Positions 1 through 64,000 of a stretch of 64,000 bases of DNA are shown here, one piece after another. The position numbers and the translations under genes were made by a program. The first letter of the stretch is position 1. Each line of letters begins with the position of its first letter. Location of the stretch: NCBI GenBank assembly GCA_044892525.1, contig CM097887.1:89568397-89632396 (forward strand), written 5' to 3'. The notes beneath the pieces were generated by a model. That model was not told the DNA's origin. It saw nothing but the letters and a program-made list of their open reading frames with translations, and did not search any database. Source of the DNA: Schmidtea polychroa. Lineage: Eukaryota.

Positions 1-545
1 TTTGAAATCAATCAATCTACATGCAGACTCATTTCTTTCACTTTATTTACCATTCTTTCGTTAAACCCACCTGGTTGAGCAAAGGCTACATTGTCTGTTT
101 GTGATTTATCATTTTAGAATCTAATTGATTTCATCAGTATGAGCTTTTGAAATTTATTACTATTCTTGGAACACGATCTAGCCATGTATCCACAACCTTT
201 GCAGGAATGACACTGAACTTGTTCTTGGAGGTCCATTCTATCTTTTTTTATGATGGTGACGTTTGATGGAGATCTCGATATATCAAGACAGTTTCTTGAA
301 ACTGCACTTTTCTTCCGCAGTTATACAATTGTACATTATCATTAGTTCACCTATCATTGGTATTTGTTCTATTGAAACCTCGATCATCATTACCTTTAAG
401 CTAACCCAGTCACATTTTCTTTGGGTATCTTTGTGAGCTGTTTTTAATCCAACATTGATTACTAAGGTGTCCCTTCTTCTGTGGATATCTATTTGAAAAA
501 AAACAAGTATGGATAACTTGTTTAGTTCGACTTTTGATTTCAAAA
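1..545 (-). mobile_element. Decayed LTR retrotransposon gag/protease fragment
   Basis: The minus strand reads VQCHSCKGCGYMARSC (degenerate CCHC zinc knuckle) among stop codons. Confidence 0.5.
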
Positions 546-2209
546 TGCCATAATATACCCAAATGCCTGATATAGTGCTATGAATGATGTTCTGAAATCT
601 TAAAATACAAAATTTTCCAAATATATTTAAACAGTAATTCTCTCCAGAATCCTGATTAGAAGAAAAACAATGGATGAATAAAGTTTAGTTTTTGGTCACT
701 GACCAAACCTCGTCGCGTTAAAAGAACTTACCTGATTCTTCGAAGCAGATTTTATTGAAATAAAATTTGATTTAATCTATCACTTTTCCGATCACAACTT
801 ATTTGATTTAGTGTTGACTGAAGTGAAAAAAACATTATCAGAATTACTCATAGCAAAAGATAAAAAATAAAATGTGAAATTTTATTTAATCAACATTAAT
901 CAACGACATAAAATTTGAATTTAAAAAAAAGGTTCAGGAATAAATCAGACGGGGGGAAAGGTCATGGGTTATAAGTAATTTATCAGAATACGTTTAGAAA
1001 AGGTCGAACAGCAAGGGAATGAAATAAAACTGGAAATCGGTAATTAATTAATTAAGGAAAATTCGAGTTTGATAAACGACGAAAAAAATGCAAAAAACGG
1101 GAAATCCAAAAACCATTAACAAGACAATATGATTAACGGGAAGACATCGAAAAAGATTATTATAGAGAAGATGCGATAATTACGATAGTGTAATTAATTA
1201 TATTGCTATACGAAGAAAGCATGAAAGAAAGCCGCAGAGGAAGGACTGTCAAACAGAGTCTATCATTTGAGAATCATCAAAAGAATAGTTATACCACTAT
1301 AAAATGCAAGTCGAAATAGAAACCACTGACATATACTTCAGATAGGGGCGAAGAAATCGAGAATGGGATTTAGGGAGATATATCGAATTTTTGTTAGTAG
1401 GACAAACGAAGGATTGGAAAAAGTAAATAGACCAATTACGGTCGAATCAGGATCAAATTATTGAATGTGACTATTGTATTAAAGTGCAAGGAATCCAACA
1501 GTCACAACGGGACTCTTCAAGTAGTCATAACATATATATTATTTCTTGCTATAACAATTTGGGTATGTAATTTGTGATATATATACAAATATACTTTGGA
1601 AGTGTTGAGTCTAATTTTTTAGAACACGAGGAGTCATAATCACCCATTAGTATTAACTATTCAATTAAAACCCAACATTATTTTAATTTTCCAAGTTTAA
1701 GTTTAACTAAAGATCAGTTTTGTTTTAATAATAAAATATTGGGGAAATTTTTTTAATTATTATTATATTATTATAAAAATAAGCGTTTATTCGTTCTAAC
1801 TGACCAAAATCCATATTTAAAAATAATTCGATTAGTTTAAAATTGTGGGGTCAATATTCAGTGGCTTCAATAAAAAAATAGATGATTTTCTTTAATATGT
1901 TTTATATATTTTTGTTCAAATATATTGGAATTATTTAATTTGTTTTAATCTATTCAAAATAAATCCTTTCATAAAAACTAAAGAAAATATTTTATTTTAA
2001 AATATTTTTGAAAAATTAAATATATCGAGCAATAAAATGTTTTTTTTCATCTTCTTAATAAAACATTAAATATTTCAATATCTTGGAGTTAATTCCTTGA
2101 AAGAAATGGGATTTTTCCAATCTTGTGCTTCCTCTAAAAATTATTGATTTAAGTTAATTGTTTTAAATTTATTATATATCATATAAAAATAAAATAAAAT
2201 GACTTTCCT

Positions 2210-2460
2210 TTAACCCTTTCGCTGCTCCGCACGTATATATATATTATCGCAAAAAAAACCGTCCCACATACGCTCCAAACGAGTATATTCGCATATTGTT
2301 TCAAAATAGTTTATTGCTCCGGTGAAAATATTTTGAAGCCAGCCTCCATTTTAGATTATAATAAAAACATGGGGTCTGTTGATAGAAGTGATATGATGCT
2401 AAGCTCTACGGAAACTGTTACGGGCACGTAATTTCAAAAAGCAATGCGCACTATTTTTTT
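2210..2460 (+). mobile_element. piggyBac-type relic (TTAA-CCC end plus transposase fragment)
   Basis: ttaaccctttcg at about 2210. ILDYNKNMGSVDRSDMMLSSTETV at about 2348-2420 matches the piggyBac YNxxMGxVD motif. Confidence 0.65.
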
Positions 2461-3684
2461 TTCTCAAATCGAGTTATTTTGACTAACCAGATATTATATT
2501 AGCAATATAAATAACATGAAAATTGTTGCAAAAAAGGGTAACTTCTACGAACTTGTTAACGTGTTAGAGTGGGGTGAAAGATGGGTGAATTTATATCCCG
2601 ACTGTAAAATAAATCTAAAATGTTGATGTTTTTTTAATTTTCTCGTGAGTCATATTGTCCCAATACGATTTAAAGGGTTTATCATGCATAGAGCAAAATA
2701 CAAGTTTTATATAAATGAACCACCAGATATCAAGGGAAACTGAATCAACAACCTCACATTTAATAAAATGGTTTTCGAAAAATTTCGTGGAGCATTCGGA
2801 AAAAAGAGTGAGATTGTTAATAGGACAAAGTACATATGAGGAAAACATAAAAAAGTAATTTGCATTTGATAACGTATATTACCAAATAGTATCACTACAC
2901 CTAATAGTATCATTAATACTATATTTAGTGATACTATTTAAATAATATCACCATATTAAAACATTGTATATGGAGTGTATATGGAGTGGAGTTCTGTAAG
3001 GCGTGGATTTCTTCAAACACCGAATCCCGATTAAATAACGAGTCTATACTTGATGAAAATGATTATTATGAGGACGTTGAGTATTTGGATGATGATGATG
3101 AATAAATTTTTGATAATTATCTAAACTTATTTTTTATTAAAATGACCAAAGCACTGAATAATATCACTATACTAACTCTAATATCTAATATATTTTTTTT
3201 GGTGATATTATTTTTATAGTATCACTGATACTATTCGGTGATATCCGTTATATCAACAAAGACAGGCAACCGGACAAATATTTTATTGACAGTAATAGCA
3301 AGGAATGCAACTGATACAAGTAAATTTTGACTTTTTGAAAAGGGTCCTTTAATGATTCATTCACGAAGAAGTAGTACAGTATCGATATGCCCATTTAAGA
3401 ACAAAACCTGTTTGTTGGCTTCCAAAATGGGATTATATTTCTCAATTTGCAATTGTTGTTTTAAACAAATTTAAAACAATCAATTAAAAGTTAGCAATCC
3501 CTGAAAGATTATTCTTAGAATTAGTGTTAAAAAAAACTCAGAGGAGTAATTCATTAAATTATTTAAAAGAATCAACGACCAGATGAAGAAGGGCTAAATA
3601 TCACCAATCAAAATGCCACGACGAATACATTCTCTAAATGAATAGCAGTGCACCATATGCTAACATTTCAAATAATCTGTAAAG

Positions 3685-3943
3685 CAGTGTTTCCAAACCT
3701 TTTTGGATCGCGGCGCACCAAACATTTTCAAGAAATTATGAAGAAGGAAACTTTTTATTTTTACATATTTTTTCAGTTGAGAATTGAAGTAGGATCTATT
3801 ACTTTGATTTAAATTCTCATTAAGTCAACGGCGATATGATGTAACTTTTAAGTAATTAATAATAAGTAATTAAATAATTAATAAACCCTAGCAATTTTGA
3901 ATATTTTTCAAAAATCTCGTAGCACATAGGTTGGGAAACCCTG
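3685..3943. mobile_element. hAT-Charlie-type MITE
   Basis: TIRs cagtgtttccaaacct / aggttgggaaaccctg, with a near-perfect 8-bp TSD ctgtaaag/ctttaaag. Confidence 0.8.
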
Positions 3944-3975
3944 CTTTAAAGAGTAGCTTCTTTTAAGTAAAAATA

Positions 3976-6900
3976 TTAAAGAAGTATGGTGAAAGTTAGG
4001 ATCAGATTATCATAATGACCTATTTCTGTAAATATAAAATTACAAAAACAACTAACCATCAACATCCCATTTAGAAGTAGGAATTGTATCATTGGGGTCC
4101 TGATTGTAGTTAATTTTCCAGAGACCTTTCGACAAGTAACAACGAACAATTTTTCCATCGTATTTTTCTTTCTCATATGAGGTTAAATACTTGATTTTTG
4201 TAAATGGCATAGAGGCTCCGTAAGCATACAGCAAACCAATCCATTTTTTATTTTTTCTGTTGTATAAATTATTGCTAAAAATACACATAAATAAATTAAC
4301 TGATTAATAACTGCCTTAAGTTTAAATTTGATATATCTGTAAAATGTAGGCATCCAAATATAAATGGTTGCTCTACCGAGAAATGTGTATGAAAAACTTC
4401 TATATGGATAGAATATTAATCCCGTCATTTCGTGTGGGATAGTTTTCTTAAGTTCAATCCAGGTCTATAAAATCTCAATGTTAATATTTAAAAAAATAAT
4501 TAATAAACAATTATAAATCTATTTAACACTAGATTTACGGGTAAAATAGCCGCAAAAATAGGTATACCTAATTCGATAAACGAAATGAAGGAGCGGGTAG
4601 AAACGAGTAATTAATATTTACCTATATTTCATGACATATCTAAAAACCAACATATGTATTCAAAAAATAATAAATCAGTATTATATATATGTAGCAATAG
4701 AATTTAATTGATATGAAATTTGAAACCCGTCAAATTGACGGGTTTCGTAAATCTAGTGTTAAAATAGTTACAAAATTCTAAATTTAAAAAATTTCAATAT
4801 TAGGGATCGAGTTTTATCATCTGGAGGAAAGTGAAAATTATCTACTGAAAAGAATAAAAAATCTTCACTTTCTCTAAATCGAACAAAGTTGCTTGATTAT
4901 CGGTTAAATTGATTATTGGTGGATTGATTATTGGTTATTTGGTTGATTTATTATTGGTTAGTTGGTTATTTGTTAGTTGATTATCGGTTAATTGATTATT
5001 GGTTAGTTGATTATTGGTTGATTGATTATTGGTTAGTTGGTTATTTGTTAGTTGGTTATCGGTTAATTGATTATTGGTTGATTGATTATTGGTTATTTGG
5101 TTGATTGATTATTGGTTGATTGATTATTGGTTAGTTGGTTATTTGTTAGTTGGTTATTGGTTAATTGATTATTTGATTGTATGGAATTTACTAGTTTGTT
5201 TAATAAGTGAAATCATGAAGAACAGTAGATGGATGGGGTACCCCTAGAGCAAGACTCCAATGGATAGTACCCCCTCCCGCCCTGGAGAAATTTTTTTAAA
5301 TATAGGTCAGGGTCAAATATGTAGGTCATTAGAATTTATTGAACGAATTTTTACAGAACTTGGACAGTTCACCATTATCATAACAAGTAGACATTGCACG
5401 TCTATCAGTCAAAAATTCAAATATCCTTATATGATTTGCAATATGTAAAATTCTTTCTTCCAGACTGACCAATGCCTATTCGGCGAGAACGATAAAAAAC
5501 TGTTGTTTCAGCTTCAATTTTCCATCTGCATGTTCATAGTCGACTGTGTTTTGGTGTGCCTGACACGTTTACTTTCAATCTCTATGGGAACGTGCATAGC
5601 TTCTGCAATTTCCTTAGCATCTCTTTCAGCATCTTAACTCCCAACGTGTGTTAGCCAAAGGTTTCAAAGTAGAATTTTTTAGGTGTCTTTTCAGGATATC
5701 CTAACGTTGAACAGAAGATGTGAATATCGTGTATAATTGTTACAGCGTTCCGAAGAAGGAAAGAGACTCCAGTAAAGATTTGGCAACGTCACAGACAATA
5801 AGGTTGATTGAATGGGTGACACCAGGATTAAAAAGGGCTTTTCTGTTCAACTTCAGCAGCCATGCTTGTATTTCGGAACAATTTTCCCTCATATTGGCTC
5901 CATTATCGCAACACTGAGCTCGAATATCTTTAAGGGACAATTGCAATGAGTTTGTTAGATTGTGGTAAATGCTTGAATAAATCCCTGCCCAGTAGTATCC
6001 TTCACACTCAGTAATCCTGTAAAATGCTGATTAACATAACATAGCGTTTGCATTCCATATGTCTCAGGAATACAGAAAGCTACTCTTGATGGCTTGTATC
6101 TGGTGTACAATTCATTATTACCGCAATGTACTTCGATTTTTTTAACTTATCAGAGATAACTGTTATGACTCTGTATAACTTTGCAAACATGAAAATTTAT
6201 GAACGATGCAAATTGAGATATTGGTGTATAATAAGGTGACCAGACATCCCGCTTTTGGCGGGACAGTCCCGATTTTTCACGATTTATCCCGCGTCAAAAT
6301 GAATAAAAAATATGTCAAGGAATGAAATATTATACAATTTTTTATATTTATAAATTGTACTTATGTAAAAATCAAAAAATATTACCATATTATTTATATT
6401 CTATTTGAACATTTTTGTTGATACCCCCTTCCTTCAAAGTTGTCCCGCTTTGCCCATCTAAAAATTTGGTCACCTTAGTGTATAAGCAAATTATGTAAAT
6501 TAGTATTGTATTTATTTAGTAAAATTAGAAATAAATATAACATAATATTGAAAGACGGCAAAAAGGTGGAAATAATTCAATACGAATTCAATAAAATTCT
6601 AGTATTATGTATTATAGTGGGCGTCGTTTCACCTGGGACAAACCATTTTTAGCATCATTCCCATATGTTCCCTATTTTTGTCAGCTTATTTGATAATTGA
6701 ACAATTTTCTAATTTTTTTAATACAAATCTATATTTTTCAAGCTAATCGAAATAAAATCAATCATGTTTCAAATGTGGATCCCACGCTGCACTGATGGCA
6801 ATTTAAAAATGACCCTGCCTAGATTTAAAAAAAAACCCAACCAAATATTCTGATCTAACAGTTAAATTTTGAATAATTCAGAAGACTATTATATTTATTA

Positions 6901-9900
6901 GAGTTTGAAGACTATAAATCAGTAATATATCGATGTTTGTTGATACTCACGAATTTTCGGCACTGTCTTTTTCAAGTGAATTCACTTAAAAAAAGCAATA
7001 CCGAAAATTCGTGAGTATCAACAAACATCGATATATTACTTATTTATAGTCTTCAAACTCTAATAAATTCAATGGAAAAAATATTTTGTGGTGAAATTGG
7101 AAGAAATAAAAGGTCTTATAATAAGACTATTATATGTTTTGAAAATTTACTTTTTACTTGCAATATCCTAATGATTTCTCCCTAAAATCTAAGACCTATG
7201 TCCTGAAAAAGTTGTTATATGATCTTCATTCAGTGAATAATTTAGTTTATGAATATTAAAAATTATGTATATGTTACATGGGAGCATTATAATTTTAAAA
7301 AGGCTTAGGTGGAGCATGACAAAAAAAATGATAGAGAAACACTATTATACAACATGGTAACACATAAGTTCATAAAGAAGAGTTTAGAATTTGATATGAC
7401 CAAAATGGAATGACGCACACTGTAAATAAAGAAAATAAAACTTTACCTTAAAAAGATCGTTGCTTTCAGATATTGTTTTCATCATAATATCAAACGGTCC
7501 ACGAGGAATTTGTGAGTCTATTTTTTCCTTCCTAACATCCATAATAAATTCCTGAATCATATCTAATCGTCTTGAATAGGACTCTTGATATATACGAGAC
7601 CCGCTAAGGGCATAAATATCTGATATTAAAAATACATAATATTTTTTGGAAGCGATAGTTTCAGCAACCAATTCCTAAAAATATTTTTCATAAAAATAAT
7701 GAAAGAAAAACTAATATTACATTTATATTAACTTATTACTGGTGACCGTCAAAATGTCTGCGTTAAAACGGGGTTTGTATATTATTATATAAAATTATTA
7801 GAAAAAACAATTATTTCAGTCATTAATAAATGTGGTTATAAAGACATCACATACAGTGGTTATAGGCATACAAAATATACAATTAAAAAATGTTACTGTT
7901 ACTTTTCATTATATTATATCAGAATAAATCGTATCATAGGTTGTTATAACATGATATTAAATGCAAGTATCTAATATATAAAGATGAAAGTTTGTTTGTT
8001 TGTTACCCATAAAATTCCCCACCGTTAGACCTAGGGTACTGAAATTGTGCATGTGACAATCATTTGACTCGGGACAGGTCATAGGCTATTAATGATCAGC
8101 AAGATATCCTATTAATGAGTGACCAACATATTTTTGAAATAAATTAACAAACACAATCTCTGATCCAATCATATTGTAACAGAAATCATATTTTTCAAAT
8201 TAATTATTTTTTTTATTAATTTTTTGACAACTTTACAATCACCTGTACCTCATGTTCTTTCCGGTATATTTGCCAATTTTAAAAGTCACTCGTGGATTTT
8301 ATCCTCTTTTAGATAACGTGTAAAAATTACTAATTGAACAGACAACTTAATATCATTTTTTTCATTTATGCAAATTGAGAAAGTCACAACTATTAATATC
8401 CATGTGAAGTTGATCTAAAATATTTACACTCATTTTTGAAATCCTTTCTTTCTGCTTAGCTGCAATTCTTGAATTCTTTGTAAAATTGTATTTGTATTGT
8501 TAAAATCTTGAAACAAACTGGAATGGAAGAAGCTTTTAACATAACCGCTTTTAAGAATAATCCACCAAAAAATGGTTTTTTGATTGTTTGACCATCAATT
8601 GTGATATTTCAAAACTGGCCTCAGTTACATTGCTTGAAATTTTTACGAATTAGAATAATAAGTTTGATTGATTCCCAGTAGTCTTTAACCGCCGAGAAAT
8701 TATTATTTCCTTTCAGTTATATTTTTATCAGCAATTTCCTTATGATTAGTTTCAAAATGTCTCTTAATAAAAGATTTCCGACATGCAATTATTCCAGATC
8801 ACAAACCACGACTTTTATCTTTATATTTATTAAAGCCATAATCAAGAGTCAACGATGGTAAAAAACTTCGCACATCCTGTAATTTTTATTTTTTCTTTGG
8901 TAACATTTCAATGGAGCAAATATTTTATAAAATAACAAAATCAATATTGACTTTTTTACATTTGCATTTCTCGATGTTGATCTTTACTAAGTGCCAGTGT
9001 TAGGCATTTATCACCTAATTTCTGATAAATTTCAGAATTTTTATTTTACAAAATATAAATATATAAATTCATGTCGATGAACTTAATATAATTGCTAGTT
9101 TGAACAATGTTTAAACTAACATATTTAAACAAGTGAATTAATCTTTAAATTATTAAAATATTAGAAATTAGAAAGAATTAAAATTGGAATATTATTAGAG
9201 ATATTTTTATAAGTAACTGTTTTTAGGATGAAATTAAAGATATTTTTTTCAGAAACTAAACACATGACTAAAAATTTTGTATGTGATAATGGTTTATTGA
9301 TATGCCCGTCTTTCCATCTTTCTGTACATTTTTTATTCAAATTCGGTTTTATCCATACTGGGTCACCAGCAGAATATTTTTCATCGATTATTATCTTTTT
9401 TTTTGTAGCTTGGCAGATTCAGTTTTCGATTATATCTAAATATGGCTCTAGATGGACATATATTATTGTTGTTTGGCGTATTATTGTACACAGCTTCTTT
9501 GATCGTTCCTGAGGACCTAGCTACTAGCGATTTGATTGTCCGAAGGCTGCGTTCAATGATCCCGTTTCCCGCTGGGAGGTTCACTGTTCTAAATAACAAC
9601 TCAACATTCCATTTATCTGCTAATTCTTGAAATGTTCTAGATCTAAAAGACATGAAATTATTTAATAATATTTCACTTGGAGCTCCTCTTTCATATAGCA
9701 CTTCATTTAAGGCATTTTATATCTCTTCTACCTTTTCTTTCTTAATTTTCTTCCAGATTGCATCTCGATGGCCTACAATAAATAATTGTCAAATATTTAT
9801 CTTTAGCGAATTTAGCTACATCAATTGCTAAACGGCACCAATTTTCATCACAGCTTAGTTCACCTTTTTCCCGTGTCACTGGCGCTGGGTCAATTGATAG

Positions 9901-12900
9901 GCATTGATTACAACTTGCAATTATTTCCGAGATCTCATTATCCACATTTAGTAGCCCCGCGTCCAATGCTAAGAACATGGCAATTCTTGTGAATTTCAAA
10001 TAACACATCTTTCGAGATTTTTGATTGCCTATTGCTGCGACTTTTTTAATAATCATCCAGTTGGCTGGTACTCTCGTTAATACATCAGCCTTGTTATTAT
10101 CTGCAGATACAAACTCAATATTCACTTTAAGTTCATACTCAATCGCTAGATCTTTTAAAAGTTCCAGCATCCGTCGTATCAACAACTCTGAATTTGCTTT
10201 TGTATGTATTTTTCTGTCGCTCTATAATATGCTGTTAACCCAACACACAACTGATTTACTATCGGATTTAATTTTGATAGACTTAAGATTCCATAAATTA
10301 ATACCCTTCACAATCGCTTCTAATTCCACTAAATTAATGTGTCTTGAATCATCAGGTTTTCGCAAACAACACGCATCTTCAACCAGTGAACCTTCCATTT
10401 CTAATACAATTCCAATAGCGATGGCACCAAATTATACCTGTCTGATTGCTGGGAACACTCCAAATACCTGACGATGGATCTCTTTCATTCACTTTTTTTT
10501 AACTTTAGGTTCATCTACGAATATATCGTCTATGTATGAACTTGTGCTATTGATTAATTCATTGTTCGTCAATACTTTATTCACAATCTCTGTCATCATC
10601 GTTGGTGCGATATTCAATCCAAATCGCATTCTCATAAGCACATATCTCTTCCCATTAACCATACAAGATTGGTATCGCCGACATGCTTTTATCCACATTT
10701 GCATATATGCATCAGATAAATCTAACATTGCAAATTCTTTACTAAAACATCTCCATGATCGTAATTTTTCAGAGCAGATTTCTGCATCCCCACTATATAC
10801 ATCAATATATTTATTGATACTCCTAAAGTCGAATACTGGACGCAGTTTCACTTTATTTGACTGAATTATACCATAAATAGGTACTGATCCGATCGGTTTG
10901 CTCATTGTTTTCTCGTAGTAATGAACTAGATAGCTCTTAGATATCCAAGAATTCAATATACGCATCATCTCCTGATCTTTACTACAATTATCATAAAAGT
11001 TCGAATTTATATTAGGTAGAAATTTCGGCGGCTCTGACTTCTAATCCCATTTGACAATCCATTTCTCGTTTTCAAATCTCGCAGAGAAATTTTCCTTCAA
11101 TATTTCTGACATACTACTACTAGAGCACGCTACATGACAAGGTGCTTCTTCGCTGCCGAATGTGGATTCTTTATTCAATCGAACTCCACCAAACCTATTA
11201 ATAAAATTCACTCCTAAAATTACATCATAATTGGATACTAATTTCGCGTATATTAAACAGTCAATATTAAATAACTTATCTCCAACCAATATATCAACTT
11301 TACTTCTATCAGCATATATTATTGAACCATCAAGTCGCAGTCATAGATTTTGTGGATTTCCTTTTACTATATTGGTAGTGCTTCCCAAATTAACTAAACA
11401 TGGTTTTACATCACCATTTACTAGGAGTCTCATATATTCACAATTCTTGGGCCACACTCGACTCCAACTTTCCCGACTTGCAAAACCTTGAAATATGTCC
11501 CATAATACCGCATTTTGTACAACTTACGTTGCGTCTTTCTGGACAGTATCTTACCACATGATTATCAGTATTGCATATATAGCATTTTTGATTGGCTTTC
11601 CTTCCACTATCTGATCTTGGTACAACTACTGCAACAGTTCCATTGTCATAAAATTGATGACTTGCGATTTTCTTTGCTTGAGCGACTAACTCATTCATCG
11701 TTGACGCTGTTGACATCTTTAGTCAATTTGACAAATGACTTGGTAAGCTATTTACAAAAAATCGGGTTAGTAGATCACCTAAACATTCCAACAGTGACCT
11801 TATTTTATTTACATGAACATCCAATTTATCACCCATTAAAAACTTTTTCTGTAAATGTTTTGTAAAGGCTTCTTGCTCGCTTATATCGAAAGTTTTTCCT
11901 TCTTCAGCATTCCGAAATCCATTGTCGTGTTGCTTTTCTTTAACTGTTTAAAGACTGCATACGATTGCCTTTCAAGTAAAAATGACATTACACTCATGAC
12001 ATTTTTCACATTCTTGGCTTCCAAAATAATTTCGAGTTTCTCCAACCATTCTTCCACATCTGTATTTTTGCCATCGAATTTTCCAACATTTTCAATTATA
12101 ATCTTGTTGATTTCCATTGCCCGGATAGCTTAAGACTAAACACGTTTTTTGAAATTCTATTTTACAACATTTTTATAATATTTAAACAACATTAATTGTT
12201 TGATATTACATTATTCCTACAACTATTTTTTATCTTAATTTAACTTTAAGTTTAAAATTTAATTTTATAATAATATTTCACAAATTATTATCACTTACCC
12301 CGTCAATAATAGTATCAATTAAAAATTTCCCTTTATGGTGAGGATGAGGAAAATTAAGATTTTCCACTTTAAAATACCTATTTTGTTCATCAATCATGTA
12401 TACGTGATTTTCATTTACGATAAACATTAAATATCGTTTCCCATTTGTTCTCCAGGTATGGTAGTATTGATTCGACATGAAATGTTTGTAAACTTTCCTT
12501 GTCACTAGTTTATATTTATGTCCAACAAATCCGTGCCTATTCAAAATTAAATTGTAAGAACAAAAACAATCATTTATGGGAAAAATATTAAAAGTATGAT
12601 GAAAAAATAATATGAAAAGTCTATCATTAATTAAAATTTTATATAAAAATATAGTAATTAAATATATCTAAATTAATTTTTTCAATGAAAATTTATCCTA
12701 ACCACTTAAGCATCTTGAACCAGACCATCTCGCTCGACTTATGTATTTCATTATGCACTTAGACGAGTAACTCACGCCGAAATATGTTCTGATTTTATCT
12801 CGAGCAAGAATTTAGAATTCAATGGGTTTAATTGCACGAAGTGTGCTTCAGGCGTGTTCGTTCACGCTTCTTTCGTTATTACTGTATATTTTCACGTAGT

Positions 12901-15900
12901 ATAATGTGAGTGTACGGTATTTACGTAACATTTAATAATTTTCCGGGTGACATAGAAAGATTGGAAAAAAATTGCAGCTTTTAGCAATATTGGTAAACCA
13001 TAGCTTCAAGGCCAATCTCAGACATCAGTGGAAGGACTGGATGACTGAAGGCGCGGGTATGCGACGCGCAACTTATGCACAAATGGGTGAGTGGATCAGT
13101 AAAGCATTGGATAATATCAGCATTAGGATAATAACATAAAATATTTGATATTAATATTATTTTAATTTACGTAAATATAATTTATAATTTGAATATTGGA
13201 CTCAGTTTTGAATAATTATTTAAATTTTTGACAAAAAATTACATTGTTGTTTGAAGTACATTTTGAAGTGCTTCTCTCAATTTGAATAGATTTTTTTCGT
13301 CTTTTATGTTCACTAGAAATTCCGGTGTTTCTACTCCTATTTTAGGTTTGATTTCTAGTTTACACTCCGGCTCACAACTTTTGTCATCAATTCGCCTTTT
13401 CTTTAATGATCCCATTGCAACTGAATCTTTCAACAGTGCCGAAGATCGTTTATTACCAATAACTGGTGAGTGTTCGAGTATAGGTCTTGAAATATCCTGA
13501 GTTTCATCTTGCCTATCCGTTAAAGATTGAGCTTGACATTTATCCTCCTCTTCTACCTCTATAATGAAAGTAACAATAAAACTATAACTCAATAAATTAC
13601 AATTTAATAGATNNNNNNNNNNNNNNNNNNNNNNNNNNNNNNNNNNNNNNNNNNNNNNNNNNNNNNNNNNNNNNNNNNNNNNNNNNNNNNNNNNNNNNNN
13701 NNNNNNNNNNNNNNNNNNNNNNNNNNNNNNNNNNNNNNNNNNNNNNNNNNNNNNNNNNNNNNNNNNNNNNNNNNNNNNNNNNNNNNNNNNNNNNNNNNNN
13801 NNNNNNNNNNNNNNNNNNNNNNNATATACCATCAAAATTAATAGACTGTGGATCTTTTGGAGTATCTTCTCGTTTTTCTCTTGATTTATCTTCCTCTTGA
13901 TCTGTGCGATCCGTTAAAATTTGAGCCTGGCATTCTTTCTCATCTTCTACCTCTATAATAAAATTAACTATGAAAATATAACTCAATAAATTACAATTTA
14001 AGACATTACATAAAAAATAATTATTAATATTATTTACTATCATTATTATGAGATTTTGAATTTTTAAATGTTAAATCTCAAAAATGTTAAAAGATAAATA
14101 TTTAAAAAATTAAATAGTATATTTAAACCAAATATATTTTAAGAAATTGTGTTAATTATCAGTCTACCATCATAATCAATGTCAAAAGTTATATACAGAA
14201 ACAATAATTATGTATTAGTAATGATTTAATGAACTAATTAAATAATCTCAATAAATTCATTGCTGATTGAATGCTAATTGTAGGGAGTTGTGATTTACCT
14301 TGTGATTTATCACCAATGCATCGCATACAATTCTTTTCCACTTATTATAAAGGTTTTAAGATTTTAAAATCTTTCAAGTCAGTTGCCCTTTTACACATTT
14401 TCCTATGCTCAATAATATGACTAACACTTTTCGATCGGCTGTATTCTTGAAGCTTTTTAGGAAATTAGTAAATCTATTCAATGTATACGGCATTGAACCC
14501 ATTACATGAAAACTTATAAACTAGATCAGACACTAAATTTATTGCGGTTTGAGATTTATTCCTAAACATATTTATTATTATTACAAATTAGTGAAAATTT
14601 AAAATAAGTAACTGTTGAAATGCTGAAACTTCTGTATTTTAACGAGTGGTAAAAGTTCGGTAGTCCTAGCGTCAGCTGCATGGAGATTGCGCATTTTTAA
14701 TAGTTTCTATTTAAATCTAATAAAGAATTTAATAATTTTCAGAACCAATTTAAAATGGTAAAGAACACCACAAAACTGCATTTGTTAAGAATTAGTTTAC
14801 AGTAAAAGAAAAAATAGCCATTATTAAGGAGACCAAAACAAATTCTATAAGATCGGTTGGTAAAAAGCACAATATTCCCGAGTTAAATATTAGACGTTGG
14901 ATTAAGCAAGAAATAAACTTGAAATCAATGATTTCAAATTCGGACGTAAAAATCAGAACAAGAAAAAGATTAGGTGGGGGTAAAAAGGCCCAATTTGATG
15001 AAGTGGAGCAAGAACCTTGCCAGCTTGTCATCAATCGTGACGAAAAAGGATTGACAGTAAAAATATTGTTTTGAAGGCAAAATCTCTCCGCGACAAATCT
15101 ATCAAAATATTGAAGATAAAGACAAAAAGGAAGGATTGATTTGCAAACGAGAAGAGCTTTTAAAGTTTAAAGCATCAGATTCGTGGTGCTATAATTTTAA
15201 AAAGAGACGCACTTGATGTCACGTGACCAGACAGGGTGCCGTAAACTTTTAGAGAATTTTAAAGAAATAACTTCCGATTTTATTATTGATGTTCGGGAAA
15301 TAATAATAAAATATAAAATTTAGCCTGAGAATATAATGAATATTGACCAAATTCCCCGAATGTTCGAATATGAGCCAAAAGGTACTATCACTATAAGAAG
15401 AGCCAAGGAAGTGTTCATGAAAAAAGCTTCAACTTCACACAAAAAATTCACATTCACTCGAACAATAAATGCTTCAAAACATTTCATTAACATGCATGTC
15501 CTATTTTCTAAATTAAAGGTAAAAACTGATAGATGGTTTCTCTATAGACACAAATTGCACTGTTATGTGGTCAGATGTAACTTTGAAAACATATTTTAAT
15601 AATGTAATTCTTAAGAGACCCCAAACTGCATTATTAAAACAACACATGCTTCTGATTCTAGATTCGTATCCAGTACATTTGAAAGTCATAAATGAAATTA
15701 AAGAGAAATTTGAGGAACAGTATAACATTCATTTTAAGATTGCACATCCCAATTTCACTGATCTACTTCAATCAATAGATTTTGGGCTGGGAAGATCATT
15801 TCAAACTTTCTACACTGAGAAGTACGACTATTACATTACAAGAGCATTGGATGATTTTAAATTAAAGACTAAAATGGGAAATATTAAAATGGCTTCTTAT

Positions 15901-18900
15901 GTTGAATTCTCTGGTTGGATCAAGGAATGAAGTGAAAAACTAACTGTTGATGATATATCGAAATGTTTCAAAGTAGTGGGAGCTCATCCAGATGTTAACG
16001 AAAATAATTTTATGGAACAACTGCATGAGGCTTTGAAGAAATATTTCTTGGGGATTTTTGATCAAGAAAAGTGGCTTGAAAATTATGAGAAACTAATTGA
16101 AGATTTTGGAGAAGATAACTTTTTGGATAAAATTTGTGATGAATACAAATTTACAAATAACTCCAGAATTATCAGAATTATGTAATAAAACGAGGAAAGA
16201 TTACTGGAAACAGAAAAATTATCAGAAGGCAAAATAGAACTGCACGCCTTTTCAATCATTCTCGATATTCAAATTACTTTGATCGAATTGGACGATGATT
16301 ACACCGAACTTGATCGTTTAACCAATTAAAAGTGTGGTAATGTGCGCATTAAGACTATTATATTGAAGTTTAGAGATTGTTATGCATACAGTTAGGAATA
16401 AAAATAATATTTTTTTTATATTATATAAATAAATAAAATCGTATAATAATTGTTATTGTTATTGTGTCGTCGTTTTTTTCATCAAATTTGCGATCTATTT
16501 GAAATTATGTTAGAGTTATATATATTTTCAATTTAACATTTTTTAATAAGTTACGCGCGCAATCTCCACGGGGGCTGGCGGTAGGAAATTAAAAGGAATA
16601 GTTGTTTGAATGTAATCAATAAATTATATTTTTTTATTAAATCGTTTGTCTAGACGAGTGTTTCCCAAAGTGTAGGTCGCGATCCGACACCGGGTCGAAA
16701 AGAAATTCAGCAATATCGTAACGGGCCGCGGTCAAAAAAGTTTGGGAAACGCCGGTCTAGACATTTTGTTATTGATCTATGAGGTNNNNNNNNNNNNNNN
16801 NNNNNNNNNNNNNNNNNNNNNNNNNNNNNNNNNNNNNNNNNNNNNNNNNNNNNNNNNNNNNNNNNNNNNNNNNNNNNNNNNNNNNNNNNNNNNNNNNNNN
16901 NNNNNNNNNNNNNNNNNNNNNNNNNNNNNNNNNNNNNNNNNNNNNNNNNNNNNNNNNNNNNNNNNNNNTGAATGCTATGTTGAATCTAGTGATATTATCA
17001 ATGAGGATATAAAAACACATATTCGAAAGATTTTTGAAAGCATCCCTAAGCTTATGCAAAGATTCACCGGTAGGGCTTTACCCATTGAAAAGTGTGCGGC
17101 AAAAAACTTTGATCAAAATGAAAATTTAGTTTTACCCAAGTAGATCGTTAGGAACCCGCTAACTCACAAATGTAGTTCAACTCAAAAATTTTTAATTTTT
17201 TAAAATTTTTTATAATTTTTTAAGATTTTAAACAATTTTTAATGGTTTTTCTCAGAAATTTAATAAATTTTTACAATTTTCAAGGTATCTACATAAATAT
17301 TTTCAGAGTATTTAAGTAGGTCAACTCAAAATACTTAGAAAAAGTTTTGAAAATTATGTAGGTCAACTCAAAATACTTAAAAATAATTTTTGAAAAAGTA
17401 TGTCAACTCAAAATACTTAGAAAATTTTTTTTAATTTTTTAGAAATAAGTAGGTCACATACACACATGCTATATATTTTCAATAAATAGTCTAACTCAAA
17501 GTATTATTATTTTCAAAGTTATTTTCAATTTTATTTTCAATTTTATTTTCAAAGTATTATTTTCAAAGTTCTTATTATTATTTTATTTTCGAAGTTTCAT
17601 TATTTACTTAAATATTCAATTTTATGAAATAATTTTAAATAAATGCAATTAATATATATCTTATCTTATCTATGTCACTTCTCAATATATTTTGATATAC
17701 CATTTATCATAGAATAATGAATAATTCTAACACGGAATTTACGCTGCTTACCATTTTAGAATAAGATTTTTTATCAAAATTTGTGATAATTTGACTGTTT
17801 CAATTTGATGGAGTTATTGTTAATTCGTTTTATTAAATATTTATCCGACAAGATATTTTGACCCCCCATAGGTATTGGTCGTAAGGTACTGGTCGCAAGG
17901 GCACTGATATGTTTTAATGATTTTATTTAGGCAAATCTTTGGTTATTATTTGGCACTAAATTCATTGGTAATTTTTTAGAGTTGATGTTAGTGCGATTTA
18001 GTAAATATTCAAATGAATTACTATAATTTTTTGTGAATTTCATGTTAATTGAAAGAATATTTAAAAATTTAAGGTTTTATTGTTAATTCTAAGACAAATT
18101 TAATTAATTTCTTGATAATTTGGTATATTTTATTGACTTGTTTTTTAAATAAAAATTATTTTTTATGACAGCTAGGTTAATAATTAGAGTTTTTACAATA
18201 ATCAAGTGATAGGATAAATTATTTAATTTTTATGATGACTTTGTAATGATAATTTGACTAAATAATTTTTTCATATATTTTCTAAGAATATTTCCATTTA
18301 CACATTGATGAACTTTTAAATATTGAAAATCTAAAGTTGAAACCAGCTTATTTTATCATGAATTTTATTTGAAATCTACTTGAAAATTATTGTAAAATAT
18401 ACTGAAATTTGTGATTTAGTTTGGAAGATATATCAAGTTATAATTACTATAATTGGCTGAATCGATGAAGAATTATGATCAATCAATATATTTCATCTCT
18501 AGTTAGGTATTTCATGGTAAATGTGGTGAAATATTTGTAGAAAATATTGATTTTAGTGAATTTTGATCTTTTAGTGTGCTCTTACTACATGAATTTAGCT
18601 ACTAAATTATTTCAATGGAAAAAATGTATGGTATCTGTAACAATTAAATAAAATTAATATTTTGAAGAATTTTCTATGGATTTTAAGAGAATTGATATAT
18701 TAAAGGGCTCAATTGGGTGACATTAAGGGATATAGCCGGTTGGATTTAGTGAGGGTTCAGTTAAGATGGGAATATATGATTTTTAAGGAATATAGTCGGT
18801 TGGATGTGTAAAGGGGTAGAAATATTTGGTGAAGGATCGGTTAAGGTGGAAATGTTTTGAATATCTCTATTTAAATCGATAATTTTCTTATTGGTAAAAT

Positions 18901-21900
18901 ATTAATGTTTCAAGGGAAATAGTCAGTATTTAGCTATGAGTCAATAATAGTTCCTGTGAAATTATGTCGTTTTAGGTTTATTAGATTGTAATGAATCTAA
19001 TTGCACAGTAATTTAGATTTATGTTTTACTTTAGAACCAGTTTTTATTAATTTTCTATTAATTATCCACGGTTTTATTAAGTCGTTTAGAGTTAATGATC
19101 AATTAGGTGTTTATTTACTTGGTTTTGACAATGAAATATTTGAAATCTTTGGAATTAATTGGGAATGATATCAACGGTTATTGCTTTAAATTATTTATCT
19201 TTATTTAACATGTTATAGACCGATATTCATTGTGGGGATATCGGAGATAAAACTTGAGAAATATTGACTTAAAAGAGTTGGACATCGACAGAAACTAAAG
19301 AAAATTGAACTTTATTGAAGGAAATTTATTTTAATATTATTATTTTGTGGACTGATGGCTGAGTGGGAATTTACTTTTTGGTTTTTTGTTTTGAAGTTAG
19401 GTATGAGGTTCAATTCCAAGTATGGGTGACTTTTTTCAAAAATTAATTTTTACATGTTATTTCTAATATAGATCGAATCAGCATGCTTTATTTGCTATAA
19501 ATTGAAATTTTCATAAAAATCGGTTAATTATTTTTACTTAAAGGTTCATAGTATTTTCTCACCTACTGGCATAAAATGCAGTAAACAATCATTAAATAAT
19601 AATTGATATTAATTTTCTGACCATTTGGGTATTTATTTTATTATACGTTGTGATTTCATTAAATATTTTGTGTTGTACCCTTTAAATAACAATAGAAAAA
19701 TTTCATCTATTGACCATTTTTAATATAAGGTATGCAAACGTTATGAAATGTATAAAACAAGGAAAATGATCCATTTATAATACATAGAAACTAGTAGTAG
19801 TAGTAGTAGTAGTAGATGTCGATGTCGATGTCGATGTCGATGTCGTGGTCGTAGTTGTGGTTGTGGTTGTGGTCGTGATCGTGGTCGTGGTCGTGTTTGT
19901 ATTTTAGCATTGGTCATACTCGGTTGTATGAATAGTACTGGAGTAGTCAATAGTACTGGATCCTTATATAGAGTAGTCGATGTGTGTGTGTGTTGTACAC
20001 TAATCATTAGTACTGGACTCTCACATAATAGTAGTCGATGTGTGTTGTATGAATAGTACTGGACTAGATGTGTGTGTTAGCAACCAGTGACCACTAAGTA
20101 TGACGACACAGTTACCATGGTATTGAGTCATCAATAAGTGGATAGTTAGTAACAGGTTTGTATATGACATAATGGACACTTGAGTGGTCAGTTAGTGACA
20201 ATGTGTGTATGACGTATTTGGTACGCGAGTGGTCAGTTAGTAACAATGTGTGTATGACTTAATGGACACGTGGCTGGTCAGTTAGCAACAGTGTGTGTAT
20301 TACGTAATCGGTCATTATTGCGTAATCGATATACCCCCCTTTTTATATCTGACGGGCTCACATCCTTCTATTAAATTAATTAATTAATTAGAAATTGAAT
20401 CGGTTGAATATCAGTTAAGGGTAAAATATGGTCATTTGAAGGAATAATATTATCGGGTGAATAAATCTTCCAATGATATTTGCTAAATTACCTTTTGCTA
20501 AATATTGTTTTAAATGACAAAGTTAACCAATAAATTAGTCGATCGAAATAAGAATTCGGTAAAAGTTACATTTAAAATATTCTAATTATTCACGAATTTC
20601 TGATAAAGATATATATGAGCTTCTATTTCTCACTAAATTACCTAGTAATTTCTAACTGATATACATGTACCTTAATTTACTAATTAATATACCCTTGCGA
20701 CATGTTGAATGTGAGCAGTACCCTTGCTAGCAATACCCTTAGGGGGACAGAATATCTTGTCGGATAAACTCGGAGTATATATAAGAACTTGCAATATGCT
20801 ACCCAAATTGTCTTTATTGATACATCAAAATACTGTTATTTAAAAGATTAACTAAAAAATACTCAAAAATACTATATTATCTAGGAATTCATTTACTGAA
20901 TGATACCTTAAAATTTAAAGCTTAAATGATCTTGCTTCTAATATACATATGAATTGATTTCTAAAATAATCATGTTTTTCTATCAAACATGCATAAATTG
21001 AATATAAATTTGCTGAATATTACTCAAATAAACATGTTTCTTGCTAAAGAATTTACTAATTAATATCTCCAAATGATATTTCGCAGAAAGGTATATAAAA
21101 TCTCTATGAATTTGTTAAATGTTTTCTTCAATATAAATTGTTAATTAGTTGCTAAAATAGTCACAGAATTGTCCTAAGAATTTTATTCAAAACTACCCTC
21201 AATTAATCATATATTAATAATTTTAAATATTATACTAAATATGTTTCTAGTTAAATGATTGAAATATTTGGTATTACTATCAACTATATAAAAATTGTTA
21301 TGAATCCAAGAATATTTTATTTAACTGGTACAACCAAAAACATGGATTTCTAACTAAATTGGTAAATTTTTCTGGAAATATTTTACTTACGAAATTCCTA
21401 TATTTAAAATAACCATGTATTTTTTATTAAATGGCCTAAATATTTGCTATTTGGTATCTAAAAAATCAAGTTTTTCTTAAATTGTATGGTATTGTTAAAT
21501 ACTTTAAAATAATAATAATAATAATTGATGGAAATTTTCGTGCAACTAATGAAAATGTTCTTGAAAATAATCATAATATTGAAAATATTGAAAATGTTGA
21601 AAATTATGAAAATATTCATGCAAATGATGAAAATCATGAAATTGATGTAGAAATTAAGTTCTATGAATATTTAAGTAAATAGTGAAACTTCGAAAATAAA
21701 ATAATAATAAGAACTTTGAAAATAACTTTGAAAATAATACTTTGAAAATAACTTTGGAAATAAATTTGAGAATAATAATACTTTGAAAATAATATTTTGA
21801 GAATAGCTTTGAAAATAATAATACTTTCAGTTACACTATTTATTGAAAATATATAGCATGTGTGTATGTGACCTACATATTTCTAAAAAAATTAAAAAAA

Positions 21901-22003
21901 ATTTTCTAAGTATTTTGAGTTGACATACTTTTTTCAAAAATTATTGTTTTTAAATATATTAATTTGTTCCTTCAAAAATATCTGCTTGTTAGTACAGGAT
22001 AAT

Positions 22004-22066
<63 letters not shown>

Positions 22067-22147
22067 TTGCGACATGTTGAATGTGAGCAGTACATTTATG
22101 AGCAATACCCTTAGGGGGTCAAAATATCTTGTCGGATAAACTCCGAG

Positions 22148-22196
<49 letters not shown>

Positions 22197-25100
22197 CACC
22201 GCGCGCGTTATTTAAAATGAGTTATCCATTACTTTTAAAAATTTTCAATTCTTAAAAGTTGTTGAATTATCCCTTATTTATTGCCCATTACACACATGCA
22301 CGCATAAAGTCAGTTTTTTCTACCCCCGATATATATTTTACCTACTTTGAGTTAGACTATTTATTGAAAATATATTATAAAAATTTTCGATTCCTAAAAG
22401 TTGTTGAATGCTCCCTTATTTATTGCCCATTACACGCATGCACGCATAAAGTCAGTTTTTTCTACCCCCGATATATTTGACCTACTTAATTTTTCAAAAA
22501 TTTTCTAAGTATTTTGAGTTGACCTACATAAAACAACTTGTCACTGGTGGTTGCTGAATGTACAAAAAATAAATAGTTCCTCAAGAAACTGGTTACGTCA
22601 TATTTTAAATTATAAAAATCTTCAAATTATGTCATTTTGGCTTGAAATTCTTCATCAGAACACAGCATATAGGGTAGCAAACTTACATGAACAAAATACA
22701 TAATCTTTCCTTCACATTCCTACAACATATGGTATTTTGTACGTTGATAATGATAATGGGCCAGGAGAAAAATAAGATTTAAATTATCTAGTCAAATATT
22801 ATCATGAAAAGGTAAAACCTATAATATCAAATACATCCTCTATAATTTGATACTAATCAAGAATAACTTATCGACCGTTTTTTAAAGAAATTACCGAAGC
22901 ACTTCTTCAATTCTTTTATCATTGTAAGATGTATTTATATAAACTATTCATATTTATAGTATTTATATTTGATTATTTGAATATTGTGGTATGTTGAAAT
23001 TGAATGTTGAAATTGTTCGAAATATTATTTGGATTTGAATTAATTCCCCAGAAATGAATTAAGAAAATATGTTGTTTAAATAATATATAATTATTCACGA
23101 CTTTGTATTTATTAATGTCTAAAATTAAGACGAATCCTAACAATCGTGATTCAAGACAAATGATAAATTCGCTTGCAATGGAATACCTTTTTGAGAGTAT
23201 TGGCGTGCTGGAAGCTGAATTGGCAACAAGGTCCAGCGTCCGAATTTGACAAGGGATGGGCAAATAATAACCAACAAGATAACGTTAGAGTACTTCATAA
23301 CTATGCACAGCATAATAGTATAATAAATATAAATATAATTGTAAATATTATTATAAGAACTTTTATTTCTTCCAATTTCACCACTGATTATTTTTTCTGT
23401 TAAATTTATTAAAAAGAGAGTTTGAAGACTATAAATCAGTAATATATCGATGTTTGTTGATACTCACGAATTTTCGGCACTGCTTTTTTTCTTTTTCAAG
23501 TGAAAATTCACTTGAAAAAGGCAGTGCGAAAATTCGTGAGTATCTTCACATTCCATTACAATATTCCTTCGCTGAAACACTGGGAAAATCAAAAGCTGCT
23601 GGAACATTGTAAAGTTGTGTCCATTGCACTAACATCACATGTCGAACTCGAAGGCGAAGTTCAAGTTGTCATGATGGACATCGAGAAGACGGAGCTGACG
23701 GAAGAGCTTCGGACACTTTCGCATTTACTGTTACTCGAGTGCAGGAGAGTCCTTGATGCGATGAATTATATTCTGAAATCCGACCTCCCAGAGATTTTCC
23801 CGAATGTGGTGGTCGCGTTGTGAATAATAATTTCAATGCCAGTGAGTGTCGCAAGTGGAGAGCGCAGTTTCTCTAAATTGAAGCTCATCAAGTCATATCT
23901 TCGTTCAACTATAGCACAGGACAGGTTTTGTTGATTAGCAATGATAACCATCAAAATGAACTAAGTTCTGAACTTGATTATTTTCAATTGATCGACGCTT
24001 TTGCAAGGCGCAAAGTGCGTCGGGTTCCTCTTTGATTGAAACATTAAATAACGTGAAAATGAAATGTAAATGAAAATCTTTTACACTTACGAAAATTTTC
24101 AAAATTTCGTGAATATCACAAAATAAACATCGATATATTTTCTGATTCATTGTCAAGCTTTTAAATAAATGCAATGTCAATTGAAAAGAAATCAGTGGTG
24201 AAAATTGAAAAAGTTTTTATAATACTATTATGATAATTATTATTATTTATAATTATTTATAATTATTATTATTATCATTATTTATAATTATTTATTATAA
24301 TTATTATAATTATTTTAATAATGTTAATATACTATCAAACATAATAGTCTGGCTATCATAATTATAATCCAATGATGGCATTGATTTATTTTCACAGATT
24401 TCGCTTGATTTATCTTCCAACTTATTTCTTGACTCATCATCCTTTATTTTTATTGACAGATCTTCACTTCTATCTCTTGATCTATCTTCCCTTTGATCTC
24501 GTGGTCTGTCTGCACAATTTTCTCTTGACCAATCTTTCCTTCTATCTCTTGATCTATCTTCCAACCTATTTCTTGATAAACCTACGCTTCTATCTCTAGA
24601 TCTATCTTCTCTTGGATAATGTGATTTGTCCACCCATTGATCGTTTGATCTATCTCTTGATCTATCTTCAAACCTACTTCTTGACCTATCATCTCTTCTA
24701 TTTCTTGATAAATCTACGCTTCTATCTCTAGATCTATCTTCTTTTCGATTATGTGATTTGTCCACCCATTGATCGCTTGATCTATCTCTTGATCTATCTT
24801 CAAACCTATTTCTTGATCGATCATCTCTTCTATTTCTTGACCTATCATCTCTTCTATTTCTTGACCTATCATCTCTTCTATTTCTTGACAAATCACTTCT
24901 TTCTCTTGATCTATCTTCCCTTTGATCTCGTGATCTGTCTGCACATCTATCTCTTGACCAATCTTTCCTTCTATCTCTTGATCTATCTTCCACCCTATTT
25001 CTATCTCTAGATCTATCTTCTCTTTGATGTGATTTGTCCACCGATTGATCGTTCGATCTATCTCTTGATCTATCTTCTAATAGGTCCATGGTTGTTTTCA

Positions 25101-28100
25101 ATTCTCTATCTTCCTTGCAAACTATTTCTTTCTTTCTTGTTTGTTTTTTTTCATATTTGAATTGTAAAGAACCTAAATAAATAATAAATGTAAAAATTCA
25201 TTTCGCTTAAAAAATATCAACTTTCAGGAGGAAGAGTAAATTCCCATTCTGGAGGATTTGGATAATGAATTGGTAAATTCGGTTGATGTAGGTTTAGCAA
25301 ATATTTCAAAAAAACTGGATTGTAAATTCCGGGAGGACGAGATTTAGCAAATAATTCTAAAGCCTCATTAAGCCTAATTGAATTAATTATAAATAAATTT
25401 CTAATGGATTAGAACTTACGGAATTCCACGTTGCGTTACCAGGTAATTTACTATCATAAATCCAGTCAAGTTGTAGCCATGAATACAATGAACAGCTGAA
25501 ATAAAACATAAAGTTGTTTCTTTAAAAGTATATTACAAATTTTAAAGAATTAAAAAAATTTACCAACTTACCGATTTTTCCCTCTTTATCCAATTCTATA
25601 TTTTTATTAACTATTTTGGTAAATGCTGTGATTTGTTTAGAAGTTGGCAAAGCTTCAACTCTAAAAATTATTTATATATTTATTTATTTTTATAATTATT
25701 GGTCAATACCGATTAAGTTTAAAATTTTTAATTTCAATTTTATGCTAAATCAAAAATTTTAAATATTTTTGATTTTAACTTTTGTTTAATTACTTCATAT
25801 ATTAATAGTTAATAATGGTGAAGGAGATTGTAATTTGAAAATCATTGTTTAATGTATTTGATTAATGTTAAGAAAGAAACTTTGAAAGTTGCTTGTTTCC
25901 AATTTATTTTTCTTTATTTGAATTTAATGGAATCAGGGAATGATGAAATGCCAATAAAAGAATTAAATAATGATTGTTACATGTATATTACCAAGGGAGT
26001 TTTAAATATTTGCTGCGATTACCATTCATTCAAGATAACATTAGAAGATGCGGCAAGCGTAAAAAGATTAGGACTCCCTGAACCAACAATTATAAGTAAC
26101 ACTGATACATTTCAAATTGTAATTCCACCGTATGTTGATTGCATTATGAATAATGTAATTAGAATGAAGTTAACGTACAATTGTTTACAAGATTCAGTTT
26201 TCACATTTACTGATGATTTATACATAAAAAAGCTTTAAGGTTTATTCAACTATTTAACAATTAATTGCACCCATATTTTCATATCTGTTGAACTGAATGA
26301 AAATGTCATTAAATTCAGTCTCATTGAAAACATTAAAGAAGTTATTTTTGATAAAAACTTGGTCAACACATTTGGATTACAAAAACAAATATATAATGAC
26401 TAACAATTTGTTGGAATTCGTAAAGGAAAAATATTTAATCACCATCAACAAACGTTCATCTATAGCGATATTATTGATCCGATAAATGTTGGTGATTCAC
26501 TGGCCCCTCTTCTGAAAGCGGTGTGGATTAAGAAATATGAGCAATATGAAGTTGTGTAAATACAAAAAGAAAATCCTATGTATTTACCAGTTGGCAGAAC
26601 ATGTATAAAAAATATAGAAATTAATATACGTGATGATGGCGGAAATTTAATCCGAATTGCAAACGATTCAAAAACACACGTAACTTTACAGGTAGAAAAA
26701 ACAAGATTTCTAATCCCGATATAGTTTCTCTTTATTCCAATAGTCAAACTGGTGGCGAATTACCTTATTTTGTTGGCAAACAATAATAACAATAATAATG
26801 AAAAAATATTACCATCTTTAAAATCCAATGCCATATCTGAATTCAAACAGGCATTACCAGATATAATTTCTTCATTACCAAATGTAATCGAATCAAATGA
26901 AGCATCGGAATCTGAAGAGTCTGAACCACAGCCTAAGCAAAGAAAACATCGAAGGTATATAAACAAACGAATGACAGGACGTGGAACTATATTCGAAAAA
27001 TGATTTGTGGAAAAACGGAATTATGTATTTTTGATCGACCGACTCCTCAGGCGGTTATAGAAAATGCGACATTTGAAGACGTATTCCCATTTAATTCAAT
27101 TGTTGATAATAAAAGCGATATTGAATTCAAGTTAACTGGTTCTCATACTGAATATCTCGATTTGAATGATACATTACTCTACATTAAATTAAAGGTTACA
27201 AATAATAATGGAAAGAAATTACCGGTTACTTAAGATACAAAAGCTTATAATTACTTGTTCCATACACTTTTTAGTGATGTTATTGTTGGACTCAATAATC
27301 AAAAGATTGAAGGTGGAAACAGAAGATATACACAAAAAGCTTAAATTGAAACTATTTTAAATTATAATGGAGATAGTAAAAACATTTGTCTGGCTCCTAT
27401 GGGTTATATTCCATCTGATAAGGAAAGAACAGCATTAATTGCCGGTTCTAAATTAGTTTCCCTATGTTCTTCATTGTAAATAGGTTTTATGGATCAACCA
27501 AAATATTTACTTCTAGGAGTTAATGTTAATGTAACACTGAAAAGAAACCCATCATCATTCAGTATACATTCACTAACTGATGAACCAAAGATAAAGGTAT
27601 TGAACGCAAAATTAATGATTCGCAAAGTTCAAGTTGAACCATCAGTTTTAGCAGGGCATCAAATAGAGTTAAATTCTAAAAATGCTATATATCCAATTAG
27701 AAGTAAAGAAACTGTCGACTTTACAATCAGTAAAGGTTCATCGTCATTTTACAAGGAACAATTATTTATTGATAAAAGATTACCAAATTTCGTTTTAGTG
27801 GCATTTCAAACTGAATCTCAATTTAAGGGAACATATAAGAAATCCAGCTCAGTCTTTAAACATTTGGATATTACATCAATCACTTTAGCCAAAAATAGTG
27901 ACTATCGAGAAACATACACAAAACTTTGACACAAATGATTATACTACAACGTATATGCAAAGTATTGTGAGAAATCTGGGGTATTTGGATAAAACGTGAA
28001 CTGTGGGATTACACTTGAAGATTTTAAAGATAAATATTCTTTACATTTGTTTTGTCTCCAGATTTTGATTTGAATCAAAGTCAATTACCACAACAAGGAA

Positions 28101-31100
28101 ATTTAAAATTGAGTGTAAAGTTTAATAAATCACTCGAGGAATCGGTTTATGTAATAGTATACGGAGTTTTCGAAAGAGAATTACAAATTACTGCAAGTCG
28201 ATCAGTATTGGTTTGAAATACTTTCAAACGTTATTGGTTTAAACGTAGTATAAATGAAGTAAACAATGGAAACAAATATTATGGAGTAAGTTTATAATTA
28301 TTAATTTATTTTATTTGATTAGTTCTCTTCAGGTTAATCGAATTGGAAAAATGTTGTTGGGGAATCAGTTTACTGGAGTATTTCCATTAGATAAAATCCC
28401 CTATCTGAAGGTAAACCAAGCTATAATCGTCAATACTCAATCATCAAATCTTAGAGGAGAACATTGGATTGCAATATATGTGAAACCTGATAAAATACAT
28501 GTTTTTGATCCGATGGGATATTATTATCCAGATATTGATAACAAAACTACAAACAATTGGTAATTAAATTATTATATTGGTAATTATATAATTATTTATA
28601 ATTATTTTGGTTATTTAATGATTTACCATTTTGGGATGGACTTGAAAATTTAGATCCATTGGAATGGCATGAAGGCGTAGATTCGTTTTGTCCAACATGT
28701 GTATTGAGATTTCTATATTGAATTTTCTATGTCACTGATCAAGATAAACTTACAGTTTTGAAGAATTATTTCCCAAACTTAAGATTAATAAAATATTCAA
28801 TCCAATTATCAGAATATTTTCCTGATAATATCTTGTGTCCTTACCGTGATCATTCTAATTGTGCTTACAAAAATTGTTTAATTGCTGTGTTAGATTATTT
28901 TAAAAATTAATAAAGTTTTTGATAAAAATTATATTATTATTATTAATTTTGTTATTACTCATATGCATTACGAATGCAGTTTAAATGCAGTTAAAATCAT
29001 GTTCTCTTAGTTTGTGTGAAATTTTTATTTTGTAATGTGTGTAAGTTTTGCTTCCCATTGTGTGAAAAGTATACTTCTATTACATCAACTTCTACAGAAG
29101 TCATTATTAATCAACAAGGTAGTTTACTTGAACCTGAAACCATATTCGATTTAAATAAAACACATGCAGAAGTTAAAATGGATGTTTCATCCTTAAATTT
29201 AAAAACAGTTTCAATCCCTACTCAGTTAATAAATGAATTAAATAAAGTTTCATCCGAGATGGGTTCAATAAAAATTCAATTTTGTTTGAAAGTGGAATTT
29301 GAAAAAGATGACGAATTTCAATCATTCGTTATTTCAAATTCTGCTAGACCCATGAGTGATACCTTCTTAGAAGATGGTATTGATTTATTAAATGAAAAAA
29401 TAATTAAAGTTAATGAAAAAGGAAGCAACTGGGTTATACATAAAATTGAATATATTAGTTTTATAATAACAAAATATTCGCAAATATCTAGATTATCTGG
29501 CCGTGGATATATTCCTACACCAGAAACATTATTAAATAAAACATGTACTGTTAATGTTAAAAATACAAATGATGAATACTTCCTCTATAGTATTTTATCT
29601 ATTTTGAAATATAATAATATTAGTACCAATAGAAATAAGCCATATAATTATAATACTTCGGAATTAAAATTCGATCATGCAGATCTCCCTATGCGCCTTT
29701 GTAATATTTCTAAATTTGAATCCCAAAACCCCGGTTTATCGATAAATGTTTACTTATAACGAAAATATATTAAATGATGTTAAGAATACTGAAGAAGTTA
29801 TGAAACATCCTTATGTTGACATAATTTATCGATCTAAAGTTATTGGGTGACAACAATTAATTTAATTTTGTTAGAAGATTCTGACACATCATTACATGGG
29901 TGTTACTAATCTTGATAGACTTTTGAATTGTTACAATTCTAGTGTAACTGCTGTTATGATTTGTAGTAAATGGTTCCGAGATGCTTAAATAAACTTTTCT
30001 TCGGCTGTAAATTGTCATTTGTGTAAGAAAACTTTAGTAAATCCAGTAAGAGATCATGACCATTTTTCGGGTAAATATTTTGGTGCAGCTTGCTTAATTG
30101 TAATCTTTCTCGAAGAATTAGACCGGTTTTACCAGTTATTTTTCATAATTTGAGAGGATATGATCTCCATCATATTCTCAAATTTGGCTTAGGTAAATTT
30201 AAATCATGGAATATTAATTGTATTCCTATAACTAGTGAAATGTTTTTAAGTTTATATGCAAGAATTGATGGATTAACTATAAAATTTATCGATTCTTGTC
30301 CTTTTATTAACGATTCTTTAAAAAATGCTGTATAAACATTAACTACATTTCCATTGACTAATTCTGAATTTAACGGGGTAATTATTAATAGTAAGGGCAT
30401 ATTCCCATATGATTTTGCAACTCCCCAATTACCACCAATTTGGGATGGTGTTACTGAAGTAGAATATGATATAGCTCAACGCATTTGGGATGAACATAAT
30501 TGTAATTCACTTTTGGATTACATGATTATATATTTAAAATTAGATGTCTTTTTACTTGCGGATTATTTCCAACAGTTTAGAGCAAAATCAATAGCTCATA
30601 ACAGATTGGAACCCTTAAACTTTTTAGGTATTCCAGGTATGTCATGGAACTCTGCGCTCATGACTTTAGATCATCCAGTTGAGTTGATCCAAGACATGGA
30701 GATTTATAATTTCTTTGAGGGTGGGATTTGAGGGGGATTAACTTTTGTTAATAAACATTACGTAAAATCAGATGAAAACACAGAGTTGCTCTATATAGAT
30801 ATTAACAACCTATATGGTTGGGCACTTAGCCAGAAACTACCAGATGGTAATTTTAAGTGGATTAACGATGAAATAAAATTAAATTAAATTTTGGAAGATT
30901 GTATGAATGTTGACTTGGAATTACTCACATTCGGTTATACTGTTGAAGTTGATTTGGAAATTCCAGAATCGATTCATGATAAGCTTGACGATTTCCCTGT
31001 TGCAGCTGAAAAAATGCGTGCACCTGGATCCAAAGTGGAGAAAAAAGAATTATGTATTTCATTGGAGACTTCTTCAGCTTTATCTAAATATTGGGGTAAA

Positions 31101-34100
31101 TGTCACTAAGATTCATCGCGCTATACAATTTGAACAATCATCAATATTTAAAAATTATATAGATACTAACACACAACTTAGGGCATCATCAACAAACAGA
31201 CTAGATAAAAATTATTTTAAACTATTAAACAACAGTCTATACGGTAAGACGGTCGAAAACCTAAAGAAACGAATAAATTTAAGATTTTGTAATTCAGCCC
31301 AAAAGGTTTTAACATATTGTTCTAAACCTAATTTCAAAAGGACTACTAAAATCGATGACGACTTAATTTCTGTTCTATTAAGAAAAGATTTATTATGTTT
31401 AAATAGACCAAGTTATATTGGTCAATCAGTTTTGGATTCATCAAAACTTCGTATGTACCAATTTCAGTACATTGATTTAGAAAAATATCGTATAGAATTT
31501 AATTGTAAAATTAATATAGTTGCTTGGGATACAGATTCCTTTTTCTTGGAAATTAAAAATTGCAAATTAAATTCTCTTTTACCAGCAATGATAAGGGATA
31601 ATTTATTAGATATTTCTAATTATGAGCCAACACATTCATTATATTCAAAAAACCTTGACTCTGTAATAGGAAAATTTAAAAATGAGAGCAAGGGCTTGGA
31701 TATGACGAATGGATATTTTTAAGACCAAAATGTTATAGTATGAAGGGTAGTAAGGGATGTATGAAAGCGAAAGGGGTCACAATGAAAGATACTGGACTAA
31801 CTCATCAGTCGTATCTGAATTGCTATAATAATAATGAGATTTATGCGGTACCCCAATTTAGGATAACGAGTAAAAATCATCAACTTTTCAGTATTAAAAA
31901 TAATAAGAGGGCTTTAACTAATGCTGACGATAAGCGCAATTGGGTACTTAAAAATAAAAGTTATGCGTATGGTCATTATAGAGGGAGTGGTATGGTTATG
32001 GCTGATGATTCTGATGAAGAAATGTTGCTGCCCATAGTTGATCCAGATGAAGATTTGTTATATCATCCTAATTTTCCGAATGATGATAATGAGGATGGTT
32101 GTCAATTAATAAATTTTATGATATAAAAAATTTGTTTTTACTCTATTTTTAATCGTTACAAAATTTTTATTTTGTTAGTGTTACTTGTGATAGTACACTA
32201 TTTTTATATTGTTTTAGTATTTTTATGTTACTTGTTATATTCAATCAGTTTTTGGTGAGAAAACATTTTCAAATTTACTGAAAGAAACAAACCCAATTAA
32301 GAAAATAACTGAGACGAAGCATGTCAAGAATGATGTGAAACCAGTACAAATGTATCATAACCATAAGATATATTTCTTGGTAGACGAAATTGAATATAAA
32401 TTCTCAAATGCAGTCAAATTGATCAAGTCGCAATATTCAAGTTTCATTGCTATTATAACAAAAGAAGATGTTGTTGCAGTAAATAAAGTGTTGGGGAAAA
32501 TCAATAAAAATCTAAGTTGCAATGGAAATATAATCATCAACAATCGAAATTCCCGTTTTCATGATGCCTTTGGAGAAATTGAATATAAAGATGGGGAAAG
32601 CTGGTTTGTAAATATTTCAATACAGGGATATAAAATGGATGAGAAAGATGTCATATCACCGATTTGGAAATTAATAAATGTTTAATAAATGTTTAGTTTT
32701 TAATACATCTTTTAATATATCTTTTAATATAATTTTTTACTATCATAATGAGTTTTCTTAAGTATAGATGAATAATTTGTATTTTTTAAAAGTTGAAAAT
32801 ATGTGTGTATGTAAAAGTTGGCTGAAAAAGGCATTGTCTAAGGTGTTATGATTGTGAATTTGAAGTAAATAATGATTTCATTTTGTAGAGATTAAAATTC
32901 TATCTATATATTGTTTGAGTGAAAATATCTCAATTTATTTAAAAAGATGTGTAAATTCAAAAATGGTGTACTAAAAATGAAATTTCAGAATTTTGATTGC
33001 GTCATAGTTTCATTTAATAGAGAATTAAATTTCAAGTATATTGACATAAAAAATTCTTATAAAAAATCAAAATTTATGATGTAATCAATGATTTAAATAA
33101 AATTAAAATTATTACATAATCGACGATTTAAACAAAATAAATTTTATTACGTAATCGACAACTAAACCAAAAATTTAAATTTAAAAAAAAGTAGGGGGGG
33201 GGGGGTTATTTTTAAAATTTTTAAAAAAAGTAGGGGGGTCTTTTTAAAAAAAATTAAATTATGGGGGGGGGTCTTTTTAAAAAATTTTAAAAAAAATATG
33301 GGATGGGAAATCTGGATCTGGACCCTACATAACTACCTACTATAGCATTTTAGCTATTTTGAAATATGATGATATTACTAATAGTAATAACGGTAATCAT
33401 AGAAATAGACTTCCTACTTAAAATTTGACCCTGCCGATTTACCCATGCGCCTTTCTAATATTTCTAAATTTGAAACCAAAAATCCTGGTTTATCCATAAA
33501 TGTTCTGACTTATAACTAAAATATTTTAAATGATGTAAAAAATACTGAAGAAGTTATGAAATGTGTTTAAATTAATCGAAAAATAAAATGATTTGGGAAA
33601 TTCAGGGGGCACTTGCCCCCATTTACGGACGCCCATGATATATACATATTTTGTTGTAAAGACATAATTTACTTNNNNNNNNNNNNNNNNNNNNNNNNNN
33701 NNNNNNNNNNNNNNNNNNNNNNNNNNNNNNNNNNNNNNNNNNNNNNNNNNNNNNNNNNNNNNNNNNNNNNNNNNNNNNNNNNNNNNNNNNNNNNNNNNNN
33801 NNNNNNNNNNNNNNNNNNNNNNNNNNNNNNNNNNNNNNNNNNNNNNNNNNNNNNNNNNNNNNNNNCAAAATAATTAAAAAATTTATACAAATTATAATTA
33901 ATCACCCAGGAACTGTTATCTTAATTTGAAGTACATCTGTCATATCTTTTGACTTGTAATATTGTTCAGAATCTATTAAATCTATCACTAGAACTATACG
34001 GTACTAGATCCTTTAATTAATCAAATACCACATAACAAAAACACGTACCATATCAGCTTGATCTGTTAGAAAACCAACATTGAATGTGTTAGCTTCTGGA

Positions 34101-35026
34101 ATCAAATCGGTATATCTTTCGTCAAGAACTGTCTTCATTGGAAAAAATAGATCTAAATAAAGTCTATCATAAAATATTTCATAAATACTTTTTCTGTCTG
34201 TGTTCTATGCATTTCTAGTAATCTAATATTAGATTTGACACAATACTCTTTTTGCAATTGTGTGTATTTAATAATCCGGATTAAATAACATCTTTTTAAA
34301 ATAAAAACAACTATAAACAGAAAGAAAAGTCCTTAATAAATTCCGTTTGCTTTTATTAAATAAAAGTTTTGACAGGCTGGGAACCTCACAAATATAAAAT
34401 AACTACAGGTATTGTTTGAACAGTCTATTAGATTTTCTCAGAAATTCTAGTCGTCGTCCCCATCGGCATGCAGATAAACGTTTTATCCTGATATTACATT
34501 AATCAAATGCATGTTTTTATTGCTTTATAGCGAATCATTTAGGATAGCGCATCAGTGCAGCAAATGATATCAGATAATATTTTTTAACATTATTGTTTGA
34601 TAATTTTAAATAAATATGACGCCTTTATCACGGCGCCCCACAATATCACCTATACTGCCTGTTTTTTGGGCCGGCTTTAATTATGATTCATACGTTATCG
34701 TTTCACAAGATGGTGGAATTATGAATCATACTATATTAATTTTTTTTGGTTTTCTGAGTAAGTCACCTAAAAATACACAAACTTTTAATTAACGATTAAG
34801 GCCCTCCATTTGAATTTTTACTCCAATCGTATTTTTTGGACGAAAAAGATTTTCCGGTTTGAAAGATTAACATCATTTTTATATATTTATATGTATTTTA
34901 TATAAAAACTATTTTAATAAAAATATTTAAATATGCAAAATTTAGGAAACATTTATATATACCCGCTATTATATATCCTCTTCTGGGTGACTGGATCCAT
35001 CCTCTGGGAACTCTGTAAGACGACAT
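3976..35026 (-). CDS. Paralog A: catalytically degenerate mRNA capping enzyme-like protein (pseudo-triphosphatase + RD/RS-repeat linker + pseudo-guanylyltransferase/OB fold), 14 exons, about 913 aa
   Basis: Hand-spliced GT-AG exons with consistent phases: 35026-34963, 34152-34049, 34003-33906, 25660-25572, 25495-25420, 25373-25222, 25172-24333, 13952-13830, 13558-13243, 12536-12299, 7674-7447, 4464-4301, 4256-4057, 4025-3976 (2742 nt, no internal stop). Peptides: MSSYRVPRGWIQSPRRG, DLFFPMKT, IVLVIDL, VHCIHGYNLTGF, FAKSRPPGIY, PNPPEW, HGFVG..WRTNGKRYLM, IDGELV, FLISDI, HEMTGLIF, WIGLLYAYG. The join between the TPase and GTase halves (24333->13952) and the last exon are inferred, not transcript-proven. 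Confidence 0.8.
4527..4758. mobile_element. TTAA-flanked MITE (piggyBac-like)
   Basis: TIR cactagatttacg / cgtaaatctagtg, with TTAA on both sides. Confidence 0.8.
4895..5175. repeat. 15-bp minisatellite (TTATTGGTTRRTTGR)
   Basis: About 18 degenerate units, with occasional 16-nt variants. Confidence 0.9.
5300..6231 (-). pseudogene. Decayed hAT (Tip100/ZMYM1-like) transposase
   Basis: DCTPDTSHQE, CDNGANM, THSINLIVCDVAKS..FFGTL; many stops and frameshifts. Confidence 0.8.
6232..6477. mobile_element. hAT-Tip100-type MITE
   Basis: TIR taaggtgaccaga / tttggtcacctta, with a perfect 8-bp TSD GTGTATAA. Confidence 0.9.
6901..7060. mobile_element. Palindromic MITE (GAGTTTGAAGAC family)
   Basis: Near-perfect inverted repeat of about 65 bp. 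Related copies occur at about 23417-23548, 24090-24160 and 59940-60012. Confidence 0.8.
7970..8130 (+). mobile_element. Possible Helitron-like 5' end
   Basis: atctaatatataaagatgaaagtttgtttgtttgtt resembles invertebrate non-autonomous Helitron 5' termini. No 3' hairpin/CTAG was confirmed. Confidence 0.4.
8200..9000 (-). pseudogene. Decayed hAT (GTF2IRD2/Charlie-like) transposase fragment
   Basis: Remnants read KRHFETNH, KKPFFGGLFLKAVML and LLKLANIPERT*G, with many stops. Confidence 0.55.
9230..12130 (-). mobile_element. Decayed Ty3/Gypsy-type LTR retrotransposon inside an intron of paralog A
   Basis: Order is gag (11881-12117; CCHC knuckles CYICNTDNHVVRYC and CTKCGIMGHISRFC), protease-like region, RT (YIDDI, 10489-10968), RNaseH (NKADVLTR), integrase (GNGIIERSLRTIK). 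Frameshifted; LTRs not resolved. Confidence 0.85.
12900..13140 (+). pseudogene. pogo/Tigger DDE_1 transposase fragment
   Basis: LQLLAILVNHSFKANLRHQWKDWMTEG..RRATYAQMGEWI. Confidence 0.7.
14660..16590 (+). mobile_element. Decayed pogo/Tigger-like DNA transposon
   Basis: Imperfect TIRs containing tggagattgcgc / gcgcaatctcca. CENP-B-like HTH (FKASDSW) and DDE_1 pieces (NIDQIP, LILDSYPVHL, LQSIDFG); disrupted. Confidence 0.8.
16656..16754. mobile_element. hAT-Charlie-type MITE
   Basis: TIR gagtgtttcccaaa / tttgggaaacgccg, with a perfect TSD GTCTAGAC. Confidence 0.85.
19790..20310. repeat. Compound microsatellite and tandem repeat block
   Basis: (AGT)n, (GATGTC)n and (GTGGTC/GTGGTT)n, followed by 3-4 units of about 50 bp (gtggtcagttagt..acaatgtgtgtatgac). 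Confidence 0.85.
22005..22197. repeat. (AAT)n tracts flanking an about 85-bp dispersed repeat
   Basis: The insert gcgacatgttgaatgtgagcag..cccttagggggtcaaaatatcttgtcggataaac also occurs at about 20697-20790, 42740-42785 and inverted at about 17845. Confidence 0.8.
23550..24050 (+). pseudogene. hAT transposase C-terminal (hATC) fragment
   Basis: EIFPNVVVAL*IIISMPVSVASGERSFSKLKLIKSYLRSTIAQDR. Confidence 0.85.
24333..25172 (-). repeat. Coding tandem repeat exon (EDRSRDR/DDRSRNR units; Arg/Asp/Ser-rich) of paralog A
   Basis: ORF 24310..25101 extends upstream in frame to a TAG acceptor at 25173. It contains recurrent GATCTATCTC/TCTTGA units with higher-order blocks. Confidence 0.85.
25930..26720 (+). 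pseudogene. Polinton minor capsid (penton) protein, disrupted
   Basis: YSDIIDPINVGDSLAPLLKAV..MYLPVGRTCIKNIEINIRDDGG..VTL, a typical penton C-terminus. Confidence 0.75.
26752..27003 (+). CDS. Polinton small core-like protein (basic C-terminus, GRG motif)
   Basis: KQRKHRRYINKRMTGRGTIF; it overlaps the capsid gene start, as in Polinton layouts. Confidence 0.45.
   Translation: MANYLILLANNNNNNNEKILPSLKSNAISEFKQALPDIISSLPNVIESNEASESEESEPQPKQRKHRRYINKRMTGRGTIFEK
27000..28215 (+). pseudogene. Polinton major capsid protein, several premature stops
   Basis: IEFKLTGSHTEYLDLNDTLLYIK, HTLFSDVIV.LN, DQPKYLLLGVNVNVTLKR, LPNFVLVAF. Confidence 0.85.
28315..28563 (+). pseudogene. Adenain-like (C5) maturation protease, truncated
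   Basis: GVFPLD..IIVNTQSSNLRGEHWIAIY..FDPMG. The catalytic Cys region is missing. Confidence 0.8.
29016..32126 (+). pseudogene. Protein-primed family B DNA polymerase (pPolB), frameshifted
   Basis: DHDHFSG, FHNLRGYDLH, KLDVFLLADYF, YIDINNLYGWALSQKLP, KLLNNSLYGKT, WDTDS, KAKGV, DDKR. Confidence 0.92.
33180..33345. repeat. G-run/T-run/A-run low-complexity block, probable Polinton terminus
   Basis: Repeated AAAAGTAGGGGGG(G)TCTTTTTAAAA units ending in ..actacctact. Confidence 0.45.
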
Positions 35027-35624
35027 TTCAGCACTTCTTAATTACCATATAAATTTATAGGTTTTTAAATATTTTAATTGATTTGTAAATTTTAATATAT
35101 ACTAAATTTAATAATAATTTTATATTAATATTGATTGAGTAGAAATAAATAAGTTTAGATAAAATGTAAAATGTAACTGGGTAATTTGTTCGAGTACGCG
35201 GTGAATTTAAAATTTAGACCAATGAAATCGCTTAATTCGCGATAGTATCGAATGCATTAGAAATAGAATTATTAATTTAAGTAGGAATTAAATAATTTAC
35301 CAAAAATCAAGAATAAAAGTTTTTAAATTAATTAAAAATATTAACCAATTGAACAACGCTTTAATTTCTTGATTGGACTCATTTAAAAACTTTAAAAAAA
35401 ATCTCCTTTTGATGTTACATGAAATTAGATGAAAAGACAATACATCAACGGCATCGAATTTTGATTAGTTCGATTTAGGGTTGGCAATCCTGTGCTATAT
35501 TTTCAATCCCGGGATCCCGGGATTAGTCCCGGGATTTTTAAATACATGTTCTTGAAATATATTAACATACTATTTTAACCAAATTAATAGAAAAAGAAAG
35601 AGATTAATTTTGTTAAAATAATAT

Positions 35625-35765
35625 GTTAATATATTTCAAGAACAGGTATTTAAAAATCCCGTTAATATATTTCAAGAACAGGTATTTAAAAATCCCGTTA
35701 ATATATTTCAAGAACAGGTATTTAAAAATCCCGTTAATATATTTCAAGAACAGGTATTTAAAAAA
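35625..35765. repeat. 36-bp tandem repeat (about 4 copies) in the hAT subterminal region
   Basis: Unit gttaatatatttcaagaacaggtatttaaaaatccc, contiguous, no spacers. Confidence 0.95.
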
Positions 35766-35947
35766 AATGACACATTCAAAAATAAGTTTATAAAAAATAG
35801 TTTATTAAATTCTAAAGAAAATAAATGTTTTTATAATATTATACATCAAATTCATTATGTTTATAATATTCTTAATTAATAAATTATAAAGAGTTCATTG
35901 TTAAAGTTACATTTTTAATTATTAAATAATTATAAAAAAATACCTAA

Positions 35948-37974
35948 TTATTCTTTGTTATTTTTAAAATAACTTTTAAGAAAGCATAGTGCATCCAAAG
36001 TTTCATCGCCCATACGACTTCTTATTTTCGTTGCAAAACGTCCGGCCGCAGAAAAGGCACGTTCGGACTCTACACTGGTTGGTTTGATTGTCATTAGAAA
36101 ATCATACGCTCTTTGCAAAAAATCACCACGTGTTCCTCCATTTTCAAACAATACCATTTCCTTTTGAATGTTCGCTGACAGCATCTCACATCGAATTGGC
36201 ATCCTCGGAAAATGTGCTTGTTTTATAGCTTTATTGAGCTCGTCTGCAATAGTTAAAGGTTGTTCAAGAGAAAAGGAAAGAGATTCAGATGGAGAATCAG
36301 AAGAATCTGAAACAATTTCGATAGGTGCCTCATTGGAAACAGAAGATTCAACTTCGGACTCATGAGCTGTTAGTGCTGTAGCTGGATTTGCAGCATCTAA
36401 TCTTTCGAGTAACTCAACTATTATTTTGCGACATTTTACGGCAGATGGAACTGTTAACCTATTTCAGATTCGGACTGAACGTTTGTCCTACCATTATGTA
36501 AATACTGAAGTACACCACTGATATCTGTCCGCCTTTGTTGCATGCGAAGAATGAGAGCTGAATGCAATTTTTGACATATAACGTTGTTAGAATCTTTAAG
36601 TTTTTTTAACATAAAAGTTATAGCAACATCGGCTGTGAACAGACTAGCATCCCGACGACAAAGGGCCTCGACTGTTGCTTTTACTGGTACTAGAGCACTA
36701 ATGATAGAAGATATCATTTTAAGCTCATCATTAGATAAAGCAAATGATTCACCTTCAGGTAGACTTATGTCTATCAATGCCTTTTGAATACAATTTTTTA
36801 ATAAATAGATACGTTCAAGCATTGACAAAAGGCTGTTCCACCTAGTCTTGCAATCTTTTATTAGAGTTATTTGCTTCCCAAATTCAGCCGCAACATATTT
36901 CTGCAAGATATCGTTTTTTGTTGGCGATCGTCTGAACATTACTATCAATTTTCGTACCTTTTTGATCACTGGAGCGGAATTTATCTCAGTAACATCACTT
37001 TGGTTTCCTCCATGCCTATGACCAGAATCGAGATCAACCAATTCTTCGTTGTCAGAAAATATTTCATCGTCGTTACTCTCCGAAAAATCGTGTTCTACTT
37101 CTGATTGTTCGTCTTCGTCGAATTGCTGATCTGTTTCTATATTTTGCTTTTGATATAGTACTTCAATTACGGCCAGTTGCACACCATGGGCAAAACATAA
37201 TTGTTGATTTACAGGTAATAATCTCCCAACTTTTTTCATTACACTTGCTCCGTCAGTTATAATTCCGACGATATCTTTTCGCAAATCAAGTCCATATTCT
37301 GCGAGCTTTTGTTCTAGGAGCTCAATACATTTATCTGCAGGCATTGATCCTGTTATTCGAATTAAGCCTAAGCTCCAGAACTGACAATTTTGAGCATGTA
37401 AATTAATATTCATGTACCGACGGTTACGTAGTGATGTCCATTCATCAAACGATAAGGAAAATCTCTCACCAACACCGAATTGTGGGTTTTTTTTGCCATC
37501 TATTTCCGTAATTAATGAATTCTTAATTTTTTTGCTGTAATCTACAACTATTTTGCGCACTGTGTTGACTGTTGTAGGTAAACTTTTGAATCCTGTTGCT
37601 ATAAGACCTGCACGTAAATTAGTAGAACGGCATATAACGTTAAATGAAATCCCATCAAGTGCGGTTAACCTTGCAAGTGTAGCAGGAAGTGATTTTTCTT
37701 CTCGTTCCAGCATCGGAAAATACTTGGTTAACGTTTTCGATTTTTTTGTTGGTGGTTCATCTGATGTGTTAGCCGAAGTAGTAGCTGTTGTGATGTTAAT
37801 TTTATGGACGGAAAGTAGATGCGTATGGAGACCTTTCGTTGACCAACCCCCAATTTTTAGAATTTTTTTGCAGTCGGTATACTTACACATCGCTGTCTGT
37901 CCTTTTTCTTCTCGTAAAAAATGTTTCCAAAGAGCAGAATTACTTTTCTTTTCATGGTCTATGTAAGAAGCCAT
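35948..37974 (-). CDS. hAT transposase with a BED finger; one apparent 1-nt frameshift near 36455
   Basis: WKHF..CKYTDC..HTHLLSVH, SFDEWTS, TDGASVM, CFAH, TRWNS, PTSVESERAFS. The 506-aa ORF continues in another frame to 35948. Confidence 0.9.
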
Positions 37975-38569
37975 TATATTCTTAAAATATGTTGTTCAAA
38001 TAGTGCGAATGATAATTTAATTAAATCTACACTTTAAAATAATCACAAACAATAACACGTGAAAACAATTATATACTAATTACGTCTGAGCGCCAACAAA
38101 AAATTTTAAGAATATAATTACAAATTGAATATTGAAAAAAAAAAGTTCCAAGAATTTCGATTTTTAAAATTTATATATTCTAAGAATTTGAATGCAAAAA
38201 AAATTCCAAGTATTTTTTATATGACAAAATTCAAATCTCAACCGAAAAAATTTAAATTTGAAAATGTTCAACCAAAAACGATTGTTTTAAAGAATTTTTA
38301 AGGAAACTGTAAGGTATTTTTCCTTTTAGGCTTAAAAAGTCAAATCCCGGGATCAAGGGCTCGATCCCGGGATTTCGGGATTGCTAAAAATTGCGGGATC
38401 CCGGGATTCCGAACCCTAGTTCGATTCATTATTATAGGATATTTTTCTTTACATTGTTTTTTTTTACTATTTGTTTTTTCTGTCTTTATTTTTCAAATTT
38501 TTTGAGTTCAAATTTTAGTTGTTGTTTTACATTCTTTACATATTTTTTGCCATAGTGTTTAAAATGTAA

Positions 38570-39720
38570 CGTAAAATAGTAAATTGCAACTAGTCCTTTT
38601 CTAGTGACGCAATATCCTAGCTCATATGCTTTCATTTCATGTCAGCCATAAGCGATTACTCTTTCATTTCCATCAAAATTTACTAGTGTCAGTACAGCTC
38701 AAATTCTGTCAAAACTTGCATAAAATTCATTTTAAATCTTGAAAACCAATATTGGTGCTTTTATCAGTGGCTCCTTCCTCCTTAAAATGCAATTCACATT
38801 CATTTGTCCACACTAATTTTGTTTGATTGATGCCACATGACTTTTCTAACTCCTTTGGAAATTTTGTATAGTTTTCAATAAATCGTCAATAGTAATTTGT
38901 GAGTCCCAAAAAACTCCTGTCTTTAAGCACTTAGATCTTTTGAATTGTTAATTGGCACCAATTTTACTATAATCTGTTATTATACCTTCCGTATTTACGA
39001 CATGACCTATAAATTTCGTTTCTCTTTTAAGAAAATGACATTTTTCTCTGTTCAACTTTAATCCAAATCTTTGATTCTTTCCAATACATTTCTAACTATT
39101 TGCATATGTTCTTCTTCAGTAGTTGAAAATATTATCAAAGTAAATTACAGCTTCTTTTCAATTTAGTGATCTTAGCAAGTGTGGCAGAAATTTCAAACGG
39201 CATCCGATTGAAGCAATATTGTTCGTTTTTTTGTTGAAAATACAGTTTTATTTTTTGATTCAATTGCATCAACTTGATAGTATGAGCTTCCTAAATCAAG
39301 TGTTGTGAAGAGTTTGGATCCGTTAAGAACGTCCATCATTTCTTCTGTATCAGGTATTGGAAAAATAGGGCGCTCTGTAACTAACTTTAATGCTCTAAAA
39401 TTTAAGAAAATTCTTACATCATCTTATCCCTTTATTTTCATATAAACCATGGTGCGTTCCAGGAAGATTCACATTTTTTATGATTCCACTCCATTCCATC
39501 TTTCATATTTTCATCGATCTTGGCTAATAGATGTAAGAGTTTGCGTCTAGATTAATGACAACTGGAGGTCCAGTTGTAATTACTTCGTCTTTCAATATTT
39601 CTGGTTATCCAATATCTATTTATTTTTCATAATTACTTTTTTTGTCAAACAATTTATATATCCAAGGTCGCATTTCTTGGATTTATAAGATATTAAAAAA
39701 TAAAATTTCACATAATTGTG
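38570..39720 (-). pseudogene. Decayed Ty3/Gypsy pol (RT/RNaseH) fragment
   Basis: PIPDTEEMMDVLNGSKLFTTLDLGSSYYQV, RMPFE, KFIGHVV; many stops. Confidence 0.75.
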
Positions 39721-39918
39721 AGATTTATTGTAAAATACAACAATAAATTCATAAAAATTGAACGCTCAAAACAATTTAATGAAATAGTTCAAAATTTTAT
39801 TTTTATTTTAAATAATGTACAGAATCACTCTTTAGTGTTGGAGGTTTCAATGGTGAGAATGAATGCCATCTAAATAAAAGCATATCAATATAATGAGACC
39901 CAGAAAAACAGGATGAAG

Positions 39919-42900
39919 CTAACTGTGCTGGACATAATTAATAGCTCTATACACATGATCAATTGTCACCGGGTTCCCTATGCTCTCGAGGACCGCTAAA
40001 AAAGGTATTGAGTCAATAATACGGAAATTATTCACTTACATTTGGCAGTTGAAATATGATTCGGTTTCGATTTATCTGTTCTTTCTCTAATGATTTCCCA
40101 CTGCAAAGTGGTTGTGTTTAAAACACATTCGACAATCTTATTGTTGAATTTGTTTCGCAAATCTTTTTTGATGAAATCGATTTTACCGAAAAACATATGT
40201 TCTCCCGAAACAAACAGTTTCCCTACAAATTTCGGCACAATACTAGACACGAGGATAGAAAATTTGGTTGAATTTGTTATTTTTATGAATAATAAATAAA
40301 ATTTACTCGTTGCCTTTTTCATATTCGCATTTCAGTAGGAAATCGATCGAATTCAGTTCTGGTGGTTTCCATTTCAAAATGAACGGACAAGTTCCGGGTT
40401 CATAAAAGTCATCCGGTCCGCAAGGTTGGAATATCAATCCGTCCATTTCATGGCATAATTGTTTCCGGAATTTCCCATTCCAGATTTCATGGGTCTTTTC
40501 GATTGGCCAGAAATCTTTTATTCGAATTCCAAAAGATTCGTGTTTACGCATTTCTGGTGTCACGAATTTGCTCCTGGTATCGATAATGCATTTCTTGATT
40601 GTGTTAAACCGTTTGCTGAACACCTCCTTTCCAACATATTCCCCATCGATCGTCATAATATCATAGATTAGGAACCTGGGAAATTTGAGTCCTTCATAGG
40701 TGTCAATAACCATTTCACCGTCGACAAGAGTGTTTGTATAATGTTCGGTTTTGGTTTTGGGGAAATTAATATTCTCTACTTTATAAACGCAATTGTCTCT
40801 GTCAAACATATAAACAAGATCTTTATCAGCTATCAGCATTAAATATCGAGTTCCATCGGCCTTCCAACTGACCATATATTTCTTTTCTGTTAACAGTTTC
40901 AAGTTTTGATTTGTCATCGATACTGGTTGGCTACCGACGAATTCATATTTCGATACTGACATCAGATCACGCACCTTTACTTGCACCTCTTCTATCACTG
41001 CCGTATCCATGACAACTGAAACTTTACTTACACCTTCCATAAACGCAGCTTTTTTGGGAGCAATAAAAGGTTTTCTTGACTTTTTTCTCGGAAGTTTTAC
41101 TTTCGACTTAATATTTTCAGAGCTGTTAGTACTGCCTGAATTATCGGAATCTAAATCACTGTTACTAGCCAAGTCTTCAGTTTGGTCGGGAAAGCACGAC
41201 TCATCTTCACCTTCACAGTCATCTAATTATGTTTAGGAAATAGAATTAAAAGTACTTTTGGAAATGATAAAACATTATTGATTAAATGTTAAAATCAATT
41301 TTTATAAAAAAGTTATTTGTGAAAATCTCTAAATAATGTGACATTTACAGATGTTATGGAAAAGTATAAAAAATTTAATATACGAAAATTCATTTCCTGT
41401 GTGAAAAATTTCGAATTTTAATATAATTAATCTTCATTTTTAAGCTAAAAAAAATAGAATAAAAAGAAATGATGATCAAGAATTATAGACTGCTTGGGGT
41501 GTCACAAAAAATTAAGAAAGGATGTACTAAATGCTTCAAAGGCATTCACAATAAATGCAGTTAATTATATTTGTTTATAATTGTAATTTTTTGAAATATT
41601 GAATCATTTTTGAATTTTTGTATGAAATTCTTAGGGTGACTGAAGGGTTACATCATATATTGCCTAATAACTCTGTAAAATTTTATTTATTTTTAATATT
41701 TATTGTCCCATATTTAATAAGACATCAGTGATTGGTAACGGGATATTGTCAATTATCACATCTCTAAATATTAACGCAACCTACTATTATATAATTCGAT
41801 TTTTTCGTTATAAAATATTTCAGAATTAAAATTACTTTAATTCAACTTAGCGATTTCAATTTTAGCATAATAATCTTTATTGTTCTTTTATCAATGTAAT
41901 TATCTACTGAATGATTCAAAATTTGCACAATCAATTTTTTATCAAAACAAAAAAACTTAATTTAATTTACATTTAAATACATAATTGTCATGGTAATTGG
42001 GATATCGTTTTCAAAAGCCATATTAAATATAAAAGCTAACATTTTGTGTTGATAGTGAAAACAATTGATTTTCGATTGCTCAACAAATTATATTGTTAAA
42101 TTTATTTTTCTAAAAATAACGTAAAAGTTGCAAAAATTAAAATTTTTAGTTTTTTTTTATGGAATATTTATAGAATTGAAATATTTGATACTGTCTTAAT
42201 AATTGAAATCCTGTTGAATTTGATACATATGATAGCTATTTTGTTTTAACATTATGTATTAAAATTCTCAAAAAAAGCTTAAACAAAAACTATTGTATTA
42301 TTCGTTCAAAATACTGAGAATAAAATTTCAAAACAAATGACGTAATGACAAATAGAACCATAAATAAGTGCAGTGCGCAATAAGCTCAGTCGATATCTAT
42401 ACGCAATTAACGGTATGTGATGAGAAGCATATATAGTATGTTTATATTTTATTTTCTTATTATAGACTGTTTAACTTAAAAAATGTGAATGCGTTGACAA
42501 AATGTATATATATATATATAAATAATGGCTACTTTCCGGTTATCTCGATCTCATCAAAAAATGAACAGACACAAACACAACCAATTTTTGGTGCAATATT
42601 AGTAAAAAATTGGTTCAAATTCAATTAATTTGGTGCCTCATTAAAGGATAGCCATATTTTTAAAATTTCAAAATATACTTTTCGTTTTCAAATTTTTTTT
42701 TGTAGTGTTGAATACGACCAGTGCCAATTGTGACCTGTACCCTTAGGGGTCAGAATACTTTGTCGGATAAACTGAGACTATATGATTATTCTGTTGTTTA
42801 TTGCCTTTTTGATGAGGTCGAGATAACTGTAAAATAGCAAAAAATAATGTTGATTGATTGAAAAATATGTTTGAGAAGTGTGAATGCACTAATATTAATA

Positions 42901-44007
42901 GCAAAAAGTGTTTATTCGTGCCGATTTAATGTGGTTTTTATTTTTCTCAATTATATAATTAAGGTTTTCAGAAAGTTATATCAAAGAAGGAAACATTTTT
43001 CAAGTATTACTGATAAGTAGGAAGTTTATAGTAATAATTACAATGAATTTGTGTTAATTACTGTGGAAATTAATTTCAGTATTTGATCATTGCTTCAAGA
43101 CAACAATAATAATCAGAATTTATATAAAATTAAATTATTTTTGATTCAATATTTCCACTTAGACATTTACATTTTTATTTCCTAGAATAATTCAATTAAT
43201 AATAATTTTAAAATTTCTAAAACTATTAAAAGAAAAAAATACCCCAATTCGGTGTGTCTGGTGCTACTAACTCCTCCTCGTAATCATAGCGTTTCATCAA
43301 TTCATCTAAATAATCTTGCTTATAAATACCAGGAGGCCTGGAATTTGTAAACAACTGCACAGCTGTTTCGAGTCTTTTCAAATGTTATCAATTCCAATTT
43401 ACAAAAAAATAATAGAAAAATACTCAGCGTCGCATTTTTCAACCAGATAAGAAATAATCATAAAGCCAGTACGATTAAATCCATGAGTACAGTGCACTCC
43501 AACATAAGAACTATCATTATGATTGAAAAAATTTGTGCAGATATTTATAAATGATTCCACTTGTTCGATTGTAGGAGGACCATCGTGACTAAAGTGTTTT
43601 AGCATTTAAAATAATTTAGATATATATTAAATACCCTTCACAAGGTATTCTGGCAAACTGCTTCCGTCCTTCGAGTTGATCAGGTTTGTAATATCTCTCG
43701 GTTTTCGTTAAGTTAATAATTAAGCCTACTTTTTCCTAAAAATCTTTATTGCTTCAATTATTCCGTATTCTATAAATTTACTGTTTTTTTAGATATCAAT
43801 AAAGATTCCAGATTAAAAGAATTTGCAGGAGACATTTCATTGTCAAATTTGGAATCGAGTGGTGTTTTAAATGGAATAAACAGATCTTGAAAACGGGTAG
43901 TAAAAAAATTAGAAAGCAAAACTACTACCATTTACAACATTTCCTATTCTTGGGCAATTAAGCCACCTGGGTGGTAATCCCAAACGTTTACGTTTATGTT
44001 TATACAT
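39919..44007 (-). CDS. RNGTT: Paralog B: canonical bifunctional mRNA capping enzyme (RNA 5'-triphosphatase + guanylyltransferase), 8 exons, about 591 aa
   Basis: Exons 44007-43929, 43885-43782, 43735-43635, 43588-43424, 43373-43243, 41222-40307, 40242-40040, 39995-39919 (1776 nt, in frame). Motifs: PPRWLNCPR, HCTHGFNRTG, SWKADG (motif I), DGEMV (III), FLIYDI (IIIa), MDGLIF (IV), KWKP (V), RERTDK (VI), C-terminal SIGNPVT. Confidence 0.95.
42528..42838. mobile_element. MITE with about 35-bp imperfect TIRs
   Basis: gctactttccggttatctcgatctcatcaaaaaa / ttttttgatgaggtcgagataactgtaaaatagc. Confidence 0.65.
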
Positions 44008-44751
44008 AAGTATAGTTTAATTTAAAATAATATTTAAACAACATTGTTATTGATTTAAAGTTTTTTGTTTACGTTTTTTAAACATAAATTTTTTATATTT
44101 ATTTTTAACAAAATTTTAGTAATTTATATTTGTTATAAGCTTAATTTTCATTTTTTTATAATTTTTTATTAAACTTTACTACAATGGAGTAAATTTAGTA
44201 TACTTGAAAATTTTAATGTTATCCAATTTCCAAAGTCAATCCTTACAACAGATTTCAATCTAAACTATTTCAGTATTTGATCCTTTGACTGTGAGTTTAT
44301 GAAGATAATCTTAAGAACAGATCCAAGCTACTACAACATTTGATTCATTCGATTGTGAAATTCCGACGTCAATCTTAACAACAGTTCTAAAATATTTCGG
44401 TAATTGATCGTGATTCCCCAAAGTTTGTCTCATTGATAGAACTAAACATTTCGACGTTTAATTGAGAATTTGAGGTCAATTCCCGCAGCTCACCAAGTAG
44501 TTTCATTAATAAAGTTTTTGATTTTAAAGTAGGTAATTTGTTGTTAATTATTTTACTAATTTTATTAATTTTGTCACACTTTTTATTATTCTTCCCATCA
44601 TTTCTGCGTACTACATACACACACCCTAACAGTTCCGACACAGATTTTTACAGGAGACTCTGGTAGGCTTTAACAAACAATTTCTAGTACATTTCGGCAT
44701 TAATTAACGTACAAACAATAGCAAACGTTATTATAAATTATAAATTTCAAC

Positions 44752-45150
44752 ACTTCACAATTCCAAACCTAAATCAATTATTTAAGCAGTTTGAATATAT
44801 TCGTTGAATATAGAAAGGGTGTAAATCTCCAAAATGCAGACATGGTGTCCAGAACTAAATGTGAAACGTGTGTTCAATGTAAAATGGCTCACGAGTAAGC
44901 TAAGAAAGAAAGACAAAAAATAGATTACTAGACTCGATCAGAGAAGAAGGTAGAAGCACCATTCAACAAATAAATTTGGAAGAAGAATTTCGAAAGAAAA
45001 CGAGACACAAGAAACCATAAAAAATACATAGACTATTGTGTCATGCTGAAGTCGAGAAGATAGCTATTGGGAAAAACCTGTGGAGTCACATTCAGGAAAC
45101 TATTCGAAGTTGTGAGACTTATCAAAAAACCAAGGCTATAACAATTACAA
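44752..45150 (+). repeat. Deleted copy of the Gypsy pol segment at about 54960-55400
   Basis: Long near-identical stretches (ttccaaacctaaatcaatt..ggctataacaattacaat) with internal deletions. Confidence 0.9.
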
Positions 45151-45895
45151 TATATATATATATATATTTATATATATAAAATTAGATCTGACCATTGTGG
45201 TCCTTCTCGAAATTGTCCTTGATTTCTTGTCTTTTCCCACTAATTTCGATTTCCTGATCCTTGGACATTTGTTTCTTGTCTTCCCATAGTTAGATTCTTT
45301 CATTCCTTTAACGATTTGTTGGCGTATGAGGGAGAAGAAACCCATACATACATAACCGTCGTACATACAAGACCTCATCGTTTAGCTCAGACACCCCCAT
45401 GCATACTCCAAATGATCATCCGAATATTCCCACGCATGAGCCCGTGGTGATGTTCCACGTTGGTGCTGCCCACACGGGTCGGAAAAGGTCAGCAGGTGAG
45501 CCCCTACTTTAGGATTACTGATAACCCCCTCGCGGTTCAGGTTCCATGGTGCCTCAATCACGGTCCGATCCTGGTCCAAGGGAACGACCTTCATCCTGAT
45601 TTCATTCATCTCACAGCATTATTTCGTTTATTCTGATTTCAAAAATCAAACATACGGAAACTTCACAAGACAAAATCGAACAGAAAAATATATTGACACC
45701 GAAAACACAAAAGTAATTACAGCGTTACCAATTATAGGTTTACCAACATTTAATCAATTTGAACATGCAGCGTTATCGACGTTTGCAAGTTGAATCACAA
45801 CTCGAAGAGAAATCGAGATCGAACGTAGGTTGTTTCTAGGTAAAGTTTTCCCCGTCGGCGATTATCTCATCGATGTCAACAGGCAATCGACAATC

Positions 45896-46597
45896 CTATA
45901 TAAACCTGATGCCGTTGGCCGGGACAATACGAAAAACTTCCTTAGAGGGAATCGAATGGGTAGATGATATTTCGGTTAATTTTGACTGCGCTGCAGACAA
46001 TGATGCTTCGAGCGCCTTTATCGCATCTCTGCGTTTTTTATTCTTCTCGGCCCTGGTTGGATGCTTGCGTTTTCGGGGTGACGGATTTTCTTCTCCAACC
46101 GTGATGACAGTAGGTGCCACGAGAATCGGGGCCAGAATTGGGTCAGATGGACCACCTTTCATTGGTAGGTATCCTGACAGCACTGGGGCTGGGATGGGCG
46201 GTAGATGTGAACCGTGCCCTTGACAAGTTGTGGTGGAGGTTGTAGATGGCTGATGGTGGAGAGGGAAAACGTTTGTTCCGTCGATGACAGGAAACTCGCG
46301 CACTCGCTTGGCTAATTCTGCCTCCGTATAGACTTTGTGGAGGGCTTCGGACTGGGCCTTTATCGTCAATCGTTGATTACGACTCTCCTCCAGGAGGCTA
46401 TCGCGACAATGCTCCAGTCGCAGGATCTTGCTACGCTCCTCCTTCATTTGTGTCGGGGAGAACCACGTGCCTTCGTAAAGGTCAATTCTCTTTTTCAGTG
46501 CCCCGATGTAGAGTTGAAGCTGCGCGATGTCAGCATTTTTATCAGCGCAGGAAAGACAAGGACGAAGAGCGTTTCCCGATTGGATGGGTGTAGTCAT
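45896..46597 (-). CDS. Unknown 233-aa protein (CxxC, coiled coil, Pro-rich stretch, basic NLS-like segment)
   Basis: ATG-started ORF in a GC-richer island: CLSC, a heptad-like segment, and PRKRKH..KNKKRR. No family recognised. Confidence 0.45.
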   Translation of the reverse strand: MTTPIQSGNALRPCLSCADKNADIAQLQLYIGALKKRIDLYEGTWFSPTQMKEERSKILRLEHCRDSLLEESRNQRLTIKAQSEALHKVYTEAELAKRVREFPVIDGTNVFPLHHQPSTTSTTTCQGHGSHLPPIPAPVLSGYLPMKGGPSDPILAPILVAPTVITVGEENPSPRKRKHPTRAEKNKKRRDAIKALEASLSAAQSKLTEISSTHSIPSKEVFRIVPANGIRFI

Positions 46598-48712
46598 TCT
46601 AGAATTTTAATCAATAGTTTATGTCTATATCATTCCCTCCTATTCACAATCATTCAGTTACAACACATTCAGGCAAATTTTACTCAGTCTAGAGACTTTG
46701 AAAAGAAAACGGGGAAATGCTTGAAAATTAATTCATTCGACCTAAAATCAACATTTAATTTAGGTTGGATGGTTCCCACCTATTACTCCCTTTTGATTAT
46801 TAGTAATTATGAATTCTACATTTTTACTTTTCGAGAAAATAATAATTGAACAATCCAACTCTTAGCATCGTGGATAGTTGATTTGGGTATGCAGAAATTT
46901 GTAGGGTCAGAAATTCGGTAGCATTTATATTTATTTGTGTAGAATCAGTCCTGATAAATGAAAATATTGCGAACTATATTTTATAATTAATATATTAGGA
47001 ATTAAAATATAATATTTTCCAAAAACGCGCCATGCTCGTTGTCGTGGTGACGCCTACACGTGTGTGTTTGTATGTCATGTTTCGTCTCTACGACGCGGCT
47101 TATCATGCTTACTGGATCAGTCTGGACTCATGCCTTTCAAGCAAATTCATCTATCCACTCTCTCGCCCTTACACACAGTTCTACTATCCTGAGCAATTAC
47201 GATTACGAAATTATGATGTCATAGTGTAGTTTACTATCCAGATTTATTACCATCCTACTGAGATGCATTCTATTTTAAGGCGTGATAATGCGTGTATTTC
47301 CGAGACACAGTCGATTAAGATTTCTACTAGAAGTTTTATGAGCAACCATGTTCTAGATGGTAGATGACCAATTCGGGGGATAATGGGTGAACTGGTGTTG
47401 GAAATCTAATTTTTATCGTACGGACGACTCAAGATAATCACTTGTCAGTGCATCAACTGAATAAGTCAGTACGGAAATTGGTATCTTATCATTCCTACCA
47501 GATTCCCGTCGGTCGTTTAATTCTATTAGCCACAGTTTGACTGAAATTCATTTATCAATTATCTGACAACCTCGACCGCGGCTTCCTAATGCAATTAACA
47601 ATTTACCGATGACACTGTCAGTGGTTGCTCTCATCTCTATCTTCGATAGTCCGATAATTGCTTATGATTTATTTACCTTATTTGCAGAAAACGGTGCTTA
47701 TCAGAAATCCGAGTGTCAACAATCAAGGCTAAAAGTACATCCCCTATGGGTTTCATCGCTAACGTGCTGGCAATCCAAATCAGACGATATCTTATGAATT
47801 TACTATGCTGCAGACAAACAGTTGGATTTAATCGCAAACGGTGATTGTCAAGATTCTTTCTTAGCTACTCTGATCGTCACGCTGATTTTCCTGAAAGATT
47901 TTCCTCAATCTATGTGAAGTTTTGTTGGATCTATCTAAACACTCATATCGATCTAAATCCGGATTAACCTCTGTTGGGAGTTCAAGCTTCCTATACGAAT
48001 ATCAGAAATCCCGATATAACTGAACGAAATGATAGAATTATCCTCCTAACGATCGCGCTGAGTGAAGGAAAATTTTTACTCCGCAACTGGATTTTTTCAT
48101 CTACCGAGTCTTATCACCCCTCATGACACACCCAGGAAGGCATTCATTGCTGCCGCATTCTTGCACCGTCATGAGGGACCAATCAACTCCTTTACATTCA
48201 AAAATTAAACATTCGTATATAAATCATAATAATGACAGAATAAATGATGAGCAAAATAAACAAATCGAAATACCCGGCGACCATATCATCTGGGCTCCAA
48301 GTATGATGCTTTTCCCTTTTCGATCATATATTCAATTTCAGCATTTGCAAACATCTCATTGATTATTATCACCTTCTCCAGTCCCAATATCTTCGCAACA
48401 TCTCCTAGATGCATGCCACAAAAACTCCTCGTGGCTACTTCCTCCATTTGGCATCATATTTGAAATCACCAGAGGGTATAGTCGTCGGCACCATGAAGAA
48501 AGGCAGTTTCTATTTTCAAATAAATTCTTATTATTTACAAAAATTTACTAAAGTCAATCATAAATATCTATTAAATTCAATCATATAAAACTAATCCATA
48601 ATTAACTTAACATACTTCGAGGTTTGAAAAAACTGGAGTTAATCGGTTCACGCGAAGGTTTTCTTGAGTAAGTTTACTGAGCTTCTTCCTAAAATCGATT
48701 TGGTTGTTTTTG

Positions 48713-48737
48713 AAAAAAAAAAAAAAAAAAAAAAAAA
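48713..48737. repeat. Poly(A) tract (poly-T on the minus strand)
   Basis: Run of about 25 A. Confidence 0.9.
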
Positions 48738-49404
48738 TCAAATTTTATTTCAATAAATTGGCGGGCCACTTGGCCAAAAAGGGGAGAACTTCTCACCCTT
48801 GGAGTTCTGCAGCTTTTAATCTTTCAACTGCTATTGCTGGAATTGAAACTCCCGCAATTGTACGTGGTTACAGACGGTATAAGCGGAGTTGATCGGATTG
48901 GTAGTATTGTCGAAGTCTGAGTTAGCGTTGACAATTGAGTTAACCGTCTCGATCAATTGATTTAGGGCATCAGGGGTAAGGTTCTGATTGAAGAGATTAG
49001 GTTGCAGATGATGATTTTATCATAAGTATAATTTTCGGAAGTTTCTGGACAAGATTGATATTATTGACGGGTTTTTTCGGTCCGCCAATTGAGAGGAGTA
49101 CCGGATCGTACAGGATAATATCTGAAATAAATAAATGTCGGGGCAGGAAGGCTCCCTTGCAAATCTATATAGCGCTTATTATAATACTTATTATATTATA
49201 TATTGTAAGGAGTTGGTGAAGGTTGGGACAAGTATAGATAGTAGTATTAGTTGGTAGTATTAGTGATTATAGTAGCGATAGTATAATAAAGATCATTATA
49301 GTATTGATAAGAACAACTAAAAAGACCACCAAATAGGGAGAACCCCTACAAGGATTCCTACATAGACCCATTCGGTGATTGGCACACGCAGTACTTTATT
49401 AATA

Positions 49405-49585
49405 GATAATGATAGATATAATAATAATATAATAATAATAATAATAATGTAATATCAATAATAATAATAATAATAATAACAACAATAATGTAATATCAAT
49501 AATAATAATAATGTGATATTAATAAAAATAATACTACTAATAATAATAATATTATATTAAATACATTTAAGAATAATAATATTAC
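49405..49585. repeat. Degenerate (AAT)n region downstream of the non-LTR ORF
   Basis: AAT/AAC-rich imperfect tandem repeats. Confidence 0.8.
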
Positions 49586-49893
49586 AACATTAGGAATATA
49601 TGGTCAGAGAGAGTTTAGATTTTAATTTTTAAAGTATTTTAGTTATTTATTGGATTTATTTACTGGAGGATATTTATATATTTGATTAATAATAGTAAAT
49701 AATATAGATAATAGCCATAGTACACAAATAGAATAGGATAATGCTCTGAGTATATATTATATATCAATATCTGGGTTTCAAGATTGGTTTACCAAGAGAC
49801 AAAGAAAATTGTAGAGGGGTGATATATAATAACCATAGAATACAAATAAATAAAAGATGCTTTGGCTACAAAAAGATAAATATATAAGTATAA

Positions 49894-52800
49894 TTAATTT
49901 TTATAAATATGTTGAAGATATATGTGGTAGCTGCTATTGATTGCAGCTACGCAAGCTTTTTTGGCTAGTTCCTTTATTTCATTATTGGATAGGCCGATAA
50001 TTTTAAGTATCGAGTCATTATTTTTGTCCCATGAACCAAGGGTGCCAACTACCAGGGCATGTAGAGTGTGTGGGCATTTATGGAGTCTACCTATTTCCTC
50101 TCCTAGTTCCTTATATTTATTATAGTTATTTCTCCTAGAGTTGTCGTAGTTTTCTCTGGAGTCGAAAGGAACCTTAATGTCTAAGATATGGATAGATTTG
50201 TTACGCTTAGATTTTAGAAGAAGATCGGGCTTAAGGGTGGAATTGGTACCTTCAGGTACTTTCTCTATGTCTACTTCATAGTTAATAGATATAAGGAAGT
50301 TTGCCACAGTTTCTAGGACATTATCATGCTTATTTCGTCTTGCATTAATACGTGCTTGGCAATGATTAAAGATGTGTGCAGGTGTTTCTGGGTGGGCATG
50401 GCAGTGCCGGCAGAGTATAGATTTATTAGTCTTTAGGCGGTGTGGTGAGTAGTTCAGTTTTAGAAGGTTGTTGCGTGAGCGAATAAGAAAGAGGAATTGG
50501 GCATCAGGAAGGATGTCACTTTTAAAGAAATAGTCGGCGATGTTGCTTTCGCTAATTGCCTTTGCCATATAGCCCTGGCATTTCATCGCACACCAACGTT
50601 CAGCATGAATAAGGCCAATAATAGAGTGTAGTTCAGCTGAGGTTCTATCCACATTACCGAGGGAGAAGTAATTGATACGACTCTTATATTTTATTTCAAG
50701 CTGTAGAAGGTCCTCAAGCATTACAATTTTGGTAGATATACCGTAGTTATGAAGCAGACGACGGGCGGATTTTTTAAATTTTGAGAAGATGGAGAAAGTT
50801 GGGTAGCTTTTAGAGAGTTGGCCATTCAGCCAGGACAGTGCCACATTTAAATCTCCTTGTCCCCTAGCCTCGATAAGTTCAGCAGTAATGAGAGTCTTAA
50901 AGTTAAGATCGCTAGAGTTTAAAGCCCTGATAAGTTGTACGATGCTTTGAATAAGGTATTCGTCAATGGATGATACAAGTCCAAGACCACCAAGCTTGCA
51001 AGCTGCATATAAGAAGTTGTCATTCAGCTGCATTATCTTATCTCCAATGGATCTTTTAATACCCTGTTTTATTTGCAGGTCGAATCCATATTGTTGTATT
51101 TCAGAGTTACGAAGGATGTTGCGCGGAGAGTCAAGGATGTTGTGGTTAATGACACAATTTCTAAAAGTAAAGTTCAAGCGGGAGTGGATGAATACTTTAA
51201 AGGCATTAATTTTTTGCGAAGGATGTAGATGAGAGTTGAGAATTTTGTTTGTGTCTATAATAGCGGAGTCTAGTCTTTCTTTGATACAGTGTTTAGTTTT
51301 ATGGGAGAAGTCAACCCCAAGATATCTGTACATATTAGAATCATCAATTTTTGGAAGGGTTTCGCCATAGAGTAGAATAGGTTGGTAGTTGCAGTCGTGA
51401 TCAACATGAAAGTATCCGGATTTCGAGGGTTTAAAGCGTAGGTTGACCTTTGTTGCAAGGGAGACAGTGAGAGATAGGGCCGACTTGATATTGGAGTAGG
51501 AATCAGATATAAGCACTATATCATCGGCATACGCAAGAATGCTAATGTTGTGATTATGAAAGAGAAACGGGTGAGTTTGTAAGACATTGCGGAGTATGAA
51601 GTCAATGGATAGACAGAACAGAGTCATGGACAAGGGGCAGCCTTGTTTCACACCTTTATAAATTGGTGTATAATCAGATTTTTCTCCCTCACATTCAAAG
51701 TAAGTTTGTACATTGTTGTACATGTCCTGAAGAAGAGCAATAGTGGTGTTGTGAAGACCCATCTCTGAGAGAGTGTGCCAGATGAGTTCATGCGGAATAG
51801 ATCCGAAGGCATCCGCTATATCTAGCCAAATGATATGTAGGTCGTTTTTCTTGCGATAGGAAGAGTCTTTTATGAGATGGAGGATAAGATTGTGTTCAGC
51901 ACATCCATCCGGTGCGCAGATAGCTTTTTGGTTAGGTGTTAGGAGATTTCCGTTACTGATCCATTCAAGAAGACGGTTATTCATTAGTGAGGCAAATATC
52001 CTATAGGCAGTGTTCATAATTGAGATCGGTCTCCAGGAGTTAGCCTCGTGGCTTATTTCAGCTTTACCAGATTTAAGAATGAGTCGGGTACGAAAGGATT
52101 TCCAGCATACTGGAGATCTGGAATTACGAAGGATGTTGTTACATAAGGCAAGGATGAGCTCAAAGTTAGGAGATATCTTTCTCCATTCGCTAAGAGATAT
52201 TTTATCATTACCAGGGGCAGTATTGTCGAGTTGGCAGAAGATGCTTTTAATGTCATCAGTGTCAAAGGGAGTGATGGTGAAGGATTCAGAGAGTGTTGGG
52301 TACTGATAGTTAAGGTCAAAGGTGCAATCAGAGGTTTTGCTAGCGAAGAGTTTTAGGATACTATCCATATTTGGTGTGTGAGTTTTCACTTCATTATTTA
52401 AAATTTTGGAGATTTCCTCTTTAGGGGCAAATTTATATTTTTGTCTCTTGGTAAAGACCAGTTCTTTACTAGCCTTATAATTTTTATGAATTATGACCGC
52501 TGCTTTCTTTGTGATGTATTTATGAGGATTAATGCTTCCATTAATTCTCTTAATCTCACTTAAAGCAGCATCGCACTCTATTAGATTATTGTTAAGATTA
52601 ATAATTAGACAATTGATAAATGGTCGGAATCTCCGCACATCATCAATTGGCAGTTTGCAATAATTATAATTATTTATAGTAGTTTTAATATTATTTATCA
52701 TATTGGGTATATTAGGACAAGTTAATTTTTCACGTTTAATAAGGCATTCGATAAAGTGACATATATAGAAGGCAGAGTCAGTAGGTATGAAGCAGCGAGG

Positions 52801-53241
52801 GTATTCGGGGTTTTGAAGTTCAATTTTGACAGGGCTAACAATTTTTTGGAGATCAAGAATGGTTTCGAGAATATTTTGAGCTAGAAAGAGGTGAGTAGAA
52901 AGGCCATCATCCAGAAGCGGGTCAATGAGGACGGCAAGTCTACGGTGTTTGTCGAGTAGAAAAAAGAACCAGTTGTCCTTACCATCAGACATGAGCATGA
53001 TAATCTCATTCCATTGAGCAAATTCAGAGAATGGAAAGGTGGCAAAGAAAGTTACATAGTTATGCTGGATAAGTGCATTTCCTATGAAAGGGTCCACAAA
53101 GATAGAGGAGTTTTTCAAGGCATTTGAAAAGATGTATGCCTTGATTGCGTGTTGGGACCATCGTAGTAGTTCGTAAGTCAAGTTCTGCAATCTGCAATCG
53201 TGAAAATTAAAGTGGTAGTTTTCTAATTTTCCACGTTGCAT
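49894..53241 (-). CDS. R2/NeSL-group non-LTR retrotransposon ORF: Ulp1-like N-terminus, RT, CCHC, restriction-like endonuclease (1115 aa)
   Basis: WRPISIMNTAYRIF, QKA..DGCAEH, WLDIADAFGSIPH, GVKQGCPLS, AYADD, YRYLG, GGLG, CRHC..ETPAHIFNHC, LKPDLLL..ILDIKVPFD; uninterrupted. Confidence 0.93.
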   Translation of the reverse strand: MQRGKLENYHFNFHDCRLQNLTYELLRWSQHAIKAYIFSNALKNSSIFVDPFIGNALIQHNYVTFFATFPFSEFAQWNEIIMLMSDGKDNWFFFLLDKHRRLAVLIDPLLDDGLSTHLFLAQNILETILDLQKIVSPVKIELQNPEYPRCFIPTDSAFYICHFIECLIKREKLTCPNIPNMINNIKTTINNYNYCKLPIDDVRRFRPFINCLIINLNNNLIECDAALSEIKRINGSINPHKYITKKAAVIIHKNYKASKELVFTKRQKYKFAPKEEISKILNNEVKTHTPNMDSILKLFASKTSDCTFDLNYQYPTLSESFTITPFDTDDIKSIFCQLDNTAPGNDKISLSEWRKISPNFELILALCNNILRNSRSPVCWKSFRTRLILKSGKAEISHEANSWRPISIMNTAYRIFASLMNNRLLEWISNGNLLTPNQKAICAPDGCAEHNLILHLIKDSSYRKKNDLHIIWLDIADAFGSIPHELIWHTLSEMGLHNTTIALLQDMYNNVQTYFECEGEKSDYTPIYKGVKQGCPLSMTLFCLSIDFILRNVLQTHPFLFHNHNISILAYADDIVLISDSYSNIKSALSLTVSLATKVNLRFKPSKSGYFHVDHDCNYQPILLYGETLPKIDDSNMYRYLGVDFSHKTKHCIKERLDSAIIDTNKILNSHLHPSQKINAFKVFIHSRLNFTFRNCVINHNILDSPRNILRNSEIQQYGFDLQIKQGIKRSIGDKIMQLNDNFLYAACKLGGLGLVSSIDEYLIQSIVQLIRALNSSDLNFKTLITAELIEARGQGDLNVALSWLNGQLSKSYPTFSIFSKFKKSARRLLHNYGISTKIVMLEDLLQLEIKYKSRINYFSLGNVDRTSAELHSIIGLIHAERWCAMKCQGYMAKAISESNIADYFFKSDILPDAQFLFLIRSRNNLLKLNYSPHRLKTNKSILCRHCHAHPETPAHIFNHCQARINARRNKHDNVLETVANFLISINYEVDIEKVPEGTNSTLKPDLLLKSKRNKSIHILDIKVPFDSRENYDNSRRNNYNKYKELGEEIGRLHKCPHTLHALVVGTLGSWDKNNDSILKIIGLSNNEIKELAKKACVAAINSSYHIYLQHIYKN

Positions 53242-53974
53242 ATATAGTATTTTTCGTCCAATCAGGACGCGATTTGCTTGTAATTTTACTATTTAATATT
53301 ATTTTTATGTTTTTATCTTAATATATTACGTTTTTTAATGGTTTGACTTATTTCTTATTATTATTTTATTTATTTTTCTTATTCTTACTATTTTTCTCCT
53401 AATTTTTCTGCGGGTTCACTGCTACTTTATCGTAATACAATTTTTTGTTTTAATTAAACTTAAAGATATTTTTATTTTTTATTTATTGCTTTAATTTCTC
53501 GTTTATTTTCTCTCACTTTTTTGCTTATTCTATTTCTACTTTATCTATTGTGCTTTAACTCATTTCTCTTATGTCCTATTTCTAATTCTTAAGGGCTTTA
53601 TTTATTTATAACCTATCCTATTTCTTTTTATGGGTGTTTTATTGTTTTCTCCCTATTTATTACCGAGGTTTGGTGGTAATTTATTTTTTATTACATTTCG
53701 TTTATTTTTTCGAGGTTCGTTTCCCGATTCAACCCAGTTTTTCTCTACTTCAAAATTTAGCCCAACAGATTGTTATCACAGTGTTTGTTCACGAAAGGTC
53801 GGAGAAAAGAAATGTTTAAAAAGACTATAAGCGATAATTTACTATGGTAAATTACCGCTATAGAAAAATAAAAATTTTAAAAAAATCAATCAGGAAGAAT
53901 TAAATTTAATATTTAAAATTATTAGATTAAAATTAAAATTATTTTTTCTTGTGAAATTTATTCTTTTAATTCAA

Positions 53975-54186
53975 AATCAACTGATCCAGCCAAAGGACAG
54001 AAATCGCTGGAAAAGAACATTTAAGGCCGTAATAATTTTGGTGCCTTTATTTGAAATCCAACTATTGCTTGTTGCTGTTAGTTTGGAAGATTCCAATAAA
54101 TTTTATTTGGTTTACACTATTATTCAAACGACCTTGCAAGACTCAGAGGGAATAGTTGCTGCGTTGGTATTTTGTGCATTTAATAG
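53975..54186 (+). pseudogene. Class B (secretin-family) GPCR ICL3-TM6-TM7 fragment fused to Gypsy RT
   Basis: RWKRTFKAVIILVPLFEIQLLL ... LQDSEGIVAALVFCAFN matches the class B TM6 (KATLxLxPLxG) and TM7 (QGxxVAxxFCFxN) patterns. Confidence 0.65.
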
Positions 54187-56175
54187 AATGCCGTTCGGAA
54201 TTGCTGCAGCACCAGGTACGTTCCAGGAAATGATGACAAAGGTGTATAAATGGAGCAATGGTGTATTTGGATGACATTCTGATTTATTTGAATAGTAAAG
54301 AAAAACAAAATGCAATACTCAGTGAAGTATTAAAAGCGATCGAGAAAGCAGGACTAAAGATTAACCAAGAAAAGTGTCAAATATTTAAGAAAAAAATCAG
54401 ATTCTTAGGACACATAATCAGCAAAGAAGGAATAAAAACCGATCCTTCTAAGATTCAGGCTATACAAAACTTTGGGAAGCCAAGTTGCGTAAAGAAACTT
54501 CGAAGCTTTCTAGGCATTTGCAATTATTATAGAAGATTTATCAATGAGTATACAAAGAAAGCAAGGATGTTAGAACAATTATGTAGTGGTACGAGTAACA
54601 AAAAACTGGAATGGACTGAAGGAACGAATAACGTATTCGAGGGAATGAAGTTAGCACTCAAAACGGTACCGATCCTATGCTTTCCGGATCTGAGAAAGGA
54701 GTTCATTTTAGATACTGATGCCAATTTTGATACCATTGGAGTAGTGCTTTCACAAAGAGATAAAGATGGAAAGGAGAGAGTAATTGCGTATGGATCACAC
54801 TCGATGACGAGCCATGAAAAGGATATTGCATTACAAGAAAGGAACTATTGGCGGTATACTATTTTTGTATTCATTTTAAGCACTATCTCTACAGAAGGAG
54901 ATTCACACTAAGGACAGACCACAAGGCGATCACGTTTATGATGACAACCAAGAAGCCAATTACTTCACAATTCCAAACCTAAATCAATTATTTAAGCAGT
55001 TTGAATATATTCGTTGAATATAGAAAGGGTGTTAATCTCCAAAATGCAGACATGGTGTCCAGAACTAAATGTGAAACGTGTGTCAAATGTCAAATGGCTC
55101 ACGAAGAAGCTAAGAAAGGAAAGATAAAAACTAGATTACTAGATTCGATCAGAGAAGAAGGTAGAAGCACCAATCAACAAATAAATTTAGAAGAAGAATT
55201 TCGAAAGAAAACGATGATACCTGAAAACGAGATACAAGAAACTATAAAGAAAATATATAGACTATTTTGTCATGCTGAAGTCGAGAAGATTGCTGATTAT
55301 ATGAAAGATAGCTATATGGAAAAACCTGTGGAGTCACATTCAGGTAACTATTCAAAGTTGTAAGACTTGTCAAAAAATGAAGGCTATAACAATTACAATG
55401 AAGGAACCAGTAAAAAAACTGGAATCAACCGAAATGTTCGAAATTATATTCGTGGATATATGTGGACCAATGCAAGAAACAAAAGGACGTAAGAAGTATA
55501 TATTAGATATAATAGTAAGTATCAAGTCTTCACAGCTATAACAAGACAAGACGAGGAAACAATAAAGAAAACGATTTTAGAAAAATGGATTAAGATTTTG
55601 TTCCCCAAAGAGATAAGAGTTGATTGTGGGAAAGTGTTTGAATCAGGAATGATGAGAGAATTCACAAAAGAACTTGATATTAAGTTATGTCTTTCGAGTC
55701 CATACCATCACCAAACAAATGGACAGATAGAAAGGCAATTCAGGACAATACGAGAGCTGATAAATGCTACTTTACGAGACAGAAGGAAAACGAATTGGGT
55801 AGAGATACTACCAGAAGTCGAATTTACATTAAATGCAACTCAGCAAAAAACGACAGGGAAAAGCCCGGCCGAGTTAGTTTTTGGAAAAAAGATTAACACG
55901 GAGAAATAGTACGGGTCAAAAGAAAAACAGATAAAGGAAGAACAAGAAGAACAAACAAGGAGGAAATTTAACGTAGGAGAAGATGTGTTAGTAAAATTAG
56001 AAACACACAACAAAAGCCAGAACAAATATGAGGGACCATATAAAATGATCGTGAAAGTGCATAACAGACGATATATCTTAAGAAACGAGAATAGTAAAAA
56101 GATTGAAAGAAAAGTGGAAAAACTTAAAAAATTTCTTAAGGAGGGGGATATGAGGAAGTTGAAAGATTCTTAAAG
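54180..56175 (+). mobile_element. Ty3/Gypsy pol (3' half of RT, RNaseH, integrase), frameshifted
   Basis: RMPFGIAAAPGTFQ, YLDD, FLGH, LRSFLGICNYYRRFI, DTDAN, TDHKA, VDICGP, PYHHQTNGQIER. Confidence 0.92.
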
Positions 56176-56272
56176 ATTAATTAGAAATTTTGTTAAATTT
56201 AAAAAAAAATTTTGTTAAATTTAAAAAAAAATTTTGTTGAAAAATATTTTAAAAGAAAAACTGAAATTTGTT

Positions 56273-56600
56273 TAACCCTGCAGAGCGCGCGCTAAAAGAT
56301 TACATGGATGCGCGCGTTGGGTCTCACAGACCCAATATTGTTTTCTCATGATTTATAGACTTATTGATTGGCAAAATTAAGCAATATTAAATTTTAAAAG
56401 ATTTATTACTTTATAAACAAGCTTTTACATTCAAAAAAACACAGGAAAGAATTATTCATTGCACAAAAGAAACTGCATACTGTGAAGCAAGCTATTGATC
56501 ATCAGAAAGACACTGTTCGCAAATAAATTTAGCGTGTTTTAAACACAAATACTTGTGGCACGTGGTACAGAAGTATTTAGTCTCTCTAACAACAATAAGA
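56273..56600 (+). mobile_element. piggyBac-like end or relic
   Basis: TTAA-CCCTG terminus followed by weak transposase remnants. Confidence 0.35.
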
Positions 56601-56739
56601 AGAGACAAGGTTTTTTGAGTGTATAATCTATTAAATAAAATTTATGGAATTATTTAGTGATTTGAAAACAGATATTAATTTTCTAACGGATGAGAATCCT
56701 AATAATATTTACGAGAAAAAATAATTTTAATCTGTTGAC

Positions 56740-57600
56740 TATAATATTCAATTTAATTCTTCCTATTTGATTTTTTTAACTTTCTGATTTTTCTATGGTA
56801 AATTATCGCTATATAGTCTTTTTAAACATTTCTTTTTTCCGACGTAATTAGGATTTTGTTATCGTTAGTAAAATCAATAAAAATATAACAATTTACAAGT
56901 TAGTAAAATCAATAAAAATAACAATTTAATATAACGATGTTTATCCTTCATTCAACATCGCTACCTTCATTTTTCTTTTCATGGTGTATCGAAACAATGT
57001 TTTCGATTTCAATTTCTTTTTTAATATCATCATATTTGACCAATCGATTTTTTATTTCTTCGAATGTTTTTAGTCCTTGTAATTTTAAATCTTTCTTAAT
57101 TTCTCTATCGTCTAGACTCTAGAGCATTTTGGATTAAAAATATTTTCATATTTTCTTCTGTCAGATTGTGCCTGACTACATTCTTTGCTAGCATCTCTAT
57201 TTTTAAAAAAAATTCATTAATTGTTTCTCCTCTTCGAAATGATAGGGCTTCGTTGAGATCATTTGTTAAGTTAGATAGTTTCATAAAGGCATCGTGAATT
57301 CTTTTCTTGTAGTGAATTTCAGGATCCATTTCCTCGAACTTTCGCGCTGCTTCCATTGATAGAAACGCTTTGATAAAAACGCCTCTGTGTTCTTCGGCTG
57401 TCTGAGCAAGCTTAAATTATTTATCTGTTTCTTCGATAAATGTTTCTATGTCATCACCGATTTTCAATGTTTCTGGTGGTCTAATAAACTGCAGCATAGG
57501 CGCGGTCAAATCAGTAGAAGAAATTATAAATGTAAACCCGGTCGAATAAAGAGGAGACATCACCAATAGAGGAAGTTCGGATCATAGAACAAACCCGAAA
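56740..57600 (-). mobile_element. Gypsy gag-like fragment plus spacer; the spacer is duplicated in inverted orientation at about 53797-53960
   Basis: Gag-like ORF 57105-57356 (ETINEFFLKIEMLA). The reverse complement of 56745-56845 matches 53797-53920. Confidence 0.55.
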
Positions 57601-57887
57601 GGTACCCCTTTGTTGCCGAGAGTGGCGCAAAGAAAGTTTAATATTTCAAATTCTAATTTTATCAGTTTCATTTTTTATACTTAATATTTGTACTATATTG
57701 CATGTGTCAATAGTTATGCCCATAATTAATAACTTCATTTGGAGTGCAAGCATTTCTTTTCTATAATATTACCTATTTTCTCTAATTGACGAAAATAGAC
57801 ATTGAAGCTGCGCTCGTTTAATAAGCATTCGTATAAAGAAATGAATTGCTCTAACCATTTATAAAAGTGCTCTGGATTACTAATCTC

Positions 57888-58310
57888 CAGGGCCGGCTCA
57901 GAGGTCGGGACTTAGAGGCCGCGCGCTTTCATATTTCTAACAATTATTAGTAGCTATGTCAAGTTTTTGACACCAAATGCAACGCAGTTTTTCCAAATTA
58001 AAGTTAATTAAAAATTATCTAAGAATAAACATGCAACAAGATAGGTTAGAGGGGTTGGATATCTTGTCAATAAAACAGGAGGTAACAAAACAGATAAATT
58101 TTGATGATATTATCGATGAATTAGCAGTAAAATAAGTTTGTACGAAATAAGAATAAAAAATATTATGTATGTATATTATTAAATATATTGAAGAAATAAA
58201 TATTTCATTAAATAAATCGCCAAAATTATCTTCATGTATCATTTCTTCATTTTTGGAAGGGGCCCTCATATAATATTTTCCCTGTGCCTCGCAAAACCCA
58301 CAGCCGGTCA
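57888..58310 (+). mobile_element. Non-autonomous hAT (Tip100-type) element
   Basis: Ends cagggccggc / gccggtcatg, internal hATC remnant (RLEGLDILSIKQE..FDDIIDELA), and a weak TSD. Confidence 0.6.
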
Positions 58311-60289
58311 TGCTTATCCCCATAATATATTATAATAATCTTTAACTAATAATAACTTAGAATCAAAAATAATATTTATTTTTATATTTTCAAATAAAAT
58401 ATATTTCTTCATAGAAAGTAATTGAAATGTATGTCAATCTTGAGAAATATAATATTCATTCTAAAACAATTAAATTTAATTAAAAATATTGCCACTTTCT
58501 AACCTTTTTTTGTTTTATCGATGATATCATAGATGTCATCAATGTAAACAGGATTAAGAATGCTCTCCATTATATCTAAAAATGGGTTAGAAATCAAAGA
58601 GAACTAAAACATATTAAATACAGTTCAAGTATAAACCGGTTAACAATAATTAAAAAAAGATATGATAACCATTTGCTGCAAATTTTAAGTTTATTAAAAC
58701 AAAAAATGAGAACTTTCGACTATGAAATAATCCACTTTAATCTATTCCATTGTCGAAGGTTTATCATAACTTTTACTAATTATTTTGTGAATTGATGAAG
58801 CTACGGAGGAAACATCTTTTTTAAAAACCTTTTCCCATTACGTCATCCTTATATGCACCACTGCTATATATTATATGTAACTAAAAATTTGTTTTACAAA
58901 TACAACAATTTCAATGTATTCATGAATATTGACTTCTTAATTTTACAGCAGCATACTGATCAATCACGTAATCATAAAAATTTTCTTAATGCTTCTTTCA
59001 ACACTAAAAAACGATAGATCACTCAGACGATCCTGCCCCCTTGAAGAACTTGAAAATAATAAAACAAGCTTCATGTTGTGAAATGCAGAGATTGCTGTTG
59101 TAATAGATAAAAAAGTGCCTTTGAGAGGGAAAGCTTTGAAAATAATTCAAAACAAAGATAAATAAAACGAATAATAAAAGAATCATTACTATGGACATTA
59201 AGTAACCTCCAAAGGTCTGTTTCTACAAATTGAAAAACGACAATTTTCAATTTCGAGATAATATTCATCTGTTAAAGATGAAAAACTTTGCAAAACAAAT
59301 CATGAAACATGATTACTAATAAACTATAAAACTCTTAATATGTTTGTTTACCTTTTCTTCATATTAAAATTAAACTAAATGGCAGCACATTTTTATTTCT
59401 GTACTAGCGAAATCCCGGAATCCGTTGCAATGCCCCTCAAAAAATTTTATGCATAACATACAGAAACCTATCACCACCGGCACGGAAACAACAATATAGC
59501 AATACATACATTGTCTGAAACATAAATAAATATACTAAATTTCATGGTTAAATCAACTCAATAGCATTAATAATACATACGCTATGATACAACTATGATA
59601 GAAAATGTATGAAAATTAAACTTCATTTCACTTAAACAATTGAAGGTCTTTCTACCGTATAGGAAAATTTCAGCAAAATAGTACGAGTATAAATTGAGTA
59701 ATGTTAGAAAACGTACGAAAAAATTTCTAAAAATTCCGACTTTACCTATCTTCTGCTCACTAATAGAACTGAAGCCATCATCCGATCGACCTCACAAACA
59801 ATAGGGTTCCTCATTACAGATGTATCTTACAAATAACGAAAGTTTGAAGACGATAGCTTTAACCACTCTCGAGTCTAGAGCGGACATACATACATTGTCT
59901 GAAACATTTTTCCTATTATATTATATTTCCTATTATACTGATTTAAAAAGGCAGAGCCGAAAATTTGTGAGTATCAACAAACATCGATATATTACTGATT
60001 TATAGTCTTCAATATACATATATATATATATATATATATTTCTATTAAATTCTTTAGATAATATGACGGACTTTTTACAATAAAAGTAAAATATTTATTC
60101 GAATATGTAAAACCCTTTTCAATAAGTAAAAATATTTGTTTATTTTCCGAATGGGGCTTTATTTCTATTAATTTTGCTCATGAAAGCTTCTCTTACTATT
60201 TTTGGGCAAAAATCGACACTGTTCTATTATAGAAGATGTAACCGATAGAAAATAAACGTATATGCGGTCTTTAATTTTTCTATCTCTCT

Positions 60290-61917
60290 TTCTTATCCTT
60301 TAATAAAGGAAGTTATTCGATAAAACTGCAAAAATAACCGCAGTGTGGATTTGTATGTTTCTATAATATAAATTGGTTTATTTCGTATCAAGTTTTTTTA
60401 TTATGGTAAAAACAATATAAATTAAATTTTATTTTAAATAAACTAACTATTTGCCACGGTTATGTAATTCGGGTTGGATTTGTCTGTTCGTTCTCTGATA
60501 ATTTCCCATGTCTTAGATATTTTGTTATAAATACATTCCACAATTTTGTTGTTATAAATTGTTCTATCTTCTTTTGAAACCCGCTCAATCTTACCGAATG
60601 GTTCATTTCGACCGCCGACAAAAAGATTTCCCTCATATCTCGATTCCTGACTAAACGGAATCAGTAGAAATAATCACTCAATTCGTTCAACTAGAATTAC
60701 CCCTCCCCTTTGACATATTCACATTTCAAATAGAAATCTATCGAATTATAATCTGGCGGTTTCCATTTCAAACTATGGTAGTTCTTTCCAGTAATATAGA
60801 CATCTTCCTTGTCTGCTGGTTGGAAAATCAATCCATCCATTTCGTGGAGGAGTTTATCACGAAAATCTCCGTCCCATATTCTTTCAGTTGTACTTAAGTC
60901 CCAAAAATCCTTCATTAAAACACCAAATGATTCTTGGCCTTTTACTTCTCTGGGTAAAAATTTTCTTTTCTCAATGATTTCTTTTTGAATTAAAAATAAT
61001 CTGTGCGAGAAATTAAAAATCCCGACATTGACCGAGTTTAAGCATACGATGTCAAAAATAAGAAATCTTGCGATTTGAACATCATCGACTACATCAATGA
61101 CCATTTCACCGTCCATGATCGTATTGGAATGATGCTCAGTTGGCGACATGGGAAAATACAGTTTCTCAACTCGAAATACAAAATTGTCTCGATCCAGCAT
61201 ATATATGAGATCACTTCCAATTACGATTAACATGTAACGGAATCCGTCGGGTTTCCAGCTAACCATATATTTTTTTTTAGTTAATAAGTTTGCATTTTTA
61301 TGAGTCATTGATACTGGTTGAGTGCCTGGGAAACCAAATCTAAATATTTCAATTTATTTTATAAAATTTAATTTAATTATAAATTTACTTATTAACATTC
61401 ATTAAATTTCGAACAAATTGGCGTATATTTTCCATCTCTGTGACATCCAATACTGGTAGAACTTTACTCACTCCTTCCATAAATCTCGGAACTTTTGGCT
61501 GATTAAATGCTGCTGCCGGTGGTTTTGAAGCTACCACTGGACACTTTCCTGAAACTGCATTAGTTACAGTCGAAATAATGTTCATGCCGATGTCTTCAAT
61601 TTTTTCTGTAATACTTGGCTTGGAAGCAACAATTTGTTTCTCAGGAGATGAAATCATTTCAGGTGTTGGTAGATTCGGACAAGAATCAACGACTTCTGTC
61701 TCTACAATAGAAGTTTCCATTCTGTCAACCTCACAGGCTTCTTCTAGCATTGGTTCTGGTTCTCTAGATTGTAAATCGCACATTTCTTGATCTTGGATTT
61801 CTTGTAACTTAGATGCTTTGGAAGTTTCTTTTGGTTGTGATGTAACTTTAATATCTTCCTTGTCTGCTTTTGGAGAAATTGGAATATAACTCAACGCTTC
61901 TTTCTCTACATTTCTGG
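60290..61917 (-). CDS. RNGTT: Paralog C: capping enzyme linker, guanylyltransferase and OB-fold exons (5' part not identified)
   Basis: Exons 61917-61389, 61339-60701, 60650-60448 and a tentative last exon starting at 60360. Motifs WKPDG, DGEMV, FLIFDI, MDGLIF, KWKP and RERTDK are intact. The OB exon is 203 nt, the same as in B. Confidence 0.88.
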
Positions 61918-63322
61918 CTTAATGAATATGTACAAATTAGTTCTAGTAGTACAAATTAATTAGATTCAAACTACTGTTAAAAAATTGAAACCGTTGTGTG
62001 ATATATAAAATAAAAACTCATAATTCTTTTTTTATAAAAGAAATATTGTTGGTTTGTTATAAAAAATAATCTCGCTCGAATTACTAAAACAAGGTGCCTG
62101 GTGAAATCAAGGAATGGTTCAATGGAAGTAATGTAGAATTTGATGTGTTCACTGTAACGTAAGAAAAATATATAATTTTTTCTTCTGAGCACATGTGATG
62201 TGCTGTTCATACTTTCGCAATTCGTACTTTCATCAGGGTTTCAAAGGGTACCAGATCAGTTCTCTAATAATAGATAACACCAAATGGTGTTAATTACAAG
62301 AAGAACCTAAAGTCTATTCTATATTAAGACATTGAATAGGAAATGGCGCAATTTTACATCATTCAGCTAGATGATTATTCAGTACCTTTTGAGACTAAAA
62401 ATAGATTAATTGATAAAGCTTAAATAGTAAGATATGTCTCCTTCAGAACATGTTCTTTTCAGAACATGTTCTTTTCAGAACATGTACCCTCCAGGACAGT
62501 ACCCTCGCCTCCCCGATGGTAAGGAGAAAAATATTAAGCTAAAAAATAGTGCTTAATAATTGTATGGGGGGGTCTTTTATTTTAAAGCCTAAAATCTACT
62601 TTCTCCTACCTTCCCTCTAGTAAAGTGCAAAATAATTGTAACCATTATACTTGAAATTAAGCATAAAATATCATGGTGTTGTCATTTCGAAACTTCATTT
62701 CCTTAGTCTTAAATCATTTGATATGTCATTAGTTCGTGAGAAAAATTGTTCCGCATTTATCCTGATTTTTCTAAAACATTTTGTCAATTAATATATCGAT
62801 CATAACAATAAAAATTTGGATGCTTGATTTATCCCTTCGATTACTTCTTACCTTAACTATGTGACCTAAATCAAAACAACTAAAATCGATTTTAAATTTT
62901 TTATTGATCTTGAGTTAAACCAACAAAAAAATTTACAAAATTCGTGCAAAAATGAAAGGCATTTTTCTTTTTCGTTTCCGTCGTAAACTGAGCTGCACTC
63001 GATTGGGTTTTCAATTTGATTCTTTACTTCTCTGGTTTTCTTCTCTACATCAGGATCTCTTCGCCTTTATCTTTATTTTCTTTATTGTAAAATCTTTCGA
63101 GAGAATTGATATGGGTTCAGATTGTTTGCTGGATATTCTCGATAGCTTAGATTTCAAATTTTCTTTTTCTGCGGTTCTTTCCCTTTTGTGTTTTAGAGTT
63201 CTAGAGTTTTTTTCTTTTTGCCTGTTTTTGTGTTGTTTTCTGGTTGTTTTGGTTGAGGTTTTTGAGTTTGTTTCAGCTTTTCGTTTTTTAGAGTAATTTT
63301 TGCGCACACACACACACAATTA

Positions 63323-63325
<3 letters not shown>

Positions 63326-63398
<73 letters not shown>
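63326..63398. repeat. (TA)n microsatellite next to a truncated Charlie-type MITE end (about 63400-63475)
   Basis: Long TA tract; the right TIR gtttgagaacccctg is present. Confidence 0.85.
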
Positions 63399-63401
<3 letters not shown>

Positions 63402-64000
63402 CTTAGGTAGGGTGTCTATGAACAAAATAAAATTCCTACAGGGGGTCTATGGAAGAAAAAGTTTGAGAACCCCTGGTTTAGACCTAACACTTCGATCTTT
63501 TGGTATTCCAATGAAACTTTCGATATTTACACATTGTTTCTGTTAATGTAATTTTGACGTAAGTAGTCATAAGAATTAATTTGTCAGGACAAGAATAAAG
63601 ACAAAATTGTATTTTCTACCTGTCGGAATACCACTAACGGCACTCTTAACATTAAATGGCCAATAAGTCTGGGCCAAATCAATCACGCCGATTCGATCCT
63701 TCGACCACATTAAAATTATGATTTTACAATAATTTAATTTTAATAAACAATGACACTTTCCCAAAAAATCAAATTTCCATTGTTAAACGATGCATAATTT
63801 ATCAAATTTAACTGTCTTTTAAATATTAAAAATTTATTTAATATAAATTTAACTGATCGATTTAAATTTTTACCTAATAGTCATAGTAACGGAAACTAAA
63901 TTTGGAAAATATATACTGTTTCAAATAAGCTTTATTTAATTAATTAATTTTCATTTTAATTAATCAGATCTCGAATGAAGTTAAAGTACAAAATAGAGCA

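What the first reader, a model, noticed from the sequence alone, without database searches (positions are those of the whole stretch)
3976..35026. A 'double-dead' mRNA capping enzyme paralog that still keeps an intact 14-exon ORF
Seen: the ORF track shows only unrelated fragments, but they splice with phase-consistent GT-AG junctions into one ORF of about 913 aa. It is collinear with canonical paralog B (exon 2 is 104 nt in both; A exons 4+5 total 165 nt, equal to B exon 4). Both catalytic centres are substituted, yet I found no stop or frameshift over 2.7 kb of exon, while the surrounding TEs are heavily decayed. Known: pseudoenzymes often act as scaffolds, substrate traps or dominant-negative regulators. 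Inference: a selected, non-catalytic 5'-end or Pol II CTD-binding protein derived from capping enzyme. It could shield or sort 5'-triphosphate RNAs, compete with capping, or act in trans-splicing or germline RNA pathways. I know of no described metazoan example.
Basis: partly seen in the sequence, partly recalled or inferred. Interest (0 to 1): 0.92.

Follow-up and report, generated by a model that had tools for sequence, protein, structure and literature searches.

The report
Catalytically dead capping-enzyme paralogue, ORF intact
A Hydra-like genome carries, beside two normal copies of the enzyme that caps messenger RNAs, an old third copy that has lost the key residues of both active sites yet stays readable, so it probably makes a non-enzymatic protein of unknown role.

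Summary

- **Collinear with the family.** Copy A matches the bifunctional capping enzyme over both domains.
- **Catalytic losses.** The triphosphatase P-loop is HCIHGYNLTG: Cys kept, Arg changed to Leu. Guanylyltransferase motif I is RTNG instead of KxDG, and motifs IV, V and VI have lost their Asp, Lys and Arg residues.
- **Introns are real.** Eleven of 13 introns sit at the position and phase of introns in a tick or mussel orthologue. Four of these are absent from neighbour B.
- **Selection for an open frame.** There are no in-frame stops in 569 homology-supported codons, against 103 in 1138 off-frame codons. Neutral simulations to the same loss of invariant residues always gave at least 5 stops.

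Caveats:
- The Arg/Asp/Ser repeat exon E7 and exon E8 lie inside the ancestral intron and have no homologue. Skipping them keeps the frame, giving about 577-592 aa.
- E8's donor abuts an assembly gap.
- The last exon needs a 31-nt intron.
- The known Pol II CTD phosphoserine pockets are gone.
- No transcript or orthologue could be checked.
- Similar degenerate paralogues exist, undescribed, in rotifer, sandfly and mite records.

The scan had already noted parts of this locus on this same stretch.

The parts
34963..35026 (-). A exon 1 (64 nt). It starts at ATG 35026 and encodes MSSYRVPRGWIQSPRRGYIIA. The donor is GTATAT, phase 1.
   Evidence: There is an in-frame stop 5 codons upstream of the ATG. 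The intron position and phase match B and Ixodes.
34049..34152 (-). A exon 2 (104 nt, the same length as B exon 2). The donor is GTACGT, phase 0.
   Evidence: The junction matches Ixodes.
33906..34003 (-). A exon 3 (98 nt, one codon shorter than in B). The donor is GTGATT, phase 2.
   Evidence: The junction matches Ixodes.
33675..33865 (.). Assembly gap lying 40 nt inside intron 3. It does not touch coding sequence.
   Evidence: E3 and E4 are contiguous in homology with B.
25572..25660 (-). A exon 4 (89 nt). The donor is GTAAGT, phase 1. The 76-nt intron that follows sits just before VHC. This intron is absent from B and present in Ixodes.
25420..25495 (-). A exon 5 (76 nt) with the triphosphatase P-loop HCIHGYNLTG. 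The Cys is kept and the Arg is replaced by Leu.
25222..25373 (-). A exon 6 (152 nt). RPPGIY is kept. The ancestral donor after PEW is lost (TGG G|AA). A GTTGAT donor 21 nt downstream has the same phase. Reading through it instead stops at TGA.
24333..25172 (-). Candidate exon 7 (840 nt, a phase 1-1 cassette). It is an Arg/Asp/Ser-rich tandem repeat with periods of 24, 48 and 132 nt. It has no stop in 279 codons. Its natural stop lies 21 nt past the proposed donor. It sits inside the ancestral intron 6.
13830..13952 (-). Candidate exon 8 (123 nt, a phase 1-1 cassette). It is a diverged duplicate of the start of exon 9. Its donor GTATAT directly abuts the gap.
13613..13823 (.). Assembly gap between the two copies of the duplicated exon start. 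What lies between them is unknown.
13243..13558 (-). A exon 9 (316 nt). It holds the acidic linker start, a KKRR stretch and the helix before the guanylyltransferase domain. Its acceptor is homologous to the acceptor of B exon 6. The donor is GTAATT, phase 2, at the same place as in C and Mytilus.
12299..12536 (-). A exon 10 (238 nt). It carries guanylyltransferase motif I as WRTNG instead of WKADG and ends at IIDG. The donor is GTAAGT, phase 0, which is the ancestral DG|E intron.
   Evidence: (PF01331, 57.7 bits)
7447..7674 (-). A exon 11 (228 nt). Motif III (DGE) and motif IIIa are kept. The donor is GTAAAG, phase 0, at an ancestral intron shared with Mytilus.
4301..4464 (-). A exon 12 (164 nt). 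Motif IV is TGLIF (Asp lost). Motif V is IWMP (both Lys lost). The donor is GTTAAT, phase 2, followed by a 44-nt intron at the same place and phase as in B, C and Mytilus.
4057..4256 (-). A exon 13 (200 nt), the OB-fold part. Motif VI RxDK is replaced. The donor is GTTAGT. Reading through it stops at once (DG*), as paralogue C ends (ANS*).
3976..4025 (-). Doubtful exon 14 (50 nt). It needs a 31-nt intron and shows almost no similarity to the conserved C-terminal exon.
39919..44007 (-). Paralogue B. It is canonical (HCTHGFNRTG, KADG), with 8 exons and 591 aa. Six introns are 43-64 nt and one is 2020 nt.
   Evidence: It is 88% identical to P0129.
60448..61917 (-). Paralogue C: linker plus guanylyltransferase domain, with KPDG. 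Its triphosphatase exons were not found inside the window.
   Evidence: It is about 80% identical to P0080.
26000..33000 (+). Fragmented Polinton/Maverick-like element inside intron 3. It has a weak, sub-threshold match to a double-jelly-roll capsid domain, an adenovirus-type protease and a type-B DNA polymerase.
9381..11716 (-). Fragmented retroelement inside intron 10, with reverse transcriptase and a CCHC gag.

Best explanation
Copy A is an old, intron-rich paralogue of the bifunctional metazoan mRNA capping enzyme (RNA triphosphatase plus guanylyltransferase). It lies downstream of two catalytically intact paralogues, C and B, in a Hydra-like genome.

**Shown**
- A is collinear with the family over both domains.
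- It keeps 11 ancestral intron positions.
- It has lost the P-loop Arg of the triphosphatase.
- It has lost the Lys nucleophile and the key acidic and basic residues of guanylyltransferase motifs I, IV, V and VI.
- Its reading frame has nevertheless stayed open far beyond what neutral decay allows.

**Inferred**
- A encodes a protein of about 577-592 aa that keeps the two folds but cannot hydrolyse a 5' triphosphate or form the enzyme-GMP intermediate. With the repeat exon E7, and optionally E8, the protein would be up to about 913 aa.
- It acts by binding rather than by catalysis. The most likely role is as a nuclear scaffold or competitor in RNA 5'-end or RNA-processing complexes. If E7 is included, the Arg/Asp/Ser-rich repeat would serve as an SR-like interaction or targeting region.
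- It does not use the canonical Pol II CTD phosphoserine pockets, because they are gone.

My confidence of 0.6 is for 'a real, selected, non-catalytic gene'. For the specific scaffold or competitor mechanism I would give about 0.3.
For: - **Model.** It was reproduced exactly: 2742 nt and 913 aa.
- **Profile matches.** A family profile matches A's triphosphatase region at 163 bits and its guanylyltransferase region at 178 bits, end to end. Shuffled versions scored at most 11 bits. Exon 10 alone passes the Pfam PF01331 cut-off, 57.7 against 29.6 bits.
- **Catalytic substitutions.** These were read directly and in alignment.
- **Intron positions and phases.**
  - Shared with Ixodes: i1, i2, i3, the intron just before VHC, i5 and DG|E.
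  - Shared with Mytilus: the phase-2 intron before GFPG, DG|E, K|V, the phase-2 intron before the OB domain, and the last phase-1 intron.
  - B lacks four of these.
- **Open frame.** There are 0 in-frame stops in 569 homology-supported codons against 103 in 1138 off-frame codons. That gives P of about 1e-20 to 1e-24.
- **Neutral simulation.** Evolving B's coding sequence until invariant-site retention fell to 58% gave 18 stops on average. The minimum was 5, and 0 of 1000 runs were stop-free.
- **Invariant residues.** A keeps 57 of 99 while overall A-B identity is 28%.
- **Tree.** A is sister to the Hydra-type clade (B, C and P0130, a third Hydra-type paralogue that I call D), with SH-aLRT support of 85. 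Its branch is very long. This fits the intron pattern and a duplication older than the B/C split.
Against: - **No expression or orthologue evidence.**
  - No transcript data could be consulted.
  - No protein more than 47% identical to exon 10 exists among 1.84 billion cluster representatives.
  - Exons 9 and 11 found nothing. The collection also lacks this species' own copy of B, so this absence is weak evidence.
- **Possible signs of decay.**
  - The ancestral E6 donor is lost.
  - Three of 13 donors are GTT.
  - The C-terminal 30-odd residues no longer match the family.
  - The last intron of the model is only 31 nt.
- **Branch length.** A's branch is about 6-9 times longer than typical, so constraint on the sequence is weak.
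- **Binding residues.** The known CTD-binding and nucleotide-binding residues are gone. No binding function can be read from the sequence.
Confidence: 0.6

Rival explanations
1. A is a recently dead gene. It lived for a long time as a non-catalytic, or progressively degenerating, protein-coding paralogue. It has now stopped being expressed or correctly spliced, too recently for stops to have accumulated.
For: - The ancestral donor of E6 is lost, and reading through the replacement donor stops at once.
- The donors GTTGAT, GTTAAT and GTTAGT are weak.
- The C-terminus is degenerate and the last intron is 31 nt.
- The introns are swollen to 3-10 kb by transposable elements.
- No matching protein is in the databases.
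Against: - Every homology-supported exon is open and in phase.
- The replacement E6 donor keeps the ancestral phase.
- The 44-nt and 49-nt introns lie within the 43-64 nt range seen in the working copy B.
- Paralogue C has the same GTTAGT with an immediate stop at its 3' end, and its orthologue P0080 is annotated as ending there.
Confidence: 0.2
2. The locus makes two separate products instead of one. The first is a triphosphatase-like protein. It ends either at the TGA after E6 (195 aa) or after the Arg/Asp/Ser repeat (481 aa, stop at 24310). The second is a separate guanylyltransferase-like transcript starting downstream.
For: - The E7 reading frame reaches its own stop 21 nt past the proposed donor, and an AATAAA lies 13 nt after that stop.
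- The E7-to-E8 intron is 10.4 kb, holds an assembly gap and is not an ancestral junction.
Against: - E6 ends in phase 1 and E9 begins in phase 1, exactly like the ancestral junction in B and Ixodes.
- The start of E9 is homologous, in register, to the start of B exon 6. Only 4 of 1000 shuffles reached that score.
- E9 has no initiator context of its own.
Confidence: 0.12
3. The open frame is an artefact of choosing splice sites in AT-rich DNA, or of the assembly. A is then an ordinary decayed pseudogene.
For: - GT and AG are abundant in DNA of 29% G+C.
- Three exons (E7, E8, E14) have no homology support, and one donor abuts a gap.
Against: - Eleven intron positions and phases coincide with those of a tick or mussel orthologue.
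- Exon lengths match B to the nucleotide: 104 nt, and 89 + 76 = 165 nt.
- The chance of 569 stop-free codons is about 1e-20.
Confidence: 0.03

Closest known systems
Metazoan bifunctional mRNA capping enzyme (RNGTT / Mce1 / CEL-1). The nearest solved structures are 3RTX, 3S24 and 8P4A.
   Same: - The domain order is the same: a cysteine-phosphatase-type triphosphatase, a linker, then a nucleotidyltransferase and OB-fold guanylyltransferase.
- The sequence is collinear over both domains.
- Intron positions are shared.
- Motifs III and IIIa, RPPGIY and most core hydrophobic, Gly and Pro residues are kept.
   Different: - P-loop Arg is changed to Leu.
- Motif I KxDG is changed to RTNG.
- Motif IV Asp is changed to Thr.
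- Motif V KWK is changed to IWM.
- Motif VI RxDK is lost, and QPVS is lost.
- All six basic residues of the CTD phosphoserine pockets are lost.
- There may be a 280-aa Arg/Asp/Ser repeat in the linker.
- The branch is about 6-9 times longer than typical.
Neighbouring paralogues B (44007-39919) and C (61917-60448) of the same window
   Same: - They share the strand and the tandem array.
- They share the short-intron style of 43-64 nt.
- They share the introns i1, i2, i3, i5, i6, i12 and i13.
   Different: - B and C keep all the catalytic motifs checked: KADG/KPDG, DGE, DGLIF and KWKP.
- They have lost two to four ancestral introns that A keeps.
- A shares 28% identity with B, against 47% between B and C.
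Degenerate capping-enzyme-like proteins in other metazoan records. Examples are Adineta steineri CAF1513430.1 (P0061), Phlebotomus papatasi A0A1B0DMK0 (P0038), and Galendromus occidentalis and related mite entries (P0095, P0245, P0040).
   Same: - They are homologues of the same enzyme with substituted catalytic positions.
- P0061 has the P-loop Cys changed to Ser, motif I Lys to Ser, motif III Glu to Val and motif IV Asp to Asn.
- P0038 has motif I Lys changed to Ile.
   Different: - In the tree the rotifer and sandfly records group with the canonical enzyme of their own lineage. The mite records form a separate long-branched group. None groups with A, so they look like independent origins.
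- They are automatic gene models, some of them partial, and I did not check them for expression or pseudogene status.
Pseudophosphatases and other pseudoenzymes, as a general class (my own knowledge)
   Same: They are enzyme folds retained under selection after loss of catalytic residues. They usually act as scaffolds, competitors or allosteric partners.
   Different: - In my recollection many pseudophosphatases lose the catalytic Cys. Here the Cys stays and the Arg is lost.
- I found no paper describing a protein with two dead catalytic domains derived from the capping enzyme.

Membership tests
Bifunctional metazoan capping enzyme (RNGTT family), by homology | N-terminal cysteine-phosphatase-type RNA triphosphatase domain | tested here: met
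   The family profile matches A residues 3-188 at 163 bits, against at most 4 bits for shuffles.
Bifunctional metazoan capping enzyme (RNGTT family), by homology | C-terminal nucleotidyltransferase and OB-fold guanylyltransferase domain | tested here: met
   PF01331 scores 57.7 bits for exon 10 alone and 23.7 bits for exon 11, on consecutive profile positions. The family profile scores 178 bits. The nearest PDB entries are 3RTX and 3S24.
Bifunctional metazoan capping enzyme (RNGTT family), by homology | Gene structure inherited from the family (shared intron positions and phases) | tested here: met
   Eleven of 13 introns match Ixodes and/or Mytilus and/or B in position and phase.
Active RNA 5'-triphosphatase (cysteine phosphatase type) | Intact P-loop HCxxxxxR(S/T) | tested here: not met
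   The loop reads HCIHGYNLTG: Cys present, Arg changed to Leu. Other family-invariant positions are also changed: T66I, R70Q and T123I.
Active mRNA guanylyltransferase (covalent nucleotidyltransferase superfamily) | Motif I KxDG with the lysine nucleophile | tested here: not met
   The motif reads WRTNG: Lys changed to Arg and Asp changed to Asn.
Active mRNA guanylyltransferase (covalent nucleotidyltransferase superfamily) | Motifs III, IV, V and VI with their conserved acidic and basic residues | tested here: not met
   Motif III DGE is kept. Motif IV DGLIF is TGLIF. Motif V KWKP is IWMP. The Arg, Asp and Lys residues of motif VI are all replaced.
Pol II CTD-binding capping enzyme | Basic phosphoserine pockets CDS1 (R330, K331, R386) and CDS2 (R358, K403, R411), as defined in PMC8034621 | tested here: not met
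   A has P, H, E at CDS1 and V, gap, M at CDS2. B keeps CDS2 as R/R/R.
Pseudoenzyme (a selected, non-catalytic homologue) | Evidence of purifying selection after loss of the catalytic residues | tested here: inconclusive
   Retention of the open frame rejects neutral decay, and core residues are preferentially kept. No orthologue was available for dN/dS, and a recent death cannot be excluded.
Pseudoenzyme (a selected, non-catalytic homologue) | The gene is expressed and spliced | not testable with these tools
   No transcript data were available. The protein collections hold no A-like sequence, but they also lack this species' own copy of B.
Pseudogene | Disabling lesions (stops, frameshifts, lost splice sites) | tested here: not met
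   There is no stop or frameshift in E1-E6 or E9-E13. One ancestral donor is lost but is replaced in phase 21 nt downstream.
SR / RS-domain proteins | Arg/Ser-rich domain together with an RNA-recognition motif | tested here: not met
   The 279-aa E7 has 23 RS, 22 SR, 27 DR and 16 RD dipeptides. No RRM is present, Pfam found nothing in E7, and whether E7 is an exon at all is unverified.

The most novel reading that the evidence does not exclude
A is a long-lived, selected 'double pseudoenzyme' derived from the capping enzyme, possibly carrying an SR-like Arg/Asp/Ser repeat. It would act as a regulator or decoy in capping, spliced-leader trans-splicing or another nuclear RNA pathway. It would also be one instance of a recurrent and so far undescribed trend, in which metazoan lineages (Hydra, bdelloid rotifers, sandflies, mites) independently keep catalytically degenerate capping-enzyme paralogues.
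Probability: 0.3. Interest if true: 0.75.

Novelty: new variant of a known kind. Interest (0 to 1): 0.6.

Why it matters
In most animals studied the capping enzyme is treated as a single, essential housekeeping gene. Here it has expanded to at least three tandem copies.

- **An unusual pseudoenzyme.** The structurally most ancestral copy has lost both activities yet keeps its frame. That would be a rare case of a two-domain pseudoenzyme.
- **A possible new partner.** It would point to an unknown non-catalytic partner in RNA 5'-end biology, in an animal that also trans-splices.
- **Possibly recurrent.** Rotifer, sandfly and mite records hold similar degenerate copies, so the phenomenon may be recurrent and worth a systematic survey.
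- **What is shown.** At present only sequence-level inactivity and selection for an open frame are shown. Expression and function are open.

Tried and rejected
1. **Search for A's own protein or an orthologue.**
   - Exon 10 against 1.84 billion cluster representatives gave a best identity of 40-47%, and every hit I checked has the canonical WKADG.
   - Exons 9 and 11 against the 5.8-billion collection gave nothing.
   - The control with B's large exon found orthologues at 88% (P0129) but no 100% match. This species is therefore not in the collection, and the blanks say little.
2. **Varroa gene structure.** The contigs returned were intronless or cDNA-like, so they were useless for intron positions.
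3. **Protein atlas look-up of the repeat exon.** It returned only low-scoring, low-complexity look-alikes.
4. **Test of E7's start against the linkers of C, P0080 and B.** It was not significant: 328-959 of 1000 shuffles did as well. The N-terminal linker of P0130, a third Hydra-type paralogue, gave a weak match to E7, with 6 of 1000 shuffles reaching it. I treat this as a lead only.
5. **A 26-nt intron between E12 and E13.** I rejected it as too short. The 44-nt alternative lies at the same conserved place.
7. **Literature searches.** Searches for a described dead capping-enzyme paralogue found none.
8. **A as a member of an ancient pan-metazoan dead family.** I rejected this. The rotifer and sandfly degenerate paralogues group with their own lineage's canonical enzyme, the mite ones form a separate group, and none groups with A.
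Full report
**Setting**

The window has 29% G+C and is full of transposable-element remnants. The genome piece extends tens of megabases on either side and holds spliced-leader sequences, according to earlier notes. I read the genome as a Hydra-type cnidarian, but this is an inference.

A motif scan of the six-frame translation found three capping-enzyme copies on the minus strand:
- **C**: guanylyltransferase part at 61917-60448, with KPDG.
- **B**: 44007-39919, with HCTHGFNRTG and KADG.
- **A**: the finding, 35026-3976.

**Checking the observation**

I located A's exons by tblastn with B's exon translations and with fetched family members. I then read every junction in the DNA. The resulting 14-exon model is phase-consistent with GT-AG at every junction.
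- Exon 2 is 104 nt in both A and B.
- A's exons 4 and 5 (89 + 76 nt) equal B's 165-nt exon 4.

B's own model has 8 exons and 591 aa. Its introns are 43, 46, 46, 50, 2020, 64 and 44 nt. A's 44-49-nt introns are therefore normal for this gene family. Only the 31-nt intron before E14 falls outside that range.

**The assembly gaps**

- Gap 33675-33865 starts 40 nt into intron 3. E3 (...KITVPG) and E4 (VEALPTSKQ...) are contiguous against B (...RIPCEG / HDGPPTIEQ...), so no exon is hidden there.
- Gap 16786-16968 lies inside the 10.4-kb intron 7.
- Gap 13613-13823 matters. E8's proposed donor GTATAT is the last six known bases before the Ns.
- E8 with its upstream intron end is a diverged tandem duplicate of the start of E9. 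The copies are about 85% identical over the first 100 nt and less after that, with indels. That is too diverged for two alleles.
- What lies between the two copies is unknown.
- E8 (123 nt) and E7 (840 nt) both begin and end in phase 1. The frame therefore holds with or without either of them.

**Are the introns real?**

This was the key test, because in AT-rich DNA a reader can always find a GT and an AG. I fetched the genomic loci of an Ixodes scapularis and a Mytilus galloprovincialis capping-enzyme gene and read their junctions.

A shares position and phase with Ixodes at:
- i1 (phase 1, after ...A/G)
- i2 (phase 0, before the ...LxIDL exon)
- i3 (phase 2, ...G|H)
- i4 (phase 1, directly before VHC)
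- i5 (phase 2)
- DG|E (phase 0)

A shares position and phase with Mytilus at:
- the phase-2 intron two codons before GFxG
- DG|E (phase 0)
- K|V (phase 0)
- the phase-2 intron between the nucleotidyltransferase and OB parts
- the last phase-1 intron

B lacks i4, the intron before GFxG, DG|E and K|V. C keeps the intron before GFxG but lacks DG|E and K|V.

So 11 of A's 13 introns are ancestral. A is the most intron-conservative of the three copies. It cannot be a recent copy of B or C.

This fits the trees. A attaches outside the clade of B, C, their 80-88% orthologues and P0130, a further Hydra-type paralogue that I call D. Support is SH-aLRT 85, and placement is unresolved. A's branch is very long: 2.7-4.9 changes per site against a median of about 0.5.

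**Catalytic state**

In the alignment with 16 family members:
- The triphosphatase P-loop is HCIHGYNLTG. The Cys is kept and the Arg is Leu.
- The conserved T.RYY, C.GH and FKTPL stretches are also altered.
- Motif I is WRTNG, against WKADG.
- QPVS is gone.
- Motif III DGE and motif IIIa are kept.
- Motif IV DGLIF is TGLIF.
- Motif V LKWKP is YIWMP.
- The Arg, Asp and Lys residues of motif VI are all replaced.

From established knowledge of the covalent nucleotidyltransferases and the cysteine phosphatases, these changes exclude formation of the enzyme-GMP intermediate. They almost certainly exclude triphosphatase activity as well. This is an inference, not an assay.

Of 99 columns that are at least 90% conserved in the family, A keeps 57, while overall A-B identity is 28%. 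By my count from that list, 40 of 56 hydrophobic, Gly or Pro columns are kept, against 17 of 43 polar or charged ones. This is the pattern expected for a retained fold without an active site.

A family profile built without A matches both of A's domains end to end, at 163 and 178 bits. The last 30-odd residues are the exception.

**Is the open frame more than chance?**

- In the 11 homology-supported exons there are 0 in-frame stops in 569 codons, against 103 in 1138 off-frame codons of the same exons. At the off-frame rate the chance of no stop is 4e-24. At the intron rate it is 9e-20.
- A recently dead enzyme would also lack stops, so I asked how much neutral change is needed to lose 42% of invariant residues. 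Simulated neutral substitution of B's coding sequence to that point took about 0.26 changes per site. It left 18 stops on average, never fewer than 5 in 1000 runs, and this was without any indels.
- The invariant residues were therefore lost while the frame was being kept open. A was under selection as a non-catalytic protein for a substantial time. A recent death after that period cannot be excluded.

**The linker and the repeat exon**

- E9 starts with an acidic stretch. It aligns in register from the exon start with the start of B's exon 6 (score 47; 4 of 1000 shuffles reach it). Ixodes also starts an acidic exon right after the triphosphatase domain.
- E6->E9 is therefore the ancestral junction, and both sides are in phase 1.
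- A's ancestral E6 donor is mutated (TGG G|AA). A GTTGAT 21 nt downstream restores a phase-1 donor.
- E7 begins 49 nt after that donor, inside the ancestral intron.
- E7 is a tandem repeat with periods of 24, 48 and 132 nt, all multiples of three. The 132-nt copies are 94% alike.
- The repeat is confined to this spot in the window.
- It is open only in the proposed frame: 0 of 279 codons are stops, against 6-55 stops in the other five frames. This includes about 70 non-repeat flanking codons.
- Its product is 25% Arg, 18% Asp and 15% Ser, with many RS/SR and RD/DR dipeptides.
- It has no significant similarity to the linkers of B or C. It has only a weak match to the N-terminal linker of P0130 (6 of 1000 shuffles).

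I consider E7 a plausible new cassette exon, at perhaps 60%, but it is unproven.

The possible products are:
- about 577 aa: E1-E6 and E9-E13, stopping by read-through of the last donor, as paralogue C does
- 592 aa: the same with E14
- up to 913 aa: with E7 and E8
- truncated forms of 195 or 481 aa, if the E6 or E7 donors are not used

I mapped the human and mouse CTD-docking residues listed in PMC8034621 onto the alignment through a rodent sequence returned by the search.
- A has P/H/E at CDS1 (R330, K331, R386).
- A has V/gap/M at CDS2 (R358, K403, R411).
- B keeps CDS2.

CTD binding by the known route is therefore not supported, and the residues that contact GTP are gone. What remains is two folded modules, a basic KKRR stretch in E9 and possibly an SR-like repeat. 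My best guess is a nuclear scaffold or competitor. The mechanism is inferred, not shown.

**Comparison and novelty**

Full-text searches found no paper describing a catalytically dead capping-enzyme paralogue in an animal.

Among the proteins fetched here, however, several automatic gene models carry substituted catalytic positions:
- Adineta steineri CAF1513430.1: Cys changed to Ser, and Lys changed to Ser.
- Phlebotomus papatasi A0A1B0DMK0: Lys changed to Ile.
- Mite entries with degenerate motifs I and V.

In the tree the rotifer and sandfly models sit with their own lineage's canonical enzyme, and the mite models form a separate long-branched group. None groups with A, so such copies appear to arise repeatedly. 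A is therefore a new variant of a known kind (a pseudoenzyme paralogue), and the particular kind seems undescribed.

**Limits**

- No transcript evidence and no orthologue could be examined.
- The protein collections do not contain this species, so their silence about A is weak evidence.

**Verdict**

My interest score is 0.6.

Noticed in passing
window 39919-44007 and 60448-61917 (minus strand): Two catalytically intact capping-enzyme paralogues, B and C, lie upstream of A in the same orientation. They are intron-poor compared with A. B has lost four ancestral introns and C at least two. C's triphosphatase exons were not found inside the window.
   Followed up: partly
proteins P0061, P0038, P0040, P0095/P0245, P0110, P0042, P0003 (fetched): Automatic gene models of capping-enzyme homologues with substituted catalytic residues exist in bdelloid rotifers, sandflies and a predatory mite. 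In the tree the rotifer and sandfly ones group with their own lineage's canonical enzyme, which suggests repeated independent origin of degenerate paralogues.
   Followed up: partly
protein P0130: A further Hydra-type paralogue (491 aa, KPDG) has an Arg/Ser/His/Asp-rich N-terminal linker and a long unrelated C-terminal extension. It is 57% identical to B, so the family has at least four members in Hydra-type genomes.
   Followed up: no
window about 26000-33000 (plus strand): A Polinton/Maverick-like element lies inside A's intron 3. It has a weak, sub-threshold match to a double-jelly-roll capsid domain, an adenovirus-type cysteine protease and a type-B DNA polymerase. All are split into short reading frames.
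   Followed up: partly
window 9381-11716 (minus strand) and 15565-15930 (plus strand): A retroelement remnant (reverse transcriptase and a CCHC gag) lies inside intron 10. A DDE_1 transposase fragment lies inside intron 7. Both are fragmented.
   Followed up: partly
window 13830-14070 against 13243-13612: There is a diverged tandem duplication of an intron end plus the start of exon 9. The two copies are separated by the assembly gap 13613-13823.
   Followed up: yes
window 44777-45167 against 54987-55412, and 38489-39091 against 54342-54886: Dispersed repeat copies are shared between the flanks of B and the region upstream of it, with 50-96% identity at the translated level. The 38489-39423 stretch reads like a reverse-transcriptase remnant, but I did not test it against Pfam.
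   Followed up: no
window 45899-46606 (minus strand) and the G+C-richer stretches at 46-48 kb and 50-52 kb: A 236-aa open reading frame sits in a region of about 40% G+C, well above the window's 29%. Its nature was not examined.
   Followed up: no

What the first reader, a model, noticed from the sequence alone, without database searches (positions are those of the whole stretch)
3976..61917. Tandem array of three capping-enzyme paralogs with divergent fates
Seen: three co-oriented RNGTT-like loci (dead A, canonical B, and C with an active-looking GTase). Known: RNGTT is usually a single-copy essential gene in animals. Inference: a lineage-specific expansion with sub- or neofunctionalisation of cap metabolism. 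The divergence between copies is far too large for allelic haplotigs.
Basis: partly seen in the sequence, partly recalled or inferred. Interest (0 to 1): 0.72.

Follow-up and report, generated by a model that had tools for sequence, protein, structure and literature searches.

The report
Tandem capping-enzyme gene family, one dead
One animal genome carries three neighbouring copies of the enzyme that caps messenger RNA (normally a single essential gene): a conservative copy, a fast-evolving but intact second copy, and an expressed copy with both active sites destroyed.

Summary
Three intron-bearing RNGTT-type genes lie head to tail on the minus strand, in the order C, B, A.

- **B** (44007-39919, 8 exons, 593 aa) has every catalytic motif. 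It is 89% identical to its counterpart in a related species.
- **C** is a complete enzyme, not only a guanylyltransferase. Its five triphosphatase exons lie just past the window's end. It has 9 exons and 675 aa, both active sites are intact, its linker is 149 residues long, and it is 76% identical to its counterpart.
- **A** runs from 35026 to 2075, not 3976, in 12-13 exons. It has lost the triphosphatase P-loop arginine, the guanylyltransferase lysine nucleophile and motifs IV-VI. It still has an uninterrupted 595-636-codon frame and GT-AG at every intron. Contigs of runs guessed to be RNA carry two of its predicted splice junctions.

All three assembly gaps fall in introns of A. The genome also holds an intronless guanylyltransferase-only gene (D) in two inverted copies, plus a fragment, 27.6 Mb away.

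In trees, A, B, C and D sit apart from all other animals (94/90). B and C are each other's best hits outside their own type. This supports a lineage-specific expansion; the functional divergence is inferred, not shown. The scan's other notes on A (s1-229092, s1-229191) concern this same stretch, not other DNA.

The parts
2075..35026 (-). Gene A: RNGTT paralogue with both active sites mutated. 13 exons (12 without the duplicated exon 6a), 636 or 595 aa.
   Evidence: Spliced model with no stop and 12 GT-AG introns. The whole protein scores 306 bits, E 1e-94, against a profile of 60 animal RNGTTs.
34963..35026 (-). A exon 1 (ATG at 35026)
34049..34152 (-). A exon 2 (104 nt, same length and phase as B exon 2)
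33906..34003 (-). A exon 3. Its donor GTGATT lies 40 nt before assembly gap 33675-33865.
25572..25660 (-). A exon 4a (followed by an A-specific 76-nt intron)
25420..25495 (-). A exon 4b with the degenerate P-loop HCIHGYNLT (25490-25464). Cys is kept; Arg is replaced by Leu.
25222..25373 (-). A exon 5 (end of the triphosphatase domain)
13830..13952 (-). A exon 6a: a diverged tandem copy of the start of exon 6b. It is in frame with a phase-1 donor. Its use in mRNA is unknown. Gap 13613-13823 follows it.
   Evidence: 86% identity over 93 nt
13243..13558 (-). A exon 6b (linker)
12299..12536 (-). A exon 7 with dead motif I, W-R-T-N-G (12454-12440), where active enzymes have W-K-x-D-G.
7447..7674 (-). 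A exon 8 (motifs III/IIIa retained)
   Evidence: An RNA-derived contig covers 7447-7602 and joins it to 4464.
4301..4464 (-). A exon 9 (motif IV is MTGLIF; motif V is IYIWMP)
4057..4256 (-). A exon 10 (OB domain; motif VI lost)
2075..2133 (-). A true last exon (stop TGA at 2077-2075)
   Evidence: The loose end of contig X1 at 4057 matches 2104-2133.
39919..44007 (-). Gene B: canonical RNGTT, 593 aa. Exons: 44007-43923, 43885-43782, 43735-43635, 43588-43424, 43373-43243, 41222-40307, 40242-40040, 39995-39919.
   Evidence: HCTHGFNRT at 43494-43468 and WKADG at 40866-40852. 685 bits against the RNGTT profile.
58499..61917 (-). Gene C, the part inside the window. Exons: 61917-61389 (long acidic linker), 61339-60701 (guanylyltransferase; WKPDG at 61257-61243), 60650-60448, 58575-58499 (stop). 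Exons 1-5, the triphosphatase with HCTHGFNRT, lie outside the window at L011:870-792, 748-645, 599-499, 446-282, 234-104.
   Evidence: The related-species protein P0003 spans both domains.

Best explanation
The window holds a head-to-tail array of three paralogues of the animal bifunctional mRNA-capping enzyme (RNA 5'-triphosphatase plus GTP:mRNA guanylyltransferase, RNGTT type). The order along the minus strand is C, B, A. The array arose by gene duplication within this animal's own lineage, probably a free-living flatworm (not verified).

Shown:
- B keeps every catalytic motif and is the slowest-evolving copy.
- C also keeps both active sites. It changes about twice as fast and carries a linker more than twice as long, a feature shared with its counterpart in a related species.
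- A has lost the P-loop arginine of the triphosphatase. In the guanylyltransferase it has lost the lysine nucleophile, the motif I aspartate and motifs IV, V and VI.
- A nevertheless keeps an open 595-636-codon frame over 33 kb and 12 canonical introns.
- A is transcribed and spliced as predicted.

Inferred:
- B is the housekeeping nuclear capping enzyme.
- C is a second working capping enzyme, restricted to some tissue, stage or class of RNA.
- A is a pseudoenzyme that acts by binding rather than catalysis. Candidate partners are the phosphorylated Pol II tail, an RNA 5' end, or partner proteins.
- A fourth member elsewhere on the chromosome (D, intronless, guanylyltransferase only, two inverted copies) is most simply a retrocopy of a B-like mRNA that stayed intact.
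For: Gene models:
- B. C. A.
- Introns shared in position and phase: 7 in all three genes, plus one shared by A and C only.

Catalytic residues:
- A's Arg369 aligns with Lys294 of human/mouse capping enzyme (chains 8p4a_M, 3s24_A, 3rtx_A).
- A's Cys121 aligns with Cys126 and A's Leu127 with Arg132 (chains 8p4b_M, 1i9s_A).

ORF maintenance:
- By base composition alone, 636 stop-free codons have probability about 2e-23.
- A's tree branch is 5.2-5.4 changes per site. That much change without constraint would have broken the frame.

Expression of A:
- Contig X2 joins 7447 to 4464, skipping 2982 nt with GT..AG ends on the minus strand. This is exactly intron 10.
- Contig X1 continues from 4057 into 2133. 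Both fit the exons with 0-2 mismatches.
- No A-like retrocopy exists in the genome that could mimic this.

Rates:
- B is 89% identical to P0002, C 76% to P0003, D 84% to P0001.
- Linker lengths are C 149 and P0003 140, against B 64 and P0002 62.

Lineage-specific origin:
- B and C are reciprocal best hits outside their own type.
- The BCD clade has 93/92 support. The ABCD split from other animals has 94/90.
- The three genes are adjacent and in the same orientation.
Against: - No enzyme activity, protein or expression pattern was tested.
- The two runs with spliced A contigs are labelled 'RNA?' (a guess). They cover only the last four exons.
- No counterpart of A was found in 1.84 billion representative proteins (best 47% identity). 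Purifying selection on A therefore rests on the open frame, not on dN/dS. Annotation of the related species is evidently sparse, so this absence is weak evidence either way.
- A is a very long branch. AU tests do not reject A+C (p 0.078) or A with the rotifer odd paralogues (p 0.16).
- Three assembly gaps lie inside A, and continuity across them is inferred.
- A's triphosphatase keeps its cysteine, so residual or altered chemistry cannot be excluded.
Confidence: 0.72

Rival explanations
1. A is an unprocessed pseudogene that is still transcribed. Its open frame is a leftover and it has no function.
For: Every catalytic motif but one is gone. Its introns are swollen with transposons. No counterpart was found in the protein libraries. 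It has the longest branch in the tree.
Against: It has 636 codons without a stop in a 29% G+C genome where about 8% of random codons are stops. All 12 introns keep GT-AG and phase. The protein still scores 306 bits over both domains. Two junctions are used in RNA-derived contigs. A protein at about 33% identity to its paralogues cannot have drifted that far neutrally and stayed open.
Confidence: 0.12
2. The copies are ancient, separate families (at least A, perhaps C) that predate this lineage and were lost elsewhere. On this view it is not a local expansion.
For: A's position is weakly supported (87/40). AU tests do not reject a grouping with the rotifer odd paralogues (p 0.16). Rotifers and sandflies also have degenerate paralogues.
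Against: The rotifer odd paralogues nest inside rotifer canonical enzymes (100/100), so they arose independently. B and C are reciprocal best hits. The ABCD side of the tree has 94/90 support. The three genes are adjacent and co-oriented. A exhaustive profile search found no A-like protein (R-x-N-G motif) in any other organism.
Confidence: 0.1
3. The array is an artefact: collapsed haplotypes, a mis-join at the gaps, or contaminant DNA.
For: Three assembly gaps lie inside A. The sequence on either side of gap 13613-13823 is partly duplicated.
Against: The copies are 30-54% identical as proteins. B, C, both intergenic regions and A exons 1-3 are on gap-free sequence. The duplicated flanks are only 86% alike over 93 nt and then diverge. 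Four runs of the same organism label, of unrecorded kind, hold 76-90% of the words of A's 3' part. B, C and D have counterparts in a related species. Composition and tiny introns are the same throughout.
Confidence: 0.03
4. The genes were brought in by a virus or a mobile element. Large DNA viruses and some elements encode capping enzymes, the guanylyltransferase domain sits in one exon, and a Polinton fragment is nearby.
For: There is a Polinton-type PolB fragment at 30907-31722 and a weak capsid-like hit at 27489-27929. A fish iridovirus capping enzyme fell next to A in the first tree.
Against: A, B and C have the animal triphosphatase-guanylyltransferase architecture and host-type introns at shared positions. 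The Polinton fragment is on the other strand, inside an intron of A. The viral row is itself a long branch, and it was left out of the second tree.
Confidence: 0.02

Closest known systems
Mammalian RNGTT / Mce1 (human and mouse mRNA-capping enzyme; PDB 3S24, 3RTX, 1I9S, 8P4A) and C. elegans CEL-1
   Same: The architecture is the same: an N-terminal cysteine-phosphatase-type RNA triphosphatase (HCxxxxxR P-loop), a linker, a nucleotidyl-transferase domain with motifs I-V, and an OB domain with motif VI. B and C keep all of these. A aligns over both domains.
   Different: Here there are three linked genes plus a guanylyltransferase-only gene, instead of one gene. A replaces Lys294, Arg132 and motifs IV-VI. 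C has a 149-residue acidic linker.
Trypanosome dual capping enzymes (TbCgm1 for spliced-leader RNA, and TbCe1); recalled from the literature, not tested here
   Same: A trans-splicing organism with more than one guanylyltransferase, one of them dedicated to a special RNA class. Unverified notes of this scan say this genome also trans-splices.
   Different: The trypanosome enzymes have different domain fusions (methyltransferase, NTPase-like) and are not RNGTT-type. No link between C or D and spliced-leader RNA has been shown.
Unannotated RNGTT-like paralogues of bdelloid rotifers (Adineta vaga UJR12745.1 = P0124; Adineta steineri CAF1513430.1 = P0183 and CAF1047957.1 = P0166; Didymodactylos CAF1080090.1 = P0141)
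   Same: They are extra RNGTT-derived genes with degenerate active sites: K-x-[A/V/S]-G or S-P-D-G in motif I. P0183 also has HS in place of HC in the P-loop, so it is hit in both domains like A.
   Different: They nest within the rotifer canonical enzymes (100/100), so their origin is independent. Most keep the lysine. Several lack the triphosphatase domain. None has A's R-T-N-G motif.
DUSP11 / PIR1 and baculovirus BVP (stand-alone cysteine-phosphatase RNA triphosphatases)
   Same: They share the HCTHGxNRTG P-loop. A DUSP11-like gene exists in this genome on another chromosome.
   Different: They have no guanylyltransferase domain and belong to a separate, old family, not to this expansion.

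Membership tests
Animal bifunctional mRNA-capping enzyme (RNGTT/Mce1/CEL-1) | N-terminal cysteine-phosphatase-type RNA triphosphatase with an HCxxxxxR(S/T) P-loop: genes B and C | tested here: met
   B has HCTHGFNRT at 43494-43468. C has HCTHGFNRT at window-equivalent 64352-64326 (L011).
Animal bifunctional mRNA-capping enzyme (RNGTT/Mce1/CEL-1) | The same P-loop in gene A | tested here: not met
   A has HCIHGYNLT. Cys is kept, but Leu sits where Arg132 of the solved enzyme aligns.
Animal bifunctional mRNA-capping enzyme (RNGTT/Mce1/CEL-1) | Guanylyltransferase motif I KxDG with the lysine nucleophile: genes B, C and D | tested here: met
   WKADG in B, WKPDG in C, WKPDG in D.
Animal bifunctional mRNA-capping enzyme (RNGTT/Mce1/CEL-1) | Motif I lysine nucleophile in gene A | tested here: not met
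   A has WRTNG. Its Arg aligns with Lys294 of 8p4a_M, and the motif aspartate is Asn.
Animal bifunctional mRNA-capping enzyme (RNGTT/Mce1/CEL-1) | Motifs III, IIIa, IV, V and VI of covalent nucleotidyl transferases | tested here: inconclusive
   B, C and D have all of them: DGEMV, MDGLIF, LKWKP, RER(T/N)DKS. A keeps only III/IIIa (DGELV). Its motif IV is MTGLIF, motif V is IYIWMP, and motif VI is NYNQDPND. So the feature is met for B, C and D and not met for A.
Animal bifunctional mRNA-capping enzyme (RNGTT/Mce1/CEL-1) | Both domains in one polypeptide, in the order triphosphatase, linker, guanylyltransferase, OB | tested here: met
   A, B and C models. P0003 confirms this for the C type. D lacks the triphosphatase.
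Animal bifunctional mRNA-capping enzyme (RNGTT/Mce1/CEL-1) | Triphosphatase and guanylyltransferase activity | not testable with these tools
   Needs recombinant protein: enzyme-GMP adduct formation and gamma-phosphate release assays.
Pseudoenzyme (inactive paralogue kept by selection): gene A | Catalytic residues lost while the fold-defining sequence and the open frame are kept | tested here: met
   306 bits against the RNGTT profile over both domains. 636 codons without a stop and 12 GT-AG introns.
Pseudoenzyme (inactive paralogue kept by selection): gene A | Expressed as a mature, spliced transcript | tested here: met
   Junctions 7447/4464 and 4057/2133 appear in contigs of two runs of the same organism label. 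The runs are only guessed to be RNA, and only the 3' exons were examined.
Pseudoenzyme (inactive paralogue kept by selection): gene A | Conserved in related species under purifying selection | tested here: inconclusive
   No A-type protein was found in 1.84 billion representatives. The related species is represented by only a few predicted proteins, and no related animal genome was available.
Processed retrogene: gene D (outside the window) | Intronless copy of an intron-bearing parent | tested here: met
   D is one 392-codon ORF that spans the places where B has two introns. It is 61% identical to B.
Processed retrogene: gene D (outside the window) | Poly(A) remnant and target-site duplication | tested here: inconclusive
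   The downstream sequence is A/T-rich like the rest of the genome, with no clear poly(A) tract. The two copies are 1.95-kb inverted arms.

The most novel reading that the evidence does not exclude
The lineage has split mRNA capping among dedicated proteins. B would serve bulk Pol II transcripts. C (or the guanylyltransferase-only D) would serve a special RNA class or cell type: spliced-leader RNA, germline or stem-cell transcripts, or cytoplasmic recapping. The doubly inactive A would act as a non-catalytic regulator, occupying the capping enzyme's docking site on the phosphorylated Pol II tail or on 5' ends. A would then be a natural separation-of-function allele for the proposed catalysis-independent roles of capping enzyme. 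Independent degenerate paralogues in bdelloid rotifers would make capping pseudoenzymes a recurrent invention.
Probability: 0.2. Interest if true: 0.8.

Novelty: new variant of a known kind. Interest (0 to 1): 0.6.

Why it matters
The capping enzyme is treated as a single, essential, invariant housekeeping gene in animals. This genome has a linked family with three distinct outcomes, plus a fourth member elsewhere:
- a conserved enzyme (B);
- a second intact but fast-evolving enzyme with a remodelled linker (C);
- an expressed copy with both active sites destroyed but its reading frame kept (A);
- a guanylyltransferase-only retrocopy elsewhere on the chromosome (D).

A is a ready-made natural test of whether capping enzyme has roles that do not need catalysis, such as promoter-proximal pausing, Pol II tail binding or signalling. 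C and D allow a test of whether capping can be divided by cell type or RNA class in a trans-splicing animal. If the organism is a planarian, RNAi and single-cell atlases make all of this directly testable.

Tried and rejected
- **A's last exon.** An RNA-derived contig that continues from 4057 into 2133 refuted it.
- **Apparent frameshift in A's triphosphatase exon.** The profile hit at 25531-25653 in another frame turned out to be a 76-nt intron with a GTAAGT donor and a TTTCAG acceptor.
- **Search for an A counterpart.** A exon 7 against 1.84 billion representatives gave nothing above 47% identity and no R-x-N-G motif. The similar-looking P0185 is a ginger (plant) protein.
- **Search for B-type and C-type relatives.** Beyond one related species only P0044, a 232-aa fragment, turned up. 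The age of the duplications within the phylum could therefore not be set.
- **AU tests.** A+C gave p 0.078 and A with the rotifer odd paralogues gave p 0.16, so neither was rejected.
- **Literature.** Three searches found nothing on capping-enzyme paralogues in planarians or on capping pseudoenzymes.
- **Viral or mobile-element origin, haplotigs and contamination.** Considered and rejected; see the rival explanations.
- **NCBP3 match.** The weak match at 45873-46223 (17 bits against a cut-off of 29) is taken as chance.
- **Extra triphosphatase hit.** The hit on C4 is a DUSP11-like gene, not a family member.
- **Not done.**
  - Folding A: the spliced protein has no reference, and I did not paste it.
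  - Synteny in related species: no related animal genome is available.
- **Organism.** It is not named by the tools. 'Flatworm/planarian' is my inference from 29% G+C, 37-64-nt introns, the scan's unverified spliced-leader notes and the tree. It is unverified.
Full report
**Setting**

The window is G000:C3:89568397-89632396. The genome is 781 Mb and the window is about 29% G+C. It contains three N runs: 13613-13823, 16786-16968 and 33675-33865. I think it is a free-living flatworm. My reasons are the very short introns (37-64 nt), the AT-richness, the scan's unverified notes on spliced leaders and the tree. This is an inference only.

**Is the observation there?**

A whole-genome scan with Pfam PF01331 (guanylyltransferase catalytic domain) gives six matches. 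Three are in the window, all on the minus strand:
- 40366-40929 (213 bits, full domain in one open frame);
- 60760-61320 (185 bits);
- 12299-12502 (54.5 bits, first third of the domain).

PF03919 (the OB domain) follows the first two. ORF translations and tblastn with B's exons show the triphosphatase exons of B at 43243-44007. They also show weak but ordered triphosphatase matches far upstream of the third locus, at 25238-25508 and 33923-35023. A profile built from 60 full-length animal RNGTTs, run against all stop-to-stop fragments, gives three co-linear series of exon hits covering profile positions 2-573. The three co-oriented loci are therefore real.

**Gene models**

*Gene B*. Eight exons, 44007-39919, 593 aa. 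Introns are 37-64 nt, plus one of 2020 nt.

*Gene C*.
Five exons in L011:104-870 (window-equivalent 64104-64870) encode a complete triphosphatase domain with HCTHGFNRT.
- With the four exons inside the window (61917-61389, 61339-60701, 60650-60448, 58575-58499), C is a 675-aa bifunctional protein.
- The related-species protein P0003 spans both domains, which supports a single gene.

*Gene A*.
- Exons: 35026-34963, 34152-34049, 34003-33906, 25660-25572, 25495-25420, 25373-25222, [13952-13830], 13558-13243, 12536-12299, 7674-7447, 4464-4301, 4256-4057, 2133-2075.
- All 12 introns are GT-AG.
- The frame is open for 636 codons, or 595 without the bracketed exon 6a.
- Seven intron positions and phases are shared by A, B and C. 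An eighth is shared by A and C only. A has four introns of its own.

**Assembly gaps (tested first, as asked)**

All three gaps fall in introns of A.
- One begins 40 nt after the donor of exon 3.
- One lies in the 11.3-kb intron 6.
- One lies between exon 6a and exon 6b. It starts 6 nt after a GTATAT donor and ends 54 nt before the acceptor.

The flanks of the last gap carry a diverged duplicate of the intron end plus the exon start: 86% identity over 93 nt, then unrelated sequence. That is too different for alleles, so I read it as an old tandem exon duplication. Whether 6a is spliced in is unknown, but either way the frame holds.

Continuity across the gaps is inferred from exon order, orientation and phase, not shown by reads. 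B, C, both intergenic stretches and A exons 1-3 lie on uninterrupted sequence.

**Catalytic residues**

| Site | B | C | D | A |
|---|---|---|---|---|
| Triphosphatase P-loop | HCTHGFNRT | HCTHGFNRT | no domain | HCIHGYNLT |
| Motif I | WKADG | WKPDG | WKPDG | WRTNG |
| Motif III | DGEMV | DGEMV | DGEMV | DGELV |
| Motif IV | MDGLIF | MDGLIF | MDGLIF | MTGLIF |
| Motif V | LKWKP | LKWKP | LKWKP | IYIWMP |
| Motif VI | RERTDKS | RERTDKS | RERNDKS | NYNQDPND |

Alignment to solved structures puts A's Arg369 on Lys294 of the human/mouse enzyme (8p4a_M, 3s24_A, 3rtx_A). It puts A's Cys121 on Cys126 and A's Leu127 on Arg132 (8p4b_M, 1i9s_A).

From established knowledge of covalent nucleotidyl transferases and cysteine phosphatases, the lysine is the GMP-accepting nucleophile and the P-loop arginine holds the phosphate. 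A should therefore be inactive in both reactions. Because the cysteine is kept, altered chemistry cannot be formally excluded.

**Is A a gene or a wreck?**

- In this base composition about 7.9% of random codons are stops, so 636 open codons have a chance of about 2e-23.
- A is only 30-34% identical to B and C. Its tree branch is 5.2-5.4 changes per site. That much change without selection on the frame would have broken it.
- The whole A protein still scores 306 bits (E 1e-94) over both domains of the RNGTT profile.
- I laid contigs of four runs with the same organism label on 3900-7750.
  - One contig of X2 covers 7447-7602 and 4373-4464 without a mismatch. It skips exactly the predicted 2982-nt intron, with GT..AG on the minus strand.
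  - One contig of X1 covers exon 10 (4057-4207) and runs on for 51 letters. These match 2104-2133, directly behind an AG acceptor.
- The X1 contig corrected the last exon.
- The runs are only guessed to be RNA. However, a joined form needs either RNA or a retrocopy, and the genome has no second A-like locus.

A is therefore transcribed and spliced, at least over its last four exons.

**Other copies in the genome**

- PF01331 and PF03919 also hit C3:61958205-61959071(+) and 61963631-61964497(-). Each is one 392-codon intronless ORF with a basic N-terminal tail, no triphosphatase domain and all guanylyltransferase motifs. I call this gene D.
- The two copies are 1.95-kb inverted arms, 97.65% identical, with a 4.2-kb spacer.
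- D is 61% identical to B and 48% to C.
- A decayed D-like fragment lies at C3:61514468-61514698.
- A search with B's P-loop exon finds only B, C, A and a DUSP11-like gene on C4.

**Relatives elsewhere**

- With D as query, the three best hits are unnamed UniParc proteins. They are the counterparts of D (P0001), B (P0002) and C (P0003) in one related species.
- Identities are B 89%, C 76% and D 84%. C's long linker is shared with P0003 (149 and 140 residues, against 64 and 62 in B and P0002).
- With P0003 or P0002 as query, the next best hit is the other paralogue (497 bits). All other animals score 441 bits or less.
- A exon 7 against 1.84 billion representatives found no A-type protein (best 47% identity).

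**Trees**

- *Tree 1* (34 rows, LG+C20). B+P0002, C+P0003 and D+P0001 are each fully supported. B, C, D and P0044 form a clade (93/92). A is its sister (87/40).
- *Tree 2*, after removing three very long distractor rows. One branch (94/90) separates {A, B, C, D, their counterparts, P0044} from all other animals, including Macrostomum and rotifers. The order inside that group is unresolved.
- *AU tests* do not reject A+C (p 0.078) or A with the rotifer odd paralogues (p 0.16).

The sequence signal for A's exact place is weak. Adjacency, orientation and the tree all point to a local origin.

**A parallel found on the way**

Among the hits to A's exon were RNGTT-derived proteins with degenerate motif I:
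- from bdelloid rotifers: Adineta vaga, A. steineri and Didymodactylos. One, P0183, has both HS in place of HC and S-P-D-G in place of K-x-D-G;
- from sandflies.

The rotifer ones nest inside the rotifer canonical enzymes (100/100), so they arose independently. Extra, partly inactivated capping-enzyme genes are therefore not unique to this lineage. I found no paper describing any of them.

**Interpretation**

*Shown:*
- a linked three-gene array plus dispersed members;
- intact motifs in B, C and D;
- a doubly mutated, open, spliced A;
- unequal rates of change;
- duplications older than the split from one related species and, as far as the sampling goes, younger than the split from other animals.

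*Inferred:*
- B is the housekeeping enzyme;
- C is a second active enzyme with a restricted role;
- A works by binding, not catalysis;
- D is a retrocopy.

None of the functional statements was tested.

**Verdict**

I rate it a new variant of a known kind and moderately to highly interesting. The main reason is that A offers a natural, testable case of a non-catalytic capping-enzyme paralogue.

Noticed in passing
G000:C3:61957307-61959260 and 61963447-61965395 (L002, L003, L016, L017): An intronless, guanylyltransferase-only capping-enzyme gene (392 aa, all motifs intact, basic N-terminal tail) is present as two inverted 1.95-kb arms. They are 97.65% identical with a 4.2-kb spacer. It has a counterpart (P0001, 84%) in a related species.
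   Followed up: partly
G000:C3:61514468-61514698 (L006:1426-1650): A short decayed fragment resembling the guanylyltransferase-only gene D: a 74-aa ORF covering motifs I-III only.
   Followed up: no
window 13830-13952 and 13243-13558, flanking gap 13613-13823: Tandem duplicate of an intron end plus exon start inside gene A (86% identity over 93 nt, then divergent). Both copies are in frame, with matching splice phases. Whether the upstream copy is used is unknown.
   Followed up: partly
window 9381-11716 (-), 15336-16185 (+), 27489-32685 (+): The introns of gene A hold pieces of an LTR retrotransposon (reverse transcriptase, an integrase-like ORF, a zinc-knuckle gag-like ORF), a DDE_1 transposase remnant and a Polinton-like fragment (PolB, weak double-jelly-roll hit).
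   Followed up: partly
window 36454-37974 (-), 49894-53241 (-), 54258-54911 (+): The intergenic stretches hold three mobile-element pieces: an intact-looking 506-aa BED-finger (hAT-like) ORF between A and B, a 1115-aa LINE-type reverse transcriptase ORF between B and C, and an LTR-element RT/RNase H fragment.
   Followed up: no
window 4523-4802, 6222-6479, 6867-7124: Stretches inside A's intron 10 are covered at very high summed depth by many short contigs of run X8, with mismatches. They are probably expressed dispersed repeats, not part of the A transcript.
   Followed up: no
proteins P0124, P0141, P0145, P0166, P0170, P0183, P0184 (bdelloid rotifers and unnamed ENA records); P0158, P0174 (sandflies): Other animals carry unannotated RNGTT-derived paralogues with degenerate motif I (K-x-A/V/S-G, S-P-D-G, I-A-D-G). 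P0183 also lacks the P-loop cysteine. The rotifer ones arose independently of gene A.
   Followed up: partly
G000:C4:29822631-29822768 (L018:1772-2272, -): A DUSP11/PIR1-like stand-alone RNA-phosphatase gene with an HCTHGLNRTG P-loop and a low-complexity tail. It belongs to a separate family from the capping-enzyme array.
   Followed up: partly
window 45873-46223 (+): A G+C-richer stretch (41%) has overlapping ORFs on both strands and a sub-threshold Pfam match to nuclear cap-binding protein subunit 3 (17 bits, cut-off 29). This is most likely chance or part of a mobile element.
   Followed up: no

Follow-up and report, generated by a model that had tools for sequence, protein, structure and literature searches.

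A transcribed paralog of the mRNA capping enzyme with replaced catalytic and CTD-docking residues in the planarian Schmidtea polychroa

The mRNA capping enzyme is normally encoded by a single, essential and slowly evolving gene, and the lysine in motif I (KxDG) of its guanylyltransferase (GTase) forms the covalent enzyme-GMP adduct. RNGTT and Mce1 (PDB 3S24, 3RTX, 8P4A) are composed of a Cys-phosphatase-like triphosphatase, a linker, a nucleotidyltransferase (NTase) and an OB domain, in this order. The human capping enzyme binds the Ser5-phosphorylated CTD through two pockets, CDS1 (R330, K331, R386) and CDS2 (R358, K403, R411), and K294 itself contributes to CTD binding (PMC8034621). In the paper library searched, nothing relevant appeared on a capping-enzyme pseudoenzyme, on a planarian paralog or on a mutational list of essential Mce1 residues. 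We analyzed a stretch of 64,000 nucleotides from Schmidtea polychroa (contig CM097887.1, positions 89,568,397 to 89,632,396; referred to as the window, with coordinates counted from its first letter) containing such a paralog, B. Like pseudokinases and pseudophosphatases, B is expressed and homologous to an active enzyme, lacks catalytic residues and keeps fold-determining ones.

Paralog B has the domain order of RNGTT and Mce1, with a putative OB domain at its end. It is homologous to enzymes of this type across the whole GTase and OB region, has ancestral intron positions in common with them and shares their skeleton motifs W-x-x-x-G-x-R-Y, DGE, LIxD, H-E-x-x-G-L-I-F, xWxP and I-x-x-C. It differs from them in that 12 of 19 essential residues, the nucleophilic lysine among them, are replaced, as are the arginine of the triphosphatase P-loop and the arginines of the pSer5-CTD pockets. 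Two other paralogs form a tandem array with B on the same strand. Paralog A (39919..44007, minus strand) is a compact canonical bifunctional enzyme with the P-loop HCTHGFNRTG and the GTase motifs WKADG (40852-40863), (M)DGLIF (40429-40443), KWKP (40363-40374) and RERTDK (40071-40088). Its GTase is encoded by one 917-nt exon and two small exons, all 19 essential positions are intact, and it is 88% identical to a database protein (P0001). Paralog C (60448..61894, minus strand) has WKPDG in motif I and intact DGLIF, KWKP and RERTDK; no triphosphatase domain was seen for it up to the window end. Two intronless copies located 28 Mb away (D) also lack a triphosphatase domain. In contrast to B, paralogs A, C and D are intact at every essential position except for Y362F in C, and they are 52-60% identical to one another, whereas B is 29% identical to A. 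A candidate second B-like copy (L006) proved to be a decayed D-type fragment. The host genome is AT-rich. Its capping-enzyme family consists of one canonical bifunctional enzyme, three GTase-only copies that look active, and one copy that appears dead in both domains, yet is expressed and open.

The B gene extends on the minus strand from approximately 35026 to 2075, and its GTase/OB part occupies 12536-2075. A probable first coding exon (34961..35026, end approximate) encodes MSSYRVPRGWIQSPRRGYIIAG in an open frame that aligns with MYKHKRKRLGLPPRWLNCPRIGNVVNG of paralog A. The triphosphatase P-loop exon (25419..25532), encoding AVHCIHGYNLTGF, was identified by tblastn matches, its open frame and a weak DSPc match. 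Directly upstream of the GTase, the linker exon (13246..13560) carries an acidic stretch, KKRR and, at its end, PEFLVNIKDEKNLFKLREALQNVLQTT(M). A Pfam search of this exon gave no match; its open frame runs into a phase-2 donor (ACAAT|gtaatt) which pairs with exon i. GTase exon i (12299..12536; HGFVG...WRTNGKRYLM...IIDG, borders ...gaatag|G and GACGGG|gtaagt) contains motif I, and the DG of motif III forms its 3' end. Intron i/ii (7675..12298) occupies the ancestral DG|E site in phase 0 and houses a decayed retroelement on the same strand (about 9381-12117), with RVT_1 and zf-CCHC matches on broken open reading frames, for which no LTR-like direct repeats of at least 60 nt were found. Exon ii (7447..7674; ELVAE...FLISDI...SRRL...LFK, borders ttttag|GAATTG and TTTAAG|gtaaag) holds the glutamate of motif III, motif IIIa with tyrosine replaced by serine, and the former CTD-docking helix. 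The junction between exons i and ii is predicted, with both sites canonical and in phase 0.

Intron ii/iii (4465..7446, 2982 nt) is defined by a contig joint that reads CT..AC on the plus strand, equivalent to GT..AG on the minus strand. Exon iii (4301..4464; TWIELKKTIPHEMTGLIF...IYIWMP...KFKLKAVIN) carries motifs IV and V, and its donor at 4301 (TAATCA|gttaat) is predicted only. Exon iv (4057..4256; KNKKWIGLLYAYG...KIVRCYLS...NYNQDPNDTIPTSKWDVD) encodes the putative OB domain. Its acceptor at 4256 (...caacag|A) and hence its junction with exon iii are also predicted, implying an intron of 44 nt next to local small introns of 47-64 nt; an alternative acceptor at 4274 would leave 26 nt, which is too short by this local standard. 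The interval 4057-12536 corresponds to exact exon limits, since 12536 directly follows an AG acceptor and 4057 directly precedes a GT donor. The last coding exon (2075..2133, acceptor tttttag|AGGAAG) lies outside this interval and encodes (E)EAQDWKNPISFKELTPRY with the protein end ...NPISFKELTPRY and a TGA stop at 2077-2075; its NPISFKEL aligns with the canonical NPVTKE(M/I)L. A gene end at a stop at 3976, reached through a 31-nt intron after 4057, was ruled out by an RNA contig (X1 record 1) joining 4057 to 2133. Frame is kept and splice sites are canonical at all five exon borders.

Two of the junctions, 7447|4464 and 4057|2133, are spanned by RNA-type contigs. One contig (X2 record 5) runs through 7602-7447 and continues at 4464, proving the start of exon iii together with X1 record 2, with coverage down to 4313. 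X1 record 1 runs from 4207 to 4057 and on into 2133, which proves the donor at 4057, and its 51-nt loose end has an exact and unique match to 2104-2133. These spliced contigs are a handful, with a k-mer depth of about 5-6, from two runs of one sample whose RNA nature is our guess. Because exon ii is present only once in the 781-Mb assembly, a retrocopy within this assembly is ruled out as the source of the joined contigs. Paralog B is thus expressed and processed as mRNA, with two junctions observed at low depth. Its GTase/OB frame has no stops in 295 codons, compared with 16 and 31 in the other two frames and about 0.07 stops per codon in flanking intron. In 20,000 shuffles the mean was 23.7 stops, with no case of zero. 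Canonical splice sites, RNA-type contigs, an open frame and ancestral introns establish the GTase/OB part of B as a real gene.

The initial annotation had listed the motif changes from A to B as WKADG to WRTNG, MDGLIF to MTGLIF, KWKP to IWMP and RERTDK to NYNQDP, and all of these strings are present as described, at 12440-12451 (plus the W), 4411-4425, 4348-4359 and 4094-4111 on the minus strand for B. It had also named structural motifs that persist. RYLM (12425-12436), FLISDI (7615-7632), GLLY (4226-4237) and KIVRC (4139-4153) are indeed there, and DGELV arises only after splicing, as DG ends at 12299 and ELV begins at 7674. Altered in B are 12 of 19 residues that we take to be the essential set given by Sawaya & Shuman 2003, namely K294R, D296N, R315E, Y362S, D438T, K458I, K460M, D468K, R530D, D532N, K533D and N537T. 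Across 70 canonical enzymes, conservation of the corresponding columns is 94-100%, and motif I reads KxDG in all 70 as well as in A, C and D, compared with RTNG in B. Motif IV (DG) has lost its aspartate, motif V (KxK) both lysines, and motif VI (RxRxDK) is gone, including R528N. In motifs I, IV, V and VI, most of the residues that contact phosphate, metal or RNA are replaced. Motif III D-G-E, R299, D343, E345, D363, R380, G297 and G439 are retained. The triphosphatase domain is still present as open exons; its P-loop is HCIHGYNLTG, in which the cysteine is kept and the arginine of HCxxGxxR(S/T) is leucine. Judging from the 12 altered residues, the nucleophile among them, GTase catalysis is almost certainly lost in B, as had been proposed.

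Homology of B to capping GTases is far beyond chance by profile comparison. Exon i matches PF01331 with 57.7 bits (cut-off 29.6) and exon ii with 24 bits, contiguously in the profile, with exon ii at profile positions 77-151. Searched exon by exon with Pfam, the motif IV-V and OB parts were too diverged for detection. A custom HMM built from the 70 canonical enzymes scored B at 153.5 bits overall and its three parts at 104.5, 22.9 and 26.9 bits, compared with shuffle maxima of 6.9, 10.5 and 8.8. The last of these parts is the putative OB domain in exon iv, for which PF03919 was undetected alone and in which GLLY, KIVxC, W and NP(I/V) align. Divergence is not uniform, in agreement with the expectation that structural positions are spared: B keeps 27 of 42 near-invariant apolar, Gly or Pro positions and 10 of 35 polar or charged ones (Fisher p=0.003), or 25 of 39 and 5 of 19 with the catalytic set excluded (p=0.011). 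Near-invariant polar positions are 94-100% kept in A, C and D. All three invariant tryptophans, 5 of 6 glycines and 4 of 5 prolines are kept in B. On these residue-class statistics, the hydrophobic/Gly/Pro skeleton of the NTase and OB folds is preferentially kept, and these spared positions and the open frame together suggest that B is maintained by selection. The suggestion that catalysis was lost on purpose finds no backing here, as catalytic residues (7 of 19 kept) fare no differently from other invariant residues (29 of 56, p=0.30), and non-catalytic invariant polar residues are kept at only 5 of 19 positions.

The accompanying proposal that B kept its binding surfaces fails at the phospho-CTD pockets. 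B has R330P, K331H and R386E in CDS1 and R358V, a gap at K403 and R411M in CDS2, and motifs V and VI have lost their basic residues. Paralog A keeps K331, K386, R358, R403 and R411. Residues of the Tyr1 pocket changed conservatively in B (F367L, V372I, L381L, F377Y). Net charge is +15 in B compared with +3 in A. The polar surface of B is rewritten, the phospho-Ser5 CTD pockets included.

Three intron positions with their phases are common to B and Saccoglossus and were lost in A. The Saccoglossus gene (L008) has phase-0 introns at the DG|E site of B intron i/ii and, at VK|LVD, at the site of intron ii/iii; the intron upstream of B exon i, after the linker exon, matches both C and Saccoglossus in position and phase. 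The Lottia gene (L007) has a single intron and was uninformative. The terminal branch of B measures 7.37 compared with a median of 0.3, about 25 times longer. A free quick maximum-likelihood tree placed B at the root beside rotifer-type sequences, which is probably long-branch attraction because a search constrained to group B with the local paralogs A, C and D reached a likelihood 45 lnL units higher (p-AU 0.96). A search with exon i against 1.84 billion representatives revealed no ortholog of B; the top matches were canonical enzymes or unrelated degenerate paralogs, the best being canonical at 38-47% identity and none exceeding 47%.

Cap chemistry and the known polymerase docking appear to be lost, yet B is transcribed, spliced and readable; this makes it probably a pseudoenzyme with an altered surface rather than simple debris. 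We lean slightly towards a specific version of this reading, in which B is a capping-enzyme paralog unable to cap, maintained as a folded protein with a new surface for a non-canonical partner. An intron-rich ancestral capping-enzyme gene would have been duplicated at the DNA level in this lineage, after which the evolution of B would have been about 25-fold faster than that of its sisters. Its product would be a folded, non-catalytic and more basic protein and may bind or scaffold a partner outside the canonical set of GTP, RNA 5' end and pSer5-CTD, so that it would neither cap RNA nor reach RNA polymerase II in the canonical way. Could B instead be a dying gene, a transcribed and still-spliced unitary pseudogene released from constraint after duplication, whose open frame is a remnant and whose product has no function? 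Its extreme branch length, the loss of about half of the near-invariant positions with catalytic ones no more affected than others, the lack of a detectable ortholog, low contig depth, huge TE-laden introns compared with compact A, and two dead catalytic domains would all fit. At 71% amino-acid divergence, however, neutrality predicts about 21-24 stops where B has none; its exon borders have all stayed in frame and canonical, and AT mutation bias would not protect the spared Trp, Gly and Pro positions. We consider decay rather unlikely on this balance.

Retained canonical binding is harder to reconcile with the alignment. As a dead decoy, B would present surfaces for the phospho-Ser5 CTD and the RNA 5' end and compete with or regulate the active enzyme at RNA polymerase II. 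The fold skeleton, the basic protein, the conservative Tyr1-pocket changes and the retention of R299, D343, E345, D363 and R380 agree with such a role, but B has P, E, V and M in place of the four arginines responsible for pSer5 binding in the human enzyme, K294, which contributes to CTD binding (PMC8034621), is arginine, and K458, K460, R528, R530 and K533 are all lost, making a decoy improbable. An enzyme working through non-canonical residues, for example with a different nucleotidyl acceptor or another substrate, could draw on the persisting motif III D-G-E, R299, R380, G297, G439 and triphosphatase cysteine. The lysine nucleophile, the motif IV aspartate, both motif V lysines and the whole of motif VI are jointly gone, though, and we know of no covalent nucleotidyltransferase that is active without the motif I lysine; residual activity of this kind seems very improbable.

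If B is functional, as the re-surfaced pseudoenzyme reading holds, it would represent a new family of pseudoenzymes that stems from a core enzyme of RNA processing. It would also offer a natural experiment separating the parts of the NTase-OB fold required for folding from those required to bind GTP, RNA or the CTD. Were it only in decay, it would be an ordinary by-product of tandem duplication. More tentatively, B might be the first member of a class of pseudo-capping enzymes, a double-dead RNGTT paralog under selection. Its re-surfaced, basic NTase-OB module would bind a new partner, RNA or protein, and modulate the metabolism of 5' ends. Candidate processes for such a role are the spliced-leader pathway and cytoplasmic recapping; this genome has also expanded active-looking GTase-only paralogs (C and the two D copies).

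Divergent GTase-fold paralogs comparable to B occur in other animals, among them the Adineta vaga protein UJR12745.1 (P0124, WKPAG) and its relatives P0141, P0145, P0170 and P0183, in which motif I is degenerate and motifs IV-VI are partly so. Unlike B, they keep the lysine and have no triphosphatase domain, and they are about 31-40% identical to B. They adjoin B only in the free quick tree, and by these comparisons they are independent cases and not orthologs of B.

The window consists of AT-rich eukaryotic DNA with a GC content of about 0.25-0.35, and its minus strand carries three capping-enzyme genes, namely A (39919-44007), which is compact and canonical, B (about 35026 to 2075), the subject of this study, and C (60448-61894), which is guanylyltransferase (GTase)-only within the window. 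C has WKPDG as motif I, introns of 49-50 nt and a long, acidic/Ser-rich N-terminal ORF; a triphosphatase domain and an obvious last exon were not found up to the window end. Six PF01331 loci were identified in the 781 Mb assembly. Among the genes compared here are also two nearly identical D copies outside the window, which are intronless, GTase-only and mutually inverted at a spacing of about 6 kb (fetched loci L002:1207-2382, plus strand, and L003:1183-2358, minus strand; about 61.958 and 61.964 Mb of assembly contig G000:C3). Each encodes 392 aa with WKPDG and RERNDK, one residue differs between them in the part read, and the two resemble a retrogene pair. They share 86% identity with database protein P0002. 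A further, D-like fragment (NWKPDGTGYIML…VNGKIV) is decayed and stops short after motif III (L006:1429-1758, minus strand; about 61.514 Mb of the same contig).

The GTase and OB coding sequence of B comprises exons i to iv (12536-12299, 7674-7447, 4464-4301 and 4256-4057) and a last exon (2133-2075) on the minus strand, in frame and with AG/GT at every border. The limits of the initial annotation, 12536 and 4057, coincide exactly with exon borders and leave the last exon outside; every motif string it quoted was found at its place, and the DGELV of B arises by splicing of exon i (…IIDG) to exon ii (ELVAE…). Contigs of four sequencing runs, whose RNA nature is a guess and whose depth is low, were mapped to 3900-7750. 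One contig connects 7447 to 4464, leaving out 2982 nt that are bounded by GT..AG on the B strand, a second has the final part of exon ii at its start and continues through exon iii, and a third covers 4207-4057 followed by 51 nt with a unique match to 2104-2133. Two B junctions (7447 to 4464 and 4057 to 2133) are proven by contigs from these presumed-RNA, low-depth runs, while junctions i to ii and iii to iv (a 44-nt intron) are predictions. A 3' end at 3976 was replaced by 2075 on contig evidence. The assembly contains a single copy of exon ii, and none of the six PF01331 loci is a retrocopy of B. The 295 codons of B contain no stops, with 16 and 31 in the other two frames; shuffles (n=20,000) gave a mean of 23.7 stops and never reached zero, and intron flanking these codons has about 0.07 stops per codon. 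The upstream exons are also open, with a start MSSYRVPRGW…, triphosphatase exons and a linker. Contigs of the low-depth runs presumed to be RNA show B to be transcribed and spliced, and its frame is kept.

We aligned A-D with 70 canonical enzymes, numbering columns by the human protein, and used an essential set of 19 positions made up of Lys, Asp and Gly of motif I and 16 positions that are reportedly those of the mouse Mce1 alanine scan. Conservation of all 19 columns is 94-100%. A, C and D retain all of these residues with the sole exception of Y362F in C, in which R411L is also changed. B keeps seven (G297, R299, D343, E345, D363, R380 and G439), and the other 12 are changed (K294R, D296N, R315E, Y362S, D438T, K458I, K460M, D468K, R530D, D532N, K533D and N537T). 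As judged from its sequence, B would be unable to form the Lys-GMP adduct, and its triphosphatase lacks the P-loop Arg; that B retains some residual non-canonical catalysis is scarcely credible. Non-catalytic near-invariant positions are kept in B at 29 of 56 (p=0.30 versus the essential set), so that catalytic residues were lost no more than other near-invariant ones. By residue class, B retains 27 of 42 apolar, Gly and Pro invariants versus 10 of 35 polar or charged ones (p=0.003), a bias also seen when the catalytic set is left out (25/39 versus 5/19, p=0.011). Structural positions are thus spared, and the divergence is not of the uniform kind that would have spoken against the initial annotation. 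Invariant Trp (3/3), Gly (5/6) and Pro (4/5) residues are largely retained, which AT mutation bias would not explain. Set beside this pattern, the alternative that B is a transcribed gene in decay is possible and rather doubtful.

Human GTase binds the phospho-Ser5 CTD via CDS1 (R330, K331 and R386) and CDS2 (R358, K403 and R411), with added Tyr1 pockets and a contribution of K294 itself (PMC8034621). At CTD-pocket positions A retains K331, K386, R358, R403 and R411. B has P, H and E at the CDS1 positions and V, a gap and M at those of CDS2, and the only pocket residues changed conservatively are the hydrophobic ones of the Tyr1 pocket; the canonical CTD pockets are absent from B. Also missing are the basic residues of motifs V and VI and R528; established structural studies of the Chlorella virus and mammalian enzymes show these residues holding the triphosphate and RNA. 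With these pockets replaced and these basic residues lost, the proposal that catalysis was lost on purpose while fold and binding surfaces were kept finds no support as regards the surfaces, and the CTD/RNA decoy model built on it appears improbable. Net charge is +15 in B versus +3 in A, making B more basic overall. We lean towards B being a pseudoenzyme whose product would be a folded nucleotidyltransferase-OB protein bearing a new surface, possibly for a non-canonical partner. B belongs to the RNGTT family by descent, but the catalytic and CTD-docking features of that family are absent, so classification as a capping enzyme would be inappropriate.

Three intron positions and phases are common to B and the hemichordate Saccoglossus gene: before GFxG (phase 2), between DG and E (phase 0) and between K and L/T before motif IV (phase 0). 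A is without all three and C without the last two. The A GTase (39919-41223, minus strand) lies in a single 917-nt exon plus two small ones, and it is missing three or more of the ancestral introns still present in B. This pattern points to cDNA-mediated loss of introns from the active copies. Since ancestral introns were kept in B and lost in A, B would derive from an intron-rich ancestor by DNA duplication and not from today's A. Identity of B to A is 29%, versus 47-60% among A, C and D, and the terminal branch of B has a length of 7.37 substitutions per site, where the median is 0.3. In a free quick tree B fell at the root; constraining B to the local A/C/D clade gave a best tree that was 45 lnL units better (p-AU 0.96), so that the best reading would be an origin specific to this lineage with extreme acceleration afterwards. 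A search of 1.84 billion representative proteins turned up no B ortholog.

Capping-enzyme homologs of other organisms with altered KxDG (KPAG, KSVG, KSSG, KANG, IADG, KAAG and SPDG) were observed in database proteins P0124, P0141, P0145, P0170, P0183, P0133, P0158, P0166, P0174 and P0182. The rotifer Adineta vaga has a degenerate-motif paralog (UJR12745.1, P0124) with WKPAG, which like B has an altered motif I; unlike B, such paralogs of other animals retain the Lys, and they are not B orthologs. Degenerate capping-enzyme paralogs may be recurrent in animals; a literature search found no published description of a capping-enzyme pseudoenzyme.

The start of the B linker exon and the end of its intron occur twice, in diverged form (13246-13560 and 13597-14043, minus strand; …FIIEVEEEDKCQAQSLTDR… and …FIIEVEDEKECQAQILTDR…), and the two copies flank an assembly gap (N run 13613-13823). 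An exon duplication, the use of alternative exons or an effect of the assembly could account for this. The first GTase intron contains a decayed retroelement (9381-12117, minus strand), oriented like the gene, with a gag zinc knuckle, RT and an integrase-like region in this order and interrupted by stops; a search of 7700-12300 for LTR-like direct repeats of at least 60 nt found none. WLIDYWLVGY-type repeats in open frames at 4931-5247 (plus strand) point to a tandem-repeat array in the intron between exons ii and iii. Intron segments 4545-4800, 6222-6480 and 6867-7124 have very deep contig coverage with many variants in sequencing runs X8 and X7, and probably represent dispersed repeats or pieces of expressed TEs rather than transcripts of B.
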